Shown here one piece after another: positions 1 through 64,000 of a stretch of DNA of 64,000 nt. A program made the position numbers and the translations under genes. This stretch comes from a virus, in IMG/VR virus record IMGVR_UViG_3300025131_009739, positions 64,001 through 128,000 of that record. One strand, written 5' to 3'. Each line of letters starts with the position of its first letter. Position 1 is the first letter of the stretch. The notes below the pieces were generated by a model. That model searched no databases. It had not been told where the DNA came from and saw only the letters and a program-made list of their open reading frames with translations.

Positions 1-320
1 ATGTATTCTGGTTCAATTCCTACTACATCTAAACATATGTAAGATACTATACCATTAAACTTCGCTAATGTCAATAAAGTTTTTGCTGAAGAAAAACCAG
101 GTCTAAAAGCTTGCAGAGACTGTTCAACAAAAATATGTTCGATGCGAAATTTGATAGTTAAATCTAATAATTTGCTTTTAACAAATTCTGCTTTTGTATA
201 CGGACTTGGAAAACGGTTTTTGTTTCTCATATCCCAAGCTTCACAATATAATACTTTGCCAGTAACATCAAGAATAGTCACACCAGTTATTGATGTTGAA
301 ATGTCTAAGCCTAAGATCAC
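1..320 (-). CDS. ruvC: RuvC-like Holliday junction resolvase (partial, runs off left edge; not in the ORF track)
   Basis: Manual minus-strand translation from GTG at 320 gives MILGLDISTSITGVTILD...IEHIFVEQSLQAFRPGFSSAKTLLTLAKFNGIVSY. The ILGLDxS first acidic motif, the second acidic residue in IFVE and the LAxxxG helix are RuvC/RNase H-fold hallmarks. The frame is open to position 1. Confidence 0.85.
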   Translation of the reverse strand, partial: MILGLDISTSITGVTILDVTGKVLYCEAWDMRNKNRFPSPYTKAEFVKSKLLDLTIKFRIEHIFVEQSLQAFRPGFSSAKTLLTLAKFNGIVSYICLDVVGIEPEY

Positions 321-326
321 AATTAC

Positions 327-335
327 ATTATATCA
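327..335 (-). promoter_or_regulatory. Putative extended -10 promoter (TGaTATAAT) for a leaderless ruvC-like transcript
   Basis: The minus strand reads TGATATAAT-GTAATT-GTG: a consensus TGn-TATAAT 6 nt before the start codon, with no room for a Shine-Dalgarno. The TGA is also the stop codon of the upstream gene. Confidence 0.45.
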
Positions 336-1538
336 AAAATCTAACTTAAGCTTAAATGTAAATTCTCGATCTTCAGTTTTTTTAACTGGTGTTGCTAATT
401 TAGCAACACCTAAAAGATTTTTATCATCGTCGTAAAGCCCAATTTGAGAAATATATGTTTGTTTCTTAAAACTAGCGCTGTGATGTGAGTGAGAACTAGT
501 GACTATATTTTTTATTAGCATTTTATCACTCTCAAAGTAACTTGTCATACTAGCTGTAATGTCCGTAGATTCAGGTCCGGACCCAGATTTTCTATATGTT
601 GGATTACTTGAATGATTTAAAAGGCCTTTTGGAGCATGAGCTAACATTGTTAATGTCGGAACATAATTTACCCCTTCAAATTCCATAGAATAACTGGAAG
701 AGAACGCATCACCAGTGTCGTATGTAGGGTCATTAGCTCCGTTCGCGAAGAAATACCATGCTGGGGCCTGTGAGGCGCCGGTGGTTCCGTTGTGATATAC
801 ATCTGTAAAGGCGCCTTCGTGTAAGTCCCATGACCCAGTTAAAATAAGAAACCCTTCATTGTATAATACAACTCCAGCTACATTACCAGTAGCATGAACC
901 GAACTGGTAACTTCGATTAATTCTCCATTTTTACCTATATCATGCAACTCTGCCAATAAAGTTCCACTTACATAATATTTTAAACGAACAGACCCTTTTC
1001 TTATGGAAGATCCATAAAAAATAGAAGGAATACTTATTAAACTTAATCTTTGTGAATTTTTTTCACATCCTGGAACATTAGATGATGAATATGCATAATG
1101 AGGACTATTAACTGTGTAATAATCTAAAGTAATACGAAGAGCGTCAATATAGTCTCTTGGATTAGCCAGAGCAGAATGTGAAAATGATATAGAAGCAGAT
1201 AAAGGATAAGAGCCCTGTATCTCATCTCCGTATGAAAAGTCAGTATTAAAGTCGCTAGTTGCAGCTGTTCTGAACGATGTTAAACTTCCCTGTTTTGTTA
1301 TAAAAGGATATATTAGCTGGTCAGATGACCTATCAACATTTAGCTCGTATAAACTAACATATCCATATGGAACGTGATTCAAAAAATCACTTGTAGCTGT
1401 GCGATTAGCGTCGGATCGCATAAATTTTGGATTGTTGTTGTAATAAACTTGGCCATCATAAATAACAAATTCATTTTTAGGATAAGTCTTTATCCTATTA
1501 TGAAATACATCCGTTGGTCCAAACTTATAGTATGGCAT
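333..1538 (-). CDS. Putative phage tail/baseplate-associated structural protein (paralogue of 1542..2741)
   Basis: 401 aa. It shares GxxxYxxGxxxL, N.S.NPTY and a C-terminal YIxxxGLYxxDxxLLxVAKLxxPxKK...KLDF motif with the next ORF. That motif resembles the C-terminal part of phage tail-collar/fibre-attachment domains. It lies in a structural gene context. Confidence 0.6.
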   Translation of the reverse strand: MPYYKFGPTDVFHNRIKTYPKNEFVIYDGQVYYNNNPKFMRSDANRTATSDFLNHVPYGYVSLYELNVDRSSDQLIYPFITKQGSLTSFRTAATSDFNTDFSYGDEIQGSYPLSASISFSHSALANPRDYIDALRITLDYYTVNSPHYAYSSSNVPGCEKNSQRLSLISIPSIFYGSSIRKGSVRLKYYVSGTLLAELHDIGKNGELIEVTSSVHATGNVAGVVLYNEGFLILTGSWDLHEGAFTDVYHNGTTGASQAPAWYFFANGANDPTYDTGDAFSSSYSMEFEGVNYVPTLTMLAHAPKGLLNHSSNPTYRKSGSGPESTDITASMTSYFESDKMLIKNIVTSSHSHHSASFKKQTYISQIGLYDDDKNLLGVAKLATPVKKTEDREFTFKLKLDF

Positions 1539-1541
1539 TTT

Positions 1542-2741
1542 TTAATAATCCAGACGCACCCTCATTGTCAGCTCTGTATCGGGCGTTTTTTTCAGAGGCT
1601 CAGAGAGCTTGGCAACTGCTAACAGTTCATTATCAGCAGAATATAGTCCAACTGTAGTAATATATGACACAGGCTGATCTAATGAAGTGTTTTTAACTTG
1701 AATTTTACTAGCGCTCAGATAAGTTGGATTTGCGCTATAATTAAACTCATTATGATTTGCTCTACAGAAATAAATTGTTGAATTTAATTCTGTTGTGTTA
1801 TTAAAAGAAATACTTTGAATTCTGTTTCTTATCGCATCTGCAGAGGCTGAAATTGCGGATCCTGTCAACACTGCTCCGAAGGTAGCGATTCCGCCATTAT
1901 TTGGATTGTGAGGAAGATGGACTGGATAATCTGCTCGCGAGGCTGTAACATGATTGAGAAAATGATCAGAAGCAGAAAGAACAATTATACCAGCTTGATA
2001 AAAGATGAGACCAGAAACACCAGAGCCTCCGACGCCCGGGCCTGCGATGGGGACCGCAGATAGGTCCGAAACTCCAGCAATTACAGATGCCGACAACACA
2101 CCATATTCTCCAGCTGGTGAATCAGTATAATATGATCCGGTACCCTGATCGTCGTGAATTTTGGTAATGTAGCTCCAAACCTTCGGTTCGGCGGAGTCGG
2201 GACTTGCAAGAGAACCAGTGCCCATATAAAGACTAAAGGAGCCTTTTTTAATTTCATCTTTTACTAATAAACGCGAGAAACTAATAAAATAACCTTGAAG
2301 AATTTCATCTCCACCTGGAATTTTAAACTTCTTGATTGTTCCATCAGTGTTGTGACCCATAAGAATCTGAGCCATTTGATTGTAAATATTTAATTTATCA
2401 CTATTTTGATAGTTATTAAGTCCACTTAGATCTGGTCCGCCCCAAATATGTGTTTTCCCATCATGGTGAGCAGCGCCGGTAGCGTGCCATCTAGAACTGG
2501 AATGGTATCCGCAAGTGATGTCAAAAATGTGATTCGCAGATGAACTCAGATATGGATAATCATAAACAGATTGAAACATTCCGTGAGAATAATTTTTGAT
2601 ATTATTTTCGCTTCCAAGTTCAATGGTGGAAGCACCATATGTACCAGAAACAATTGTCCCTGTTATAGGAATCGCTTCATGAAGCAGCGTTCTAGTTGTT
2701 GTAACATCATTATTTGCATAAGTTTTAAATGTTGTAGCCAT
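1542..2741 (-). CDS. Putative phage tail/baseplate-associated structural protein (paralogue of 333..1538)
   Basis: 399 aa. The C-terminus is NYSANPTY...SYITTVGLYSADNELLAVAKLSEPLKKTPDTELTMRVRLDY. The protein is Ser/Thr/Gly-rich. Confidence 0.6.
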   Translation of the reverse strand: MATTFKTYANNDVTTTRTLLHEAIPITGTIVSGTYGASTIELGSENNIKNYSHGMFQSVYDYPYLSSSANHIFDITCGYHSSSRWHATGAAHHDGKTHIWGGPDLSGLNNYQNSDKLNIYNQMAQILMGHNTDGTIKKFKIPGGDEILQGYFISFSRLLVKDEIKKGSFSLYMGTGSLASPDSAEPKVWSYITKIHDDQGTGSYYTDSPAGEYGVLSASVIAGVSDLSAVPIAGPGVGGSGVSGLIFYQAGIIVLSASDHFLNHVTASRADYPVHLPHNPNNGGIATFGAVLTGSAISASADAIRNRIQSISFNNTTELNSTIYFCRANHNEFNYSANPTYLSASKIQVKNTSLDQPVSYITTVGLYSADNELLAVAKLSEPLKKTPDTELTMRVRLDY

Positions 2742-2755
2742 ATTTTTTACCTTTT

Positions 2756-3799
2756 TTAATCTACTCGTTTAACAAATCTAAATGGAATATCTATTCTATA
2801 CCCAGTTGTAGCGCCAGTGATTCGAATTGTTGTATCAATATAATGTACTGTTGCGTTCCCGGCTCCGCCGTTACTAGTGGTCGGCAGCGCCCAAGAGGCA
2901 TAATTAGTTGTGCCCAGTCTCTGAAATAAGAAATTGCTTGTTTGCAACTCTGTTGAAGCAGCAATTTTAAATCTCAACGTTGTTCCTCGCGGACCTTTTA
3001 ATTGGCTGTTTTCTCGGGATGTTGTAGCGAGGTCTGTCCAACTAGTAATATCTTTAACAAAGCCCGGATCCGTTCCCAACGACACAAAATAACTAGCAAT
3101 ATTATCGTCATCAATAAAAGAGACTGCAGCGGGAGAGCCAGTTGTGCCCGCCATTTTACCCAAGGAACCGGGCGCAACAATTGTTCCTAATCTATTATCC
3201 ATCTCAATTATATATTGAGTTTCAATTAAGTCACTCGATAATCTATGTTTTGGGTGAATTTCATCAGTGTTTAATCCTTGGTCTAAACGAACATATACTT
3301 CTTCAAACTTACCCGGCTCGAAGCCATTCATAGTGCCATCCGGATCTTTATCGACAGAATCGGGAATAAGTCCGGGGTTTGTTTGATCGGCTTGTGGGTT
3401 CAATGTTGTTCTAGATGTTCTTTCATCAACAGTAACAACGTAGTGTGTGCCATCAGCTTTTCCAAAACTATTATTAAGGCGTCGACGCGTGTTTGATTGG
3501 TTCAAAAGAATGACCGGAAGATATAAAAGATTTGTTCTAGGGATTGAAAGTAATTTACTTTTCATCATAGATGTGTTGTTTGTAAACGCTTCTAAAACGG
3601 GAGTTTGCAAAACAGTCAAATCATAATAAGCGCTTCCGGATGCATGGTTTTTATTGTAATTATTATAATTAATCTCATCATCGCCTAAAGCAAATTTTGC
3701 AATTTTAAAAGTACCATCTCCTTTCGCAAGCCTCATTCTACCTGTATCGGTTAATACAGCGTCTAAAATAATATCGCCGCTATTGTCAAGAAAAGCCAT
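2756..3799 (-). CDS. Putative phage structural protein
   Basis: 347 aa. The N-terminal DAVLTDTGRMRLAKGDGTFKIAKFALGDDEINY resembles the LTxxGrxxLa...itkfalGD start of tail-collar/baseplate proteins. An SD (AAAGGAG) lies upstream. Confidence 0.55.
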   Translation of the reverse strand: MAFLDNSGDIILDAVLTDTGRMRLAKGDGTFKIAKFALGDDEINYNNYNKNHASGSAYYDLTVLQTPVLEAFTNNTSMMKSKLLSIPRTNLLYLPVILLNQSNTRRRLNNSFGKADGTHYVVTVDERTSRTTLNPQADQTNPGLIPDSVDKDPDGTMNGFEPGKFEEVYVRLDQGLNTDEIHPKHRLSSDLIETQYIIEMDNRLGTIVAPGSLGKMAGTTGSPAAVSFIDDDNIASYFVSLGTDPGFVKDITSWTDLATTSRENSQLKGPRGTTLRFKIAASTELQTSNFLFQRLGTTNYASWALPTTSNGGAGNATVHYIDTTIRITGATTGYRIDIPFRFVKRVD

Positions 3800-3820
3800 A
3801 GATTTACTCCTTTTTATATT

Positions 3821-3827
3821 ATAAGTA
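3821..3827 (-). promoter_or_regulatory. Candidate phage late-promoter motif TAnTTAT (TACTTAT)
   Basis: 21 nt upstream of ATG 3799. The same motif recurs in most intergenic gaps before structural genes. Confidence 0.5.
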
Positions 3828-3865
3828 GTTCTTTTTTTATAAAAAAGTTAATTTTAAATATCTCT

Positions 3866-6850
3866 TTAAGCAACCGTAGTCCCAGAATCAGAATCCCTAA
3901 TATCTTCTTTCTTTTTTACTTCTATGTTCATATGTTTGGTTTCAAAAACAACATTAACATCAATTTTTCTACCAGTCTTTTTTGAAATAAGTCTAATTTT
4001 AAAATATTTTTCTGGACCTCGATTAAAAATAGACTCTTCAGCTAAACCAAGTTCCGGAGTAAGGTTGACGGCTGTGGTACCAACCTCACTTTCATCAAAC
4101 TCTATACCTGTTTTAGTTTCATCAATAAATCTTTGTTCCGGCTGTGGAATGACTGAAATATATCTTCTCATAACTTTTGTACTTTTGGGCTTCTTTTTCT
4201 TCATTTCAAAAATATCGATTAACAAATAAACAGCGCCGCTATTATCGACTAATTCTACTTTATAAACTTCGCTAGGGTTAGAAACATGGCCATGTACATC
4301 TTTAACTCTAAAAGTATAATAATATTTTGTATTTGGGATAAGATTATCAACAAGGGAAAAAGAAGAAAAACCTTCTACACCGTGTTCTCTCATGGTGCCT
4401 TTAAAATCTTGATAACTGGCGGGCTCAATGGTGGTCCTAAACACTTGAAAAGTTTGCGGAGGATCCTCACTTTGAAATTCTATTATAGATCCTTGTGGAA
4501 GCTCTTGTGCCTCATATATCTCTTTCAAAGATTCAGCATCTCCATTTTCAGTTTCGATAATAATTGGTTCCTGCTTAACCTCTCCTGTATTGCTACTTAA
4601 ATTAATTAAAACTTTATTGTTTACATTTTTATATGGAAGAATGTTTATATTTGGCGGGATTGGGGGGCTATCCATCATTCTAGTTGCACAAGAAAAATAT
4701 GGTACTTCTACCACTTTGACATTTGGCCTAGAAATAATATCAACCTCAAAATCATAAGTTGCGGTGTCATTAGAATATTTTTTAATCACCTTTTCGAAGC
4801 GTTTCTTGATCTCCTCTTCGCCCGCCATGGCGGCGGTGGCGAGGTTCCCCATGTTCGCCAAATATTTTCGATCTATTTTATACTCATATTCTGTTCCAAA
4901 AATTACTCTCCAAGCATATATTCGATAATGATATCTTTCACCATATCTCATTTGAGTATCAATATGTTTTAATACATCGAGCTTTCTAGTGTTTGAATAA
5001 TAATAATTTTGTATTACTTCAACAGGAGTGCCGGCTGCGTTGCAACGCCATTTTGCAACTCTATATGCAATTGTTTCTGAGGGCGCGGTTTTGCCTGATA
5101 AAATTTGTCTAAAACTTCTTGTTTTATCTTTGACTAAATTCATAAATCTAGCCTGAAAAATTGTCATGAGAAGATTTTTTAAAAATTTACTCTGTCCTCC
5201 ATCGTCTTCAGACTCATGAAGCATATTATAATATTCGGAATCAAGTTCTGCTAAAACAGTAAAATCTTCTCCAGTTTTGTTAGCAAAAATCTCGGCTCCT
5301 TTATCTGCAAACTGATCAGTCCAGTTCCAGAAGCTATCATCATAAAAGGAAAAACTACTTCTACCATCAATTACTTCTTCAAAATCTGTACTGGCTTTTT
5401 TAACCTCACGAAATCCTCGCGCTGAGCCCCAACCAGATCTTGCAGCATTTTTTTCAACTGTAAATATTTCATCGCCGGAGTCTGCAGCAACATTTGATTT
5501 AAATTTAAGTCTATTTTTCATGCCATCAGCAAAATTTCCCTGTCCTCCTTCAATCATAGTTTTTAAAATTGCACCATCTAATTTAGCGTCTACTAATAAA
5601 TCCGCTAAAGAAGTATTTGTATCAGTAGAAAATTCCAATTCAAAAAACATAGGAAACATAAAACGTTTATAATGATATTCAACCATTCTTTTATTCATTT
5701 CATAAGGAGCAAGAATGTTGGCATGTTTATTTCTCATAGTACTGAAGACCTGGCGATCAACTCCACCATAGACAGCAATTTTACTGTTATAAACTCTGGA
5801 CCATTTTTCAAAATACTGCCCTTTACTTTTTTCTCCTATTTTTTCTCCCTTCTCGTTTAACGCATCTTTAAACATGTCTGGAAGCTGATTCTTCAATGTT
5901 ACAAATTTATGAAATTCAGTAAATTGTTGTTTTCCTGGTATGCGATCCGGGGAGATTTCTTCCATCAAAAACACATTCATATTTGGCAACAGCACAGTGT
6001 CGTCGAGTCGCTCTCCCGGGAGCCTCCAGTCTAAATTCTCATAATCTTTAACATAAAAATTGTAATCAGATTTGCATTTATAATAAAGAGGCTTATTCAT
6101 ATATGATGTTGCCTCCAGTTCTTTAAAAGAGAATGGTTTATAATAAATTGTTGTGTAATCAATATGTCTTTTTCCAGTCGTTTTATAATAAACGTCCTTG
6201 TTGTAAACAAACTTTAATTCATTAAAATATATCCTTTTCGCGAAGGCGGCGAGCAGAGATAAATTCTCCCCTTTCAGGTGTTTATCGGCCCCGCGAGGGG
6301 TTCTGATGGTAATTTTCTCTCTTCTTTCGGGTATGTTTCGTTCATTCCCTTTGTCCGCGGACCCTCTCTCCGCCATATACCACTTTTCAACGGACGTAAC
6401 GTCTTGATGGGTTATTCTAGGATAAACAACAGTATTGTTACTAATGCCGTTGACGTTCGCGTCCGTCTCTTGAAAAAAGTTTGGACTAAGCCCACCGTCC
6501 GAGGCGTCAATAGCCCAATAAGCGCCGATGGCTGCGCGGACTTCATCTTCAGGTTTCCAGTTAAGAAGTCTGTTTGTCCAAAAATGAGAGTAGTCGCCAG
6601 ACCAGTCTTCAGTATGAGTAAGAAGTTCTTTGTTAAAGGCCTCCATTGATTTCTGTTTAACATAATAAGCTGGGCCTTTTTCTAGGCCGGCTGTAGAGCG
6701 ATCACGGTAAAAACGAGGGGCGTCATCAAAAAGGTAAACCTTTCTTGGGGAAGAGAGGTTTTCTCCAGCTACTTTGTCCCCATCGTCGAAATCGCTTTCC
6801 GGAGCAGTTACAGCTTCTTGGCCACTTGTATTGTTACTTGTTGGTGCCAT
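3866..6850 (-). CDS. Large hypothetical virion protein with C-terminal fibronectin type III-like segment
   Basis: 994 aa. The segment FQVFR...SFSLVDNLIPNTKYYYTFRVKDVHGHVSNPSEV is a typical FN3 beta-sandwich pattern. A second Y.YRIYAW-type strand occurs earlier. Confidence 0.5.
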   Translation of the reverse strand: MAPTSNNTSGQEAVTAPESDFDDGDKVAGENLSSPRKVYLFDDAPRFYRDRSTAGLEKGPAYYVKQKSMEAFNKELLTHTEDWSGDYSHFWTNRLLNWKPEDEVRAAIGAYWAIDASDGGLSPNFFQETDANVNGISNNTVVYPRITHQDVTSVEKWYMAERGSADKGNERNIPERREKITIRTPRGADKHLKGENLSLLAAFAKRIYFNELKFVYNKDVYYKTTGKRHIDYTTIYYKPFSFKELEATSYMNKPLYYKCKSDYNFYVKDYENLDWRLPGERLDDTVLLPNMNVFLMEEISPDRIPGKQQFTEFHKFVTLKNQLPDMFKDALNEKGEKIGEKSKGQYFEKWSRVYNSKIAVYGGVDRQVFSTMRNKHANILAPYEMNKRMVEYHYKRFMFPMFFELEFSTDTNTSLADLLVDAKLDGAILKTMIEGGQGNFADGMKNRLKFKSNVAADSGDEIFTVEKNAARSGWGSARGFREVKKASTDFEEVIDGRSSFSFYDDSFWNWTDQFADKGAEIFANKTGEDFTVLAELDSEYYNMLHESEDDGGQSKFLKNLLMTIFQARFMNLVKDKTRSFRQILSGKTAPSETIAYRVAKWRCNAAGTPVEVIQNYYYSNTRKLDVLKHIDTQMRYGERYHYRIYAWRVIFGTEYEYKIDRKYLANMGNLATAAMAGEEEIKKRFEKVIKKYSNDTATYDFEVDIISRPNVKVVEVPYFSCATRMMDSPPIPPNINILPYKNVNNKVLINLSSNTGEVKQEPIIIETENGDAESLKEIYEAQELPQGSIIEFQSEDPPQTFQVFRTTIEPASYQDFKGTMREHGVEGFSSFSLVDNLIPNTKYYYTFRVKDVHGHVSNPSEVYKVELVDNSGAVYLLIDIFEMKKKKPKSTKVMRRYISVIPQPEQRFIDETKTGIEFDESEVGTTAVNLTPELGLAEESIFNRGPEKYFKIRLISKKTGRKIDVNVVFETKHMNIEVKKKEDIRDSDSGTTVA

Positions 6851-6866
6851 TTTGTTTCTCTTTATT

Positions 6867-6873
6867 ATAACTA
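6867..6873 (-). promoter_or_regulatory. Candidate late-promoter motif TAnTTAT (TAGTTAT)
   Basis: 16 nt upstream of ATG 6850, inside a 32-nt intergenic gap. Confidence 0.45.
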
Positions 6874-6882
6874 TTCATTTTA

Positions 6883-9800
6883 TTAATACATATCCCCTTT
6901 TGTCGGCTTTTTCTTACCAGGTTTGGTTTGTTTCTCTTTCGCCGAATCGAAAATGCCAGAAATATCAAAGCCGGTTTTCGGCGGAATGTACCCGGCGCCC
7001 ATCGCGCCGCCGATTTTGGGAGTTAAAATTGGGATAGTTGATTTCATCATTGTGTTGCTGAGACTCTTAAGTCCCGCCATTATTGGCTGGCCGAGGGTCG
7101 GTATTATTTTAGCAGAAGAAGGAAGAAACCCACCAGGCAATGTGCCTGGAGATAACCCAATTGCGGTCTCTGCGGCGGAGGTAACGGCGGCAGCAGTCGC
7201 TGCAGCGATCTGAATTTGGCCAGCAGTAGGAGCGCCCACTGCGGCAAGAACTGGCGCTGCAGCCTGAATTGCGGCCGCTGCAGCTGGAGATATCGGAGGT
7301 GGGTTCAGATTCAACGCGGCAGCAAAATTAATTTTCGGTTTCCCGGGTTTCATAAAAAAGTGTTTATTATATATTGGGAAATCAAACGCTTCAATCTCAG
7401 GTATATTTACTTGAGAATTGCTATGTCTTTTAACTCTACAAACAAGTCTGTTATCGCGATCATCCATCTTAAAACTACCTTCGTTAGAGTTAATCCTTTC
7501 CCACTGTTCCATTCCTATTTGTTGAAATAATGGATCACTCATTTGTGCTTCATTTTTTCCAGTGCCATCTACAATTCTGTACCCTGTTAACATCTCAACA
7601 CTGCAAAGGTTCATAAAATTCAAATAAAAGAACCCCAAACTGTCACTTTTTTTATTCGGATTAAAAACTTCACGTTCTAAATCAAGTGCTAAATCATGTT
7701 CTTCTTTAGGTTTCGATTTTTGTGTGCAAACGGCAATCATTGCTTTATATTGATTTGGATAATTTGATAAATCTCCAGCAACATCTAAATCGAAAACCCT
7801 TTGGACAGGACTATCAATATTAAAATGTGCATATGGATCAAACTTATAAGTTGGATGAGAAAAATAACTTGACAATTTAAGTAAAGCTTTATTAGGGTTT
7901 GTTAAATCATTTACATAAACTCCTTGAGGCGTATTTTTATTTACGCCATGCCCAGCCAGAGGTGCGACTAATGGAAGAGTGCTGAGAACACTAGTAAATT
8001 TTATTATATCTGTAAAAGGTGTTGTTTCTTGACAATAATCGGAGATTTGATCGTCTTCAACGTGAACATTAAAAGATTCCATGCTGCTGACAGTACAACT
8101 TTTACTAGCCATAAAATCAATCAGCCCGCCGCGTAGCCTCTGCATTGCATTTGCTTTTGGAACTAAATTCCTTCCTATGGAGTACGGATTCTTATCAATA
8201 TTCAAGCCATTGTTGTACCTTAAAGCTTCAATCAATATTTGATTATATCTGTGTGGTTCATAAAATTTATTAGCTTGTTTTAATGCTTCAGATAAAAGAT
8301 CGTAAACTACACCTTTTCTAGTGGATATTGACATTGGGCTAAAATAAGCAAACTTTAAAGGATCCAGCCCTAACCTTACGCCTCCTTGAAAATCTTTGTC
8401 TAAATGTAGTGTTCCGGTTTTTTTTCCAAAATACTTTCTCATTTCAAAATTGGATCGCTCTCTAAAATCCCCAGTATTAAGTAGCATAAGTCCAAATTCA
8501 TTTGTAGAAGGTTCAGAAGTGAGATAATCTACTCCAAAATATTTTGACGTATCACTATCAAAGATGTCTTCAAAATTAGAAAACTCTTTTATTACTTTAA
8601 ATGTTCTCGTTGCATCGACTTTAAGACTTTGTGGCTCTGAGCCGGGCCCGGAAGGGGCATCTTTTGTAACTGGTCCACTTATAGCAGAATCTAACATTCT
8701 TTCAACATTTATAGACAAATCAGAAACTAATTTCAAAAATGATCCAATTCCTTCAGGAGACCCAACAACAGGATCAACCATTTTAGCAATCTCCCTTATG
8801 AGGTTCTGTTGTGGGTGATCCTCTGCAGGGGCCGGGCCTGCTCCTTGGTATTGTGGTTGGAAGCCTTTTGTTAATAATTGAAAAATATCAACATATTGTG
8901 TAATTATATCCGTAAGAATGTTATTTTGCCCAGAATGTTTTTTAGCTGATTGAGCGACATTGTTCAATAAAGTATTTTCAGCTATTGATCCTTCAGAAAA
9001 CAATTGAAGTATATCGTCTAAAAATTCTGGAATAAAACTTTGTGCAACAAGACTATAATTAAGTTTGTATTTTCTACGACCAGCCTGGTTGAAACCGTGG
9101 GATTTCTCAACTGTTTCTGGAGAACTAATATTCTGTGAAACTGCAACGTTATAATACTTTTCAAATGTTGTCGTTATATTAACTAATTCTTGTAGTCTTT
9201 CTTCCATAAAATTTACAGTCGGATCTTCAATCTCAATTTCAACATCATATCGATAAAAACCATTTGTAATTTCTGACATCATATGATCAACTGCTGCAAA
9301 ATGTCTCATAAATGGGTAGTCTGATCTAAACTCCTGCGTCATTAAATTAACTTCTTGTACAGTTGCAGCGACTTCCTTAGAGCGATTGGTACCATATATA
9401 CCTGGATCGTCACCGACTTCAACAATTCTTTTCCCAGGCTGTAGCCTGGCGCTTCGGCCTCCAAATCCAGGACCAGACGAGAGTCCAATTTCATTATCTT
9501 TTGTGTGTACAAGCATCTCCGGAGGAATATTTCGATCAAACTCAACTGACCTTTTTGTCCCGAGCTTGTTAACGCTAGAGGCAGTTGAATCAACTCGATT
9601 GCGTAATATCTTGAACGAACGTATATAACTTTTTCGTAGTAACTGACTTATGAACGAAGGACTAGAATTTTCAAATAAAATAGGGAAAGCTGAATTTTTC
9701 TTTACCATGGTCAAATAATCTACGCTAAAGAAAAATCTACATTTTCCTTCGCGATCTTTAGATGTAAAAAGTTCAGAAAAATATGATGGCTTTCTTGATA

Positions 9801-10842
9801 TATCCAAATTATCATTAATTGGAAAAGTTATAACATTTTGACCAAGTTTTTTATTTTCTACTTCTCTAAAATCAAATATTTGTCTCTCAATTCTTTTTAA
9901 CGTTCTAAAATCTTGTACAGTTCGGTTATATACCATTTCAGCAGTTAATTTTGGTTGATTTTTTTTAGGATTGTGAGCCTTCCCACCCATCCATCCAATA
10001 TAACCTATACCGCTTCCGGGGCCATGATAGTGTACTGGGCCATGCCATATTTTTCCTTTTGCTATTGCGTTGCCTTCTGAAGGGGAAAATTTGATGATCT
10101 CTTCGGCGGTTGGTGTCTGACGATAGATTGTTTTTTGTGTGACTAATTTTCCACCTCTGATAATAGGCTCATCTATATGTTGACCAAGAAGAATCTCGAC
10201 TTCATCATCGCCTTTAAGCCCAAAATTTTGTTTTATTTCATCAATATCTAAATAGGGAACTACAAATAAAGACAAATGACTTGGGCTCACCTCTTTAACT
10301 GATATAGTGTGTCTAAACGGTATGTCATAAATAATGTTTCCATTATTATCAATTGTTTTATTATAATCCTTAATGTGATCTAGTATATCTTCGTCATCAG
10401 TAAGTTTAAAAAAAGAAGTATCAGACAAAGATATAGTTGTGCTTTTGGCACCAGGGGGTGTCTTTTGGCCTGCCACCAAATCTTTTACCCGTTCGTTACT
10501 AGCATGCATGCCGCTATAAGCTGACTCGCTTTCCACGCTAATGATTTTTATTTTATAAAACTTCAAAAAATCTTCGTTAAAAAGAAAACTAGAAACGAGA
10601 TCTCTTCCTTTTGGAACTTTCGCCTTTAAGGAAAAATCAACAAAAACATCTAAACTTTCTTCCGAAGTCCCAGATAAATTTTTTGCTTCTGCAGACCATT
10701 CGGGCTCAAGTGCAGGTTTTTGTATATGAGGGTTTTTATTAAATAGAGATTCCCACTTTTCATTGGCTACATTTAAAACAATTTTGTTTATATAAACGCC
10801 CGGTAGAGCACTTTCAAAATAACTTGATAGATTATCAGACAT
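6883..10842 (-). CDS. Large hypothetical (probably virion) protein
   Basis: About 1319 aa. The ATG at 10842 overlaps the upstream TGA (TGATG coupling). It contains a His-rich WHGPVHYH...WMGGKAH motif and an Ala/Pro-rich C-terminal linker. No family recognised. Confidence 0.5.
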   Translation of the reverse strand: MSDNLSSYFESALPGVYINKIVLNVANEKWESLFNKNPHIQKPALEPEWSAEAKNLSGTSEESLDVFVDFSLKAKVPKGRDLVSSFLFNEDFLKFYKIKIISVESESAYSGMHASNERVKDLVAGQKTPPGAKSTTISLSDTSFFKLTDDEDILDHIKDYNKTIDNNGNIIYDIPFRHTISVKEVSPSHLSLFVVPYLDIDEIKQNFGLKGDDEVEILLGQHIDEPIIRGGKLVTQKTIYRQTPTAEEIIKFSPSEGNAIAKGKIWHGPVHYHGPGSGIGYIGWMGGKAHNPKKNQPKLTAEMVYNRTVQDFRTLKRIERQIFDFREVENKKLGQNVITFPINDNLDISRKPSYFSELFTSKDREGKCRFFFSVDYLTMVKKNSAFPILFENSSPSFISQLLRKSYIRSFKILRNRVDSTASSVNKLGTKRSVEFDRNIPPEMLVHTKDNEIGLSSGPGFGGRSARLQPGKRIVEVGDDPGIYGTNRSKEVAATVQEVNLMTQEFRSDYPFMRHFAAVDHMMSEITNGFYRYDVEIEIEDPTVNFMEERLQELVNITTTFEKYYNVAVSQNISSPETVEKSHGFNQAGRRKYKLNYSLVAQSFIPEFLDDILQLFSEGSIAENTLLNNVAQSAKKHSGQNNILTDIITQYVDIFQLLTKGFQPQYQGAGPAPAEDHPQQNLIREIAKMVDPVVGSPEGIGSFLKLVSDLSINVERMLDSAISGPVTKDAPSGPGSEPQSLKVDATRTFKVIKEFSNFEDIFDSDTSKYFGVDYLTSEPSTNEFGLMLLNTGDFRERSNFEMRKYFGKKTGTLHLDKDFQGGVRLGLDPLKFAYFSPMSISTRKGVVYDLLSEALKQANKFYEPHRYNQILIEALRYNNGLNIDKNPYSIGRNLVPKANAMQRLRGGLIDFMASKSCTVSSMESFNVHVEDDQISDYCQETTPFTDIIKFTSVLSTLPLVAPLAGHGVNKNTPQGVYVNDLTNPNKALLKLSSYFSHPTYKFDPYAHFNIDSPVQRVFDLDVAGDLSNYPNQYKAMIAVCTQKSKPKEEHDLALDLEREVFNPNKKSDSLGFFYLNFMNLCSVEMLTGYRIVDGTGKNEAQMSDPLFQQIGMEQWERINSNEGSFKMDDRDNRLVCRVKRHSNSQVNIPEIEAFDFPIYNKHFFMKPGKPKINFAAALNLNPPPISPAAAAAIQAAAPVLAAVGAPTAGQIQIAAATAAAVTSAAETAIGLSPGTLPGGFLPSSAKIIPTLGQPIMAGLKSLSNTMMKSTIPILTPKIGGAMGAGYIPPKTGFDISGIFDSAKEKQTKPGKKKPTKGDMY

Positions 10843-11945
10843 CAAGACGTCTCCTTCTCAAATTCTGGCGGGCATGGATCCTCTTCGGGATCAAGATCAT
10901 AAATGTTAGCAAATCCAACTTCTTCTTCGAAACAATCAAAAACACGGTCTTGATCGGAAAAAATATGCTTTCTTCTTTGTACATTAATTGAAGCACAATA
11001 AAGTTCATTATCAATCTCTTCGTCAGTTAACATTTCAAAATAGTATTCTACATGCTTTTGGCTAGGAAGACCGAGATCCGTTTCTGGATCATGGAAATAT
11101 AACAATTGCAGGTCATCTCCATCGACCTTATATACTTCAATATCAAAGTTTTCTCTTTCAAATAAAGAATTTTTTTCTTCTGCCTCAAAAAGAAGATAAT
11201 GTGGCCTAACTTGAAATGTAGAATTATCTTGGTACACAGTCGCATGATACGCATCGCCGCCGCCGGAGTCGCCGTATGGCATATCAGAAAACACACCTAA
11301 ATCTAATTCGTCTTCAACATTATCTTTTACCCAAGTTCCATCATCATTGACAAAAGAAATAAAAGTTTCATATGAGCTTGTTAAAAATAATTGTGGAATT
11401 CTTGAAATACCATTTGAACCAGATAGTGTTGGCTTTGAGCCAGTTAATTCGCTATTTAAAAATTTTATAGACCACGCAGGGACATAACTAGAACCATATT
11501 CTGAAGTTCCCAAAGGATGAGACAGCACATAGTCCTTGAGAGCGGCTGGTTGAGCATACATGACTTGAAATCTCATCATATCTTCTTCAGTCAATACCGG
11601 GTTTTGGCCCACTTCTACTTCAGTATCGTCAAATTCGGGACCCATAGTTCTGGCTTCCTGTGCCAACTTACTCTTATTTTCAAGTATATGTTTGTTAGCC
11701 TTAGTCACCTCCGTCCCGGGTCCTGGGCTGAAAACATATTGCGTTTTTGGTCTCACCGAATTCTTAATTCTTAACTCTGAATCATTTTGAGCTTCACTTA
11801 AATCAGTATATGAGGAATCATATATAACATCGGCATCAAAAAAAGCATATTGAGAAGGCTTAAACTTCCCCAATGATAGTAAATGTTTACCATATTGAGT
11901 AAGCTGAATTTCAATTACGTCTTCTTTTTTATTAAAAAATGTCAT
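10842..11945 (-). CDS. Putative phage structural protein
   Basis: 367 aa, acidic. The N-terminal IEIQLTQYGKHLLSLGKFKPSQYAFFDADVIYD parallels the N-terminus of 2756..3799. Confidence 0.5.
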   Translation of the reverse strand: MTFFNKKEDVIEIQLTQYGKHLLSLGKFKPSQYAFFDADVIYDSSYTDLSEAQNDSELRIKNSVRPKTQYVFSPGPGTEVTKANKHILENKSKLAQEARTMGPEFDDTEVEVGQNPVLTEEDMMRFQVMYAQPAALKDYVLSHPLGTSEYGSSYVPAWSIKFLNSELTGSKPTLSGSNGISRIPQLFLTSSYETFISFVNDDGTWVKDNVEDELDLGVFSDMPYGDSGGGDAYHATVYQDNSTFQVRPHYLLFEAEEKNSLFERENFDIEVYKVDGDDLQLLYFHDPETDLGLPSQKHVEYYFEMLTDEEIDNELYCASINVQRRKHIFSDQDRVFDCFEEEVGFANIYDLDPEEDPCPPEFEKETS

Positions 11946-11968
11946 TTTGTATAAATTCCAACCTTATA

Positions 11969-11975
11969 ATAATTA
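11969..11975 (-). promoter_or_regulatory. Candidate late-promoter motif TAnTTAT (TAATTAT)
   Basis: 23 nt upstream of ATG 11945. Confidence 0.45.
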
Positions 11976-12000
11976 CTCATATTTAATAAAATATTCTTCA

Positions 12001-15000
12001 TTAAGTTCCTGGAACCTCCGAGCCCGGTGGTGGCTTTTGTGGAGGAATCGGAGGTAGCCATGGCAAGTTCACATTGCCGGCAACATCAGATAAAGTAGCC
12101 ACATCATCTCCAATGGCTCCTCGAAGCTTGTATTCAGCTTCTACTTGTACTAGTTCAACAAGAGAAAAGAAATCATAAGGCCAATTATAATTATAATCTG
12201 GCTTCTTTAATTTTTCATCTCCAAACTCAAATTTAAACCTTTTGTCGTCTTTTGTGTCCTCTGTTACATTAAAGTAACTTTGCTCTGCTTTTTTCTTAAC
12301 TTTGAAAACCATCCATCTGACATCTTTTGGCATCGTATTAAGATTTAAGAAATCCCAAGAGGCTGCAAGATCTAACGTTATGCTTGCCTCATCTTTTTGC
12401 GCTTCCGTAGCAATTTTTGGCATAAGATTTTGCCAAATATCAATAAGATCTTGTTTTTTCAAACAATGATGAAACTCGAAAATAAACATGGCAAATGGAT
12501 CTATGCTACGATTTTTAATAAAATTCATATGTGGCGGTAGATAATACTTGCTCATTTTATTAACCATCTCGGTTATCGCTTTACTTGGAACACTAGACCC
12601 AAAGGCAGCTGCGCGTTTTGCTAGGTCGTCGAGATTTGTTTCGGGCGACCTTTGTAAAAGCTGGGCATAATCAATGTGTCTTCGTGTAATTGGAAAGAAT
12701 GGACTTGTTCCTTCGTCATAATTTGATCTTATTGGTATAGCGACAACAGCTTCAGAGATGATTTTATTATCTGCAATTTGACCTAATTTTCTGTCCGGAC
12801 CAACGAGACCAGAAGGTTCTTTAAATCCTAATACTTGGTATAATGATCCTGTTTGTCTGTGACCTAACCTAGTTTCATCAGACGGCTGAGTTCCAATCCC
12901 GTGTAGTGCATTTTCTCCAGCGCCTCCGAGCATTGCTTTTAATATGGCTGTTGGGTGTGATTCTCTCAAGCCCATATAAATTCCTTGAGAACCGGTTGGT
13001 TCGACTCCGTAACCATACCACATTCCGCGAGTAGAATAACCGAGATTCGTATCTATATTGCCAGAGAAATTTAATATTGGTGTTTCAAATTTTGGAGAAA
13101 TAACCCATGCATCCAAAGACTCATCACCTTTCGATGCCTTCGCTTCTATCGCCTGACCAGTGATTGGATTATATGTAATCTCTGGTACAGTTGTTCTACC
13201 AAAAAGATTTATTGACGATGCAACTCTCATTTTGGATTTGAAAGCAAGACTTTCATTGCCTTGCCCTTCTTCGCCAATCTGAAATGAACCAGATCCGTAA
13301 TCTTTAAGAAGGTTCCAAGATTCTCTCCAATTAGGATCATATGTTGTTTCAACCTGGGCGCCGGCTATAACTTCTTCTATTGTAAACTCAGCAAGTTCTC
13401 CATGAGAAGAATGAAGATCAACTGCTGAAAGCAATAGTCTGTGTTTATGTGGAGAAAAAGCTAATCTCGCTACTGATTTGCCATAGAAATATGGCGGTGT
13501 ATAAGGAGCAAAAGCGGGATCTTGCGTTTGTGCTGCGACGTAGACCAAACTGGTAATTGGATCAAGAGGGTAATTATGTGTTTGACAAGTTGGTCCATAA
13601 TGTATTCCCCTTGCTGAACCAGATTGCATATCTTGTTTATTGAAAGCCAAATCGCCGGAGCTGCGGCCAGCTTTGAATGGGAAATCTGGCCCTTCAAACA
13701 TGATCATATCTTCATATGGGTTGTGTCCGGGAGGTTTGTCAACTGCGCTGCCGCTCATGCTGTATTTTTTTCCTGACTTTCTCAATGTCACATCCATAAA
13801 ATATGTTGTTCCAGATAACATCTGAAATCTTCCCGGAGTCGACGTAAAGCTTTGGAACTTGCCTTTATCCAAGAAAAATCTTGGTATTTCTCCCAAGAAA
13901 TTGTGCATTGCCATTGAGTAATTTGGTGTGTAATCTCCTGTCCAAAGCGCGTGCTTTCCTTGAGTGAGATCGGTTATCTCGCCGGCGAGCCCTGGAGGGT
14001 GTATTAATGGTATTTCCGATCCTACGCCGTGGTCTCCGGAGTGGCTGACTGGCAGATATGTATGAGGTTCTATGAGAGACTCGAATGGAAAACGAATATT
14101 ATGAATTTTTTCATATTCAAGACCCTCAGTGCCGACGTCGTCCGATCCTGTTTGGGTAAGATAACCCATGCCAGCGAAGCCGATTGCGTTTGGCAACGAT
14201 CCAGTCCAATGTGGCCAATCTACAGCGATGCCTGATTTAATTGTATTATACATAATACCAGGGGCGAACCATGGTTGCAATAACGACTGTAATTGTTCTT
14301 GTGGGTGTACTTGTGGTGTCTTTCCGGCGAATGCAATAGATGAGGTTAAATGTGGTCCATAACTTTGCGAGAACATAGAACCCAATTGCACACATCTCAA
14401 TACTGGATAAAAACCATTATATGGTAAGAGTTTTTTAACTGCTTTGCACTTTAATGTAAATTCTTTTGCCCTTCCTTTAACATCTTTCTGATAGTCGTTG
14501 CCAATAAGCTCTACAAATTTCATAAAATCAGAATGAGAATATAGTTTGTAGAATGGCAAATTTCCAGTGCTAATTGGAGTATCTGAACTTGCAGTGTGTA
14601 ATGCACCGACAAGAGATAAGAATTTTTTGTTCGTGGCAGCAAAGCCATTATCAATATAATAATCCATATGATCTGAAATTTTAAATTCTGGGAGGATTGA
14701 ATAACCTTGTCCCATTGTTCTTACATCTACTGCCCACTGATCATATGAATCATAAAAAGGAGACTTCCCAGACAACAGTGAAGCACTATAATGAGGTTTA
14801 AAGTGTGCCCCACTGATGCCCTGGTCCGCATCCCATGAATCATGCTGGATGATGTGAAGATATTTAGGAGGGATGAAGGTCTCAAAATTTGCAATAGGCG
14901 TCATGGACATATATTTATTTTGGAATAAATATGTCTGTGAAGCGGTTGGGACGGATCGTAAGCTATAATGAACAGAATCGGTTTTTAAGGTGTTTGCAAC

Positions 15001-18000
15001 GATAGCATTAGAAGCAGTCATAGATGCATATGGGTTTGAAAATAACTCTCCACATAGAGTGCCGGATTCAGCAGAAGCATCTAATGGCCACATACTTAAA
15101 CAAGGTGGAATCATTTCTAGACCATTTTGAAAATCATGTTCAGAGGGTCCGATTCCTTTGTTGCGGTCGATCTGGCCGTATTTAAATATATAACCTGTCG
15201 TATCGTCATTCCACATACTTTCTCTAATTGTATTACCCATTGAATTTAAAGCAAGAGCATCTGTCCTTAATCTATGTTCAGGTCTAGTTCTCCAGAACGT
15301 TCTATAATCTCTTCGATCATAACCCTGATGAGTTAGTCCCGAAGATTCTGTGTAATGTTGTCTTCCACGAATTTTGCCTAAATAAGCATTTTCTTCTTTC
15401 GGAAAGACAATTTCTCTATAATTCAGATTAAGCAAATCAAATGATTTTTCTTGTTGAAAGACTGGATTAATTTCATTTGTTATTTCATCATATATGACTT
15501 GATCGGGATCATTGATAATTCCTAATTTTTGATCCAACTCTCCTTGACCAATTGGGAAGTAATTCATATTATTGCCAAGTGTATGTCTAAAAGTAAAGAC
15601 ATTATTGGCCTTTCCACCTCTTGCAAGAACTATACGTTGTTGTTCTACGTCGTCCACAGAAATATCGAATAAAGTATGCTCGATTGGTTTATATTTGTTT
15701 GTAACAGGCGTAATAGTTTCTTTTCTTACTGGAGACTTGGCGCCGACTTTTTTCAGCTCTTGGAGAATGTTATCTGTGTAGCCATTAGTGCCATATCGTA
15801 ATTCGGTTTGTGCGTCGGCCGGCGTGAAAAGTTTCTCGAGTTTGGTGGGGCTACGCTCGGAAGCAACCGGGCCGATTGAAAAATCAAGTAAATTCTTTTT
15901 CTTATGATATCGCGCAACAGGGTGTTCGCCTGTTCTAATTTGTTTCCAAGATGGGTAATGATATGGTCCGTTGCGGTGAAGCATAAGAGCGTTGAAGGCT
16001 TCTGGGTCTCGCCTTGGATTGTGCGCAAGGCCGGCGGTGTTCGCTTCAGAAGCTCCAATCGGATCATAATTTGTGACAAAGCCTCTCCCATGAGATGTAG
16101 CGTTGTCTGTTCCATTTATATAAGTGGGTGACTCGTGGTAGGCTGTCCAACCCAAATACGCTCCATGTGGGTGCTGCAAGCTATCATTATTACCGGGGGC
16201 ACCTGTATCGTTGGGCCACCCAAGAGTATTTGTGGATGATGATATTGGTTCATATATAATTGTGTTTAACCCTACGAAATCAGTCGGATGAAAGCCACCA
16301 ATATCCCCTTGAATAGCCTCGGCAAAAGGAACGCCCCAAGTTCGGACGGCGCCGGCGTTGTACCACGCAACCCCAAAATCACTTGCACTAACAAATACAA
16401 TATCTGTTGAAGCGTTCCAAGCGTTGTATGCATTATGTTCTTCTGATCCGCTTCTCATATAAGCAGGCTTTTGATATCCAAGAACTGTAAAGTCAGCTTT
16501 GGGCCTAGCCGGATCGGCTGGTGTTACGCCGAGAGAAAGAGGCTCAGTCGTAACACCAGTAACGTGATGCACAGAAGCTGTAATCCAAGCATATTGCAAA
16601 TCGCTTCTTGGAATAACGCGGGTGACATACCAATTATCATAAGATGAAGCAGTTCCAGCAAACTTAGGAGCCACAATATGTCCGCTGCTACTGAAAACTA
16701 TTTTTGCTCTTCGATTTCTATGCACTTTATGATATGATGCACTTGGTTCTTTTAAAGAGCTGTCATATCCGCCGGTGCCGGCATGTCTTGTTAACAACGT
16801 TTGCAAAGGCTGCCTTACACTAAGATTTCTATTGTTTAAACTATTGTATACTGAAAATTCTTCCGCAACAATATCTAAGAAGCCTCTAGACATAACTTCT
16901 GGGCCGCCAGGAGCGGAAAACTTTTCTACAAACACAGAAGCATGTCTTCCTCTATCTGGCAATGCAAAGTCGTATACTCCTGAAACAAGTGTTGATACAA
17001 CTGATCCTGATATAGCTCCTTTTGTTTCGGCAAAATATCTAGGATTGGTAGAGCGACCGGATGTTTGTACAACTTCATAATTTTTAGTGTAATTGCCAAT
17101 AACGGTGGAGCCGGTTGTAGTATGACCAATAGTTTGCTGTATGTTTTTGATATTAACCGGTCTTTTTGCATACCCATCGCGGGCTATCCAAGATCTGGCT
17201 GCGCTCCAACCTGGAGCGTCTTGATCAGCTACAGCTTGGACTACATGATCTACTGGTACGAGCTTAAGTTCTGTTGCATATCCTATTTCGCTATAAGCTG
17301 GTAGAACCACACTCCATGCTTCTTCTCTTCTACTAGGAGATGCCGTTCCGAATGCTCCTGTTGTCGTAAAGAAAACATGTCTATGTGGCATGCCACCAAC
17401 ATATTTCTCTGTAAATGGCCCTTGCATAGGGGTCTCTTTGCAGGTTCCATATGCGTCAACATGAATGTTTGTCGGTCCGCCAACTCCGGAAATAGCAGTA
17501 ACAGAACCTGTTGTAAACGAAGAACTAAAGAGACTAAATGGAGCATAAATTTCTCCTTTGTTTTGCTCATCATACGGCAAATAAACATTAAATGCTTGCC
17601 TAGTTTTTTTATCAAGATCAAGAAGATCTGAGCATGCAGGATTTACAAAATCACTTGATTTTATATGTATATAATTATCTGATCCTGGAGTTAACAAGCT
17701 TTTATAGAAATCTAATCTTTTACTGGGAGCAAAATTAATTCCACCATGAAGTTCAACATCCACTTTAGCTGAGAATTTATAAGGTTTTGTTAATTTTCTA
17801 TATACATAAGGATTGGATCGATAGGTAGGACCAGAACTTGAAACAATTGTTGTGGCAATTGTTCTAATTGATTCTTTGCTGCTGTTAAGTCCAGCGTCTG
17901 AAGTACTACCTAGGTGGGTTTGTCCATCTCTTCCGAGACGATCTTTCCACCAGAGACAATTGATGTTTTCGGTTGCGCTCGATGGATAGGTAATGAAGGG

Positions 18001-21000
18001 ACTGTTTTGAACCATTCCACCGACGGCCCCGTTAGCTAATACAATGGTGCGCCCATGAGGGCCGGCCTGGTCGACCACTAAAGTTATTTTGGTATCGGAA
18101 GACCCCAGGATCGCCGTGATTCCTTTAAGTCCTGTGGTTCCTCCGGTGATTTCGCTTCCATATTTGATTGAGTCGCCATCGAATCCTGGAGCATCTGTGC
18201 CATTAATGGCTGCAATCAAATATGTGGTTGCAACAGCGTCGTTGCCGGCGCCGGCGATTCGAATCGCGTTCGCGGGGGGGTCGCCGCCTGGAACACTATT
18301 ATAAACTACGATGTGGACCTTATTACCAGAAGATGCCCCATCGCCCCCGCCTGCAGCGTCAGATATCGTAATATAAAAGGAGTCACCATGAACAACTCCA
18401 GCCCCGGGGTATGCTGGTTGGCTCGAGCCAAGATCCAAAACGTCAAACGCAGTAGCGTTACTGTCGGCTGCAAGGTAAAATTCTATGGGCGCATGTCCCT
18501 GTTTCCATGGATACAATAATTCGTTAATAGCAAGAATTTGCCCAGTTGGTATATCATGTTTCATTTCAAGTGTCGGGAACTTACTCCAATACTTGTTTCT
18601 CTCTAAGACATGGCTTTCAACCATATTTCTAATGGATTCGGAAGTATCAGATGAAATTGGGAAAAACTGTTCAATTATTTTATCAATTGAAGAATCTAAC
18701 CATTTATAAAATTCCACATATCTGTCCAAATCAGAAACACTTTCGACCCTTTCAAAAAATAGTTGCCTTAACTTTTCCATCCTTTTGTATGATTGACGAT
18801 ATCTGTTAACTGGGTCTCCGATAAGAGAATTAAAATCTTTAATTGTAGCAAACATTTTCAGCATTTCTTCTGATATTGTTTGATACATGCTTTTTTCAAC
18901 AGCAATAAAATGTGTTATCGGTCTTGTTTCTCTTGTGAAGTTTATATCATCTCTATTTCTGATCTCGATCATGTCGCTGCTAGCTACTGATTCTGGCAAT
19001 CTCTGTCTAGCAGATGGCAAATAATTTTTATCAACAACTTTTGCATTACTAACAAGAAAGCCATAGCCGATGCCAGTATGTTGTGCATTCAGAATATTGC
19101 CAACAGGACCGTATCTTCCTGTAAGCGCTGTTGATCCAGAAGAAATATCTTCTACAACAAATTCACCTCTTGCATCTGAACCAGTGACTCTGTCAAAGTC
19201 CCAATCTAGCGCCAATGTTTCGATTCTAGGAATGTAACAAAGGCTGGCAGTTGGAGCATTAAACAAATAAGCATAATCATAAGGATGAAGAACACCAGCA
19301 TTACCGGCATCCAGGGCATGAACTTTAATAACTTCGTCTGGCAAATAATCGAGCCAATATCTTACAGAAGATATCTTAACGTCTGTATATTCTTCTAGTG
19401 CTCCTGTGAAATTTGTTCTCAAGGCGCCAGCATATACTCTTTTTGGTGAACCTATCCAATGATTAACACGAGATGCGGGTACTGAATCATAAGGTATGCC
19501 TATAGATTTAGTTATATAAAACTCATTTCTTATGGCATTATTTGAAGCATTTACGCCGCAAAATTCAATAGTCCCGGAACCATGGATATAAGCATTGTTA
19601 GTGCCGCTCACCCGGGTGGCCATTGGATATGTCGATGGTCGAACTCTAACTGCAAAATTCCATTTTTCATTTTCATAAACATCATAAAAAACAGAAGAAG
19701 TTATATTAATTGCCATTATACTAGATGTTAATTTAAAATATGCGTTTGTAGATAAAATATCGTTTGTATCTTTTACAGCGTAGACTCTTAGATCGCCGGT
19801 ATCAGATACTGGCCACGACGCTTCAACTTGTGCCGATTGAGCAGAATCAGGAATTGAAACTGCGCCCTTAGTTCCAAACAAAGAAGAAGTAAGCGAAGGA
19901 GCTAATATAAATTGTCCTGGTTTTTCAACAGTTTCTCTACGAGGAAATATGATTTCAGCTTCTAGTGTTCTTGCAGAGCCGCTTAAAAATTCTTCACTCC
20001 CAGAAATGAAAGATACTGAATTGGAATTACTGCTGGCTGTTGCTTGATAAACTACAGCAGTATTATGATCCGGTTTGTGAAAATCTATAAAATTCTTTTT
20101 TTGAACTGTATAATTGTAGCTGTCTTTAAGTTCATATGTTATATTGTTGGCATATACATTTATCTTAATTAATTCATCATCTATACCAAAACACCTAATT
20201 GCGTTTCTAAATGATTTTTCAGTACCCTTTGATTTGTATATATAAACTAAATTATTATACAAATTTTGATAAATTAAATTTTTTGTATCATAAAGATCAT
20301 CTTCAAAAAGTTTTTTTTCATCTCTCGCGGAAAGTTTAGAAATTATATCAGCATCAAGAAATATTTCTGGCGTGGTTAGGCCAGCAGATTCTAGCAATCG
20401 ATTTGCGAAAGGAAGAGGTTTGTATTCACCACTACCAGTAGGTCCGGAGGCTGTATGGAGAAAAGAAGAGGGATACGACACATAAGACTGGTTTTTAATT
20501 GATGGCAAAGCCTTGATCTGCTGGGCTAAAGTATCAAAATAACTCGCCATAATTTGTGACAATTTTAATAAATTTGAACCAACATATCTATCTTCAGATG
20601 TTATCCATTCAGGAAAACTATTATAAATTGAAGCGTTGTTTGTATAATCAAAGTTTTTACCTAGTTTAGAATAAGTATCTAAAGTGCTAGTAACGTTTGT
20701 GTGGAACGAATAAAGAATAGGATCTTCAAATTCGCGGGTGGAGGCGCTAGCAGAAACTATTGCTGAACCTGTGTTACGAGAAGTCGATAGATACCCTTCC
20801 CAAGATCCTGAAGATATTCTTCCGGAATAATCTAACACTTTAGAATCAAAGCTAGATGTAACTGTTATGCCCTCATTAAATTTATAATATACGCCTAGTT
20901 GAGTATTTGAATCATCTGTATTTGTGCCGCCATGAACCTGAGTAAACCAATGACGTCCAACGGCTTTTGGTGATCTTTCTGCTTTCCAAAATCTAAATTC

Positions 21001-22101
21001 ATCCACTGAAGCGGACAGTTTACCGTATCCAACGGCATCTTCCCAATCTGTGCCTTCAGCACCAGATAGTTCAATTATTAATGCCCCTAATGATGCATTA
21101 ATATTTCCACTTACATAACTAGCGCTAGTCCCAACGATGGATTCTGTGTTTAGAACTCCATCAATATATAATCGAACTTTAGTCTGGCCTTCGTCGGTAC
21201 CACTTCCGGTTGGACTAAATGTAAAAGCATAATGATGCCAATTCCTATCAGCAACAGAAGCAGTAGTTAAGCCGGTGCCAATTGAAGCGCTATAAAATCC
21301 GCCGCCGCTTTCCAGGACGGTGCGAGCATCATCATATAAAGCACCTGATAAATATGTTACATAAAATGGAGATTCAGTTTGTCTCGTTGTGGCGGATAAT
21401 TCAATTCTGAAACGACCGTAATATGTACTAGAAGATGCATGATCTGTTGTAACTGCATCAAAAATAACTTCTTTCTTTGTTTTAGAAGGGTCGAACGAAT
21501 GTTTCCATAACCAAAATTCAACTGTATTCCCATCTTCTCCGCCAAATTTTAAATTGGATTCTCTATTTTTACTATAATCATAAATATTAGATTTTCCATC
21601 AGCCGATGGAAATAGCCTAGACATTGAGGAATAATTTGAATCTTTGTGAGGACCTCCTTTGATATAAATGTATTCTGGTGTTTCGGAAAGGCCGTATTCG
21701 TTTTCTGCTGTCATGACGCCCTTCGTCGCGGATAACGTTCCCCAGCCATTAGAAGAAAAAACGGCATATCCTGTTGAACGTGGATAAACATTATCGAAGA
21801 CGTATTGATCTAAAAAGGAAGAACTGTTGTGCCACTGAGTCTTTTCTTTTAAAGAGCCATCATACGGATATGTTTTGTAAATTCTTTTAATCGACTCAGC
21901 ATAATATTCTTCAGCAGAACCAAATCTAACAAAGTTCTCTGGTTTCGAAAAATCTATATAAGGTATAAAACGATCTTTTTCTTTTATTTTTTCTCGTATA
22001 AAATCAGCTGATTCTATTTCATTTCCCAAGCCATCTAAAGATGCTGACGAAGCGATTCTACTAATAGGCTCTTGTTTATTAAAATAGTCTTTGGTACTCA
22101 T
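12001..22101 (-). CDS. Giant virion protein with N-terminal LamG/concanavalin-A-like lectin domain(s)
   Basis: 3366 aa. TVEFWLW...NWHHYAFTF...VRLYIDG...SVDEFRFWK is the LamG-like signature. A second similar unit follows (TLEAEIIF...KWNFAV...ISSVRYW). The gene lies directly downstream of the baseplate genes. Confidence 0.65.
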   Translation of the reverse strand: MSTKDYFNKQEPISRIASSASLDGLGNEIESADFIREKIKEKDRFIPYIDFSKPENFVRFGSAEEYYAESIKRIYKTYPYDGSLKEKTQWHNSSSFLDQYVFDNVYPRSTGYAVFSSNGWGTLSATKGVMTAENEYGLSETPEYIYIKGGPHKDSNYSSMSRLFPSADGKSNIYDYSKNRESNLKFGGEDGNTVEFWLWKHSFDPSKTKKEVIFDAVTTDHASSSTYYGRFRIELSATTRQTESPFYVTYLSGALYDDARTVLESGGGFYSASIGTGLTTASVADRNWHHYAFTFSPTGSGTDEGQTKVRLYIDGVLNTESIVGTSASYVSGNINASLGALIIELSGAEGTDWEDAVGYGKLSASVDEFRFWKAERSPKAVGRHWFTQVHGGTNTDDSNTQLGVYYKFNEGITVTSSFDSKVLDYSGRISSGSWEGYLSTSRNTGSAIVSASASTREFEDPILYSFHTNVTSTLDTYSKLGKNFDYTNNASIYNSFPEWITSEDRYVGSNLLKLSQIMASYFDTLAQQIKALPSIKNQSYVSYPSSFLHTASGPTGSGEYKPLPFANRLLESAGLTTPEIFLDADIISKLSARDEKKLFEDDLYDTKNLIYQNLYNNLVYIYKSKGTEKSFRNAIRCFGIDDELIKINVYANNITYELKDSYNYTVQKKNFIDFHKPDHNTAVVYQATASSNSNSVSFISGSEEFLSGSARTLEAEIIFPRRETVEKPGQFILAPSLTSSLFGTKGAVSIPDSAQSAQVEASWPVSDTGDLRVYAVKDTNDILSTNAYFKLTSSIMAINITSSVFYDVYENEKWNFAVRVRPSTYPMATRVSGTNNAYIHGSGTIEFCGVNASNNAIRNEFYITKSIGIPYDSVPASRVNHWIGSPKRVYAGALRTNFTGALEEYTDVKISSVRYWLDYLPDEVIKVHALDAGNAGVLHPYDYAYLFNAPTASLCYIPRIETLALDWDFDRVTGSDARGEFVVEDISSGSTALTGRYGPVGNILNAQHTGIGYGFLVSNAKVVDKNYLPSARQRLPESVASSDMIEIRNRDDINFTRETRPITHFIAVEKSMYQTISEEMLKMFATIKDFNSLIGDPVNRYRQSYKRMEKLRQLFFERVESVSDLDRYVEFYKWLDSSIDKIIEQFFPISSDTSESIRNMVESHVLERNKYWSKFPTLEMKHDIPTGQILAINELLYPWKQGHAPIEFYLAADSNATAFDVLDLGSSQPAYPGAGVVHGDSFYITISDAAGGGDGASSGNKVHIVVYNSVPGGDPPANAIRIAGAGNDAVATTYLIAAINGTDAPGFDGDSIKYGSEITGGTTGLKGITAILGSSDTKITLVVDQAGPHGRTIVLANGAVGGMVQNSPFITYPSSATENINCLWWKDRLGRDGQTHLGSTSDAGLNSSKESIRTIATTIVSSSGPTYRSNPYVYRKLTKPYKFSAKVDVELHGGINFAPSKRLDFYKSLLTPGSDNYIHIKSSDFVNPACSDLLDLDKKTRQAFNVYLPYDEQNKGEIYAPFSLFSSSFTTGSVTAISGVGGPTNIHVDAYGTCKETPMQGPFTEKYVGGMPHRHVFFTTTGAFGTASPSRREEAWSVVLPAYSEIGYATELKLVPVDHVVQAVADQDAPGWSAARSWIARDGYAKRPVNIKNIQQTIGHTTTGSTVIGNYTKNYEVVQTSGRSTNPRYFAETKGAISGSVVSTLVSGVYDFALPDRGRHASVFVEKFSAPGGPEVMSRGFLDIVAEEFSVYNSLNNRNLSVRQPLQTLLTRHAGTGGYDSSLKEPSASYHKVHRNRRAKIVFSSSGHIVAPKFAGTASSYDNWYVTRVIPRSDLQYAWITASVHHVTGVTTEPLSLGVTPADPARPKADFTVLGYQKPAYMRSGSEEHNAYNAWNASTDIVFVSASDFGVAWYNAGAVRTWGVPFAEAIQGDIGGFHPTDFVGLNTIIYEPISSSTNTLGWPNDTGAPGNNDSLQHPHGAYLGWTAYHESPTYINGTDNATSHGRGFVTNYDPIGASEANTAGLAHNPRRDPEAFNALMLHRNGPYHYPSWKQIRTGEHPVARYHKKKNLLDFSIGPVASERSPTKLEKLFTPADAQTELRYGTNGYTDNILQELKKVGAKSPVRKETITPVTNKYKPIEHTLFDISVDDVEQQRIVLARGGKANNVFTFRHTLGNNMNYFPIGQGELDQKLGIINDPDQVIYDEITNEINPVFQQEKSFDLLNLNYREIVFPKEENAYLGKIRGRQHYTESSGLTHQGYDRRDYRTFWRTRPEHRLRTDALALNSMGNTIRESMWNDDTTGYIFKYGQIDRNKGIGPSEHDFQNGLEMIPPCLSMWPLDASAESGTLCGELFSNPYASMTASNAIVANTLKTDSVHYSLRSVPTASQTYLFQNKYMSMTPIANFETFIPPKYLHIIQHDSWDADQGISGAHFKPHYSASLLSGKSPFYDSYDQWAVDVRTMGQGYSILPEFKISDHMDYYIDNGFAATNKKFLSLVGALHTASSDTPISTGNLPFYKLYSHSDFMKFVELIGNDYQKDVKGRAKEFTLKCKAVKKLLPYNGFYPVLRCVQLGSMFSQSYGPHLTSSIAFAGKTPQVHPQEQLQSLLQPWFAPGIMYNTIKSGIAVDWPHWTGSLPNAIGFAGMGYLTQTGSDDVGTEGLEYEKIHNIRFPFESLIEPHTYLPVSHSGDHGVGSEIPLIHPPGLAGEITDLTQGKHALWTGDYTPNYSMAMHNFLGEIPRFFLDKGKFQSFTSTPGRFQMLSGTTYFMDVTLRKSGKKYSMSGSAVDKPPGHNPYEDMIMFEGPDFPFKAGRSSGDLAFNKQDMQSGSARGIHYGPTCQTHNYPLDPITSLVYVAAQTQDPAFAPYTPPYFYGKSVARLAFSPHKHRLLLSAVDLHSSHGELAEFTIEEVIAGAQVETTYDPNWRESWNLLKDYGSGSFQIGEEGQGNESLAFKSKMRVASSINLFGRTTVPEITYNPITGQAIEAKASKGDESLDAWVISPKFETPILNFSGNIDTNLGYSTRGMWYGYGVEPTGSQGIYMGLRESHPTAILKAMLGGAGENALHGIGTQPSDETRLGHRQTGSLYQVLGFKEPSGLVGPDRKLGQIADNKIISEAVVAIPIRSNYDEGTSPFFPITRRHIDYAQLLQRSPETNLDDLAKRAAAFGSSVPSKAITEMVNKMSKYYLPPHMNFIKNRSIDPFAMFIFEFHHCLKKQDLIDIWQNLMPKIATEAQKDEASITLDLAASWDFLNLNTMPKDVRWMVFKVKKKAEQSYFNVTEDTKDDKRFKFEFGDEKLKKPDYNYNWPYDFFSLVELVQVEAEYKLRGAIGDDVATLSDVAGNVNLPWLPPIPPQKPPPGSEVPGT

Positions 22102-22103
22102 GG

Positions 22104-23762
22104 TTATTCAACTCTAAATTTAAATATTTCTGGTTGTTCGCGATAAGCACCATTTGTGTAATATGCAAACTTTATTCCGTAGGTGTAATCGGGTTCTAAC
22201 ATGTTCATTTTTAAATCAAAATAATTTCCATTTGAATCGTAAGAAAGCTGAGTATAGGGCATATTACTTGGAGGAGGGAAAGTTATAGTACTACTTCCAG
22301 TTCCATATGTGATTATATTTAAGTCATCAGTTACTCTAAAGATTTTATAATATGCTTTTTCAATAACGACAGGGTCAATTGTCGTAACAACTGTTGTATA
22401 GACATTTGGATTCCAATACCTGTCGCGAACGAAAACTCTGAAGCGGGCTTCTTCATCTCTAAAATATGTTGATTTAAGATTAGTAATTTTAGTAACATAT
22501 GATGGATTTGGGTTAAAAGTTTCTGCAGATGATGAAAATTGTTTCGTTTTTATAGAGCCGGTGTAATATACTGTAGCATCGTCGATATCTACACCAGCAG
22601 AACCACTAAACCATCGATCATAAATAATACTAGCGCTTGTGTTGAGTGCGAAACTTGCTGAATATATCCCAGTTGATACATATCCTCCTGTTACAGCTTG
22701 AGAATTTGCCGGAGGATCATCACCAAGAGTGCTATGTTGTCTCAAATTATACGGGGCATCCGTATTCATTAGTTCTCCATGGGAAGCTGACGTGTAAAAC
22801 TGCACAAATATAACGGGATGGGCCTGGCCTACATCTGGTATATTTCTAAGCTGTCCGCGAACATAATTATATAAATATATTGTATTCAAATTCCCAGATG
22901 CATTTACAAGAGAACTGCTTACATAACAACTGCCCCTATCATCTTTAATTGTCGAATCCCACCTTGCTTCGATGCAAGGCCTTTTAAAGAAATATTCTGA
23001 TGTTCTAGAAAAGAATTTTTTGGTATAATAAGAATTTTTTGTTCCCGCAGCATTGTGTAGTACAGAACCAGTATCGGCTCCTGTTGAACTAGAAAAATAT
23101 CCCTCTTGGCTGGAGGTAAAATATACTCCTATCCCATAATTATGTTTGCCGTCGTTATTGTGGTTTGCTCCGCCAACAAGCCAATGCTCCACCAAACCAG
23201 TTATATCTACGTCTAAATCTTCATCTCCATTAGGAAAACTAGCAGTATAATGTACATGACCAGAAGCAGTATGATATGAGCCTCCTTTATTTGCCCATAG
23301 ATCTAGACCGGAAGATGCGGTACTGGCATTAATCCAATTGGTACCAACAAAATCTCTAGTTATATCGGTATAGCCTTCCATATCAAGACCAGTGCCTTCA
23401 TCCCATGATTGGGAAATAGGCAATATAGTTAAAATTGCACTTTGTGGAAGAGTAAATGCATGCTTTGCATTGAACATTCTTGCATAAAAACTTACGCTAC
23501 CACTTGCTGGAATTTCGCCATTATCTCGAGAAGAAGAAATAGTAGAAACAGGAAATTTAATTAATATTCTTGACAACTCAACAGAGCCAGAAGATGCGTC
23601 ACTATATTGGCCGCCGCCGCCTTGAGCGTAAATTGAAAATGTTTCTAAAACATCAGAAGCCCCCATATTAGAGCCGGTGCCTCTGTGTGCCTCTGAAAGG
23701 CCTGGGCCAAAAGCATTTGTTATAGTAGTATCTGCGTCCGCTGTGAATCTTCTAATGCCCAT
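22104..23762 (-). CDS. Putative virion structural protein (beta-sandwich, DNRLRE-like N-terminus)
   Basis: 552 aa. The pattern ADADTTI...SRILIKF...PISQSWDEG...DVDIT.LV.HW...N.G resembles DNRLRE-type domains. The gene is coupled to the baseplate wedge gene. Confidence 0.5.
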   Translation of the reverse strand: MGIRRFTADADTTITNAFGPGLSEAHRGTGSNMGASDVLETFSIYAQGGGGQYSDASSGSVELSRILIKFPVSTISSSRDNGEIPASGSVSFYARMFNAKHAFTLPQSAILTILPISQSWDEGTGLDMEGYTDITRDFVGTNWINASTASSGLDLWANKGGSYHTASGHVHYTASFPNGDEDLDVDITGLVEHWLVGGANHNNDGKHNYGIGVYFTSSQEGYFSSSTGADTGSVLHNAAGTKNSYYTKKFFSRTSEYFFKRPCIEARWDSTIKDDRGSCYVSSSLVNASGNLNTIYLYNYVRGQLRNIPDVGQAHPVIFVQFYTSASHGELMNTDAPYNLRQHSTLGDDPPANSQAVTGGYVSTGIYSASFALNTSASIIYDRWFSGSAGVDIDDATVYYTGSIKTKQFSSSAETFNPNPSYVTKITNLKSTYFRDEEARFRVFVRDRYWNPNVYTTVVTTIDPVVIEKAYYKIFRVTDDLNIITYGTGSSTITFPPPSNMPYTQLSYDSNGNYFDLKMNMLEPDYTYGIKFAYYTNGAYREQPEIFKFRVE

Positions 23763-25579
23763 TATTTTACAGTACCTCTGATATCTTGATCTGGATATTT
23801 CATTTCAAATATTACATCTTCATGAGCCTGCAAAAGTCTTCCATCTATAGTTGTGTTGTTTTCAATATTGTATCCAAACCCAGAGTACAATCCCCCACTT
23901 TTATTTACTATTTTAACATCTAATGTATCGACAACTCCTGGAACTGAGTTTAAAACTTTAAATAAATTTGTAATACCGATAGATTGGCCGACATCAAATT
24001 CCACGTCCAGTGCAGATTTTAATTGTGATACGGCAATAGACAAAACATCATATTTGTTAATATCTTGACTTCCCAATATTCTAAATTCAACTCCAAAATT
24101 AACAATTTTTGCATCAAGAATATCAATTGTATCATTTATCATCTTATGGCTATTCAGCCAAGTTTTTAAATTTGTTTTCACTATCGTGTTCGTTTGAACC
24201 AAATTATTATTTCTATCTTGAGATACAACGTACATATTTAAATTTCTTTTAAAAGAATCATGATCTTTTACAATAGAACATTTCTTGATTGCGCCATATG
24301 GCGCAGGCATTGAGTAAGCAGCAATTATATAATCTTGTTTTGTGACAGCTCTATTCTGTGCAGAAAAAGAATCTTTAACTCTCTGTCTTAATTCTTCCAA
24401 CTCTGGTAATGTAACTGCGCCCAGCACCCTTTCTTCATTCGTCACCTCCAAACTGTCAATAACTTCAAAAACTGTGTTAGGATTTAATAATGCTCTATCT
24501 TCAAAATTTAGTTCTTTGCTTATTATGGTGTTTAATGAGCCAACCGAAGTATTAACAGTGTCGTTATTATTTGTTCTGTATACAATAGTCAATGTAGTGT
24601 TAGACGGCGCGATGCCGAACTTATCTGTCGCTATTAAATTGCCAGGATCTAGAGTATTATCCGTAACATGGTTTCTACCGTGAACTTTTAATATTAATTC
24701 GCTTGGATCTGCCACAGAATCATTGAATATTTCTGAATCTGAACCATAGCCAAACTGCACATAAGTTCCATCTATTTCATGTTCAACTATAAATCTTCTT
24801 GGCACTGGCACTGGTTTAAGAATATTATCTGCTTGTTCTCGATCACCTCGATTAATAACTGGAACATAAATCATATTTTGAGATAAATAATCAACTTCAA
24901 AGTACGAATGACCTTCTGAATCAAATATAGAAACAATTTCAGTTATATTTGTGTCTGCTAATTTAAGTCTTAAAAATTTCTGAAAATCTCCAACGGGAAC
25001 TAGTTCTTGCTGCAATCTTCCTGAGATTACTTGGCCGTGCGCTTTAATCGCATAATGTGTTGGGGCGCCGGTGGAGGAATTAACTCTTGCCACAACTATT
25101 TCATTTTTGGGGCTGCCAAAATCAACATCCCCGCTCAATGTAAATATTGCTCCGTCCTGTGAAGATAGTTCCGCTCCCCTTTTTAACATTGGCATATATT
25201 TTGTATCGGGGCTAAGACCAACAGAAGTTGCCGGAACCATCAAATAAAAACTTACAATTCCTGTGGCAGAAAAATTTCTTTGAAACTTATAGCCTAAATT
25301 TTTACCATGCCTTATCACATTGTTGTATTCGAGCGACGTGTCAATAAAAGACTCATTTGCCTGATAGTCTAAATAAAATGATAAAATATCTCCAACATAA
25401 GCTACAGTATCAAGCATCAAAGCTCCAAATGAGGCGTCATTAAAATCTTTATAACTATCTGAATAATACCTTTTAGCGTATTCTACTAAATCATTTTTAA
25501 TAGATTGATAATCTCTACTAGTGTACTTAATTGAGGTTAGTTGTCTAGACTTGTCAGATCTTGATATTTTTTTAGCCAT
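23762..25579 (-). CDS. Baseplate wedge subunit (T4 gp6 / baseplate J-like)
   Basis: 605 aa. YTSRDYQSIKNDL..Y....YKDFNDASFGALMLDTVAYVGDILSFYLDYQANESF and AQNRAVTKQDY are characteristic gp6-family motifs. The gene is adjacent to a gp25-like gene. Confidence 0.88.
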   Translation of the reverse strand: MAKKISRSDKSRQLTSIKYTSRDYQSIKNDLVEYAKRYYSDSYKDFNDASFGALMLDTVAYVGDILSFYLDYQANESFIDTSLEYNNVIRHGKNLGYKFQRNFSATGIVSFYLMVPATSVGLSPDTKYMPMLKRGAELSSQDGAIFTLSGDVDFGSPKNEIVVARVNSSTGAPTHYAIKAHGQVISGRLQQELVPVGDFQKFLRLKLADTNITEIVSIFDSEGHSYFEVDYLSQNMIYVPVINRGDREQADNILKPVPVPRRFIVEHEIDGTYVQFGYGSDSEIFNDSVADPSELILKVHGRNHVTDNTLDPGNLIATDKFGIAPSNTTLTIVYRTNNNDTVNTSVGSLNTIISKELNFEDRALLNPNTVFEVIDSLEVTNEERVLGAVTLPELEELRQRVKDSFSAQNRAVTKQDYIIAAYSMPAPYGAIKKCSIVKDHDSFKRNLNMYVVSQDRNNNLVQTNTIVKTNLKTWLNSHKMINDTIDILDAKIVNFGVEFRILGSQDINKYDVLSIAVSQLKSALDVEFDVGQSIGITNLFKVLNSVPGVVDTLDVKIVNKSGGLYSGFGYNIENNTTIDGRLLQAHEDVIFEMKYPDQDIRGTVK

Positions 25580-25599
25580 TTATACCAATCCTTTTAGAA

Positions 25600-25606
25600 A
25601 TAATTA
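25600..25606 (-). promoter_or_regulatory. Candidate late-promoter motif TAnTTAT (TAATTAT)
   Basis: 20 nt upstream of ATG 25579, inside a 30-nt gap. Confidence 0.45.
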
Positions 25607-25609
25607 GTA

Positions 25610-25996
25610 TCAAGTAGCAGATATTTCTAGAAGATCGACAACATTAAGATCTGGCACTCTATATTTTATTTTCATGCTCAAGGTGCCCGGCTCAGCCTCT
25701 ACGTGATCTTCAAAACCAATAAAATTAATTTCAAGAAGTTCTACAAAAGGCATATATATCTCTAATTGTTTTTCAATTCTATCAGAAATACCCCCTCTTA
25801 CGGAAACAGTATCTTGTTCAAATAAATATTTTACTAGGCCAACTCCAAAGTGTGGATCCATCATTCTTTCGCCAGGTATAGTTAATAACAAATGTTTAAA
25901 ATTTTGCTTAACCATTTCTATATAAGTTTTAGTAACTTTATATGCTCCATATTCACTATCTAAAACTAACGGTAATTTTGGTGATAATCCGGCCAT
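25610..25996 (-). CDS. Baseplate wedge / sheath-initiation protein (T4 gp25 / GPW family)
   Basis: 128 aa. QNFKHLLLTIPGERMMDPHFGVGL..YLFE...I......YMPFV is the GPW/gp25 signature. Confidence 0.88.
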   Translation of the reverse strand: MAGLSPKLPLVLDSEYGAYKVTKTYIEMVKQNFKHLLLTIPGERMMDPHFGVGLVKYLFEQDTVSVRGGISDRIEKQLEIYMPFVELLEINFIGFEDHVEAEPGTLSMKIKYRVPDLNVVDLLEISAT

Positions 25997-26069
25997 TTTG
26001 GACTCCTATTATTATATAGTTTTAGAGATTCTAAATCTAAAAATATTTTTAAATTTATATATCGAATCT

Positions 26070-29000
26070 TTACTCCGATGGTTCCGGAACCGTGAGTGCC
26101 GAAAGCTGATCAGTCAAGTTTTTAAGGTCTGCTTCTGTGGCGCCGGCTTCTTCCATAATCTTTATAATCTCTTCCAGGGGAGTCGGAGAAACTCTATAGT
26201 CTTTACTTGTATCAAAAGCCCATTTGAGCAATTCTATAACACTATTCTGGCTTATCCCAAACAAAGATTTATCATATGGAGTTATCTCAAGAGATTGTTC
26301 AAAATTTAACATATCTCGTATTGATAATATAGCTACAGCTCTTTGAAGCGGGACGACATAACTAAACAAAAGTTTGAAATCATCTTTTTCCTTCATCTGG
26401 CTGAAGAGATCCCCGAATTTATCTTCATCATATTTTATATCATTCCACATCAAGCCATCGTCCGCTTTTACGTTATGCTCCAGTATTGGTAATACAATAA
26501 CTTTATGACCTATTCCTTCGCCCCCAGTTGCCTCCGGTATAAATTCTCCAACTTCTTTCATAAAAAACGATTTTTCACGTTTCATTGCATCGTATGTATC
26601 AACTGCATGTATTTTTAAATTTGTTTGGAAATTAAAAGTCTGCCCGTCAAAGCTCGTGGAGTCGGTCCATGCATCGCCGGCGTCGCGGCCGGGCTGCCAC
26701 ATTGCTTTTAGTGTGTCATTTATAGTGCCCCAGAAACTTTCTCTACCTTGCCTACCGCCGTTTTTTATTGCTGAAAGTGGGTAACGTCTCCAGCTGCTGC
26801 TACTTTTATCTTGAGGAACAACATATGATAAACGCAAACCATAGTCTACATCAGCAAAACCGTTGGGCCCCGTCAAAGGCTTATCTTTCAAGCTTTCCAG
26901 ATCTGGAGGTGTGGCTCCTGGAATCTTTATGATAGTACTATTTTCAGAAGAATCCATGGTAAAAATACCCAACGGTGATGGGGCAGCGGCCATGGGCGTA
27001 TGTGTGTCAGAACTTATAAAGTCTAATGTCGATTCCCATAATCCTTTCTTATAATATTGTAAAGCCCAGTATAGATGCCCACCAAACAAAGCTGTCCAAT
27101 TTTCCCCAATCGTTGCATCTGTATGCAGACCGCCTTCGGTCCAGTTGATATCTTGTTTGTGTTTGGTGTCTTTTTTTGTCCAACGCTGATCCCATGGAAT
27201 TGTATATTTGTCATGGGCGGCGTCCGGGTTCCCGTGGGATCTCTGAAAGTCTCCCAGCTCATACGGATAACAAAGAAGCTTAGCCATGGATCTCAATATT
27301 TCTGTAGGTATGGGATCTTTATATTTAAGGCCGGCTGATGTTCGGAATGGTGCTTGGTTGTGCGTAGTTATGCCTATGGGCTGGCCTACGGGGTTGGCGG
27401 TGAGCCGGTGAGTGCCGAAGAGTTCCCGTTCATCCTCGTGGAGCCAATCAAATTTAGAGATATAGTTACTGGCAAGGTTAGGTATCTTTAAAGACCATTG
27501 CGTCGTGGTTGCGTCTTTCTGTATATAACTGGTATTGTACACCATATAAGCTGGATCGGGGCATTGCGACTCAACGTCGATGTCGAAGGTCTCGGTCCCT
27601 TTGCCACACAGCCCGTCGTACTTCGGATTATTAGATATGCCCCAATTTGTGGCGCCGCTGTTGGGATCGCTTTCTTTGTCGCGCCATCGCAGTTGCATAT
27701 CTACCATTTTTATTAAATCAATAAGTGTTGTAGGTATATGAAGATTCAACCTTGGATCGTTTGGCTGCGGGACCGGGTACATGCCCTTCATCGTTTTACC
27801 ACCCTCTGTCTGGTCGACGGCGTGTTTCCACATTGGCCCGGGCCGGCGAAGCCCGGTGCGGAAGTCCACGGTCTTGTCAAGAAAGCCTTTTCTTTTGACA
27901 AAATCATAAAGATTTCCCTGGGCACGTTTGGGAAATTTACTAAATCCAGCTTTGTCAGTGTCATGAGGATCGAAGTAAAAAGCAGTTAAATCACCAAAGT
28001 GATATCTAGAATAAAATCTAAAAGCAATTGTTTCTAAGTCGCGTTTTTCTTGCGGAGTCAGAAAATCGAAATCGTACATTTTGGCGCCTCCACCTGCAGG
28101 AGAATCGTATTCGACGTTCATGAAATCACCGATTTGGGGCGGCTGTTTGACGGTCTGCGGAATTGGGTCGTTATCGTTACTACTATGTGACATGCCGTAG
28201 GGCTCGTCTTCGAGGCTACGAAGACCCGGAGGGATATTAAATGGCTTTCCGGCGTCGTCTTCGGCGCGCCCGGAGCCACCCTCAACATAGCCCTCAAACT
28301 CCGCAGGAAGTTTAGGGTCCTTCAACTGAAATTCAAGCAATCTTTCCATAAGAGCTATGTGTCTTTGTATTTCAGCAGATCTAGAAACTACCATTTTTTT
28401 AGGATCGTCGGGTTGGAATTCTGCGAGTTCTGCGCTGAGTTCAATATCGTTGTCTTTAAGGAAGTCGGCCATTTGGGCAGCTTTTGAACCATTAGAAACC
28501 AGGTCTCGTGCATCGCGGGTGATGTTTAGAAGTGAATCATATCCTTCTTTATCGCCGTAACATTGCTCGCCGTCATTGTATACTTTATCGGAAAGTTCTT
28601 GTAGTCTTTCGTTAAAGCCCTCCGGGTCAAAAAGCTGAGCCCAATCAAACACCGAGGCCGCCTTATGTTTAGGATTCATGTTCCCAAAATAAGTAAAGAA
28701 ATTACCAATAGCCTCTGTAAACTCTTCTGGATTCAAATAAGCTGGGAATTTTTCGCCGTCTTTAAGCCAGCCGGCTACAGGATTTCCTCGATGTTCAATT
28801 GGCAAATAATTAGCCCATGCATCAAAAAATTGTTTAGATAAATTTTTGTCTTTTATTGTCTCTTTTAAATTACTCTTAAACTTAATTTTTATATATTTTT
28901 CTAAAATAAACCCACTGGCTTCTTGTTCCCCCCTATCATTAAAAAATCTTGGAAGTGCATGTAAATTATTTGTCAAATGATATTTTGCCAGCTGGGCTGC

Positions 29001-32000
29001 GTCTTCGCCGGATGTCTTCGCGACAATTTCGTTCATGGCTAGTTTGACTTCCTGAATTTGTACTTTATGCTCAGCTAACTGCTTGCGCGCGTTTTCTATC
29101 GATATGTCCTTCTCTACACCATAAGCCTCCATCCGTATAACGGCGGTGAGACCTAGGTCTTCTTGGCGCGCCGCTCTGCGCGATTTCGTTGCTTCACCGG
29201 TTACTGGATCGACCACCTTCACATATTCAACATCTTCAGGATTCGCAGCTTCGTATTTGAGGGGAAAATATTCTGCTAAATCATCGTTTGTGCTATATAA
29301 ATTAGAATCTGGATGACATCGAGCTAAGTCATAAACTTTGTCTCTCAAAAATTCTGCCAGATCCGGGATCCTTGGCTCGCCGGAGCCAGCCAATACTCCA
29401 GCTACTTTGTCAGCAACTGTTTTTGATTCATGATCTACTAATGGCATAATAGCTTCGTATATGCTAGGGTCGTCTTTTATCGTGTTCAGATCCGATGCAA
29501 CAATCTTTATTTTATCTCCAAGTTCTTTGCCAATTGAATCCCCAATTAATTTAGAAAGTAATGCTTTCATTGGGCCGCTGCCAAAAGATAATTCTGTGTC
29601 AAAAGCTGCCGAAGTTATAATCGACTTAAACACTCTTTCCATAATTCCTACTCGAACTAAAAGTCTAATTATTGCTGGTCCTTTACTCCAATCTACTTCT
29701 TCAATTACTATTTCGTCCGGAAGATCATCTTCGTTCTTCACTCTTTTTATTATAGGATCTGGAGGATATGATATTAATGTCTTCCCAATTGTAGGAACAG
29801 TACTTAAATCCGATAAATCAGAGTCCGCCATGGAAGCTTTGTGTTTATTCGCAGCATCTTTAGATACATCATTTAAATCGATAAGGCTATCCACTCCGGT
29901 GTTTATGTCCTGTAATGCAGCTGCAACACCCGCAATTACTTTTTCATGCACAGTGTCAAAATCACCCCTTGCTTTATCAGCAATTCCGTATTTCAGTGAT
30001 AATTCAGAAAGATCTCTTAAGATACTTCTAAAAGCAGTTCCATATAAATGTTTTCTGCCTTGTTTGCGTTCTGACAAAATATCTTTTAAAGAGTGCGATA
30101 ATGACTTTCCGGTTGGCGCGCCATGGGCATCGTCTTCGTCTATTATCATAGACGAGTCAAAAGATGGGAGCTTGCCCGCGATATCCCCTTGCCCCGAGAT
30201 TTGTCTCATAACCATCCTTTCAAATAGTTGTGGAGCAATTGGCTCGAGCGTTCGGAATCCGTCCCAGCCGGGCCCAGTTTGCCAATTTTTCTCAAGCACC
30301 TCTTTCGTCTTTGCAAGATAGTAACCTGGAGTTTGTCCATCCGGGCTGTGGTGGCCCATACCATCCCATAATTTTAGCAACTCTGTACTTCTATAATTCA
30401 AAAGATCGCCATTGGGATCGCCTGGTTTAACAACTGTAATCAAGTAATCGTCTGTTATACATTCAGTATCTTTGTCTAAAGGGTTCCATGGTTCGTAGTT
30501 TGCTTTTTGTGTCGGGAATATTTTATATGTAGCTTCATAAACTGGCTCTGGCGGTGGTCCCGGGGGTGGGTCAAGATCTGGGTTACAAAAAATTCTTTTA
30601 GGAGAAGGTTGCGGCGCGGGGATCCACCCAGCCCGTTTTCCAGTCGCTGGGTCGACTATCATTATTTGTTCATCACTTGTTGCTATTTTTGGAGTTAGAG
30701 AATTCCCACCGTGACCCTCTTCCCACTGCCCCCTGTTAACCCACATTGTGTCGGGGAGAATTGGTTCAAGCGTTTCAGGATCTATATACGCCTTTTTCGG
30801 GACCCAGCCGTTCCAATACCCAAGAGTGTCGATGGCCTCCGACCCCGCCCATTCAGCCTCCACTAAAATGATCTCCTTACTTTCAGATTTTGATTCAGTA
30901 AAACCATAAAGATCATAATAACCCCATTTATAAAAACTTAAAGCTCTCATCAAGTGTCCTCCAAAGAAGTTTTTTTCCCACGCCTTTTCCGTGCCGTGCC
31001 ACTCGTTCATGAATTTGCCGTTGCCCTGGTAATATGGAAAGTCATGCCGATTGTCCTTGCCAATATCCCACACAAATACAAGAAGCTGTACTAAGACTGT
31101 TTTTAGATCATTCACAGACCATCTCGTGTCTTTGGGTACCCAGTCAGTGCGCGGGAGGAGATGGGAGGTTGCGGTGAAGACGATTTTTTCGTGCGTTGTG
31201 GTCCTATATCCACCGGGCTGGCTCTGGTCCCGGGTCCTTTCTTCGTGCTTCACCACCTTCGGCTTTGGCGGGGAGGTGTATGTGATATAGTAGCCTTTGT
31301 CAACGAATTCTTGGGCTTTGTTTAATTTTGCTAGCAGTACAGATATATTTGGTGTAGGATTATTATCAAATGTTGTGTCTGGTCCAGGTTCTGTGTATCT
31401 CCATGGCCTGGAACCGCCCATTCTAAAATTATAGTCAATAACCTTGGGCAACCATCCGTGTGGCCCACCTTCAAATGTTAACGGATTATAATAAAATGAA
31501 CTAAAATATTTAGTGTCGGATCTTAAACGAAGATCTTTTTCCTGGGGTTCTTCTCCCAGTATATCATAATCAAGTATATATCTGCTATAAAACCTAAATG
31601 CAATTGTTGCTAAATCATCAAATTCTTGAGGCGTTAAATTATTATATCTTTCGATAAGTCTTTTATGAGGTAAATTAAACCATGATGCTTCTATAATTTG
31701 TCTTTTTTTCCCGGCGCCCGTCCCAAACTTGTTGTATATGCGATATGCACTTCCGCTCTTTCCACTTCCGATATATCCGGCGGCTTCGGCTGCGGCGTTT
31801 GCTGCGTCGTCGCCGGCTTTCTTCATACTTTTGTCGTCTTCGTTAAAAATACCATTATGTTTAAGTTCATAAAATACTTCGCCATCCCAATATTTATATC
31901 GAGCATCAAAGAGATCCTGCACCATGTATGATTGGAGGTCTTCCATTAATTTAATATGTCTTTTGATTTCATCACATTCGCTAGTTGCTCCTCCGCCGCG

Positions 32001-35000
32001 CTCCATTTCAACCGCTTTTTGTTCTAGATATTCAGCATCAAAAATATTAAATCTGTATTTATGATACGACGAAACGCCCATTGGTGGTGTGGCTTCCTCG
32101 TAAAGAAACAGTTTCTCTTCTTTCATAGAATCAATTCCTGCAACAATTCTTTTCAAAAATGGGGCATCTAAAAGAGCAGTGGCGAACTTACCTACGTCTG
32201 CTTTCATCGAGCCGCCGGCGCCTTCTATAATCGCTTTAACAGCGCTGGAATTCGAAGCTTCCATCGATTCAACTAAAATATTTTGTACTATTTTTTTCGT
32301 ATCTTGTTGCACTTTTTCAGTTGAGTTGCTACTTCGAAGTAGATGTTTAACAGCAGAACCAAGCGCTTCTTTATCAGATTGTTTTTTTAAATTAACTTGC
32401 TCATTAATTTTTTCCTCGGACAAGCCTCTTTGTTGTAAAGCTTCTCTTAAAGTTTGTTCATAATTTGAACCTATATCATCGCAGAGTTTTACTATTGGCT
32501 CATCTGGTAAATCAGGCCGATCACATATACTTGTATCTACCTTCCCATCAAGAGATCGAAAAAATTGAATTACATTTTCACCGTTACCTAGAGTCCCGGG
32601 GCCGCCTTTTTCTGCTATAACTGTAAACGGCGGGGCATCGTTTTCGGGATCTGCAGCAAAATCCATAATAAACTTTAAAACTTTCTGCATACGTGGTGCT
32701 TCTACCGGCTCCGTCCCTCTTACAAGCATGCAAAGTTCACCAGGAGTTAAAGACGCCAATAATCTTTTTAAGAAGTCATTTGCATCTTGGCCCAAAAATA
32801 GAGGCGCGGCCGCTTTTTCAAAGCCTACAAGAGCTTCCAGCGGAAGTTGGCCATATTTATTTGTATCATCATCATCACAGAAGTCTAATATTTGCCATAT
32901 TAATTCACGTAAAGGTTTGATAACTTCTTCTTCTAGCATTCTCATAGCTTCTTCTTCAAGCCTTTTCTTTGCCATTCTGACTATAAAGTCCCAAATAGCA
33001 TCCCAAATCGGCCATTCATCTGGCATTGAAAAACTAATATCGCATTTTTTCTTTGCTGGTTTTTCATCCAGAGATTCTTCCGCGAACAAAAGATGATTAA
33101 GCAACCAAATTAAGGCAGCAACTGCAGCAAACGGGCCCAAAGCTATAACAAGACAAATTATTCTTTTTATCTTTTTTTCATTCGGGCTGTCGATAAGGCT
33201 AGTAAGCATTTGATCGGCGGCGTCGCTGCCCGTGTTAACCTGGTCGGATGCAGCGTTCTGCAAAGGGTCCATGAGTTCTTGATGACTAACATCAATATAT
33301 TCTCCAGGAATTTCAAAACCATCTTCCATAATAAACTGGACAATTGCATCTACGCCGTATTCAGCGCCAACTGTCCTAATAATTTCGTCACAAATCCAAT
33401 CAATCAGGTCTTCCAAACTTACCATCAGTCCAAGACATTCTAAAAGTTTAATTACTAAAGTCGGTATATCAATTCCACCTAAAATGTATGCATATGCGTC
33501 ATGAACTGATCTAATTTTATTTGGGGCTCTTGGCATATTCTTCCATACCATGTCTCCAATATAATCAGAAAGATTTGTACTACTTTCATTAATTAAAAAT
33601 TGTAGTGCTGACTCAGTTGTTAAACTACGTGAAGTTTGCCTGTGTTGGGAAGCTTCGTCACCTGAGTGCCAACCAGCTAACGACTTGGCCAAATCCATGA
33701 GAGAGCCTTTATCAAAAGATTTTTCAGGCTGCGGAAAAACATACCGCTCAATAAACTCATCAACTGGCATGGGTTCTTTCTGAGAAACCCCTGGAGCCGT
33801 CATGTTGCAAGGATCTTTAGCCGCTTCCAGTGTTGATGTGGCGGCCGCGGCTTGTGCTTGCATTTTTAATTCTTCTGGAGATGGCTTTCCGCCTATCGCT
33901 TTGTACCCAATTTCTCTCAAATTAGCCAGATACCATCTAGTGCCATGATTTGCCAATGGAGGCTTAGTAAACGGTAGATTTGTATCTTTAGTCTGGGGAG
34001 AACCCCAAACGTGGGGTGGCCAGGTGTCGCCTTCGGCAATCTTACCATCAAGAGAATCCTTGGCATGCTTCCATGGAATATTTAATCCTTCATCAATACC
34101 TGACTCGCCGCCGAACTGATTTTTCAGAACATAAGGAGTATAAATATTAACTCCGTCTGTTGCTTTATTTACGCGTCCAACATATATTATTCCAGGAATT
34201 ATTCCTCGTTCGACGTCTTCTTTTAATTTTTTGGTAAGGTCTCCAGCAACGTCGCGTTGATAATATTCTTGAAACCCAATTTCAAATGGAGCTGCAGTTG
34301 CATGACCCTTCGAACGCAAAAAACTTACAATCTTATCGCCGGCGGCCTGCAGGTCTGCCGCATCCCTTTTGAAAGAAAGTTCAGGCCACTTATCTATTTC
34401 GTCACTACTATAAGACCGATCTAAGCTTGTTCCTGGTGGAGGCCTGTTATATTTAAAATATGACTTTGATAACTTTTTATCATATTTTTTTAGGCCGCCA
34501 GCTACTCTGCCAATTAAATCCTCAAACTCTATAACATTATTAAACGTTTGACGAAACTTGGGGAGGGCTCGATCAATTACAAGGACCTTTTCCTCCGGCT
34601 CGTCGTTGCTGATGGCTTTGGGAACTACTACTGTCGGGTCACCAAGATCTGCTTGCAACTCAATTAATTTTTCTTTAGAAATTGTAACAGAAACTACAAG
34701 TCGAAACGGATCTGAATCTTTAGGTCTAGGAGAAATCCACATGGGGCTCGACACAGAGACGGATCCGTCTTTATCACTCAAAAAAACTTCAAAATCTTTT
34801 TGTGCTAGAGGATCTGTTGTTGTGTATTTTTTACCCTCCAAAGCCCGGGGGGCCAACGAGGTATCGGCCAGTATTTTGTCTTGACTGAGACCAAAAGCTT
34901 TAAGAATTGTCCATGTGCCACGATTTCCTGCTTCCATGGACAACTCCTCGGCGACAGCGAGGAGGATGTTGAAGTCTTCGTCCGTGCCGCCGGCTTCGGC

Positions 35001-35180
35001 CTTGGCCTGAGACACGTCATAGTCCCATGTTCCTATTGAAAATATATTTCCACCGGTGGAAGCTGCTCCTGCGGAACGTGGACGTACAGACACAACAACT
35101 TCGTAAGTGTCCGGACCAGAAGTATGAGGTGGCGAAATTACCTCCTCAATTACAATATTTTCCATTAATGTTTTTGGCAT
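26070..35180 (-). CDS. Giant hypothetical baseplate/tail-tip or ejected protein with an internal domain duplication and one hydrophobic helix
   Basis: 3036 aa, located between the spike and gp25 genes. It has a duplicated unit (EIxRHIxLME...LTPQExxDLxTIAFRFYSRY...FGGHLxxALxxYKxG) and a hydrophobic segment IICLVIALGPFAAVAALIWLLNHLLFA. Confidence 0.5.
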   Translation of the reverse strand: MPKTLMENIVIEEVISPPHTSGPDTYEVVVSVRPRSAGAASTGGNIFSIGTWDYDVSQAKAEAGGTDEDFNILLAVAEELSMEAGNRGTWTILKAFGLSQDKILADTSLAPRALEGKKYTTTDPLAQKDFEVFLSDKDGSVSVSSPMWISPRPKDSDPFRLVVSVTISKEKLIELQADLGDPTVVVPKAISNDEPEEKVLVIDRALPKFRQTFNNVIEFEDLIGRVAGGLKKYDKKLSKSYFKYNRPPPGTSLDRSYSSDEIDKWPELSFKRDAADLQAAGDKIVSFLRSKGHATAAPFEIGFQEYYQRDVAGDLTKKLKEDVERGIIPGIIYVGRVNKATDGVNIYTPYVLKNQFGGESGIDEGLNIPWKHAKDSLDGKIAEGDTWPPHVWGSPQTKDTNLPFTKPPLANHGTRWYLANLREIGYKAIGGKPSPEELKMQAQAAAATSTLEAAKDPCNMTAPGVSQKEPMPVDEFIERYVFPQPEKSFDKGSLMDLAKSLAGWHSGDEASQHRQTSRSLTTESALQFLINESSTNLSDYIGDMVWKNMPRAPNKIRSVHDAYAYILGGIDIPTLVIKLLECLGLMVSLEDLIDWICDEIIRTVGAEYGVDAIVQFIMEDGFEIPGEYIDVSHQELMDPLQNAASDQVNTGSDAADQMLTSLIDSPNEKKIKRIICLVIALGPFAAVAALIWLLNHLLFAEESLDEKPAKKKCDISFSMPDEWPIWDAIWDFIVRMAKKRLEEEAMRMLEEEVIKPLRELIWQILDFCDDDDTNKYGQLPLEALVGFEKAAAPLFLGQDANDFLKRLLASLTPGELCMLVRGTEPVEAPRMQKVLKFIMDFAADPENDAPPFTVIAEKGGPGTLGNGENVIQFFRSLDGKVDTSICDRPDLPDEPIVKLCDDIGSNYEQTLREALQQRGLSEEKINEQVNLKKQSDKEALGSAVKHLLRSSNSTEKVQQDTKKIVQNILVESMEASNSSAVKAIIEGAGGSMKADVGKFATALLDAPFLKRIVAGIDSMKEEKLFLYEEATPPMGVSSYHKYRFNIFDAEYLEQKAVEMERGGGATSECDEIKRHIKLMEDLQSYMVQDLFDARYKYWDGEVFYELKHNGIFNEDDKSMKKAGDDAANAAAEAAGYIGSGKSGSAYRIYNKFGTGAGKKRQIIEASWFNLPHKRLIERYNNLTPQEFDDLATIAFRFYSRYILDYDILGEEPQEKDLRLRSDTKYFSSFYYNPLTFEGGPHGWLPKVIDYNFRMGGSRPWRYTEPGPDTTFDNNPTPNISVLLAKLNKAQEFVDKGYYITYTSPPKPKVVKHEERTRDQSQPGGYRTTTHEKIVFTATSHLLPRTDWVPKDTRWSVNDLKTVLVQLLVFVWDIGKDNRHDFPYYQGNGKFMNEWHGTEKAWEKNFFGGHLMRALSFYKWGYYDLYGFTESKSESKEIILVEAEWAGSEAIDTLGYWNGWVPKKAYIDPETLEPILPDTMWVNRGQWEEGHGGNSLTPKIATSDEQIMIVDPATGKRAGWIPAPQPSPKRIFCNPDLDPPPGPPPEPVYEATYKIFPTQKANYEPWNPLDKDTECITDDYLITVVKPGDPNGDLLNYRSTELLKLWDGMGHHSPDGQTPGYYLAKTKEVLEKNWQTGPGWDGFRTLEPIAPQLFERMVMRQISGQGDIAGKLPSFDSSMIIDEDDAHGAPTGKSLSHSLKDILSERKQGRKHLYGTAFRSILRDLSELSLKYGIADKARGDFDTVHEKVIAGVAAALQDINTGVDSLIDLNDVSKDAANKHKASMADSDLSDLSTVPTIGKTLISYPPDPIIKRVKNEDDLPDEIVIEEVDWSKGPAIIRLLVRVGIMERVFKSIITSAAFDTELSFGSGPMKALLSKLIGDSIGKELGDKIKIVASDLNTIKDDPSIYEAIMPLVDHESKTVADKVAGVLAGSGEPRIPDLAEFLRDKVYDLARCHPDSNLYSTNDDLAEYFPLKYEAANPEDVEYVKVVDPVTGEATKSRRAARQEDLGLTAVIRMEAYGVEKDISIENARKQLAEHKVQIQEVKLAMNEIVAKTSGEDAAQLAKYHLTNNLHALPRFFNDRGEQEASGFILEKYIKIKFKSNLKETIKDKNLSKQFFDAWANYLPIEHRGNPVAGWLKDGEKFPAYLNPEEFTEAIGNFFTYFGNMNPKHKAASVFDWAQLFDPEGFNERLQELSDKVYNDGEQCYGDKEGYDSLLNITRDARDLVSNGSKAAQMADFLKDNDIELSAELAEFQPDDPKKMVVSRSAEIQRHIALMERLLEFQLKDPKLPAEFEGYVEGGSGRAEDDAGKPFNIPPGLRSLEDEPYGMSHSSNDNDPIPQTVKQPPQIGDFMNVEYDSPAGGGAKMYDFDFLTPQEKRDLETIAFRFYSRYHFGDLTAFYFDPHDTDKAGFSKFPKRAQGNLYDFVKRKGFLDKTVDFRTGLRRPGPMWKHAVDQTEGGKTMKGMYPVPQPNDPRLNLHIPTTLIDLIKMVDMQLRWRDKESDPNSGATNWGISNNPKYDGLCGKGTETFDIDVESQCPDPAYMVYNTSYIQKDATTTQWSLKIPNLASNYISKFDWLHEDERELFGTHRLTANPVGQPIGITTHNQAPFRTSAGLKYKDPIPTEILRSMAKLLCYPYELGDFQRSHGNPDAAHDKYTIPWDQRWTKKDTKHKQDINWTEGGLHTDATIGENWTALFGGHLYWALQYYKKGLWESTLDFISSDTHTPMAAAPSPLGIFTMDSSENSTIIKIPGATPPDLESLKDKPLTGPNGFADVDYGLRLSYVVPQDKSSSSWRRYPLSAIKNGGRQGRESFWGTINDTLKAMWQPGRDAGDAWTDSTSFDGQTFNFQTNLKIHAVDTYDAMKREKSFFMKEVGEFIPEATGGEGIGHKVIVLPILEHNVKADDGLMWNDIKYDEDKFGDLFSQMKEKDDFKLLFSYVVPLQRAVAILSIRDMLNFEQSLEITPYDKSLFGISQNSVIELLKWAFDTSKDYRVSPTPLEEIIKIMEEAGATEADLKNLTDQLSALTVPEPSE

Positions 35181-35198
35181 ATACTTTACCTACCACAT

Positions 35199-36287
35199 TT
35201 AAGATGTCCAAACATTCTTACTCATTATATAAGTAGGCGATGTTGGCAATATTGCATTATGTTTTGTGTTGACCATGTTTGCTTTTAATGTACCAATTTT
35301 CGCCTCCTCGGCTGCCACAGCTACGACCTGCTTTGCGCAGGCGGTGCTGACTGTTGTGCTGGGGAATGTAAATCCGGGCATTACCGAGAAGGGTCCGATA
35401 TCGGCGTGGAATCCGCGGGTCTTCGTGGACACCGTGGACACGAACCCGCCACCGGAGTTGGCGCCCGTGCCCGTGCCCACCGCGTCGAGCGGAGGAATCC
35501 AGGCTGGAGGCACTTTGTGTACGTGATTCATTAGAACTTCAGTAAGTAGATTCTGATCCTTCATAATAGCATTCATGCGTACATAAATTTCATCCATATA
35601 TTCATAGATCCTAGCAAGGTGCCTGGCCATATTCATACCTTTAACCAATGGCTGCAGATCAGAATCATCATTCCCAGCAATAAAATTTATATCATGATAA
35701 CCAACTATTCTTCCTCCTTGCGAATTTCTTGAGGAGCCGCCAGAAATTAATTTTATACCGCCATCTCTACTTATAATTCTCACAGCATCTGCTTTCATAG
35801 CAACAGCAGAGCGACCATTAATGTCTCCAACTGTGCCTCTAGCCAAGTTGAAACCTTGATGGGCATCATCAATATCCGTTTTTTGACTTAAGTAAATTGT
35901 TGCAGCATCTAGTTGGTTGTTCGGATTTAAAGAATTTACTTCTAGTTTTCCACCAATTTTTATTTCTTCTTTTGGCGATCTGCCTCCCATTCCAGCCGTA
36001 ATTCTTACGGCAGAAGAGGCAGGATGATCTTCTACGCCGCCGAAGCCACTCCACAAACCACCTGGCCTATCTCTTCCCAGAATTAAAAAGGCATTTCCGC
36101 TTTTACTTCGAAGCACTTCTTCACAATTACCGTATTCATACGCAGGAGTGGCCTCCAATTTCATCCCCTGGCCGGCACCTGATTTCGCAGCGTGTCGATC
36201 TGCTTCAGAAAGCGATCTCAATTTCTTGGCTTTAGCCGCACTAAGACCAGAATAGTCCATAACGCGTTTTTGATCAATCATTACCAT
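35199..36287 (-). CDS. Baseplate central spike-like protein (gp5 C-terminal / gpV-like beta-helix with HxH tip motif)
   Basis: 362 aa. It has short beta-strand repeats (SAVAMKADAVRIISRDGGIKLISG), then QPLVKG, a coiled segment and NHVH, the HxH metal-binding motif of phage spikes. It sits near gp25/gp6. Confidence 0.6.
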   Translation of the reverse strand: MVMIDQKRVMDYSGLSAAKAKKLRSLSEADRHAAKSGAGQGMKLEATPAYEYGNCEEVLRSKSGNAFLILGRDRPGGLWSGFGGVEDHPASSAVRITAGMGGRSPKEEIKIGGKLEVNSLNPNNQLDAATIYLSQKTDIDDAHQGFNLARGTVGDINGRSAVAMKADAVRIISRDGGIKLISGGSSRNSQGGRIVGYHDINFIAGNDDSDLQPLVKGMNMARHLARIYEYMDEIYVRMNAIMKDQNLLTEVLMNHVHKVPPAWIPPLDAVGTGTGANSGGGFVSTVSTKTRGFHADIGPFSVMPGFTFPSTTVSTACAKQVVAVAAEEAKIGTLKANMVNTKHNAILPTSPTYIMSKNVWTS

Positions 36288-36318
36288 TTATATGATACCT
36301 CACTTTTTCTTTATTATA

Positions 36319-36325
36319 ATAATTA
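36319..36325 (-). promoter_or_regulatory. Candidate late-promoter motif TAnTTAT (TAATTAT)
   Basis: In the 42-nt gap upstream of the spike gene, followed by a GAGGT SD. Confidence 0.4.
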
Positions 36326-36329
36326 ACAA

Positions 36330-37739
36330 CTACGCAAACTTATTTGCTGCAAAATATTTATGTGTAGTTGCCAACTTTTTACCTGTTGTACTCTTTTCTA
36401 TAACCTTTATATTATATCTATCTTGATCCCAGAAGCTATGTGGGCTAAACTCTTCTCCAGAAATAAAATTTTCACGAGGTATCAAACACTCCCAATGCCA
36501 TGGTTCCTTCTTATATGGATTAATCCCAAATTTATATGCATTTTGCCTAAGCCATTGAAAGCTCTTCGAAGCTTGTTGTGTTGGAATTGATTTCTCTTTT
36601 GTCATAGGAGTCAATCCATTATTATTAAAATCAACTGCAAGACCTGTTTGGTGTGGAGAATTCCACCCTCTTCTTTCTTTACCCAATCTTAAGTTGTTAT
36701 ATTCATCCAACAACATTGCTTCCCAAAGTTTATAATGATTAGTTTCGCCTCTTTGAAGAGCTGCCTTAAGATTGTTTGCATTGTTGTTGTTCTTGGCAAA
36801 CTTCTGAAATTTGTTAGAATTTGGGTTCTTTAGCCAAGCATAACGAACTTCAGGGCGCGCCCTTAAGCCATTAGAGCTACTAAACGGCTCGGATCCGCCG
36901 CCTTGATTTATCCATGCAGAATTTAGTTTAGCTAAACGATCAGCAAAAAGCGTGTGAACTTTGGCGCCGCCCGGGATCTTTTTCAACAGAGGACTGTCAC
37001 CGGGTAATGAAGCGAAGGCTCCTGCCCTTACGCGCTGCTCCAAATAAGGAGTATTTGGGGCTATTAATTGTATAGATGAGTCTACAGACGAGACGTCTTT
37101 GATGACTTTATAAGAAGCTATGATGTCTAAGGCTTTCGCTTTATTGAAACTATCTCTTGCACCACCCGCTTCTCCGGATTCGCGTTCCGAAGCGTCGCGA
37201 CCATCTACGCCAGCACCAGGCAGGCCTGCCATTTGAGTTTCGTTGACTATGCCCAAATACATTCTTTCTGCCCTATTTTTCGGATCTCTAAAATCTACCC
37301 AAACTGCTTGGCCGGCAACAGGAAGTTTCATATTTAACCATTTCCCAATACACTTTGGATATCTTTCAACTAAATGTCTGTCTCTATCAGTTAAGTTCTT
37401 GAAATCTTCGTCATTTACAGGAAGCCGTCCTGGAACCCCGAAAGTGTCTATTTCCGGTATGCGCACCCTTAAGACAATCAACGTTCCTTCAGCACCATCT
37501 TCAAACTGATCCCAATATCCCAAGGGAATAGTTTTGTCATCAGAAGGCATCTCGTATTGTTTGAAAACTCTTATAACCTCTGCTATGTAAGGGCCAGTTG
37601 CTTTTAATATTCGTGTTTTATTATGATTGGTGGCCGCATCTCTCATATATTTGAAAGGTGTCGTTTGTGGATCAGTGGGTCTAGAAAATAATGGTGGCTC
37701 AGGCCCATTTATTCCATGTTGTATGCGTTCTACTGCCAT
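36330..37739 (-). CDS. Tail-associated peptidoglycan hydrolase: gp5-like N-terminal domain plus M15 (VanY-like) Zn peptidase
   Basis: 469 aa. The C-terminal SPHQTGLAVDF...WLRQNAYKFG...EPWHWE carries the M15 SxHxxGxAxD and ExWH motifs. The N-terminal LRVRIPE...PVAGQAVWVDF resembles the gp5/VgrG OB-fold. Confidence 0.8.
   Translation of the reverse strand: MAVERIQHGINGPEPPLFSRPTDPQTTPFKYMRDAATNHNKTRILKATGPYIAEVIRVFKQYEMPSDDKTIPLGYWDQFEDGAEGTLIVLRVRIPEIDTFGVPGRLPVNDEDFKNLTDRDRHLVERYPKCIGKWLNMKLPVAGQAVWVDFRDPKNRAERMYLGIVNETQMAGLPGAGVDGRDASERESGEAGGARDSFNKAKALDIIASYKVIKDVSSVDSSIQLIAPNTPYLEQRVRAGAFASLPGDSPLLKKIPGGAKVHTLFADRLAKLNSAWINQGGGSEPFSSSNGLRARPEVRYAWLKNPNSNKFQKFAKNNNNANNLKAALQRGETNHYKLWEAMLLDEYNNLRLGKERRGWNSPHQTGLAVDFNNNGLTPMTKEKSIPTQQASKSFQWLRQNAYKFGINPYKKEPWHWECLIPRENFISGEEFSPHSFWDQDRYNIKVIEKSTTGKKLATTHKYFAANKFA
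37224..37739. repeat. 516-bp direct repeat, copy 1 (5' part of the M15 gene)
   Basis: Colinear with 38600..39115 without indels. By manual comparison there are 26 amino-acid differences in 172 codons. 37325-37394 is identical to 38701-38770. Confidence 0.95.
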
Positions 37740-39115
37740 TAAACACTTGCCTTTGTTATTTCAATCTTGTTTAGTGATTTTTTTGCTTTTCCAGCTTTTA
37801 TTATCGCATTCATAACGAAGGAATAAGATTCTGCTGGCTTCCACCCTTTTGCACGAAGGACACAGTAAAGTTCCACATGGCTTCCATCGCTATGTGAACT
37901 TATGTGCCTGTGTGCGATAATTCCAAAGGCAGTGCTTGGATTAGCTGGAATCTTACTATAATTAAATGTGTTACCTTTAAGTGCAATAAATCCAATCTTT
38001 ATTTTATGCGCGGAAGCCAATTGATTTACAAGTTTCCAAGTAGCTTCCATTTGTTTTGAAGTGGGCAGAATTTGGTTATAACCATGATACCACTTCCCCA
38101 TGCCAAATACTGGAAAAACTCCTCCGTCAACTTCATTGATCTCAAGCTTTGTTCTCGCTGGATTTAAGACTTCGATAGCTATAGAAACATCGCTCCAGCT
38201 GCCGGCGTGATCATATCTCCAACCAACAGGATCTCCATGTTGTTGAACTCCTCCTTGACGGTCAACAGTAAAGTGTACGCCAAAATTTTGCTTTTCCAGC
38301 GCGGCATGCGTTAACTTTCTACCGCCATCAGGTATTTTTCCTTTGTCATAAGCCTCGAAACCCGCAGCGGACTCATGAATAAAAATCACAGTTGGCGGTT
38401 TGCGGCGGCGGAATCCGCTTTGTTCACCTATTCTTCCTTTATCTTTGTTTCTTCTTTTAAATATGTCGCCGGCTTCTACACCTGCGTCGAGAGTTGCTGC
38501 GGCATATAATGTTTTAGGAACTACGCCCGGGGGTGTGCCATTATTAAATAAGTCTTTTGTGCTTTCACCTTCACCCGGAGTGTCAGTGCTTTCACCCACT
38601 CCAGCCATTTGAGTTTCATTAACTGTGCCCAAATATATTCTTTCTGCCCTATTTTTTGGGTCTCTAAACTCTACCCAAACTGCTTGGCCGACGACCGGGC
38701 GTTTCATATTTAACCATTTCCCAATACACTTTGGATATCTTTCAACTAAATGTCTGTCTCTATCAGTTAAATCCCTGAAAGCTGCGTCATTTTCAGGAAG
38801 ATCTTGTGGCACACCAAAGGTATCTATTTCAGGAATTCGCACTCTCAGAACAATCAATTCGCCTTCAGCACCATCTTCAAACTGATCCCAATATCCCAAG
38901 GGAATAGTTTTGTCATCAACAGGCATCAAATATGGTTCAAAAACTCTTATAACTTCCGCTATGTAAGGGCCCGTTTCTTCTAAGATACTCGTCTTATTGT
39001 GACTAATAGAAAAATCTCTCATATATTTGAAAGGTGTCGTTTGTGGATCAGTAAGTCTAGAAAATAATGGAGGTTCAGGTCCATTTATTCCATATTGTAT
39101 GCGCTCTACTGCCAT
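37739..39115 (-). CDS. Tail-associated peptidoglycan hydrolase: gp5-like N-terminal domain plus N-acetylmuramoyl-L-alanine amidase (Amidase_2)
   Basis: 458 aa. IFIHES...GVHFTVDRQG.VQQH...DHAG...SIAIEVLNP...QMEAT.KLV..LA...IIAHRHISSHSDG matches the Amidase_2 Zn-ligand pattern. The N-terminus is near-identical to the adjacent gene's. Confidence 0.8.
   Translation of the reverse strand: MAVERIQYGINGPEPPLFSRLTDPQTTPFKYMRDFSISHNKTSILEETGPYIAEVIRVFEPYLMPVDDKTIPLGYWDQFEDGAEGELIVLRVRIPEIDTFGVPQDLPENDAAFRDLTDRDRHLVERYPKCIGKWLNMKRPVVGQAVWVEFRDPKNRAERIYLGTVNETQMAGVGESTDTPGEGESTKDLFNNGTPPGVVPKTLYAAATLDAGVEAGDIFKRRNKDKGRIGEQSGFRRRKPPTVIFIHESAAGFEAYDKGKIPDGGRKLTHAALEKQNFGVHFTVDRQGGVQQHGDPVGWRYDHAGSWSDVSIAIEVLNPARTKLEINEVDGGVFPVFGMGKWYHGYNQILPTSKQMEATWKLVNQLASAHKIKIGFIALKGNTFNYSKIPANPSTAFGIIAHRHISSHSDGSHVELYCVLRAKGWKPAESYSFVMNAIIKAGKAKKSLNKIEITKASV
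38600..39115. repeat. 516-bp direct repeat, copy 2 (5' part of the amidase gene)
   Basis: See copy 1. The offset is 1376 bp. Confidence 0.95.
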
Positions 39116-39399
39116 TAAGAACTTTCCTTTATTAATTCAAATATTTCATTTTTGTCTTCAGCTGTTAATTCATCTGAACTTGCTTGTCTCTTATTAAGAA
39201 TAGCGACAACCTTGACTAACTGTTCATTAGAGCGCTGTAAAGTTTCAACATATTTTGCCGCAATTTGACCTACTTTTTCATGCCTTGTTTCGTCGCCAGA
39301 AAGATACATCATTACATCTTTTAAAAGACTATTTGTAATGTCTCGATCCTTTCGAATATTTTCAATCGATTCTTGTAAATATTTATCAACTTCTTTCAC
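39115..39399 (-). CDS. Small helical hypothetical protein
   Basis: 94 aa, coiled-coil-like (YVETLQRSNEQLVKVVAIL). It overlaps both neighbours. Confidence 0.6.
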   Translation of the reverse strand: MKEVDKYLQESIENIRKDRDITNSLLKDVMMYLSGDETRHEKVGQIAAKYVETLQRSNEQLVKVVAILNKRQASSDELTAEDKNEIFELIKESS

Positions 39400-40480
39400 T
39401 TTGTTCTATTCCTGTCATTGTCAAAATTGTCACTAACCCTGGAACATTCTTTTTTATATACACGCCTGTAAACAAAGTTTCTGTTCTCCCACCTACATAA
39501 GACATTGCAGCATCCAAATGTTTACTAACTTCAGGATCTGAAGCAAGTTCTTCAGTTAATATTAATAACATTGTTCCTGTTTTTGGCTTCCCTTTTGGAG
39601 AAGAACACGGAGATCTTTTAATACAATTTTGAAAAATTTGTGCTCCAAGATTTGGGTCTTTAGGATCTCTGACAATTGTTGAACCAATAAAAATTCTTCC
39701 ATCTTGTTTCAAAGTTCTTTCAAGGTCTTTTGAATCAAAAGTTTGGATTGGAGATTTTTCAGAAGACAATTTCAAAACTTGATTAAATAATTTAGAAAAA
39801 GTTTTGTTCGCAACTGGAAACATGTTTAACATTCCAACTTTACCACGAAGTAGTTCCACTTGTCTTTCGTTGTCTAGAACAATATGAGGATAAGAATCGA
39901 CATCATTTAACAATGATAGTGCATTTTTTGCAATTGTGGGGTTCAATAATTCCTGTGCTGTCGGCCAAGAAACGATATAAACAACTTTTCCTCCAGCTTG
40001 GACGGAAGTTAAATATCTCTCAAAAACTTTGTGAAGAGATATACATGCACTTCCTGTACCTCCTCCGCCTCCAGCAAGAACAAATAACCAATCAACTTTT
40101 CCAAGCTTGGTTCTCAGAGCGTCTTCAACGACAGCTCCATTATTTTCAAAAACAGTTTTTCCATAAGAAACATCTTTTGCAACACCATCTGCGTCTGGTA
40201 TAAGAACCAAGTGTTTAGAATCGATTCCTGCCGGCTGGTCTTTTTCAGTTGTGTTTACCAAAATGGTTTTGTTATAACCTAGATCTAAAAAGGCTTTTGC
40301 CATTTTGCCTCCTCCGCCTCCAACTCCAACAAAAGCACAATTTAAGGAAGAAGTTGCAGTGTTCTCTGGCAACTGTTCTTCGTGTTTCATTTCAGCTGAC
40401 TCACTATAATGTTCTACAAAATCAAAGTCATCTGCAAAATCGTCTTCTAATGGGGGCTGATTAGTTTCCTCTTCAGACAT
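39386..40480 (-). CDS. Tubulin/FtsZ-superfamily GTPase (phage tubulin, PhuZ/TubZ/CetZ-like)
   Basis: 364 aa. It has the GVGGGGGKMA loop, NTT..D, DGVAKD.SYG, the tubulin signature AGGGGGTGS, DNE, N, and a T7-loop-like FDSKDLERTL. A strong SD (AAAGGAG) lies upstream. Confidence 0.88.
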   Translation of the reverse strand: MSEEETNQPPLEDDFADDFDFVEHYSESAEMKHEEQLPENTATSSLNCAFVGVGGGGGKMAKAFLDLGYNKTILVNTTEKDQPAGIDSKHLVLIPDADGVAKDVSYGKTVFENNGAVVEDALRTKLGKVDWLFVLAGGGGGTGSACISLHKVFERYLTSVQAGGKVVYIVSWPTAQELLNPTIAKNALSLLNDVDSYPHIVLDNERQVELLRGKVGMLNMFPVANKTFSKLFNQVLKLSSEKSPIQTFDSKDLERTLKQDGRIFIGSTIVRDPKDPNLGAQIFQNCIKRSPCSSPKGKPKTGTMLLILTEELASDPEVSKHLDAAMSYVGGRTETLFTGVYIKKNVPGLVTILTMTGIEQSERS

Positions 40481-40501
40481 AATTTATCTCCTTTATATGT
40501 A

Positions 40502-40508
40502 ATAAATA
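40502..40508 (-). promoter_or_regulatory. Candidate late-promoter motif TAnTTAT (TATTTAT)
   Basis: 21 nt upstream of the tubulin ATG at 40480. Confidence 0.45.
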
Positions 40509-40516
40509 GAATTATT

Positions 40517-41200
40517 TTATATTTTTCCTTTATTCCAATCTAACTTAAATCTATGATAACGAACCCTCATTTTATTTAAGTTGTTAACAACTTGTTTTGT
40601 ATTTAAACCAGTTAACTCTCTCAAATAGAGATAAATTGCCTTTTTATTAAAAATTTCAATTTCGTTAGAGTTCTCCAAAAGTATTTTTATTGCTTCTAAT
40701 ACTTTTCTTTCATTTACTCTAAGATTTTCTTGATTCCAAAAATCGATTTGTTGTAAAAGATGAAACCAAAATTCTTTTTCTTCTCTGTCGCGGATATATT
40801 TTTCGTCAGTAGTAACATAAGCATGTTCTAGACTCTTTGATAGATCATCAAATTGAATCTCTCTTTTGTTTTTTTGTTGGTTCTTTTTAACTTTATGAAT
40901 AAACCAATTTTTTGTTATAACACTAAAATATGAAAAAGCTTTTGAACCTTTAGTGGAATCGTATTTATCCAATATTGTTGTTAGCCATATTTTACATTCT
41001 TCGCGAAGTATGTCTATATTTGGGAGAGTAGAAAATTTATACGTATAAACAATTTTATCTACCATTTCATTAAAGGCCGGCTGTATATACACTATATATA
41101 ATTCTGTTCTTTCGTTTAAACTGTTAGACAGAGCATAGCGAATTATTGCATCCTCATGCACTTTTGTAAAATAATACTTTTTTGTTTTATTCTTCTTCAT
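40517..41200 (-). CDS. Phage RNA polymerase sigma factor (late/gp55-like)
   Basis: The likely start is MKKNKTKKYYF at 41200 (GGAGG upstream). LDKYDSTKGSKAFSYFSVITKNWFI matches sigma region 2 (KFDPxKGxxFxY). A C-terminal HTH-like segment reads ELTGLNTKQVVNNLNKMR. Confidence 0.7.
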   Translation of the reverse strand: MKKNKTKKYYFTKVHEDAIIRYALSNSLNERTELYIVYIQPAFNEMVDKIVYTYKFSTLPNIDILREECKIWLTTILDKYDSTKGSKAFSYFSVITKNWFIHKVKKNQQKNKREIQFDDLSKSLEHAYVTTDEKYIRDREEKEFWFHLLQQIDFWNQENLRVNERKVLEAIKILLENSNEIEIFNKKAIYLYLRELTGLNTKQVVNNLNKMRVRYHRFKLDWNKGKI

Positions 41201-41492
41201 CTTCTTCCTCCAATAAATCATCTGGCTCATCAGTTAAAGTGTATATTTCGCTATAATCTTTAATTTCATCTACGATTTGTCGAGAGTGTTGAACTAAGTG
41301 TTCTAAAACTGGTTCGCCATAAAACGTTTCTAGTTCGTAAATTGCATTAAGGTGGTTTGAAAAATTATCAAGAATATTTAATAAATCATCGCTATTTTCA
41401 GAAATAAAAAGTAATTTTGTTAATATACCTTTAATATACCATAACAATAATAAATTAATTATTACAGACAATGTTAGAAAAAAATAAATCAT
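41187..41492 (-). CDS. Small membrane-anchored hypothetical protein
   Basis: 101 aa, with an N-terminal hydrophobic helix (YFFLTLSVIINLLLLWYI) and an acidic tail. Confidence 0.6.
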   Translation of the reverse strand: MIYFFLTLSVIINLLLLWYIKGILTKLLFISENSDDLLNILDNFSNHLNAIYELETFYGEPVLEHLVQHSRQIVDEIKDYSEIYTLTDEPDDLLEEEDEEE

Positions 41493-41746
41493 GGCTTATA
41501 CTCTTTTAGCCTCAACTTTTCTTTTTCTTTTTTAACTTCCTCTTTCGTTTCTTCGATGTGAGTTTTTACAACTTCGCCAACTTTTTTTTCCTTTTTCAGC
41601 TTCTTCAAGTTTACAGGAAATAGGGGCAGTTTTTTTAAACAATCTTTTTCCCCACATTTTTCACACACATCTATAGCCTCTCTCATTAAATGGTGAACCA
41701 TAAATATCTCTTCACAAGATTCACATTTATAAAGATATTTAGGCAT
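41489..41746 (-). CDS. FmdB-type zinc-ribbon protein
   Basis: 85 aa, MPKYLYKCESC...CEKCG...LKKL. Confidence 0.75.
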   Translation of the reverse strand: MPKYLYKCESCEEIFMVHHLMREAIDVCEKCGEKDCLKKLPLFPVNLKKLKKEKKVGEVVKTHIEETKEEVKKEKEKLRLKEYKP

Positions 41747-41748
41747 TA

Positions 41749-41958
41749 TTAAAAGTCTTCTTCTCTGGGCATAATTTTTTCATTTTCTTCTTCCTTCTCA
41801 GGAAAACGAAGTACTGGTGGGTTTTCTATAACTAGAACTCCGTCGACGTCTATAGATAAGTCGAATTCCCTCAACATTTCGACTATATCGCTTTGCTCCA
41901 TAAGTGACTTTTGCAAAGCCATCATTAAAGCTCCCATTGCTTGGTTTGATAATTTCAT
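41749..41958 (-). CDS. Hypothetical protein
   Basis: 69 aa. It exactly fills the gap between its neighbours and has GAGG upstream. Confidence 0.6.
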   Translation of the reverse strand: MKLSNQAMGALMMALQKSLMEQSDIVEMLREFDLSIDVDGVLVIENPPVLRFPEKEEENEKIMPREEDF

Positions 41959-41959
41959 A

Positions 41960-42892
41960 TTATTTCTCCTTTTTTCCTCTAATATTTGGATATTTATCCA
42001 TAAACCAATTACAAGTCCTTTTTAAAGACTCTTCAAATTCTGTATAATTTTCTTTTTTCCATCCCAAAGACAACAACTTTGAGTTATCAGACGGTTTTCT
42101 ATATTGTCCCATAGGCTTTGTTGTATCCCAAATTATCTCATTATTATAGCCAACCATCTCTGCTATTGTCTCTGCCACATATTTAATAGAATATTCACCT
42201 GTGTTTCCAATATTAATCGTTGAAGCATTATTGTAATTCTCAAGCAAAAACAAAATTATCTTTGCAGCATCTCCAACATAAGTAAACTCTCTTAACGGTT
42301 CTCCATTACCCCATAAAACAACATTTTCATTATTTTGTTTTGCTTCATATATTTTTCTAATAATTGCCGGAATAACATGAGAATTTTCTAGATCGAAGTT
42401 GTCGTGTTCTCCAAACATATTGTTGGGAGTAATTGTAATAAAATTACAGTCATACTGTTGTCGGTACGTTTTTGTCTGTATATCTAGCATTCTTTTGGCA
42501 TATGCATATCCATAATTTGAGAAATGCGGAGGGCCAGAATGAATTTGATCTTCAGTCAAAGGATAAGTCGCCTCGGCTGGATATATGCACGTACTCAAAA
42601 GTGATAATACTTTTTTAACATTAAACTTTCTAGCCATCTCCAGAACATTAGTATTTATCATTATGTTGTCGTGATAAAAAGAACCTAAATTATTCATGTT
42701 AACTTTTACCCCGCCGACACGGGCGGCTGCATGAATAACATATTCTGGTTGACATTCTTTAAACAAAGATTCACACTCAGCTTGAGATTTTAAATCGCAA
42801 TCTTTGGAAGAAGTATACGTAGCTTCTGGCAAAATCTTTTTAATTGCTTTGCCAACCATTCCACTCCCACCTGTAACAAGAACATTATTCAT
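41960..42892 (-). CDS. fcl: GDP-L-fucose synthase
   Basis: The likely start is MNNVLVTGGSGMVG at 42892. Motifs: AARVGG, STCIYP, YAYAKR, SHVIPA, WGNGEPLREF. Confidence 0.85.
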   Translation of the reverse strand: MNNVLVTGGSGMVGKAIKKILPEATYTSSKDCDLKSQAECESLFKECQPEYVIHAAARVGGVKVNMNNLGSFYHDNIMINTNVLEMARKFNVKKVLSLLSTCIYPAEATYPLTEDQIHSGPPHFSNYGYAYAKRMLDIQTKTYRQQYDCNFITITPNNMFGEHDNFDLENSHVIPAIIRKIYEAKQNNENVVLWGNGEPLREFTYVGDAAKIILFLLENYNNASTINIGNTGEYSIKYVAETIAEMVGYNNEIIWDTTKPMGQYRKPSDNSKLLSLGWKKENYTEFEESLKRTCNWFMDKYPNIRGKKEK

Positions 42893-44018
42893 GTGGCGGC
42901 CTCGTGTCATAGTAGTTTCTTATAATTTTGCAAACATAATTAATTTGTTTTACTTTTAGATCCGGGAACGACGGTAAACACAAACAAGTTTCATAAGCAT
43001 TTATACTTTCTTTAAAAAACTTATCATCATTTTTGTTAAAAAATAACCATTTTTTGCCATTATTTTTATAACAAGGCTGTTTATGAAGGGGATAAAAAAC
43101 ATTTCTAATTTCAACACCACTTTCTTTAAGATGTTTCATCAGGTCTTCAACATTGTGTTTGCACTTTATTACAACTCTAAATGGAATATGATTTGATCTA
43201 ACATCTGATTCTATTATTTCTACCGATTCCAAATCAGAAAATCTCTTTTTATAGTGATCTAATATATTTATTTTTTTCTTTATAATTGTTTTTAATTTTC
43301 TCAATTGGTTTAAGCCTAAGCTAGATTGTATGTCTGTTAATCTAAAATTATATCCAATTTGCGGATGAACAAACGAACCTCTCTTTAATCTGCCTTGGTT
43401 TCTTAAGTATAGCATATTTTCATATATTTTATCATCATTTGTTACTACAAATCCGCCTTCGCCCGTTGTAATAGTTTTGTCTGCGAAAAATGAAAAACAT
43501 CCAACATCACCAAAGCTGCCAACATGCTTATCATTCCAGGTTATGCCAATCCCTTGAGCAGCATCCTCTACAACTTTTAAATTGTTTTTATTTGCAAATT
43601 TCATAACCTCGCCCATATTAGCAGACATCCCAAAAACATGCACAGGCATGATAGCTTTCGTTTTTCTATTTAAAACTCTATTGCAGTCCTTAACATTAAT
43701 TTGTAAATCTTTATTTATATCAACAAAAACAGGCTTAGCTCCGCACATTTCAACTGCATTTGCAGATGCTATGAAAGTAAAGTTAGGAACAATAACCTCG
43801 TCTCCTCTTCCAACTCCAACAGCTCTTAATCCTAAATAAAGAGCGATTGTTCCATTGCTAGCAAAAACACCGTGTTTGGCGCCTATTAAATTGCACAATT
43901 TTTCTGAAAATTCTTTTGATTTTGGACCTTCTGTAATCCATTTAGTGTCGAAGGATTCTTTTAAAGCTAAAAAGTCAGACTCATCAAGATATGGTTGGAA
44001 TTGATCAATTTTCATCAT
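42885..44018 (-). CDS. DegT/DnrJ/EryC1/StrS PLP aminotransferase (GDP-perosamine synthase-like)
   Basis: 377 aa. Motifs: NGTIAL, DEVIVPNFTFIASANA, EDAAQ, FSFFADKTITTGEGG (PLP Lys), GYNFR. Confidence 0.88.
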   Translation of the reverse strand: MMKIDQFQPYLDESDFLALKESFDTKWITEGPKSKEFSEKLCNLIGAKHGVFASNGTIALYLGLRAVGVGRGDEVIVPNFTFIASANAVEMCGAKPVFVDINKDLQINVKDCNRVLNRKTKAIMPVHVFGMSANMGEVMKFANKNNLKVVEDAAQGIGITWNDKHVGSFGDVGCFSFFADKTITTGEGGFVVTNDDKIYENMLYLRNQGRLKRGSFVHPQIGYNFRLTDIQSSLGLNQLRKLKTIIKKKINILDHYKKRFSDLESVEIIESDVRSNHIPFRVVIKCKHNVEDLMKHLKESGVEIRNVFYPLHKQPCYKNNGKKWLFFNKNDDKFFKESINAYETCLCLPSFPDLKVKQINYVCKIIRNYYDTRPPHE

Positions 44019-44424
44019 TTATATATTCCTTATCCACATCAACGCCATAATAAGGACCATTCTTAAATTCATATATTATAGTATCATTATCCACTACCTC
44101 AAATCCGTGGCCTCCATTAAACACTACAGCGCAGTCTCCTGACGAAAGCTCAGTTTCTAAGATTTTAGAATCGTCAATATCATAGAACACAGCTTTAATT
44201 CTTCCCTGCACCACAACCCAAGCTTCTTGAGTTTTCGTGGTGGCGCGGTCACATATGTTGTGGTGGTGAGCTGGAAACTTAGAATCACTATGGACTCTTT
44301 TTGCCGCAACTTGTAAACATTCTTTCTCGTCAGAAAGATTATGACGATGACTTGTTACTTCATCTTTTCTTATTAATGTAACAATTTGCACATTAGAATC
44401 AATATTTGAAAATATTTTTTTCAA
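44005..44424 (-). CDS. Cupin-fold protein (WbuC-like, sugar-cluster associated)
   Basis: The likely start is TTG at 44424, immediately after the upstream TAG. PAHHH...TQEAWVVVQG...GD......GGHGFE...EFKNGPY is the cupin metal motif. Confidence 0.7.
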   Translation of the reverse strand: MKKIFSNIDSNVQIVTLIRKDEVTSHRHNLSDEKECLQVAAKRVHSDSKFPAHHHNICDRATTKTQEAWVVVQGRIKAVFYDIDDSKILETELSSGDCAVVFNGGHGFEVVDNDTIIYEFKNGPYYGVDVDKEYINDEN

Positions 44425-44425
44425 T

Positions 44426-45157
44426 CTATTCTCTCGTATCCTTTTTGCAATAAAATAATAATTTATAATCTGCAGGCTCTGCAGCCTTAAGCTGTTGTCG
44501 ACCAAAACCAGAATATATTTTATCCACTCTATACCCACCCAATTTCAAACAATCGCAAAGAGTTTTAGGCGTCCATATTGTCATTTTTAACGAATCTTGC
44601 CACATTAATTTTTCATCTTGAAAATCGTGATAATGATATTTGATTTCAATAGTTTGATTGAACACGTCAAATTCTGGCGAAAGAACCAATCTACAATCCT
44701 GAATGTTTCTTACTTCTTTTTTTGGCAAATCTCTCATTGCAGCAACGCCGTTCCACGCGTCAAAAATTAAAGGAGCAGAAAATGTGGTCGCTGAATATAT
44801 TGATTTAAAAAACGAGATTAACTGTTCAATATTGTGAATATGGTTAGGCACATTAAATAATGAAGTAGCCGCATTATAATAATTTAAATTCAAAGTTGAA
44901 GCGGCGCCATGCAAAAAAACAGAGTTCTCTATATCTTTTTCTTTTGCGCGAGCTATCATATTTTGATTTATGTCTATTCCTGTATATTTAATGTGCCTTG
45001 AAATAAAAGGAGCGTGACCTCCAGTGCCACACCCAATATCTACAACTTTGTCATTTTCACAAGATAAATCAAGTAGTTCCAAAATTTGAGATGATTCTAA
45101 TTTATAATTTTTTGCAGAAAAAATTTTATCATAAACCTCTGAAACCGAACTATACAT
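44426..45157 (-). CDS. Class I SAM-dependent methyltransferase
   Basis: 243 aa. Motifs: YD.IF..KNY..E, VVDIGCGTGGH, GIDINQNMI. Confidence 0.85.
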   Translation of the reverse strand: MYSSVSEVYDKIFSAKNYKLESSQILELLDLSCENDKVVDIGCGTGGHAPFISRHIKYTGIDINQNMIARAKEKDIENSVFLHGAASTLNLNYYNAATSLFNVPNHIHNIEQLISFFKSIYSATTFSAPLIFDAWNGVAAMRDLPKKEVRNIQDCRLVLSPEFDVFNQTIEIKYHYHDFQDEKLMWQDSLKMTIWTPKTLCDCLKLGGYRVDKIYSGFGRQQLKAAEPADYKLLFYCKKDTRE

Positions 45158-45437
45158 GGACCTTCTCGTAGTGTGATAAATATTTATTGAAAAGTTCTGA
45201 ATTTTCTTTAATTCTTTTGTCCATTTCTAATAAAAACTCTTTACTCACTATTGACGAATAGAAAGATAAATTCGCAGTTTTTTTTGTAATAAATTCAAAA
45301 CAATAACGGAACCAATTACTTCCTGAACGTGGATAAGCTAACAGGTATACTGCATCGGATTTAGGGTGAATAAGAATGCGGCCATTGATATCGCGGTGAT
45401 GGCCATCTTGCTGGCCATTGTTAAAGACCACGGTCAT
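45150..45437 (-). pseudogene. Sulfotransferase remnant (apparently internally deleted)
   Basis: 95 aa. It retains a PAPS-binding loop, YLLAYPRSGSNWFRY, but is far shorter than a sulfotransferase domain and lacks a 3'-phosphate-binding (R.P.D...S) motif. Confidence 0.5.
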
Positions 45438-45778
45438 GCTATAAACCCATTAAAATAGTTATTAGAATTTATATTCTTGTCATCAATAAAAAGATTGTAA
45501 TATGGCTTGTCTAATTTAAGATCATGATACTTGACTCCCCATTCTTTTAATTGTTTTTCTGTTAATTCTCGCCAATCTATTCCTGTCAAACTTCCACGAG
45601 CAGTCCAATACACTATTGTATGTCCTTCGTCATATAAAGTATTTATTTTTTCAATTCTTTCCATTGCGGGAACAGCCTTATTATAATCCCTGAACGAAGA
45701 AGAATCGCTTCCAGGTATGTTACATATTGTTTCGTCTATATCAACATATATAACCATTGTACCAGATTCATTGCTCAA
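45434..45778 (-). CDS. Small HAD-superfamily phosphatase (capsule-biosynthesis type)
   Basis: 114 aa. Motifs: YVDIDETIC, WTARG, KP, FIDDK. Confidence 0.8.
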   Translation of the reverse strand: MSNESGTMVIYVDIDETICNIPGSDSSSFRDYNKAVPAMERIEKINTLYDEGHTIVYWTARGSLTGIDWRELTEKQLKEWGVKYHDLKLDKPYYNLFIDDKNINSNNYFNGFIA

Positions 45779-45780
45779 TT

Positions 45781-46149
45781 TTAATCTCCTTTTCGAAGCC
45801 GGTGGCTATCACTATCAAAATGCTCTGTAGAAAATTCAAACAATTCAGAGTCTTCTAGCGCAATCATTTGATGTCTCAAGCCTGTGTATATATAAAAGTT
45901 TTCGCCGGCATTGAGGATTAACTCTTTTGCTTTTTCAACATCATCTTGATCTGAATATTTTACAAGAAGTTTTCCAGATTGCAAATAAAAAACCTCATCT
46001 TTTAATTCATGAAAATGCCATGAGCATCTTTTTCCTTTGTTAAAAAATAAAAGTTTACCGCAATACTCAGACTTGTTCACAATCCACTTTTCATATCCCC
46101 AGCCCTTTTTAACAAACTTCATTTCTGGAGTTTTATTTAACTCTGACAT
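45781..46149 (-). CDS. Cupin (mannose-6-phosphate isomerase / lyxose isomerase-like)
   Basis: The likely start is 46149. Motif: VKKGWGYEKWI...SWHFHELKDEVFYLQSG...RHQM...EFST.H. Confidence 0.75.
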   Translation of the reverse strand: MSELNKTPEMKFVKKGWGYEKWIVNKSEYCGKLLFFNKGKRCSWHFHELKDEVFYLQSGKLLVKYSDQDDVEKAKELILNAGENFYIYTGLRHQMIALEDSELFEFSTEHFDSDSHRLRKGD

Positions 46150-46832
46150 TTCTTTCTCCCACAAGCTAGCAACATTATTTCTTTTGAAAATCGAATTAAT
46201 TTTCTATCTTTTGTGTTTCTCTCATAGCGAGTTTTCCATTTCAAAAAATCAGGAACTAGCATTGCTATAATCTTAGGAACAAATTTCAAAAATGGATATT
46301 TCCACACAAAAGGTAATTGATAAAAATACTCGCATTCGACGTCTTCAAATCCATTAATTAATAAAGCGTCTTGAAGTCCTTTTCTAGTAAATGGTTTAAC
46401 ATGAGTATAATCATTATAAAATGTATACATTTGACTCTTCCAGTCAGGAGTCATACAAATAAAAGATCCAGAAGGCCTTAAAACTCTCCTAACCTCACTT
46501 AAAAAGTTATCTGTATTATACACATGTTCTATAACTGACTTAGTGAAAATCGCGTCAAAAAAATCATTACCAAAAGGTATCTGTTCTTGTTCTATGTTGC
46601 ACTTCTTAAAAATTATTTCTGAGTTATTCTCGTCACGAAGATCGATTCCATAACACTCCATCCCGTTTCTAGCAAAAGCTTTTAAAATTGTTCCTTTGCC
46701 GCAGCCGATATCCAAAATCCTTGGAGACTTATCTTTGGTTTCAAAAAAGCGATCATATATATAATTACATAATTTTTGTGGATATATATTCTTCTCGCCA
46801 CTAGGGTACATTATTTCAGTGTATTTTGTCAT
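46137..46832 (-). CDS. Class I SAM-dependent methyltransferase
   Basis: 231 aa. Motifs: ILDIGCGKG, FFDAIFTKSVIEHV, RVLRPSG, DYTHVKPF. Confidence 0.85.
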   Translation of the reverse strand: MTKYTEIMYPSGEKNIYPQKLCNYIYDRFFETKDKSPRILDIGCGKGTILKAFARNGMECYGIDLRDENNSEIIFKKCNIEQEQIPFGNDFFDAIFTKSVIEHVYNTDNFLSEVRRVLRPSGSFICMTPDWKSQMYTFYNDYTHVKPFTRKGLQDALLINGFEDVECEYFYQLPFVWKYPFLKFVPKIIAMLVPDFLKWKTRYERNTKDRKLIRFSKEIMLLACGRKKCQS

Positions 46833-46833
46833 C

Positions 46834-47556
46834 TTATAACCCTTTTATTAGCCACCCGCCGTCGACGTAGATATCTTGCCCTGTTATATAACTGGAGGCG
46901 TCAGAGGCCAAAAATATGGTAACACCAATTAAGTCCGATGGCTCTCCCCACCTCTGCAAGACAGTTTTATTTTTTCTTTCTTCGTAAGTTTTCGAATCAG
47001 ACCAACTTTTTTTTGTCATATTCGTTTTCATATATCCCGGGCCAACATTATTAACTCTTATGTTATATTTTCCCAGATCATATGCTAAAGCCTTTGTCAA
47101 CTGTTTTAGGCCGCCTTTCATTGCAACATAAGCAGGATTATCAGGAAAAGCAAGTTCAGAGTTTAAACTTGTTATGTTGATTATAGAACCATTTAAATTT
47201 TTTCTCATTTCCTCTCCAACCATTTTACTCAAAACATACGGAGCCTTCAAATCAACATTGTAAGTTTTTTCCCAAGCTTCATCAGAATATCCACCATAAG
47301 TTACTCCAGCGTTATTAACCAATATATCAATTGTACCATATTCATTAATAATATATTCAATTATTTGTTCTACATTTTCTTTATTTGTGATATCGCATTC
47401 TATAAAATTATTTTTTTCGTCTCCGGGTTTGATATCCAAGTTAAACACGGTGGCGCCGTAATCGTAAAAACCTCTTAATATAGCAGCGCCGTTGCCGCCG
47501 CTAGCTCCAGTTACAATAGCAACTTTGTCCTTTAACGAAAATATATTATCAATCAT
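46834..47556 (-). CDS. Short-chain dehydrogenase/reductase (SDR)
   Basis: 240 aa. Motifs: TGASGGNG, LVNNAG, YVAMK, IRVNNVGPG, YITGQDIYVDGG. Confidence 0.9.
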   Translation of the reverse strand: MIDNIFSLKDKVAIVTGASGGNGAAILRGFYDYGATVFNLDIKPGDEKNNFIECDITNKENVEQIIEYIINEYGTIDILVNNAGVTYGGYSDEAWEKTYNVDLKAPYVLSKMVGEEMRKNLNGSIINITSLNSELAFPDNPAYVAMKGGLKQLTKALAYDLGKYNIRVNNVGPGYMKTNMTKKSWSDSKTYEERKNKTVLQRWGEPSDLIGVTIFLASDASSYITGQDIYVDGGWLIKGL

Positions 47557-47984
47557 AATTCCTCCACTATCTCAACTAGAGAACCATCTGGATCTTTACA
47601 AAATGTCACTTTCGCAAATCCATCCGGTGAATATTGTGGAGGACTATTAAATTTCACATCGTTTTCTTTTAACCGTTCATATGTCTCATCTAAATTATTA
47701 ACTGTCAAAGCTATATGAGAACAGCCAATTTGTGTTATCCTTCTTGTCATATCAGGCTCTTTCGGATGAGAACTATAATATAATAACTCAACCATGTCAC
47801 CGTTTTCTAAAGACATTTTCACGGTTCTAACAACAACATCTTTTAAGTCTGAAAAATTATTAATGTAATCTCCAGATTCAACCATATCTTTCTTTACCTC
47901 AAATCCTAATAAGTCTCTATAAAATTTTAGAGATCTCTCCATATCACTAACCACAATTCCAGTATGCCTTATATTCAACACCAT
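47553..47984 (-). CDS. VOC (glyoxalase/bleomycin-resistance) family protein
   Basis: 143 aa. Motifs: IRHTGIVVSDMERSLKFYRDLLG, VELL, HIALTV, DPDGSLVEIVE. Confidence 0.88.
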   Translation of the reverse strand: MVLNIRHTGIVVSDMERSLKFYRDLLGFEVKKDMVESGDYINNFSDLKDVVVRTVKMSLENGDMVELLYYSSHPKEPDMTRRITQIGCSHIALTVNNLDETYERLKENDVKFNSPPQYSPDGFAKVTFCKDPDGSLVEIVEEL

Positions 47985-48682
47985 TATCTTATCACCATTC
48001 TATTCATTCGGACTTCTTCTGCAATCATCCCTGAATCAAAAGATATGGTATGAACTATAAAATTAGCAACCTCTTTCGGATCTAGAAAAGTATTAAAGTC
48101 TTGCCTCTTATCGTGCCTGGCCATTTCTGTTTTTGTTGAGCCGGGAGAAAAACAAAACGCGCGCACATTATATTCTTTCAATTCCTGGAATAAAGAACGA
48201 GTCAAACCCAAAAGTGCATGCTTTGTAGAACAATATATACCAGTTTCTCCGGAGCCATTATAAGCGGACGAAGAAGCAATATTAATTATGCGACCCCATT
48301 TTTGTTTTTTCATATTCTTGGCAAAATAATGAGAAAGAATAAATGGGACTCTGACGTTCAAGGAAAAGCTTTGATCGAAATCATCAATATCAGATTCCAA
48401 TATTGATTTTATTTTAAAAACTCCGGCGCAATTCACCAATATATCAATATTTTTCATTTGGTTTGTCGACTGTTCTTTTACTTCTTCCAAAAATGAATCA
48501 TAAGTTAAATCTCCTGCTAAAAAATATGAGTTGGTCTCCTTTGCTACGCTTTTTAACTTTTCTTCGTCTCGCCCAGTCAAAAATAATTTGCAGCCGGCGC
48601 TGTGTAGTGATATTGCGATCTCTTTTCCAATACCGCCTGTTGCTCCAGTAACTAAAGCAACTTTGCCATTTAAGCAGTTCAT
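47984..48682 (-). CDS. Short-chain dehydrogenase/reductase (SDR)
   Basis: 232 aa. Motifs: TGATGGIG, LVNCAG, YCSTK. Confidence 0.9.
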   Translation of the reverse strand: MNCLNGKVALVTGATGGIGKEIAISLHSAGCKLFLTGRDEEKLKSVAKETNSYFLAGDLTYDSFLEEVKEQSTNQMKNIDILVNCAGVFKIKSILESDIDDFDQSFSLNVRVPFILSHYFAKNMKKQKWGRIINIASSSAYNGSGETGIYCSTKHALLGLTRSLFQELKEYNVRAFCFSPGSTKTEMARHDKRQDFNTFLDPKEVANFIVHTISFDSGMIAEEVRMNRMVIR

Positions 48683-49521
48683 TATAAAGTGTCCACTTTC
48701 CTAAGTTTTTTAGCGATGGCCTTCTCGCTATCATATACAAATTTTTCATTACTTCCCAAAGACTTTTCAATGTCCCTGATATATTTAACAAGTTTGCTTA
48801 AGCCTCCAAGCTCCAAAGAGGCTGACTGATCCGAACCATACATAGCGCGATCCAAAGTAATGTGTCTTTCAATTGAAGTAGCTCCGAGAGCAGCTGCTGC
48901 GCAGCTGACAATAACCCCCGATTCATGGCCACTATAACCAACATCGCATTGAAAGGTGTCTTTCAAAGTTTTCATTACTCTTAGATTGGCATTTTCAATT
49001 TGCATAGGATATGTGCTGTTGCAGTGCATCAATTCATAAGGACAATCTGCATCTTCAAATATTTGTATTGCCTTTCCAATTTCTTCCATAGTGCTCATTC
49101 CGGTAGATATAAAAGTATACTTACCTTCTTCAGCAATCATTTCTAACAGCTGACGATGTGTTAACATAGCAGATGCTACTTTATTATATTTTAAATCATA
49201 TTGACGCAAAAATAGTTGACTTTCTACGTCCCACGCTGACGCTAGCCATCTAATACCTTTCTTTTTACAGTGCGCGTCAATTACATCATATTCTTTCTTG
49301 GAGAACTCTAATCCTTGTTTTTGTTGTCTGTTAGTAGTCCCCCATGGACTTTCTCGAGGACGATCCAAGTCTTCTACAGAATATACTAAATCAAGAGTCC
49401 GTTTCTGAAACTTGACCGCATCGCAGCCTGCTCGATAGGCGCCGTTAATTAATTTTTTAACTAATTTTAAGTCTCCATTGTGGTTAATACCAATTTCAGC
49501 AATCACAAAAGTTTTATTCAC
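48682..49521 (-). CDS. neuB: Nonulosonic acid synthase (NeuB/PseI/LegI family), lacking the C-terminal SAF domain
   Basis: 279 aa. Motifs: IAEIGINHNG, DAVKFQKR, KVAS, STGMS, MHCNSTYP, GYSGHE, IERHITLDRAMYGSDQ. Confidence 0.88.
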   Translation of the reverse strand: MNKTFVIAEIGINHNGDLKLVKKLINGAYRAGCDAVKFQKRTLDLVYSVEDLDRPRESPWGTTNRQQKQGLEFSKKEYDVIDAHCKKKGIRWLASAWDVESQLFLRQYDLKYNKVASAMLTHRQLLEMIAEEGKYTFISTGMSTMEEIGKAIQIFEDADCPYELMHCNSTYPMQIENANLRVMKTLKDTFQCDVGYSGHESGVIVSCAAAALGATSIERHITLDRAMYGSDQSASLELGGLSKLVKYIRDIEKSLGSNEKFVYDSEKAIAKKLRKVDTL

Positions 49522-50243
49522 TTGTCTCTCCTTTGGTTTAAGTGTTTTAAAAGAATATTATCTTTATCTATGGCATATTTTAACATATCAAAGTGTGCTT
49601 GTAAATCAATATCAATAATTTCATCACAAATATAAGCATATATTTTATTACCAAAAGTATGGTCTGCTCTTACGCGATCTTGTTTAATGATGTCTATATG
49701 GCCATTAGCTTCATAAGTTTGCGGAAAAACTTGTCTTGGCAAATTATTGTAGTTTTTAATGCCGTTATAATCATCAAAAAAATCTTCGCAATAATTATTT
49801 TTGATTTTAAACAATTTATATGGAGTACTGCTTGTTTTATTAACTGTTCTTAAAGATGACAGTTCGTTTTTGTTTTCAAAATAAATTTTAATGGCATCCT
49901 CCATAATGAATAAAGAACGTAAAGGAGTAGTTGGCCTCATCAACGCTACTTCATTTACATCAATGTTGTCAAAAAAATGATTTAAAAATTCCTTGTCAGG
50001 AGATAAATCTCCAGCAAATTCTTTTGGCCTCATAAACGGCACTTCTGCTCCGTATTTCTTAGCAATTTCTGCTATTTCTTCACTATCCGTACTAACAATT
50101 GTTCGACTAACGCCTTTGCACATATTACAGGCTGCTATAGAATAAGCTATAAGAGGGTGACCTCTTACTGTTTTTATATTTTTTCTAGGGACTGTTTTAC
50201 TCCCTCCTCGAGCGGGTATTAAGGCTACAATTTTATTAGACAT
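49518..50243 (-). CDS. neuA: CMP-nonulosonic acid synthetase (acylneuraminate cytidylyltransferase)
   Basis: The likely start is 50243. Motifs: IPARGGSKTVPRKNI, VSTDS, EVPFMRP, RPTTPLR, NG, DID. Confidence 0.88.
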   Translation of the reverse strand: MSNKIVALIPARGGSKTVPRKNIKTVRGHPLIAYSIAACNMCKGVSRTIVSTDSEEIAEIAKKYGAEVPFMRPKEFAGDLSPDKEFLNHFFDNIDVNEVALMRPTTPLRSLFIMEDAIKIYFENKNELSSLRTVNKTSSTPYKLFKIKNNYCEDFFDDYNGIKNYNNLPRQVFPQTYEANGHIDIIKQDRVRADHTFGNKIYAYICDEIIDIDLQAHFDMLKYAIDKDNILLKHLNQRRDK

Positions 50244-51141
50244 AAAGCTCACCCTTGTCGAAAATTCCATACCATGAATCTTGTTTTAAATTAATAATTT
50301 GTATACCACGGGCTTGCGCGCTCTCGTTTAAAACTTTTAAGTCATTTTTTAAATTAAAATCTAATTTTTGCCAATCATTATTATCTGGGATAAACACATT
50401 TGGGTTCGCAAATCCCAATCCATAATCTAAATCTAGCCCAGATACATAAATCGGATTAAACCCCATAATTATAGCAATTGCCACCATATGAACTGCAACG
50501 GTGTCACCTGTGCTGTAGTGTTCCGAATATCCAGATACTTCTTGAAGTTTTTCTTGTAACGTGGGCACACCAGGAACAATCCATTTGCAACATTTTCCTC
50601 CCCCAGTGGGCCCGAAAGGAAGCCCTCCAGAAAAGCCACCTCCTTGTCGGGGCGGCCGCCACATTGAAAAATTATTTCCATAATCAGTAAATTTGAAATT
50701 ATGATTTTCTTTATAATAACGTTGAAAATTCTTTAATATGTCTAAACATTTATGATTTTTAAAATGACGTTGATCGTACATCAAATAATCAAGTTCTAAA
50801 TTTTTAGCTAAAAAATCTCTATCTGAAAAATCCACTGAGCCGGCAAAAAGAACTTTTGAATTTTTATGCTCATTTATATTAACAGAATGGTTTCTAATTC
50901 TCCACATGCCAGTTTTATTAATACAATCTTGAATGTTCAATTCGCCATTGGCAATAACCCAATATTCCGGGGCACTATCAAAATAATCAAACCAATTGTT
51001 ACAATCAATTCTAATAATCTTTTTTTGTTTTTCCAAGTCTGCAATTTGCTCTCTATGATTGTTGAGACTTGGCCCATGCATAGTTACAACGCAAGGAAAA
51101 TTTTCATGCTTATCTATTATTTGTTCAAATTCTATTTGCAT
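50236..51141 (-). CDS. Maf/DUF115 (MAF_flag10)-like putative nonulosonate glycosyltransferase
   Basis: 301 aa. VVTMHGPSL...IDCN...PEYWV...DTVAVHMVAIAIIMGFNPIYVSGLDL...IINL matches the GPSL and A..MG...IYL.G.D pattern shared by Maf and CstII-like folds. The gene is directly upstream of neuA-neuB. Confidence 0.65.
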   Translation of the reverse strand: MQIEFEQIIDKHENFPCVVTMHGPSLNNHREQIADLEKQKKIIRIDCNNWFDYFDSAPEYWVIANGELNIQDCINKTGMWRIRNHSVNINEHKNSKVLFAGSVDFSDRDFLAKNLELDYLMYDQRHFKNHKCLDILKNFQRYYKENHNFKFTDYGNNFSMWRPPRQGGGFSGGLPFGPTGGGKCCKWIVPGVPTLQEKLQEVSGYSEHYSTGDTVAVHMVAIAIIMGFNPIYVSGLDLDYGLGFANPNVFIPDNNDWQKLDFNLKNDLKVLNESAQARGIQIINLKQDSWYGIFDKGELYV

Positions 51142-51143
51142 AA

Positions 51144-52091
51144 CTACCAGACAAAATTATCTTTATAATGTTGTACGATCTCTGGCAATTCTGAATCAAA
51201 ATTATGCTCTGGTTCCCAACCAATATTTTGTAATTTAGAATCATCCACCGAATACCTTAAATCTTGACCATCTCTATTACAGCTAAAATCTATATAATCA
51301 TCATAATTTATTTCTTTTTTATTAAAATGTAAATCTAATATCTTTTTTACAGTATCGATATTTCTCTGTTCATAGTTACCTGCTATATTATAAATCTCAT
51401 TAACCTTTCCTGATTCTATAATTTTTATTACCGCAGTGGCTGTATCCTTGGCGTGCAACCACGTTCGAACTGGTGTGCCGTCATTATGCAAGGGAATTTT
51501 TCTTCCTAATGATAAAAATTTGCAAGTTTTTGGTATTAATTTCTCCACATATTGCCCAATCCCATAATTATTAGTCGGTCTAACAATAACATATGGAACT
51601 TCATAAGTCCTGTTCCAAGCTAATATTAACTGATCTGCTGCTGCCTTTGTAGCCGAATAAGGATTGCTTGGCTTTAACAGGTCTGCTTCTTTATGTTTTC
51701 CATCAACAATATCACCATATACTTCATCTGTGCTAAAGTGAAGAAAAATAGGCATTTTAAAATGTTTCTTTGTTTTAATTAATTCTAATAAATTATGAAC
51801 CCCATTGATATTAGAATGAACAAATTCTCCACTTTGAACAATAGAATTGTCAACGTGAGTTTCTGCGGCTGTATTGATTACATAATCGCAATCGTATAGC
51901 CAATTTAAATCATTAATATCCTTTCGTTCAAAAGCAAAATTCTTATATCTTTTAAACTCTCGCAATAAACTTTCATTCGACGCATATGTTAATTTGTCAA
52001 CACCTCTAACATACCACCCTTTTTTTAAACATGCTCTCACAACATAAGAACCCATAAACCCTAAACACCCTGTTATATAAACAATTTTCAT
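51144..52091 (-). CDS. rmlB: dTDP-glucose 4,6-dehydratase
   Basis: The likely start is 52091 (GGAG SD). Motifs: TGCLGFMG, DKLTYA, AAETHVDNSI, STDEVYG, PSNPYSATKA, NNYG..Q..EKLIP. Confidence 0.85.
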   Translation of the reverse strand: MKIVYITGCLGFMGSYVVRACLKKGWYVRGVDKLTYASNESLLREFKRYKNFAFERKDINDLNWLYDCDYVINTAAETHVDNSIVQSGEFVHSNINGVHNLLELIKTKKHFKMPIFLHFSTDEVYGDIVDGKHKEADLLKPSNPYSATKAAADQLILAWNRTYEVPYVIVRPTNNYGIGQYVEKLIPKTCKFLSLGRKIPLHNDGTPVRTWLHAKDTATAVIKIIESGKVNEIYNIAGNYEQRNIDTVKKILDLHFNKKEINYDDYIDFSCNRDGQDLRYSVDDSKLQNIGWEPEHNFDSELPEIVQHYKDNFVW

Positions 52092-52092
52092 T

Positions 52093-53439
52093 TTAGACTC
52101 CTTTTTCAATAAAAAAACTATTCACAATTTTTCGAATATATTTTAATTTTTCTTTTGTTAGGCCGGCGTATGTCCCTAGAAAAAAAGAATTGGTCGCAGC
52201 CTTGTGTGCCACAGGAAATATTTCCTTTAAATCACCATATTGTTCTGCAATATCTGAATAAGCAGGATGATACAATAAGTTGCCTGAGAAATAATTTCTA
52301 GTCTGAATTTTGGCATCTTCTAAGTATTCCACAAAATCTGCTCTACTAAAAGAGGAGCTTTCTTTAATGGTTAGCAAAAAAGCAAACCATGATGGATTGG
52401 ATTTTTCCGTTGCTTTTGGAAGATGAAAATATTTTTTATACGGTTTAAAAACATCTAAAAGATAATTGAAGTTTCTTACACGAGAAGAATGAAAGCTTTC
52501 TACTTTTTTAAGCTGCTCTAATCCAATCGCAGCCTGCATTTCTATTGGCTTAAGATTAAATCCTATTTCACTGTATACATATCGATGATCATAAATTATA
52601 TCTTTATTTTGAGGAAGCCATTTTCTGAATCTATTCCCGCATGCAGTTCCACCAGTGACATCTCCTGGCTTTTTTGTGTTACAATAACAAGCCCTTCCCC
52701 AATCACGCAAACTTAACAAAACTTTATAATTTCTTACTTTGTTTGTCGCTACAAAGCCACCTTCTCCTAATGTCATATGATGGGCTGGATAAAAGGAACA
52801 AGACGACATATCACCAAAAGATCCTAATTTTTTACCATCATAAGTTGAGCCTAAAGCATCGCATGCGTCCTCTAATAGAACCAAGTCATACCTTTTAACC
52901 AACTCCATTACTTTGTCCATATTTGGGGGGTTTCCGAGCGCGTGAGCGAACATTATAGCCCTGATCTCTTTGTCTGTATCTTCTTCTAGCACTCTTTCAA
53001 CTTGTTCCAAATCTAAATTTAAATCAGGCAAAGTTGAATCAACAAAAACCGGGATGAATCCGGATTGGAGTATGGGATTAACTGTCGTTGGAAAACATAC
53101 AATTGGAGTAATAATCTTTGTTCCGACAGGGAAATTGTAAAGATTTTTAGACTTGAGAGCCGAGACCATCAATAAGTTAGCTGAGCTTCCGGAATTAGTT
53201 AAAATTCCATTGTTCATTCCTAAATGAGGCGCAAACTCCTCCTCAAATTGTCGACTCTTTTTTCCAAACACTAACCAACCATCGACCAAAGATTTAATAG
53301 CAGCAAGATATTCATCTTTTGAAAATACATCCCCTGAGTAGGAAACCCAATCTTCTCCTGGCGTCCACTTCATCTCTTGCCTCTTTTTATTTTCTATATA
53401 TTCGGAAAGAGGCTCTAATATCTGTTCTAACTCACTCAT
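52093..53439 (-). CDS. rfbH: CDP-4-keto-6-deoxyglucose 3-dehydrase (E1, RfbH/DdhC)
   Basis: 448 aa. Motifs: NSGSSANL, AHALGNP, EDACDALG, SFYPAHHMTLGEGG (His at the PLP-Lys position), RDWGRACYC...C..RF (Fe-S cysteines), YDHRY. Confidence 0.88.
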   Translation of the reverse strand: MSELEQILEPLSEYIENKKRQEMKWTPGEDWVSYSGDVFSKDEYLAAIKSLVDGWLVFGKKSRQFEEEFAPHLGMNNGILTNSGSSANLLMVSALKSKNLYNFPVGTKIITPIVCFPTTVNPILQSGFIPVFVDSTLPDLNLDLEQVERVLEEDTDKEIRAIMFAHALGNPPNMDKVMELVKRYDLVLLEDACDALGSTYDGKKLGSFGDMSSCSFYPAHHMTLGEGGFVATNKVRNYKVLLSLRDWGRACYCNTKKPGDVTGGTACGNRFRKWLPQNKDIIYDHRYVYSEIGFNLKPIEMQAAIGLEQLKKVESFHSSRVRNFNYLLDVFKPYKKYFHLPKATEKSNPSWFAFLLTIKESSSFSRADFVEYLEDAKIQTRNYFSGNLLYHPAYSDIAEQYGDLKEIFPVAHKAATNSFFLGTYAGLTKEKLKYIRKIVNSFFIEKGV

Positions 53440-54430
53440 CCTTCAAATAATCCCATTCATATGTTTTCCTATAAGAAGACCATGGTATATTTGTTTCTTT
53501 GTATTCATTTTGGAGGATTTTAATAACTGAAGATGTATAACCTTCGTGAGGATAAAATCCCCACTTTTCATGAAATTTGTCATGCGAATGTTTTTCAAAT
53601 CTTAGATCAAAATCTGTATCTCTTTTATGTCTCTTGTTTGGGTGTGTAATAAAGATATCAGGAATCCAAATATTAATCAAGTTGTTTTTTAAAGACTCTA
53701 ATGCCCAATCTTCGTTAAGTAGCATCGTATATGGCCCAAAATCAGCAGCAGGGCCTATCAATTGTAAAGCTTTAGAGCTAACCAAATTAAAATCTAGAGG
53801 TCCGTGACATTTAACTGTTCTTTTTGGAAGATCTAAAAGGTGCTTATTATCATCAGTTAGTTTTTGCCCTAGTTCAAAATTATGACATTCAAATCTAAAA
53901 CGGTCTTCTCTGTCAGTATGAAATCCGGAAGTAGTGGTATCTGATCTGGGGCCATCTGAAATATCCCAGCTACGATCATTGGTACAAACAATCCAACCAA
54001 TTTCATCTTCATATCCTTCGATCTCTTTGACTGCTCTATTATAAAAGTTATCAGTGTTGAGAACAACGTCGTCATGTGTTACTAAAAAATATTTTGTATC
54101 ATCTTTATATTTTTCAACAAAATAATTAAAGTCTTTATACCATGGACCTCGAGTGTGCACAACCTCTAATAAAGAATTCTTTTTGACAACTTTACTTAAG
54201 ACTTTATTCTCGAAAATTTCTCTTACAAAGCGCTTTGTTATTGGCACCTGTTTATGAACCTTGCCACTTTTAAACTCATAGGAAACAAGATTATCAAGAT
54301 CGTCGACAACGATATAAAATTTATAATTGCATTCACCAATATTTTTCGAAATTGTATAAATTGCTTCAAGCAAATTTTCCTTAGCAACAACAGGTCCAAC
54401 ACTCGCAATAAAAACTAAAACATCAAACAT
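53432..54430 (-). CDS. Putative GT-A (GT2-like) glycosyltransferase
   Basis: 332 aa. IVVDD, LVTHDDVV, NEDWAL, ITHP and F.EKWG follow the GT-A pattern, though divergent. The gene is in the sugar cluster. Confidence 0.55.
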   Translation of the reverse strand: MFDVLVFIASVGPVVAKENLLEAIYTISKNIGECNYKFYIVVDDLDNLVSYEFKSGKVHKQVPITKRFVREIFENKVLSKVVKKNSLLEVVHTRGPWYKDFNYFVEKYKDDTKYFLVTHDDVVLNTDNFYNRAVKEIEGYEDEIGWIVCTNDRSWDISDGPRSDTTTSGFHTDREDRFRFECHNFELGQKLTDDNKHLLDLPKRTVKCHGPLDFNLVSSKALQLIGPAADFGPYTMLLNEDWALESLKNNLINIWIPDIFITHPNKRHKRDTDFDLRFEKHSHDKFHEKWGFYPHEGYTSSVIKILQNEYKETNIPWSSYRKTYEWDYLKDE

Positions 54431-55418
54431 CTATCTTCTCATCATTGTTTATTTTTAACATCCAATGATCCACCATTTCATCCAGCATACTTTCAAAAGT
54501 ATATTTTGGAACCCACCCAATAACTTTTCTTATTCTTGAAGAATCTCCTCTTAAATATTTTAGCTCTTCCGGTCTCATATATTTAGGATTCTGAACAACA
54601 TAATCTTTGTAATCCATTCCCAAACGAGTGAAAACATGCTCACACAGTTCACGAATTGAGTGCGTTTTTCCTGTTGCAACTATCCACTCTTCTGGAGTTT
54701 CATGATTTAAAATCATGTGCATCGCTCGAACATAATCTTTTGAATGTCCCCAATCTCTATAAGATTCTAAATTTCCAAGTTCTAGTTTTTCTCTTAGACC
54801 TTTTTTAATCTCTACAGCCGTTTTTACAACTTTATTTGTTACAAAATTAGACCCTCTTCTAGGAGACTCATGATTAAACAGAATTCCATTGCATGCATGT
54901 AAATTATAGGCATTTCTGTAGTGCCTGACCAAATTAAATGCTAATAATTTGGCACAACCATATGGGCTAACCGGTAGCATAGTGGTTGTCAATTTTTGTA
55001 AACCATCTTCTTCTACTGAATTACCAAACATTTCTGATGAACTGGCCTGATAAAATTTTGCCTCTGGTACAATTGTTCTATATGCTTCAAGCAAGTTCAA
55101 GACAGCTAAAGCGTTTGTTTGTATTGTAAAAGAAGGCATATCAAAACTAATTCTAACATGGCTCATTGCAGCTAAATTATATATCTCATCTGGTTGGACC
55201 TGTGTAATAATTCTTGTTAAAGATGAAACATCTAACATATCACCATAAAAAGTTTCAATAAGCCCATGTAAATGTTTTATTCTACTATCTTGATTTTCAG
55301 ATACTGAACTTCTTCTCACAATGCCATATACTTCATATCCCTGTTCTAACAAATATTCTGCTAAATAACTTCCATCTTGTCCGGAGATTCCAGTAATAAG
55401 CGCTCGTTTTTTAGTCAT
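54423..55418 (-). CDS. gmd: GDP-mannose 4,6-dehydratase
   Basis: 331 aa. Motifs: ALITGISGQDGSYLAE, YNLAAMSHV.ISF, YQASSSEMFG, SPYGCAK, GILFNHESPRRG, RDWGH. Confidence 0.93.
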   Translation of the reverse strand: MTKKRALITGISGQDGSYLAEYLLEQGYEVYGIVRRSSVSENQDSRIKHLHGLIETFYGDMLDVSSLTRIITQVQPDEIYNLAAMSHVRISFDMPSFTIQTNALAVLNLLEAYRTIVPEAKFYQASSSEMFGNSVEEDGLQKLTTTMLPVSPYGCAKLLAFNLVRHYRNAYNLHACNGILFNHESPRRGSNFVTNKVVKTAVEIKKGLREKLELGNLESYRDWGHSKDYVRAMHMILNHETPEEWIVATGKTHSIRELCEHVFTRLGMDYKDYVVQNPKYMRPEELKYLRGDSSRIRKVIGWVPKYTFESMLDEMVDHWMLKINNDEKIDV

Positions 55419-55435
55419 TCTTCACCTCATACACA

Positions 55436-55464
55436 ATGATAACATCAGCTTCGCTTTTTGTTAA
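55436..55464 (-). promoter_or_regulatory. Sigma70-like promoter upstream of gmd
   Basis: The minus strand reads TTAACA-17 nt-TATCAT with a TG extension (TGtTATCAT), followed by a GAGGTG SD and the ATG at 55418. Confidence 0.55.
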
Positions 55465-55478
55465 ACAATTAACTACTT

Positions 55479-55847
55479 TTAAGATGGGCAGCCAGCTGTA
55501 ACGCAGCCACCTGGTGGAGGACTCGGACTGTCTTTTTCTGCTTTGAAAGAAGTCCCGCAGGCGCAACTTTTAACTGCTTTAGAATTATCAAATTTAAAGC
55601 CAGATTGATGCAAAGACTCAACATAATCTACTACTGTTTCTCTTAATTGAAAGCTGCTATAAGGATTTAAATAAATTTTAACCTTCCCCAAGTTAACTAT
55701 AATATCATCAGGCTTAGAGCTTTCATCTACTTCAATGGTATAAGAAAGCCCCGAACAACCACCGCCGACGACGCCTACTCTAACGATGTCTTCAGAATCT
55801 AAAGCAGATTCTAGCTTTTTGATCGCAGCGGCTGTAAAAGTGATCAC
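55479..55847 (-). CDS. iscA: A-type Fe-S cluster carrier (IscA/HesB family)
   Basis: 122 aa. Motifs: ITFTAAA, RVGVVGGGCSGLSY, VDY......GFKF.N, SCACGTSF. Confidence 0.88.
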   Translation of the reverse strand: MITFTAAAIKKLESALDSEDIVRVGVVGGGCSGLSYTIEVDESSKPDDIIVNLGKVKIYLNPYSSFQLRETVVDYVESLHQSGFKFDNSKAVKSCACGTSFKAEKDSPSPPPGGCVTAGCPS

Positions 55848-55850
55848 CTT

Positions 55851-57182
55851 CTATGCACTCCTAATTGAATCTTCGATGACATTGAATTTTTTGAGATCTT
55901 TGCCTTTAATTGTAATCAAAGGAGCGCTTTCCCATGTTGGGTTTGATTTTCCGCAACCGCTGCCTGCTTTAACGTCTCCCATATTGCTCTTATCAATAAA
56001 GTCATCTTCTGTAAGAATACTGTCATATCTTACTGGAACTTCTGAGTCGCCATAAGTTTTTGAAATAACATTTTGAATAAAACCCTTATCAACGCCACAA
56101 ATGCATGGCATATTTTTCCTAGGATCAAACCACTTAATGTTCAGTCCTCTATTAATGATACCTTCTAGTGGTTCTTCAAAAAAGTTTCCAAGAGATACAT
56201 GTTGATAAGGACATGGCATAACATCGCCATATCTAGAAATTGGAACCATTCTTTTTACAGCAATACACCCGATATCTCTTCCGTAAGATGGTGTCATGTG
56301 TGTGAAAATATCATACTCTTCTTCAAACTTTTGTAGAATAGCTCCTTCCTTCTCTGTCATCATTTGCTCTGTTTGATTTTCAAAGGCGCCAACTGGTTTT
56401 GCATAAACAACATAAGTACCAACTTTCTTCTCCTTTGCAAACTCTAGAAAATCAACCCATTCGTCTGTATAGATTCTATCCTTCCAAATAACAGTTGAAA
56501 GAATAACGTGCAAATCGGCTTCTTTACAAGCATCGATTGCTCTCATAGTTCTATCAAATGATCCCGGCTTGCGCCTAAATGTATCATGAGCTTCGGCAGT
56601 AATACCATCCAAACTCAGCTGTACTTTATCAATGCCTATTTTCTTTAAGTGGCTAGCTTTTTTTACATCCAAATTCCATCCATTGGAATCAATAACCAAA
56701 TAAAATTTTTCTGGATTAATTGCTTCGACCAACTGATCAAAGTCTTTCATAATCAAAGGTTCGCCACCGGTGATCACGAAGTTAGCCAAACCCATTTCAT
56801 CCGCTTCTTTTGAGAGTCTTCTCACATCGTCCATCTCAAATTTTCGTCTGCCAGAAGCCTCTTCCCAGTCTCTAGGAACATAAAATTTATCAATGCAACA
56901 ATGTTCGCAATCCATATTACACATATAATCATATTGAAATTGAATGATAGCAATGCTCTGCCCATTTGCAATCTTTTCAGGATATTTCTTCATTTTTTCA
57001 TATACATATGGTTTATAATTTTTTAACCAAACTTGACGCAAAGACTCATCTTTAACAGTTGTGTTTTGCATCACTTTCCCTTCTGCCATTGCTTGCAGCT
57101 CTTCTTTAGAGTAAACTGGTGCCTGGTCATATTTATTTCCCTCTAATGGGGTTTGAAAAATTGTATCGTGTGAATTAGACAT
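55851..57182 (-). CDS. Radical SAM protein (SPASM/twitch-type C-terminus)
   Basis: 443 aa. Motifs: CNMDCEHC (CxxxCxxC), TGGEP, SNG, QLSLDG..HD.FR, GC.A......YGDVMPCP....GN...C. Confidence 0.88.
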   Translation of the reverse strand: MSNSHDTIFQTPLEGNKYDQAPVYSKEELQAMAEGKVMQNTTVKDESLRQVWLKNYKPYVYEKMKKYPEKIANGQSIAIIQFQYDYMCNMDCEHCCIDKFYVPRDWEEASGRRKFEMDDVRRLSKEADEMGLANFVITGGEPLIMKDFDQLVEAINPEKFYLVIDSNGWNLDVKKASHLKKIGIDKVQLSLDGITAEAHDTFRRKPGSFDRTMRAIDACKEADLHVILSTVIWKDRIYTDEWVDFLEFAKEKKVGTYVVYAKPVGAFENQTEQMMTEKEGAILQKFEEEYDIFTHMTPSYGRDIGCIAVKRMVPISRYGDVMPCPYQHVSLGNFFEEPLEGIINRGLNIKWFDPRKNMPCICGVDKGFIQNVISKTYGDSEVPVRYDSILTEDDFIDKSNMGDVKAGSGCGKSNPTWESAPLITIKGKDLKKFNVIEDSIRSA

Positions 57183-57185
57183 TTA

Positions 57186-57518
57186 TTATTTCCTTACTCC
57201 GCCGCGATATGAGTGGGTTGATAAGTCTGTTTCTTTGGAAGAATTTTCATTTTCTAAGACTTCAATCTTGCTTACAGGCACAAACCATATTTTTCCGCTT
57301 TCGTCTTTTACTCTGTATTGCGGGTTGATTCTTCCTCGAATATCATCTATAAAAACCTCACTTCCTTCAACTAAAGTTGTCGTTGTTCCATCTTTATTTG
57401 CGCTTGCAATGTCTTCAGAAATTACTCCGACGTGATTAATCACTCTCGACCATTTTTTACTATTTTCTTTATGCCAAATTTCTCCTGTGACATTAGATAT
57501 AAATTCTTTTTGTGCCAT
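57186..57518 (-). CDS. Hypothetical protein (possible SH3-like beta-barrel)
   Basis: 110 aa. LVEGSEVFI...QYRVKDESGKIWFVPVSKIEV is an SH3-like strand pattern. It has its own SD (GAGG) and an upstream TAATTAT motif. Confidence 0.5.
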   Translation of the reverse strand: MAQKEFISNVTGEIWHKENSKKWSRVINHVGVISEDIASANKDGTTTTLVEGSEVFIDDIRGRINPQYRVKDESGKIWFVPVSKIEVLENENSSKETDLSTHSYRGGVRK

Positions 57519-57533
57519 CGGCCCTTCCTCTAG

Positions 57534-57540
57534 ATAATTA
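57534..57540 (-). promoter_or_regulatory. Candidate late-promoter motif TAnTTAT (TAATTAT)
   Basis: 15 nt upstream of ATG 57518, inside the sugar cluster. Confidence 0.4.
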
Positions 57541-57573
57541 GTTTGTCTTTAATATAACATATTTACTTTTTTT

Positions 57574-58710
57574 TTAAAAGACTTTTTCTAATCCTGTGTC
57601 TCTCAATATAGAAACCTTTAAAGATTTGTCAAAGTTTTTACGTATCTTTTTAGCTACTTCATCAGAATAACTCGCTGCCATAACAACAACTGCTTCGACC
57701 GGGTTGGTTTCTAGATTTTCTGCAGAGACGATTGGAACGTGTGTAGCAGGAGTATACTTGCCTTGTTTAAACGGGGCGTCATCTACAACATATTTTATTT
57801 TATCTTTTAAGTCTGCTAAAGCAATAACTGCTAATGCCTGATGGCCAGCTCCCCACACTGCCACACTTTCAAAATTATCAACATATTGTTTTATTTCATT
57901 TTTAATATATTCTTGATGTTTTTGAAAATCCGATATATCTAACTTCTTTCTTTTTCTAACGACTGCTGAAATAATATAATCATACCAAATTTCATTACAT
58001 TCAACAACCTCAAGCCCATTGTGAATTAATGCTGCTTCCAAAGTATCTTTTGTAAAATAAAATAAATGGTCATTTATAAATTCTGAAAAAAGTTTATTTT
58101 GTATAATCATGTTGAAATTAGGCACCTCGATAAGACCTATTCCATCATCAGTTAAATTATTTACTATACCTTTAAGGACAATATTTGGATCTGGCAAATG
58201 CTCGAAAAAATTCATTATGAAAAATGCTTCGAAAGGGTGCCCTTGTATAGAATCTTTATCATTTTCAATATATTTTTTTGAAACATTCAAACCATTTGAA
58301 ACGCAATGATCAACTGACTCCTGTGAATATTCTATACCATATGCCTCAACGCCAGATTCATTCATAAGAGATAAATATTCTCCCTTGCCGCAACCAACTT
58401 CTAAAACCTTTTTACCATAAAGATTATATTTTTCTACAAAGTTCTCAAATTGTTTTAACCTGAACTCTCTCATTTCTTCTGAAAACGCTGCAGCTCTTAT
58501 AACCTCTTTATAATATGACACAGGATCATTCATTAGTTGTACTAATCCGCAGCCAGAACACTGGTATACATCTAAATCAACCCCATTGTCATATTGTAGG
58601 GAATCTCTATCTGGCATGTTTTGTGCCGCCTTTGGCATATTTTTATATTGCAAAAGAGGTTCTTCAAAAAGATTATTCTTGCAAACTCTACATTTATTTT
58701 TAGTATTCAA
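57574..58710 (-). CDS. NDP-sugar C-methyltransferase-like protein
   Basis: 378 aa. It has an N-terminal Zn site (CRVC...CSGCGLVQL), LEVGCGKG, FEH, EVP, HLFYF, and a C-terminal WGAGH...VDD...KQGKYTP..HVPI as in sugar C-methyltransferases. Confidence 0.8.
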   Translation of the reverse strand: MNTKNKCRVCKNNLFEEPLLQYKNMPKAAQNMPDRDSLQYDNGVDLDVYQCSGCGLVQLMNDPVSYYKEVIRAAAFSEEMREFRLKQFENFVEKYNLYGKKVLEVGCGKGEYLSLMNESGVEAYGIEYSQESVDHCVSNGLNVSKKYIENDKDSIQGHPFEAFFIMNFFEHLPDPNIVLKGIVNNLTDDGIGLIEVPNFNMIIQNKLFSEFINDHLFYFTKDTLEAALIHNGLEVVECNEIWYDYIISAVVRKRKKLDISDFQKHQEYIKNEIKQYVDNFESVAVWGAGHQALAVIALADLKDKIKYVVDDAPFKQGKYTPATHVPIVSAENLETNPVEAVVVMAASYSDEVAKKIRKNFDKSLKVSILRDTGLEKVF

Positions 58711-59593
58711 ATTTTTTTCCTAATAAAATTTCTTCTTTTAAAATGTGCTTGTTTTCTTCGTACCATTTATACATATTTCTAAGTGAAACATCAATTGGAG
58801 TAAGTGTCAAATCTTTTATTTCGTTTAAAAGTAAAGAATTGTCTCCACTATATTCTCTTCCAGAACCACCAACTGTTATTTCTAAATCTTTTGAAGATAT
58901 CTTTACAACTTTCTCTGCAACTTCTCTCCAAGCAAATGGCCTTCCGTGGCAAACATTGTATACGTTTTTTTTAGGTTTATTTTCTATAAACCATTCTATA
59001 ACCTTAACAAGATCGTCGATATATAAGAAATCATATAAAGAATCTTGTTTAACATGAATTGGCATGCCAAGCGCGGCCTTACTACTAATATTAGAAATAA
59101 AACGATATCTCCAATCATCATATTTTCCAAACACAGCAAAGAGTCTAAGATTGTACACATTGTTGCTCGCTTGAGCATGTTTTGTCATCATATATTTTGA
59201 TAGACCATATTGGTCTTTAGGAACGTGTTTATCAAAATAATCTTCATCCATCAACGACTTCCAGTTGTCGCGATCAAATTCAGCACCAGAACCAAAAAAA
59301 ATCATTTTATCAAAATAGTCTCCACATCTTGCAACATTAGAAAACATCCTTAAGTTCATCTCTAAAACTTTATTTGGTTCTTTTGTAGTAAAATTAGGAG
59401 CAGCATCATAGTTTACAGCATTAATGACCACATCAAAATTATTCTTTTTAATGTAAGAAAAAACACTTTCTGAATCTAAAACATCTAGTTCTTTTCTACC
59501 TGGAGTATAAAAGTCATATTTGTCCTTAAGATTTTCAAATATATTTTTTGCTATAAAACCAGAACCGCCTGTAACCAAAACTTTTTTAGTCAT
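58700..59593 (-). CDS. NAD-dependent epimerase/dehydratase/reductase (extended SDR)
   Basis: Motifs: VLVTGGSGFIA, GSGAEF, YGLSK, LRLFAVFG, DFLYIDDL. Confidence 0.85.
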   Translation of the reverse strand: MTKKVLVTGGSGFIAKNIFENLKDKYDFYTPGRKELDVLDSESVFSYIKKNNFDVVINAVNYDAAPNFTTKEPNKVLEMNLRMFSNVARCGDYFDKMIFFGSGAEFDRDNWKSLMDEDYFDKHVPKDQYGLSKYMMTKHAQASNNVYNLRLFAVFGKYDDWRYRFISNISSKAALGMPIHVKQDSLYDFLYIDDLVKVIEWFIENKPKKNVYNVCHGRPFAWREVAEKVVKISSKDLEITVGGSGREYSGDNSLLLNEIKDLTLTPIDVSLRNMYKWYEENKHILKEEILLGKKFEY

Positions 59594-61370
59594 CGGCAAT
59601 TTTCATATTTGCATTAAATTCTTCTCGATCCAAAAGAGGCAAAAGATCTTCCATTGGTAATGCGATAAACGTGCCATCTTCTCTTTTATGTGTTGAATTT
59701 CTTGGCAAAGTTTCATGAGTGTGCAACATCATAACTTCACAAACAACGGGGCCATCTTCATCTAGCACTTCTTGAACTTGTTCATAAATATTATCTTGGT
59801 CCGTTATCCTAAAATATTTTATACCATAAGAATTAGAAATCTTTTCAAAACTAGGCAAAGTAACTCCACTGTTTTCTCCGCTAGCAAATTCATTTTTAAA
59901 ATGCTTTTCTTGAGAATTCCTTATAGAAACATATCCCCCATTATTTAATACAAAATATTTGATTGGTAAATTTAGTCTTCTAACTGTTTCTAACTCTTGA
60001 ATGTTCATTACAAAGCCGCCGTCTCCGTCGATACAAATAGTATGTCGGCGCTCTCCGGCGATACAGCCGCCAATGGATGCCGCAATACCAAAACCCATTG
60101 CGCCCAGTCCTTCGCTGTTAAATATTCTCATGCCTTTCGTAACTTTAAAAGATTGCATAGTGACTTCACTACAACAGCCTGAACTTCCAGGTATTAACAA
60201 GTCTGTCGGTTTAGCCAAATCAGATAGAACATCTATTAAAACGTAATTGTTGACATGTTCCTTTTGTTCCCAATATTCAGGAACAATAACAGGATATTTA
60301 GCTTGCCATTCTTTGCACTGTTGAAGCCACTTTGGAAATTCATTATTTTTTTGTTCTTTTTGATTCAATGCTTCTTCTATAAAATCTCCAGCATCAAAAT
60401 CTATAGAACAGTCAACATGAAATTGCATTTTTTCAATTTCGGCAGGGTCAATATCAACAATTACTTTCTTTGCTTTTCTTGCAAAGTTTTTGTGGTTAAA
60501 CGCTGTTTGACCATGATCCAATCTTGCACCAATAGATATAAACAAATCGGCAGTTTGTTGAGAAAAATTAGCTCCTCTTTGTGCCGCTAATCCCGGGCGC
60601 CCTACAAAAAGTGGATGTTCTTCTTCCATAAAATCTAACGACTTCCACGTTGTCATGACAGGAATATTTAAGAAATTAGCTAATTCTAAAAATTTCTCTT
60701 CAGCATTTGCAGATCTTATTCCATTGCCGGCAAGAATAACAGGTCTTTTGGAACTGTTTAATAATTCGTAAAAATAAGAAACTTTTTGTTTTAGTTCTTG
60801 CGTTCTATCTTCTTCTGACTCTTGTTCATATGACTTAAGTAAATTTATATCAATCTCTGTTGACTGGATATCAAGAGGTATCTCAATCCATACGGGGCCT
60901 TGACGACCAGTTGTTGCCAAATGCCAAGCTTTTTCTAAAACTGATTTAATATCATAAGGATTTAATACTGTAGTCGCATATTTTGTGATTGGTTTAACAA
61001 TACTGACTACATCTATTTCCTGAAATCCTATTTGTCTTACTTTTTTGTCTCCTCTAACATCTTTACTCTGTACTTGTCCTGAAAAGACAATCACAGGAAT
61101 CGAATCAAGCCATGCTGACGCTATCCCGGTAATAGTGTTCGTTGCTCCCGGGCCGGCAGTAACAAGACAAACTCCCGGCGAGTTATTGTATTGTGCATAT
61201 GCCTCTGCTGCGATGGCTGCTGCTTGTTCGTGCAAAGTACAAACATAATTTATATCACTCTTTCCAACAGAGTCTATTAATGGTAAACAAAAGCCACCAG
61301 AAAGAGTAAAAATGTCTTTAATACCTTTTGTTTCCAAAAATGAAACAACGTAATCTGATAGTTTTGTCAT
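59586..61370 (-). CDS. Thiamine-diphosphate enzyme, acetolactate synthase-like (YerE-like sugar carboligase)
   Basis: 594 aa. Motifs: HEQAA..AAE.Y, TAGPGATN, GFQE, GRQGPVWIEIPLD, GAMGFG, GDGG...NN (TPP motif). The gene is in the sugar cluster. Confidence 0.85.
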   Translation of the reverse strand: MTKLSDYVVSFLETKGIKDIFTLSGGFCLPLIDSVGKSDINYVCTLHEQAAAIAAEAYAQYNNSPGVCLVTAGPGATNTITGIASAWLDSIPVIVFSGQVQSKDVRGDKKVRQIGFQEIDVVSIVKPITKYATTVLNPYDIKSVLEKAWHLATTGRQGPVWIEIPLDIQSTEIDINLLKSYEQESEEDRTQELKQKVSYFYELLNSSKRPVILAGNGIRSANAEEKFLELANFLNIPVMTTWKSLDFMEEEHPLFVGRPGLAAQRGANFSQQTADLFISIGARLDHGQTAFNHKNFARKAKKVIVDIDPAEIEKMQFHVDCSIDFDAGDFIEEALNQKEQKNNEFPKWLQQCKEWQAKYPVIVPEYWEQKEHVNNYVLIDVLSDLAKPTDLLIPGSSGCCSEVTMQSFKVTKGMRIFNSEGLGAMGFGIAASIGGCIAGERRHTICIDGDGGFVMNIQELETVRRLNLPIKYFVLNNGGYVSIRNSQEKHFKNEFASGENSGVTLPSFEKISNSYGIKYFRITDQDNIYEQVQEVLDEDGPVVCEVMMLHTHETLPRNSTHKREDGTFIALPMEDLLPLLDREEFNANMKIADD

Positions 61371-61371
61371 T

Positions 61372-61833
61372 TTAGCTTTTTATTTCTACTAACTCTAAAG
61401 CGCATCTAATGCCAGTACTTGGCGGTACTCTATAACCAAAAAAAGTATGGAAGCTGCTAGCTCCTTCTTCTCCATATGCTAGTCCGGGAGGTATTATTAA
61501 TTTTCTTTTTTCGCCAACTTTCATGTCTAAAAATGCCTCATCAAAACCTTTTATTGAATCACCCTTTTTATATAAATCGTCTTTTGGCGTTTCTTGTCCA
61601 ATAACAAAATCAACAGGACCATTAAAAGGCTTATCTTCATATGTATCATCACAAAGCTCATCTACATATTCTTCGTTTTCATAATCATAATTTGATGTAG
61701 TGGTACCTTTAGAAAAGCATATTTCATAATGAGCTGATACTGTCTGTCCAACAACTGGCTTTTCTCCCGCACCTTCATGAACCTTCTTCATTTTCAAACC
61801 GCTTTGTGTTGCTGGCATATCATCAAAAGTCAT
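61372..61833 (-). CDS. FKBP-type peptidyl-prolyl cis-trans isomerase
   Basis: 153 aa. Motifs: SGLK...EGAG..P..GQTV.AHY, IKGFDEA..DMKVGEKRKLIIPPGLAYG, VPP...ELVEI. Confidence 0.85.
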   Translation of the reverse strand: MTFDDMPATQSGLKMKKVHEGAGEKPVVGQTVSAHYEICFSKGTTTSNYDYENEEYVDELCDDTYEDKPFNGPVDFVIGQETPKDDLYKKGDSIKGFDEAFLDMKVGEKRKLIIPPGLAYGEEGASSFHTFFGYRVPPSTGIRCALELVEIKS

Positions 61834-62029
61834 TGTCTATTTCCTCGTCTAACATATCGTGAACCGTCTTTAGATAACCAAGACATTTTTCAATTTTATC
61901 TTTTAATCTCATGTTTTCTTCTAAAAGCTCACGATATAAATCTCTGTAGTTATCTTTAAACGGAGCAACAGCACCTTCGCTGTACCCTGTTTGATCTACT
62001 ACTTTTTTTGTACCATCAGGTTGGCTCAT
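61823..62029 (-). CDS. Small coiled-coil hypothetical protein
   Basis: 68 aa. A GGAGG SD lies upstream, and the ORF overlaps the FKBP start. Confidence 0.55.
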   Translation of the reverse strand: MSQPDGTKKVVDQTGYSEGAVAPFKDNYRDLYRELLEENMRLKDKIEKCLGYLKTVHDMLDEEIDNDF

Positions 62030-62042
62030 TTTATTCCTCCTA

Positions 62043-63551
62043 TTAAATCCAATGTGTTATAAAAGTCTTTCTATTGTTATTGCTTTGTATCTCTAAGTCT
62101 GTATAATAAGAATCGTTTGTGTAGTGTGTTGAAGAAACTTCTTCAATAACACACCCATTCCTAGTAGCAAACTCATGTCTAACTTCTGGCTCGATAGTAA
62201 CTACATCTCCCTTCTTGAGAGCATGTAACTTTTCATTTAAATATAAGTCGACATCCCCATATAAAACAACAAAAGTTTCTTCCTTCTTTTTGTGATATTG
62301 TTCAGGATGTTTTTGTCCCGGAAGTGCAATAATCAATTTTTTACAATATTCACGGTTGATAACTGTAATCATGGTTATCCCTGTTTCATAAAAATTATCA
62401 ATTCCATAATGATGGGAAATCTCTAAATTTGCTTGGCCGGGGTGAACAACATTTGATTTGGCCAAAAAATTCTTTACTTTTTGAACTATGTTCCAAATTT
62501 TTTCTCTTGTTTCAACTTTATATGCGCTGCCTAGAATAGGTTCATTTATTTCATATGTTCTGTTAGCAATATAATGTGTATATTTTGACATATCATTTGC
62601 TAAAATTTGTTCTGGTTGTGCTGGCCACGCATAAAAAACATTTGTTCGATCAATGGATTCGCCTTCTTCGATTTTTCTTTTGGCAAACGCGCCTCTCTTG
62701 AATTGTCTTAAGTCGCCAAGTTCTTTATCACTATTATTATGACGCTCTCCAGATACTCCACACATTTTTATTGCCTCTGCTGCTGAGTGTAACCACTTTT
62801 TGACTTGTTCTGGAGTAGCAGAATAAGCATTTTTAGAATATTGTTCTGTTTCCAGTGCAACATGTTTTTCAAAAACTTTTACACCTTTAGCAATTGCTAA
62901 TTTAATTACATCAAAATTATTTGGATCTTCGTGAGTCGAAAAACCAATAGTCACGTCCTGATATCTGTCATTGAGAAAATCAATTTGATTTAATTGTAGA
63001 GAATTTACTTTGGTGGGGTATTCTCCAACACAATGCATGATTGCAAATTTCTTATTTCTATTTTTAAAGAAACTGATAACATTGTCTATATCGTTCAAGG
63101 AAGACCCGGCAGTAGACGCAATTGTAGGCAAATTTAATTCTACCACTTTATTTAAAAGTGGCCAATCAGTAAAAGAACAACTTGCAACTTTAATATAATC
63201 GAAATTTAATTTTGCTATTAAATCAACTGACGGCTCGTCAAAAGCAGTACAAATTGTTTTAAAGCCATGATTTTGAGCTTCTGTTTTAAGAAGATTAAAA
63301 TCATCTTCACTCAGCCTCGTTTCTGAAAATCTTTTTACATATTTTAAATCAGTTCTGTCCTTATAATCAGGATGAATAAAAGAATCAATATCCCTAAACT
63401 GAAACTTGACTGCGTATTGAAAAGCTTTTATATTTAATTCGTTTACAATTTCTGAATATTTTCGAATCATATCTAAGCCATGTTGAACATCTCCCATATG
63501 ATTGTTAGCAAATTCAAAAATAAATAAATTTTCAAACTCTACATGTTCCAT
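62043..63551 (-). CDS. neuB: NeuB-family synthase fused to SAF and C-terminal cupin domains
   Basis: The likely start is 63551. Motifs: IFEFANNHMG, VKFQFR, KVASCS, MHCVGEYP, GFSTHE, FEKHV, a SAF segment (KRGAFAKR.I..GE), and a cupin (HPEQYHKKKEETF...H...EEVS). Confidence 0.82.
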   Translation of the reverse strand: MEHVEFENLFIFEFANNHMGDVQHGLDMIRKYSEIVNELNIKAFQYAVKFQFRDIDSFIHPDYKDRTDLKYVKRFSETRLSEDDFNLLKTEAQNHGFKTICTAFDEPSVDLIAKLNFDYIKVASCSFTDWPLLNKVVELNLPTIASTAGSSLNDIDNVISFFKNRNKKFAIMHCVGEYPTKVNSLQLNQIDFLNDRYQDVTIGFSTHEDPNNFDVIKLAIAKGVKVFEKHVALETEQYSKNAYSATPEQVKKWLHSAAEAIKMCGVSGERHNNSDKELGDLRQFKRGAFAKRKIEEGESIDRTNVFYAWPAQPEQILANDMSKYTHYIANRTYEINEPILGSAYKVETREKIWNIVQKVKNFLAKSNVVHPGQANLEISHHYGIDNFYETGITMITVINREYCKKLIIALPGQKHPEQYHKKKEETFVVLYGDVDLYLNEKLHALKKGDVVTIEPEVRHEFATRNGCVIEEVSSTHYTNDSYYTDLEIQSNNNRKTFITHWI

Positions 63552-64000
63552 TTCTTTCTCCAATAATTTCGTACAATTTCATCATATTTTATTTCATCTT
63601 GATGCACATCCCAAGTACATTGTTCGGAATGCCACCTGTAATAATAACCTAAAAAAACATTAACAGGATATATAAAAACGTTATTTTCGGCAAATCCACA
63701 AAATATGTCATAATCACCTGCTCCTGCTTCTTGTATGCCACTATTTTTATGGGCTTCTCCGCCATATGGAGTCCAATTCATCAAGGGATATAAGCTTTTG
63801 TGATACACTACAGAAGGGGTATTAACTGGACTTCTTATCATACACTGTTTTTTGAAATCTGTTAAACTTTTATAAAAATATGTTTGTTGGTCGGCAGTGT
63901 TTCCATTCCTAACTCCAATTATGGGACTTTGTATACATTTAATTTTTTCTAGATCGTGAGTAAGTATCTTCATACAATTTGATATATAATCGTTTGAGAT
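63539..64000 (-). CDS. GT2-family glycosyltransferase (partial; starts beyond the right edge)
   Basis: The frame is open from 64000 (ISNDYISNCMKIL...). VNTPSVVY...GAGDYDIF...GYYYRWHSEQ.T are GT2 C-terminal motifs. Confidence 0.7.
   Translation of the reverse strand: MSNDYISNCMKILTHDLEKIKCIQSPIIGVRNGNTADQQTYFYKSLTDFKKQCMIRSPVNTPSVVYHKSLYPLMNWTPYGGEAHKNSGIQEAGAGDYDIFCGFAENNVFIYPVNVFLGYYYRWHSEQCTWDVHQDEIKYDEIVRNYWRKKWNM

Follow-up and report, generated by a model that had tools for sequence, protein, structure and literature searches.

What does a phage attach to, when it carries a large cluster of genes for rare sugars, the sugars that it makes? The stretch of DNA analysed here ("the window", 64,000 nucleotides, positions 64,001 to 128,000 of the record IMGVR_UViG_3300025131_009739) belongs to a large uncultured marine myophage and holds most of a glycan island of about 28 kb. 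A preliminary description of the window proposed that the sugars are assembled in the cytoplasm and placed on the phage's own tail and baseplate proteins. Glycosylation of virion proteins in the cytoplasm is also our best reading, and we give it about an even chance of being correct: a soluble acceptor is probable and the virion as target is what we infer, while a Maf-type attaching enzyme and the argument from gene orientation find no support.

A hypervariable island between conserved flanks

The sugar cluster reaches from window position 41960 to approximately 69594 (about 28 kb, about 32 genes) in a contig of 166 kb, which is incomplete according to CheckV (48%) and lacks a terminal repeat; the complete relatives G001, G004 and G005 have sizes of 191-203 kb. 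The cluster had been taken to end with the window at 64000, but 5.6 kb more lie beyond, with a GT2, a GT1-like, a 281-aa and two GT4 proteins. Our comparison reveals, as a new observation, that it is a hypervariable island (0-24 kb) with conserved flanks on either side. PhoH, nuclease, GT4, GT4, variable genes and four small genes recur in this order, and the variable stretch measures 4, 9, 18, 20 or 24 kb among relatives with the conserved frame, while RM378 possesses the GT4 pair alone, without any sugar genes. The four small genes of the downstream flank (69, 85, 101 and 237 aa; 40517..41958, minus strand) adjoin every island variant. The largest of them (40517) had been called a sigma factor, a name for which Pfam, PHROGs and PDB sequences provide no match. 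The neighbouring "tubulin" (39386..40480, minus strand) does match Pfam Tubulin, albeit with 28 bits under the cut-off of 33, and this Tubulin/FtsZ-like gene is outside the system, its neighbourhood differing among relatives.

A chimeric assembly junction near 41.9 kb, envisaged in the preliminary description, is ruled out by independent contigs that keep the gene order across this point with 87-94% identity. All ORFs from 41960 to 64000 are on the minus strand, and this common orientation with the structural genes had been read as evidence for a virion target. It is uninformative, because 165 of the 179 genes of the contig share that strand and some 20 kb separate the island of phage immuto from its baseplate genes; that the immuto island does not adjoin structural genes even counts against the virion reading.

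Sugar pathways and transferases

The deoxysugar, dideoxysugar, branched-sugar and nonulosonic-acid pathways recognised earlier are confirmed by Pfam and NCBIfam: encoded are Gmd/Fcl-like, RfbH/4,6-dehydratase, ThDP and C-methyl branched-sugar enzymes, two NeuB and one CMP-transferase. The island's last gene (41960..42910; this and all other window genes named below are on the minus strand) encodes a GDP-L-fucose-synthase-like (Fcl-like) SDR (Pfam Epimerase 3e-55; NCBIfam GDPFucSynFcl 274 bits, under the cut-off of 500), and a Gmd-like GDP-mannose-4,6-dehydratase is found at 54423..55418 (Pfam GDP_Man_Dehyd 1e-112; NCBIfam gmd 370 bits, cut-off 415). A LegC/PseC-family sugar aminotransferase (42885..44018; Pfam DegT 4e-109; NCBIfam LegC 291 bits, PseC 281 bits) is absent from L007, a 91%-identical relative. 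The tailoring genes (44426..46832; Pfam) comprise SAM methyltransferases at 44426 and 46137, a HAD-like phosphatase at 45434, a cupin at 45781 and a 95-aa unknown protein. An SDR, a glyoxalase/VOC-fold protein and another SDR (46834..48682; Pfam) are kept together in L007 with the NeuB-family nonulosonate synthase (48682-49521; Pfam NeuB 6e-71; NCBIfam NeuB 253 bits), beside which a PseF-like CMP-nonulosonate cytidylyltransferase is encoded (49518-50270; Pfam CTP_transf_3 1e-18; NCBIfam PseF 117 bits). The block 51144..53439 holds a 3,6-dideoxyhexose route, consisting of a dTDP-glucose-4,6-dehydratase-like SDR (51144; NCBIfam dTDP_gluc_dehyt 309 bits) and an RfbH-type 3-dehydrase (52093; NCBIfam RfbH 470 bits, above the cut-off of 423). 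An IscA/HesB-like Fe-S assembly protein (55479) and a radical SAM/SPASM enzyme (55851; NCBIfam match generic) occupy 55479..57182 (Pfam), and a branched-sugar module (57574..61370; Pfam) combines a sugar C-methyltransferase (57574; Methyltransf_14/13), an RmlD-like reductase (58700; RmlD_sub_bind) and an acetolactate-synthase-like ThDP enzyme (59586; TPP_enzyme N/M/C; NCBIfam acolac_lg 423 bits, under cut-off). Also within the island are an FKBP-type peptidyl-prolyl isomerase-like protein (61372..61833; Pfam FKBP_C 6.5e-13) and a second NeuB-family synthase with a C-terminal cupin fusion (62043..63563; Pfam NeuB 2e-41 and Cupin_2; NCBIfam NeuB/PseI).

The cluster encodes up to seven transferases. 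Three had been named earlier, one Maf-like and two GT2-like. One GT2 is upheld by Pfam (254 aa; 63539-64303, its C-terminal part in the window to 64000). The other, a 332-aa protein (53432..54430) without a match in Pfam, NCBIfam or PHROG, is probably a GT-A (GT2-like) transferase, for which an ESM Atlas structure (TM 0.62-0.67 to GT2 clusters) serves as a lead only. The "Maf-like" gene (50236..51141) has a weak MptE/DUF115 match (Pfam MptE-like, 37 bits over 45 aa), and its structure model (pLDDT 92) is nearer to CstII/CstI (Foldseek E 1e-5, TM 0.40-0.50) than to Maf (5mu5, E 5e-4). The Maf analogy for the attaching enzyme is therefore not supported: the protein shares the fold class of Maf (DUF115) and CstII (GT42) at 11-16% identity, but with 301 aa it lacks the extra domains of Maf (about 630 aa), CstII sialylates glycans and not protein, and the gene belongs to a nonulosonate module within the island's variable stretch. 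Given its invariable position between dehydratase and NeuB, with the CMP-transferase next to it, this short sialyltransferase-fold (GT42/DUF115-like) protein likely uses a CMP-nonulosonate donor.

Beyond the window (Pfam on L001, whose coordinates are window coordinates minus 63000) follow the GT1-like gene (64290-65222), the gene of the unknown 281-aa protein (65219-66064) and two GT4 genes (66061-67353 and 67329-68594), then the PD-(D/E)XK nuclease and PhoH. The GT4 genes form the island's upstream end and are conserved as a pair; they probably encode the initiating enzymes. The same pair occurs in cultured Flavobacterium, Microcystis and Rhodothermus phages at 28-34% identity, a divergence equal to that of the baseplate protein. 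Such deep conservation, at the pace of a structural gene in phages of Bacteroidota, Cyanobacteria and Rhodothermus, argues for a phage-owned acceptor, which fits these data best. The two proteins are predicted to form a heterodimer (score 0.85, best control 0.00; partner pLDDT at least 87; contact agreement between runs of 95% or more). Of 80 solved complexes, 58 attained the mark, as did 2 of 110 mismatched pairs, counts that are only rough here because custom alignments were used.

Motif-rich virion proteins

The preliminary description had noted sequon-rich structural genes, and [ST][GAS]S, a motif that was defined after the data were inspected, does exceed the expectation from composition-preserving shuffles (z up to about 10). 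The excess is found almost only in virion proteins. A 3366-aa protein with a ConA-like lectin domain (12001..22101; Laminin_G_3 match), a candidate fibre and acceptor, has 49 motifs where 13.3 are expected (z 10.2; orthologues z 4.5-8.4). The highest density is reached in a 552-aa protein of the virion module (22104..23762; 18 motifs, 3.4 expected, z 8.1), likewise a candidate acceptor with enriched orthologues. Two paralogue-sized 400-aa proteins (333-1538 and 1542-2741; z 4.6 and 4.7) are further candidates, whose orthologues are enriched in G001 and G004 and more weakly in G005. The baseplate genes named earlier are confirmed by PHROGs as wedge gp6-like (23762-25579) and gp25-like (25610-25996) and show no excess (z < 0), nor does a 3036-aa protein (26070..35180; z -0.4), which diverges fast (24-45% identity vs 78-91% in neighbouring genes). 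The excess recurs in orthologues and in structural proteins of immuto, and it is present in the surface part of the sheath, where all 30 motifs from four genomes fall within the non-core N-terminal 650 aa.

Motif enrichment in virion proteins accompanies the GT4 pair in each of the six genomes that have it, whereas no structural protein is enriched in any of the four controls (T4, S-BM3, LuckySocke and Xoo-sp13), a contrast that comes close to one lineage against others since the genomes with the pair are all from a single broad lineage. Motif density does not track island size. G005 possesses the pair and a 9-kb island, yet its enrichment is weak (obs/exp 1.11). Hydrophobic residues precede the motif, small residues lie within it and roughly half of the motif positions are conserved; the motif could instead be the signature of a strand-turn feature in these folds.

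The target of the glycans

Neither Wzx/Wzy nor an ABC exporter nor a priming transferase had been seen in the window, and this holds for the entire contig and three complete relatives. The 166-kb contig encodes no protein with at least five hydrophobic segments and no Bac_transf match, and the complete G005 none with at least four; G001 and G004 have a 324-aa protein with four segments and proteins of 900-1000 aa with seven or eight, none of them Wzx- or Wzy-sized. As export, polymerase and priming genes are missing from contig and complete relatives, assembly of the glycan probably takes place on a soluble acceptor in the cytoplasm. GT4 and GT2 enzymes that are soluble frequently use lipid-linked acceptors, and nucleotide sugars and peripheral transferases might feed the lipid-carrier, flippase and ligase machinery of the host, so altering LPS, capsule or another envelope glycan, e.g. 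against superinfection or the sticking of progeny to debris. The sugars would suit this, as RfbH-type dideoxyhexose, ThDP-branched sugar and nonulosonic acids are typical of O-antigen and capsule, and the mosaic, strain-variable content is like that of bacterial O-antigen loci. The same idea has been proposed for the 24 "LPS genes" (epimerase, transferase, synthase) of the lytic marine myophage P-SSM2 (PMC1079782), although such T4-like cyanophages are a different phage family and the cyanophage tested, S-BM3, has neither GT pair nor motif-enriched protein. We nevertheless consider remodelling of the host surface unlikely: priming transferase, flippase, polymerase, ligase and ABC permease are all missing from the contig and three complete relatives, the pair is common to phages whose hosts span phyla with unrelated envelopes, RM378 keeps it without sugar genes, and the enrichment of the motif in virion proteins would have no explanation.

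The acceptor may also be DNA, with the GT pair and the island sugars hypermodifying bases against host nucleases and the adjoining PD-(D/E)XK nuclease sparing modified DNA. This nuclease is linked to the pair in every lineage (directly adjoining in the window's family, immuto and Mel-JY01), the RM378 pair lies among replication genes, and both GT4 proteins weakly match Pfam GT4-conflict (PF20706); all three points speak against a virion target. Precedents exist: phage GT-A/GT-B enzymes attach mono- to trisaccharides to 5hmC (preprint 10.1101/2023.12.21.572611) and arabinose chains to 5hoC (PMC13326640), and SP-15-like phages have thymidine oligosaccharides (PMC12686479). These systems (T4 alpha/beta-GT, 5hmC-glycan clusters, RB69 arabinosyl-5hoC, SP-15/Carin-5) resemble ours in their GT-A/GT-B enzymes, sometimes in nucleotide-sugar genes, and in adjoining DNA-metabolism genes, but they need a ThyA homologue, a 5mYOX/TET enzyme or special polymerases, none of which we found here or in complete relatives. 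ThyA is missing from G000 and four complete relatives, Tet_JBP (TET) from the contig and complete relatives (as from the control genomes), and no DpdA/Que genes were found, so that nothing known would supply a hydroxylated or otherwise reactive base. LC-MS of immuto virion DNA revealed canonical dA, dC and dT, fdPreQ1 in place of dG and no reported sugar adduct (preprint 10.1101/2023.04.13.536721). Seven transferases and nonulosonic acids moreover exceed any known DNA glycan, and ordinary metagenomes yield full-length contigs of this family. DNA as the target, a possibility that the preliminary description itself had raised, is weakened to the point of being very improbable. Rather improbable, too, is another soluble acceptor, be it a host protein targeted for takeover or anti-defence, a free oligosaccharide or a small molecule, with the motif as an unrelated structural trait of the lineage. 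No transferase is tied to a particular acceptor here, the motif context fits a beta-strand-to-turn element, and the fold of the first GT4 is near the small-molecule enzymes MshA and BshA (TM 0.62-0.78); however, 5-28 kb of varied rare sugars swapped between close strains would be more usual for glycans that are exposed on a surface and under diversifying selection than for an intracellular effector, and we know of no phage precedent for a multi-sugar system aimed at an intracellular non-virion target.

For virion glycosylation, we envisage that the GT4 pair, as a cytoplasmic heterodimer, would start a glycan on exposed virion proteins (candidates are the sheath outer domains, a neck protein, two baseplate-distal proteins of 552 and 3366 aa and the two 400-aa proteins), possibly on Ser/Thr in hydrophobic-[S/T]-[G/A/S]-S motifs. 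The variable genes would provide activated 6-deoxy and 3,6-dideoxy hexoses, C-branched or methylated sugars and two nonulosonic acids, and up to five further transferases, including the CstII-like one, may extend and cap the glycan. Since sugar genes and additional transferases vary, strains would differ in the glycans on one and the same scaffold.

A bacterial counterpart of the pair may be GtfA/GtfB, an adjacent GT-B heterodimer that adds O-GlcNAc in the cytoplasm to Ser in S-A-S-like sequences of a serine-rich-repeat adhesin. The likeness lies in two adjoining GT-B proteins acting as a heterodimer (predicted in our case); the GT4 pair has no sequence match to GtfA/GtfB and no DUF1975 in Pfam, and both its proteins keep the EX7E motif and so do not resemble GtfB, an inactive chaperone. 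Chloroviruses glycosylate their capsids and possess Gmd and an Fcl-like enzyme, as does this phage. The best fold match of the first GT4 is B736L of chlorovirus NY-2A (E 3e-19, TM 0.72-0.77), whose own function is putative. Among phages, soluble transferases and methyltransferases of mycobacteriophages act in the cytoplasm on capsid and tail proteins of the phages themselves, and the glycans shield the particle (Freeman et al. 2023, Cell Host Microbe, as cited in PMC12619734). Those siphoviruses of Actinobacteria employ few transferases and sites at protein C-termini, whereas the system proposed here belongs to a myovirus of marine Gram-negative-type hosts and features about 25 sugar-synthesis genes, nonulosonic acids, a two-GT4 pair and dispersed tripeptide motifs. 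In giant viruses, clade-specific clusters of 6-33 genes glycosylate the fibrils (Megavirinae; PMC10117803). Megavirinae fibrils and chlorovirus capsids carry, as proposed here for the phage, products of virus-encoded rare bacterial-type sugar pathways and transferases on the particle surface; in contrast to these viruses, which have eukaryotic hosts and a non-homologous gene order, one fixed locus varies here between close strains.

A variable sugar-synthesis island in a constant genomic frame

The window covers bases 64,001-128,000 of a single IMG/VR contig of 165,872 bp, linear and without terminal repeat, with a CheckV completeness of 48%; complete relatives measure 191-203 kb. PHROGs matches identify baseplate gp6-like and gp25-like proteins inside the window, and sheath, portal, large terminase and neck proteins upstream of it. 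As judged by the baseplate protein, the nearest cultured phages are Microcystis phage Mel-JY01 (33%) and the Flavobacterium phage vB_FspM_immuto (31%; hereafter immuto), the latter cultured on Flavobacterium sp. LMO8. Because 165 of the 179 called genes of the contig share the minus strand, the co-orientation of sugar and structural genes, on which the preliminary description had relied, is uninformative and was discarded as evidence.

The sugar-pathway content first described for 41960-64000 is confirmed with corrections by Pfam and NCBIfam. Inside the window (minus strand) the order of transcription starts with a NeuB fused to a cupin and with an FKBP-like protein. Next come a ThDP enzyme resembling acetolactate synthase, an RmlD-like reductase and a C-methyltransferase for sugars, and then a radical SAM/SPASM enzyme, which has an IscA-like partner, and a Gmd-like dehydratase. 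They are followed by a 332-aa protein for which the ESM Atlas gives a lead, and only a lead, to GT2-fold clusters (TM 0.62-0.67), by an RfbH-type 3-dehydrase, exceeding the curated cut-off, and by an enzyme similar to dTDP-glucose-4,6-dehydratase. A sialyltransferase-fold protein precedes a PseF-like CMP-transferase and a NeuB, after which the island encodes two SDRs together with a glyoxalase-fold protein, then two methyltransferases with a cupin and a HAD-like protein, and lastly a LegC/PseC-like aminotransferase and an Fcl-like enzyme. A hexose-1-phosphate nucleotidyltransferase was not recognised, and the starting NDP-sugars are probably derived from the host. Beyond the window the cluster goes on: a GT2 gene (63539-64303) and one for a GT1-like protein are followed by a gene for a 281-aa protein specific to viruses, with a possible GT1 relationship (an ESM Atlas lead), and by two adjacent GT4 genes. 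Behind these lie a PD-(D/E)XK nuclease, a protein resembling metallopeptidases, and PhoH; given this continuation, the system covers ~28 kb and includes up to seven transferases.

An IscA/HesB-type Fe-S assembly protein (55479-55847, minus strand) and an FKBP-type prolyl isomerase (61372-61833, minus strand) are embedded in the island, an unusual cargo for a glycan locus, and may be helpers of the radical SAM and RfbH-type Fe-S enzymes. A megablast search with the island as query gave no match among 50,697 phage records. A promoter and terminator scan of the island returned 75 promoter-like sites where chance alone would give 83, and so offers no guide to the timing of expression.

More than 100 related viral contigs were retrieved with the tubulin-like gene as query, and 8 more with the first GT4. 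Mapping the window's proteins onto these contigs reveals a constant frame of PhoH, small genes, the nuclease, the two GT4 genes, a variable block, four small conserved genes (41958-40517) and a 94-aa gene (39115). The variable block measures 24 kb in this contig, ~20 kb in a contig of 85-93% identity, and 18 kb, 9 kb and 4 kb in the complete relatives G001, G005 and G004, respectively. Its content is mosaic: in the 85-93% identical relative part of the island genes have 86-88% identity, with homologues of 26-45% identity or unrelated genes in place of the others; a further relative of 91% identity (L007) lacks three genes at 42885-45437. A chimeric assembly at 41.9 kb, which the preliminary description had named as a threat to its reading, is ruled out, as independent contigs show the same, genuine junction. 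In island variants of relatives (L137, 5740-6836; L134, 1404-2342) the ThDP enzyme is replaced by a split transketolase with N and Pyr domains only, or a PanB-like hydroxymethyltransferase is added, which suggests alternative routes to C-branched sugars.

The variable part of the island includes the gene at 50236..51141 (minus strand), previously labelled "Maf-like". It matches Pfam PF01973 with 37 bits (cut-off 34.6) over an alignment of 45 residues only; PF01973 is found in 63 of 63 homologues, and the family has a length of ~300 aa. In contrast to Maf proteins, which are multi-domain and ~600 aa long, the product has 301 aa and Maf is not its closest structure: a Foldseek search with its model (pLDDT 92) places CstII/CstI at the top (E 1e-5) and Maf 5mu5 16th (E 5e-4, 22% of Maf by TM). 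The GT42 fold matches have a probability of 1.00, E 9e-6 to 1e-4 and TM 0.40-0.50 over ~300 columns at 12-16% identity; phmmer matches to CstII are weak (E ~0.2). The gene always occurs in a block of RmlD-like, RfbH-like and dehydratase genes, the gene itself and NeuB, with the CMP-transferase directly after this block or a few genes on. It is not a Maf orthologue, and is most aptly described as a sialyltransferase-fold protein that probably uses a CMP-nonulosonate as donor. Searches by tblastn with this gene and with a 552-aa protein of the contig gave no match.

Two adjacent GT4 genes at the upstream end of the island

The two GT4 genes of the frame (66061-67353 and 67329-68594) lie just beyond the window. 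Their products display the GT-B fold with a C-terminal EX7E motif: the first matches Pfam Glycos_transf_1 at 9e-13, has a GT-B model and an invariant E288...E296, and the second matches the same family at 1e-6 and likewise has an invariant E288...E296. The model of the first protein (pLDDT 81) is most similar to chlorovirus NY-2A B736L (E 3e-19, TM 0.72-0.77), followed by MshA and BshA. An origin of the pair as close paralogues is ruled out, the similarity being confined to 25 residues around the EX7E motif.

Orthologues of the first GT4, with 28-34% identity, are present in immuto and Mel-JY01 as well as in an uncultured phage of 484 kb and in RM378, a phage of Rhodothermus. Both immuto, in which the pair is genes 89 and 90, and Mel-JY01 possess a PD-(D/E)XK nuclease ahead of the first GT4, with the second GT-B protein and further sugar genes behind it. 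The pair of RM378 (L139, record 9165-11893) is surrounded by replication genes and has no genes for sugar synthesis with it; it is flanked by a small 'DNA polymerase I-like' gene on one side and by ribonucleotide reductase on the other, and represents a minimal form in a cultured thermophilic phage.

Complex prediction for the pair gave a score of 0.85 in three runs (best control 0.00), with a partner pLDDT of at least 87 and contacts that agree by at least 95% between runs. Of 80 solved complexes 58 attained the mark applied to this score, as did 2 of 110 mismatched pairs; since the alignments were our own, these counts are valid only roughly. In the predicted complex the C-terminal tail of the first protein, otherwise disordered, would lie along residues 256-265 of the second. 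The prediction supports binding between the two GT4 proteins, as model confidence and not as a measurement. A heterodimer of two GT-B subunits recalls GtfA/GtfB, with the phage heterodimer being a prediction (0.85 vs control 0.00). However, the phage pair has neither GtfA homology (DUF1975 insert) nor homology to the inactive GtfB in Pfam/NCBIfam, apart from an SdgA match of 17.6 bits only, and both phage subunits keep catalytic-type motifs, in contrast to the inactive GtfB.

The [ST][GAS]S motif and the possible acceptor of the glycans

The tripeptide motif [S/T]-[G/A/S]-S, chosen after viewing the sequences, was tested in every protein of at least 100 aa of the contig against 300 composition-preserving shuffles each. 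The strongest excess is found in the 3366-aa protein (49 observed, 13.3 expected, z 10.2) and the 552-aa protein (18 against 3.4, z 8.1), followed by two 400-aa proteins (9-10 against 2.3-2.5, z 4.6-4.7), the sheath (11 against 3.6, z 4.1), the neck protein (6 against 1.5, z 3.7) and two other proteins of the head/tail module (z 3.3-3.4). Only a DnaB-like helicase and a trypsin-like peptidase, with 3 motifs each, exceed z 3 among the non-structural proteins, and none of the sugar enzymes of at least 100 aa does; the 3036-aa, baseplate gp6-like, 994-aa and 1320-aa proteins have no excess. Motif copies are dispersed, without low-complexity tracts, and position -1 is preferentially hydrophobic or aromatic (0.46-0.53 vs a background of 0.31), with charge avoided. 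The conserved core of the sheath contains none of its 11 motifs, all of which fall within the N-terminal 655 aa, as do 30 of 30 across four genomes. Orthologues show the same excess in G001 and G004, and a weak one in G005.

Counting proteins that have five or more motifs and exceed z 4, there are 5 in this contig, 6 in G004, 4 in G001, 1 in G005, 4 in immuto and 2 in RM378, all of which possess the pair and form one broad lineage; among genomes without the pair there are none in S-BM3, LuckySocke and Xoo-sp13 (40-309 kb), and 1 in T4 (70-169 kb), namely gp32 only. Pair-bearing genomes thus have 1-6 such proteins each, and the four controls have no such structural protein. About half of the motif positions are conserved between orthologues, a comparison that fails to separate a 'structural element' from a 'sequon', and the motif context would equally suit a strand-turn element.

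Three kinds of acceptor can be considered for the sugars of the island. On the one hand, they resemble O-antigen sugars, and modification of the host surface has a precedent in the proposal for P-SSM2 (PMC1079782). A Wzx/Wzy- or ABC-dependent locus, however, comprises a priming transferase, a flippase or permease, and a polymerase or ligase, and by hydrophobic-segment count none of these was found in the contig or among the genes of the complete relatives. The 166-kb contig encodes no polytopic protein by this count and no Bac_transf; in G005, a complete relative, every protein has fewer than four hydrophobic segments; in G001 and G004 only a 324-aa protein (four segments) and proteins of 900-1000 aa (seven or eight) reach this number, in size unlike Wzx or Wzy; and no island gene of the fetched relatives exceeds two segments. 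The absence of export and priming genes noted for the window therefore extends to the contig and the complete relatives. Together with the conservation of the pair across hosts of three phyla, this makes the host surface an unlikely target. DNA, on the other hand, might be suggested by the linkage of the pair to a nuclease and by weak GT4-conflict matches of the GT4 proteins. Known DNA glycosylation needs 5hmC, 5hmU or 5hoC, provided by ThyA homologues or TET-like enzymes (10.1101/2023.12.21.572611; PMC13326640), but ThyA (PF00303) is absent from the contig and four complete relatives, as is Tet_JBP (PF12851), the latter a weak negative since the search had no positive control. The 7-deazaguanine Dpd/Que genes of immuto were sought in the contig, G001, G004 and G005, and none was found. 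Furthermore, LC-UV-MS of virion DNA from immuto, a distant relative with the nuclease-GT-GT arrangement, showed canonical dA, dC and dT, fdPreQ1 in place of dG, and no glycosylated nucleoside (10.1101/2023.04.13.536721). We regard DNA as a decidedly improbable target, more so even than the host surface. As a side observation, immuto has an unusually long ThyA homologue (L131, record 27299-28570; 423 aa), yet canonical dC and dT in the published LC-MS.

The virion proteins of the phage itself are favoured as acceptor. They agree with a machinery that is soluble, a conservation intrinsic to the phages and a motif restricted to virion proteins, and there are precedents in the virion glycosylation of mycobacteriophages (as cited in PMC12619734) and the glycosylation clusters of giant viruses (PMC10117803). 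We give this target about an even chance, and what remains falls to other soluble acceptors. The virion-glycosylation interpretation of the preliminary description is partly supported: it gains from the lack of export genes, the conservation of the pair and the virion-restricted motif, and loses its Maf analogy and its co-orientation argument.

More tentatively, the locus could be a 'glycan serotype' locus of a widespread marine myophage family, in which the GT4 heterodimer primes a sequon and the island of 0-24 kb sets the sugar coat. A heterodimer of two active GT4 enzymes would prime hydrophobic-[S/T]-[G/A/S]-S where tail, neck and fibre proteins are exposed, and the recombining island (0-24 kb) would determine which rare sugars, nonulosonic acids included, cover the particle. 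Such a system would be a viral counterpart to bacterial O-antigen variation, and its sequon for protein glycosylation would be the first to be defined in phages of Gram-negative-type hosts. If virion proteins are indeed the acceptor, some abundant marine phages would devote as much as a sixth of the genome to a strain-specific rare-sugar particle coat. This would bear on phage stability and stickiness to marine gels, on recognition by grazers or host decoys, and on competition between related phages; a soluble, membrane-free system for complex glycans on proteins would also be useful to glycobiology. Phage virion glycosylation and giant-virus sugar clusters are already known; new are the scale of the cluster for a phage, its nonulosonate, dideoxy- and branched-sugar content, the strain-level swapping at a fixed locus, and a conserved, probably heterodimeric GT4 pair that reaches cultured phages. 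The cultured carriers of the pair (immuto, Mel-JY01 and RM378) make the question directly testable, and for enzymes that make branched, dideoxy and nonulosonic sugars the islands are a rich source.

Genes neighbouring the island

The 237-aa gene at 40517 had been called a sigma factor, a label we dropped as Pfam, PHROG and PDB-profile searches gave no match. The tubulin/FtsZ-like gene (39386-40480, minus strand) scores 28 bits in Pfam, which is below cut-off. More than 100 viral contigs (L012-L086 among them) have it at 57-91% identity, in differing neighbourhoods. It is situated between the genes at 40517 and 39115 in this contig and its closest relatives. This position is without it in G004 and G005, in G001 it is found at a distance of 46 kb (111914-113041), and other contigs have it inside head or replication modules; it looks like a relocating gene.

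Two giant ORFs flank the baseplate genes, at 26070-35180 (minus strand, 3036 aa) and 12001-22101 (minus strand, 3366 aa). The 3036-aa protein has two hydrophobic segments, no family match, and 24-45% identity where its neighbours have 78-91%; the 3366-aa protein contains a ConA-like lectin domain. Between the tubulin-like gene and the 3036-aa protein, two adjoining proteins of ~460 aa (36330-39115, minus strand) have domains of cell-wall hydrolases (VanY/M15-like and Amidase_2), and they may be lysins associated with the virion. On the far side of the island, just upstream of PhoH, a gene for a trypsin-like serine peptidase (72021-72815, plus strand; 9021-9815 in L001, whose coordinates are those of the window minus 63000) is one of the few plus-strand genes and is kept in relatives.
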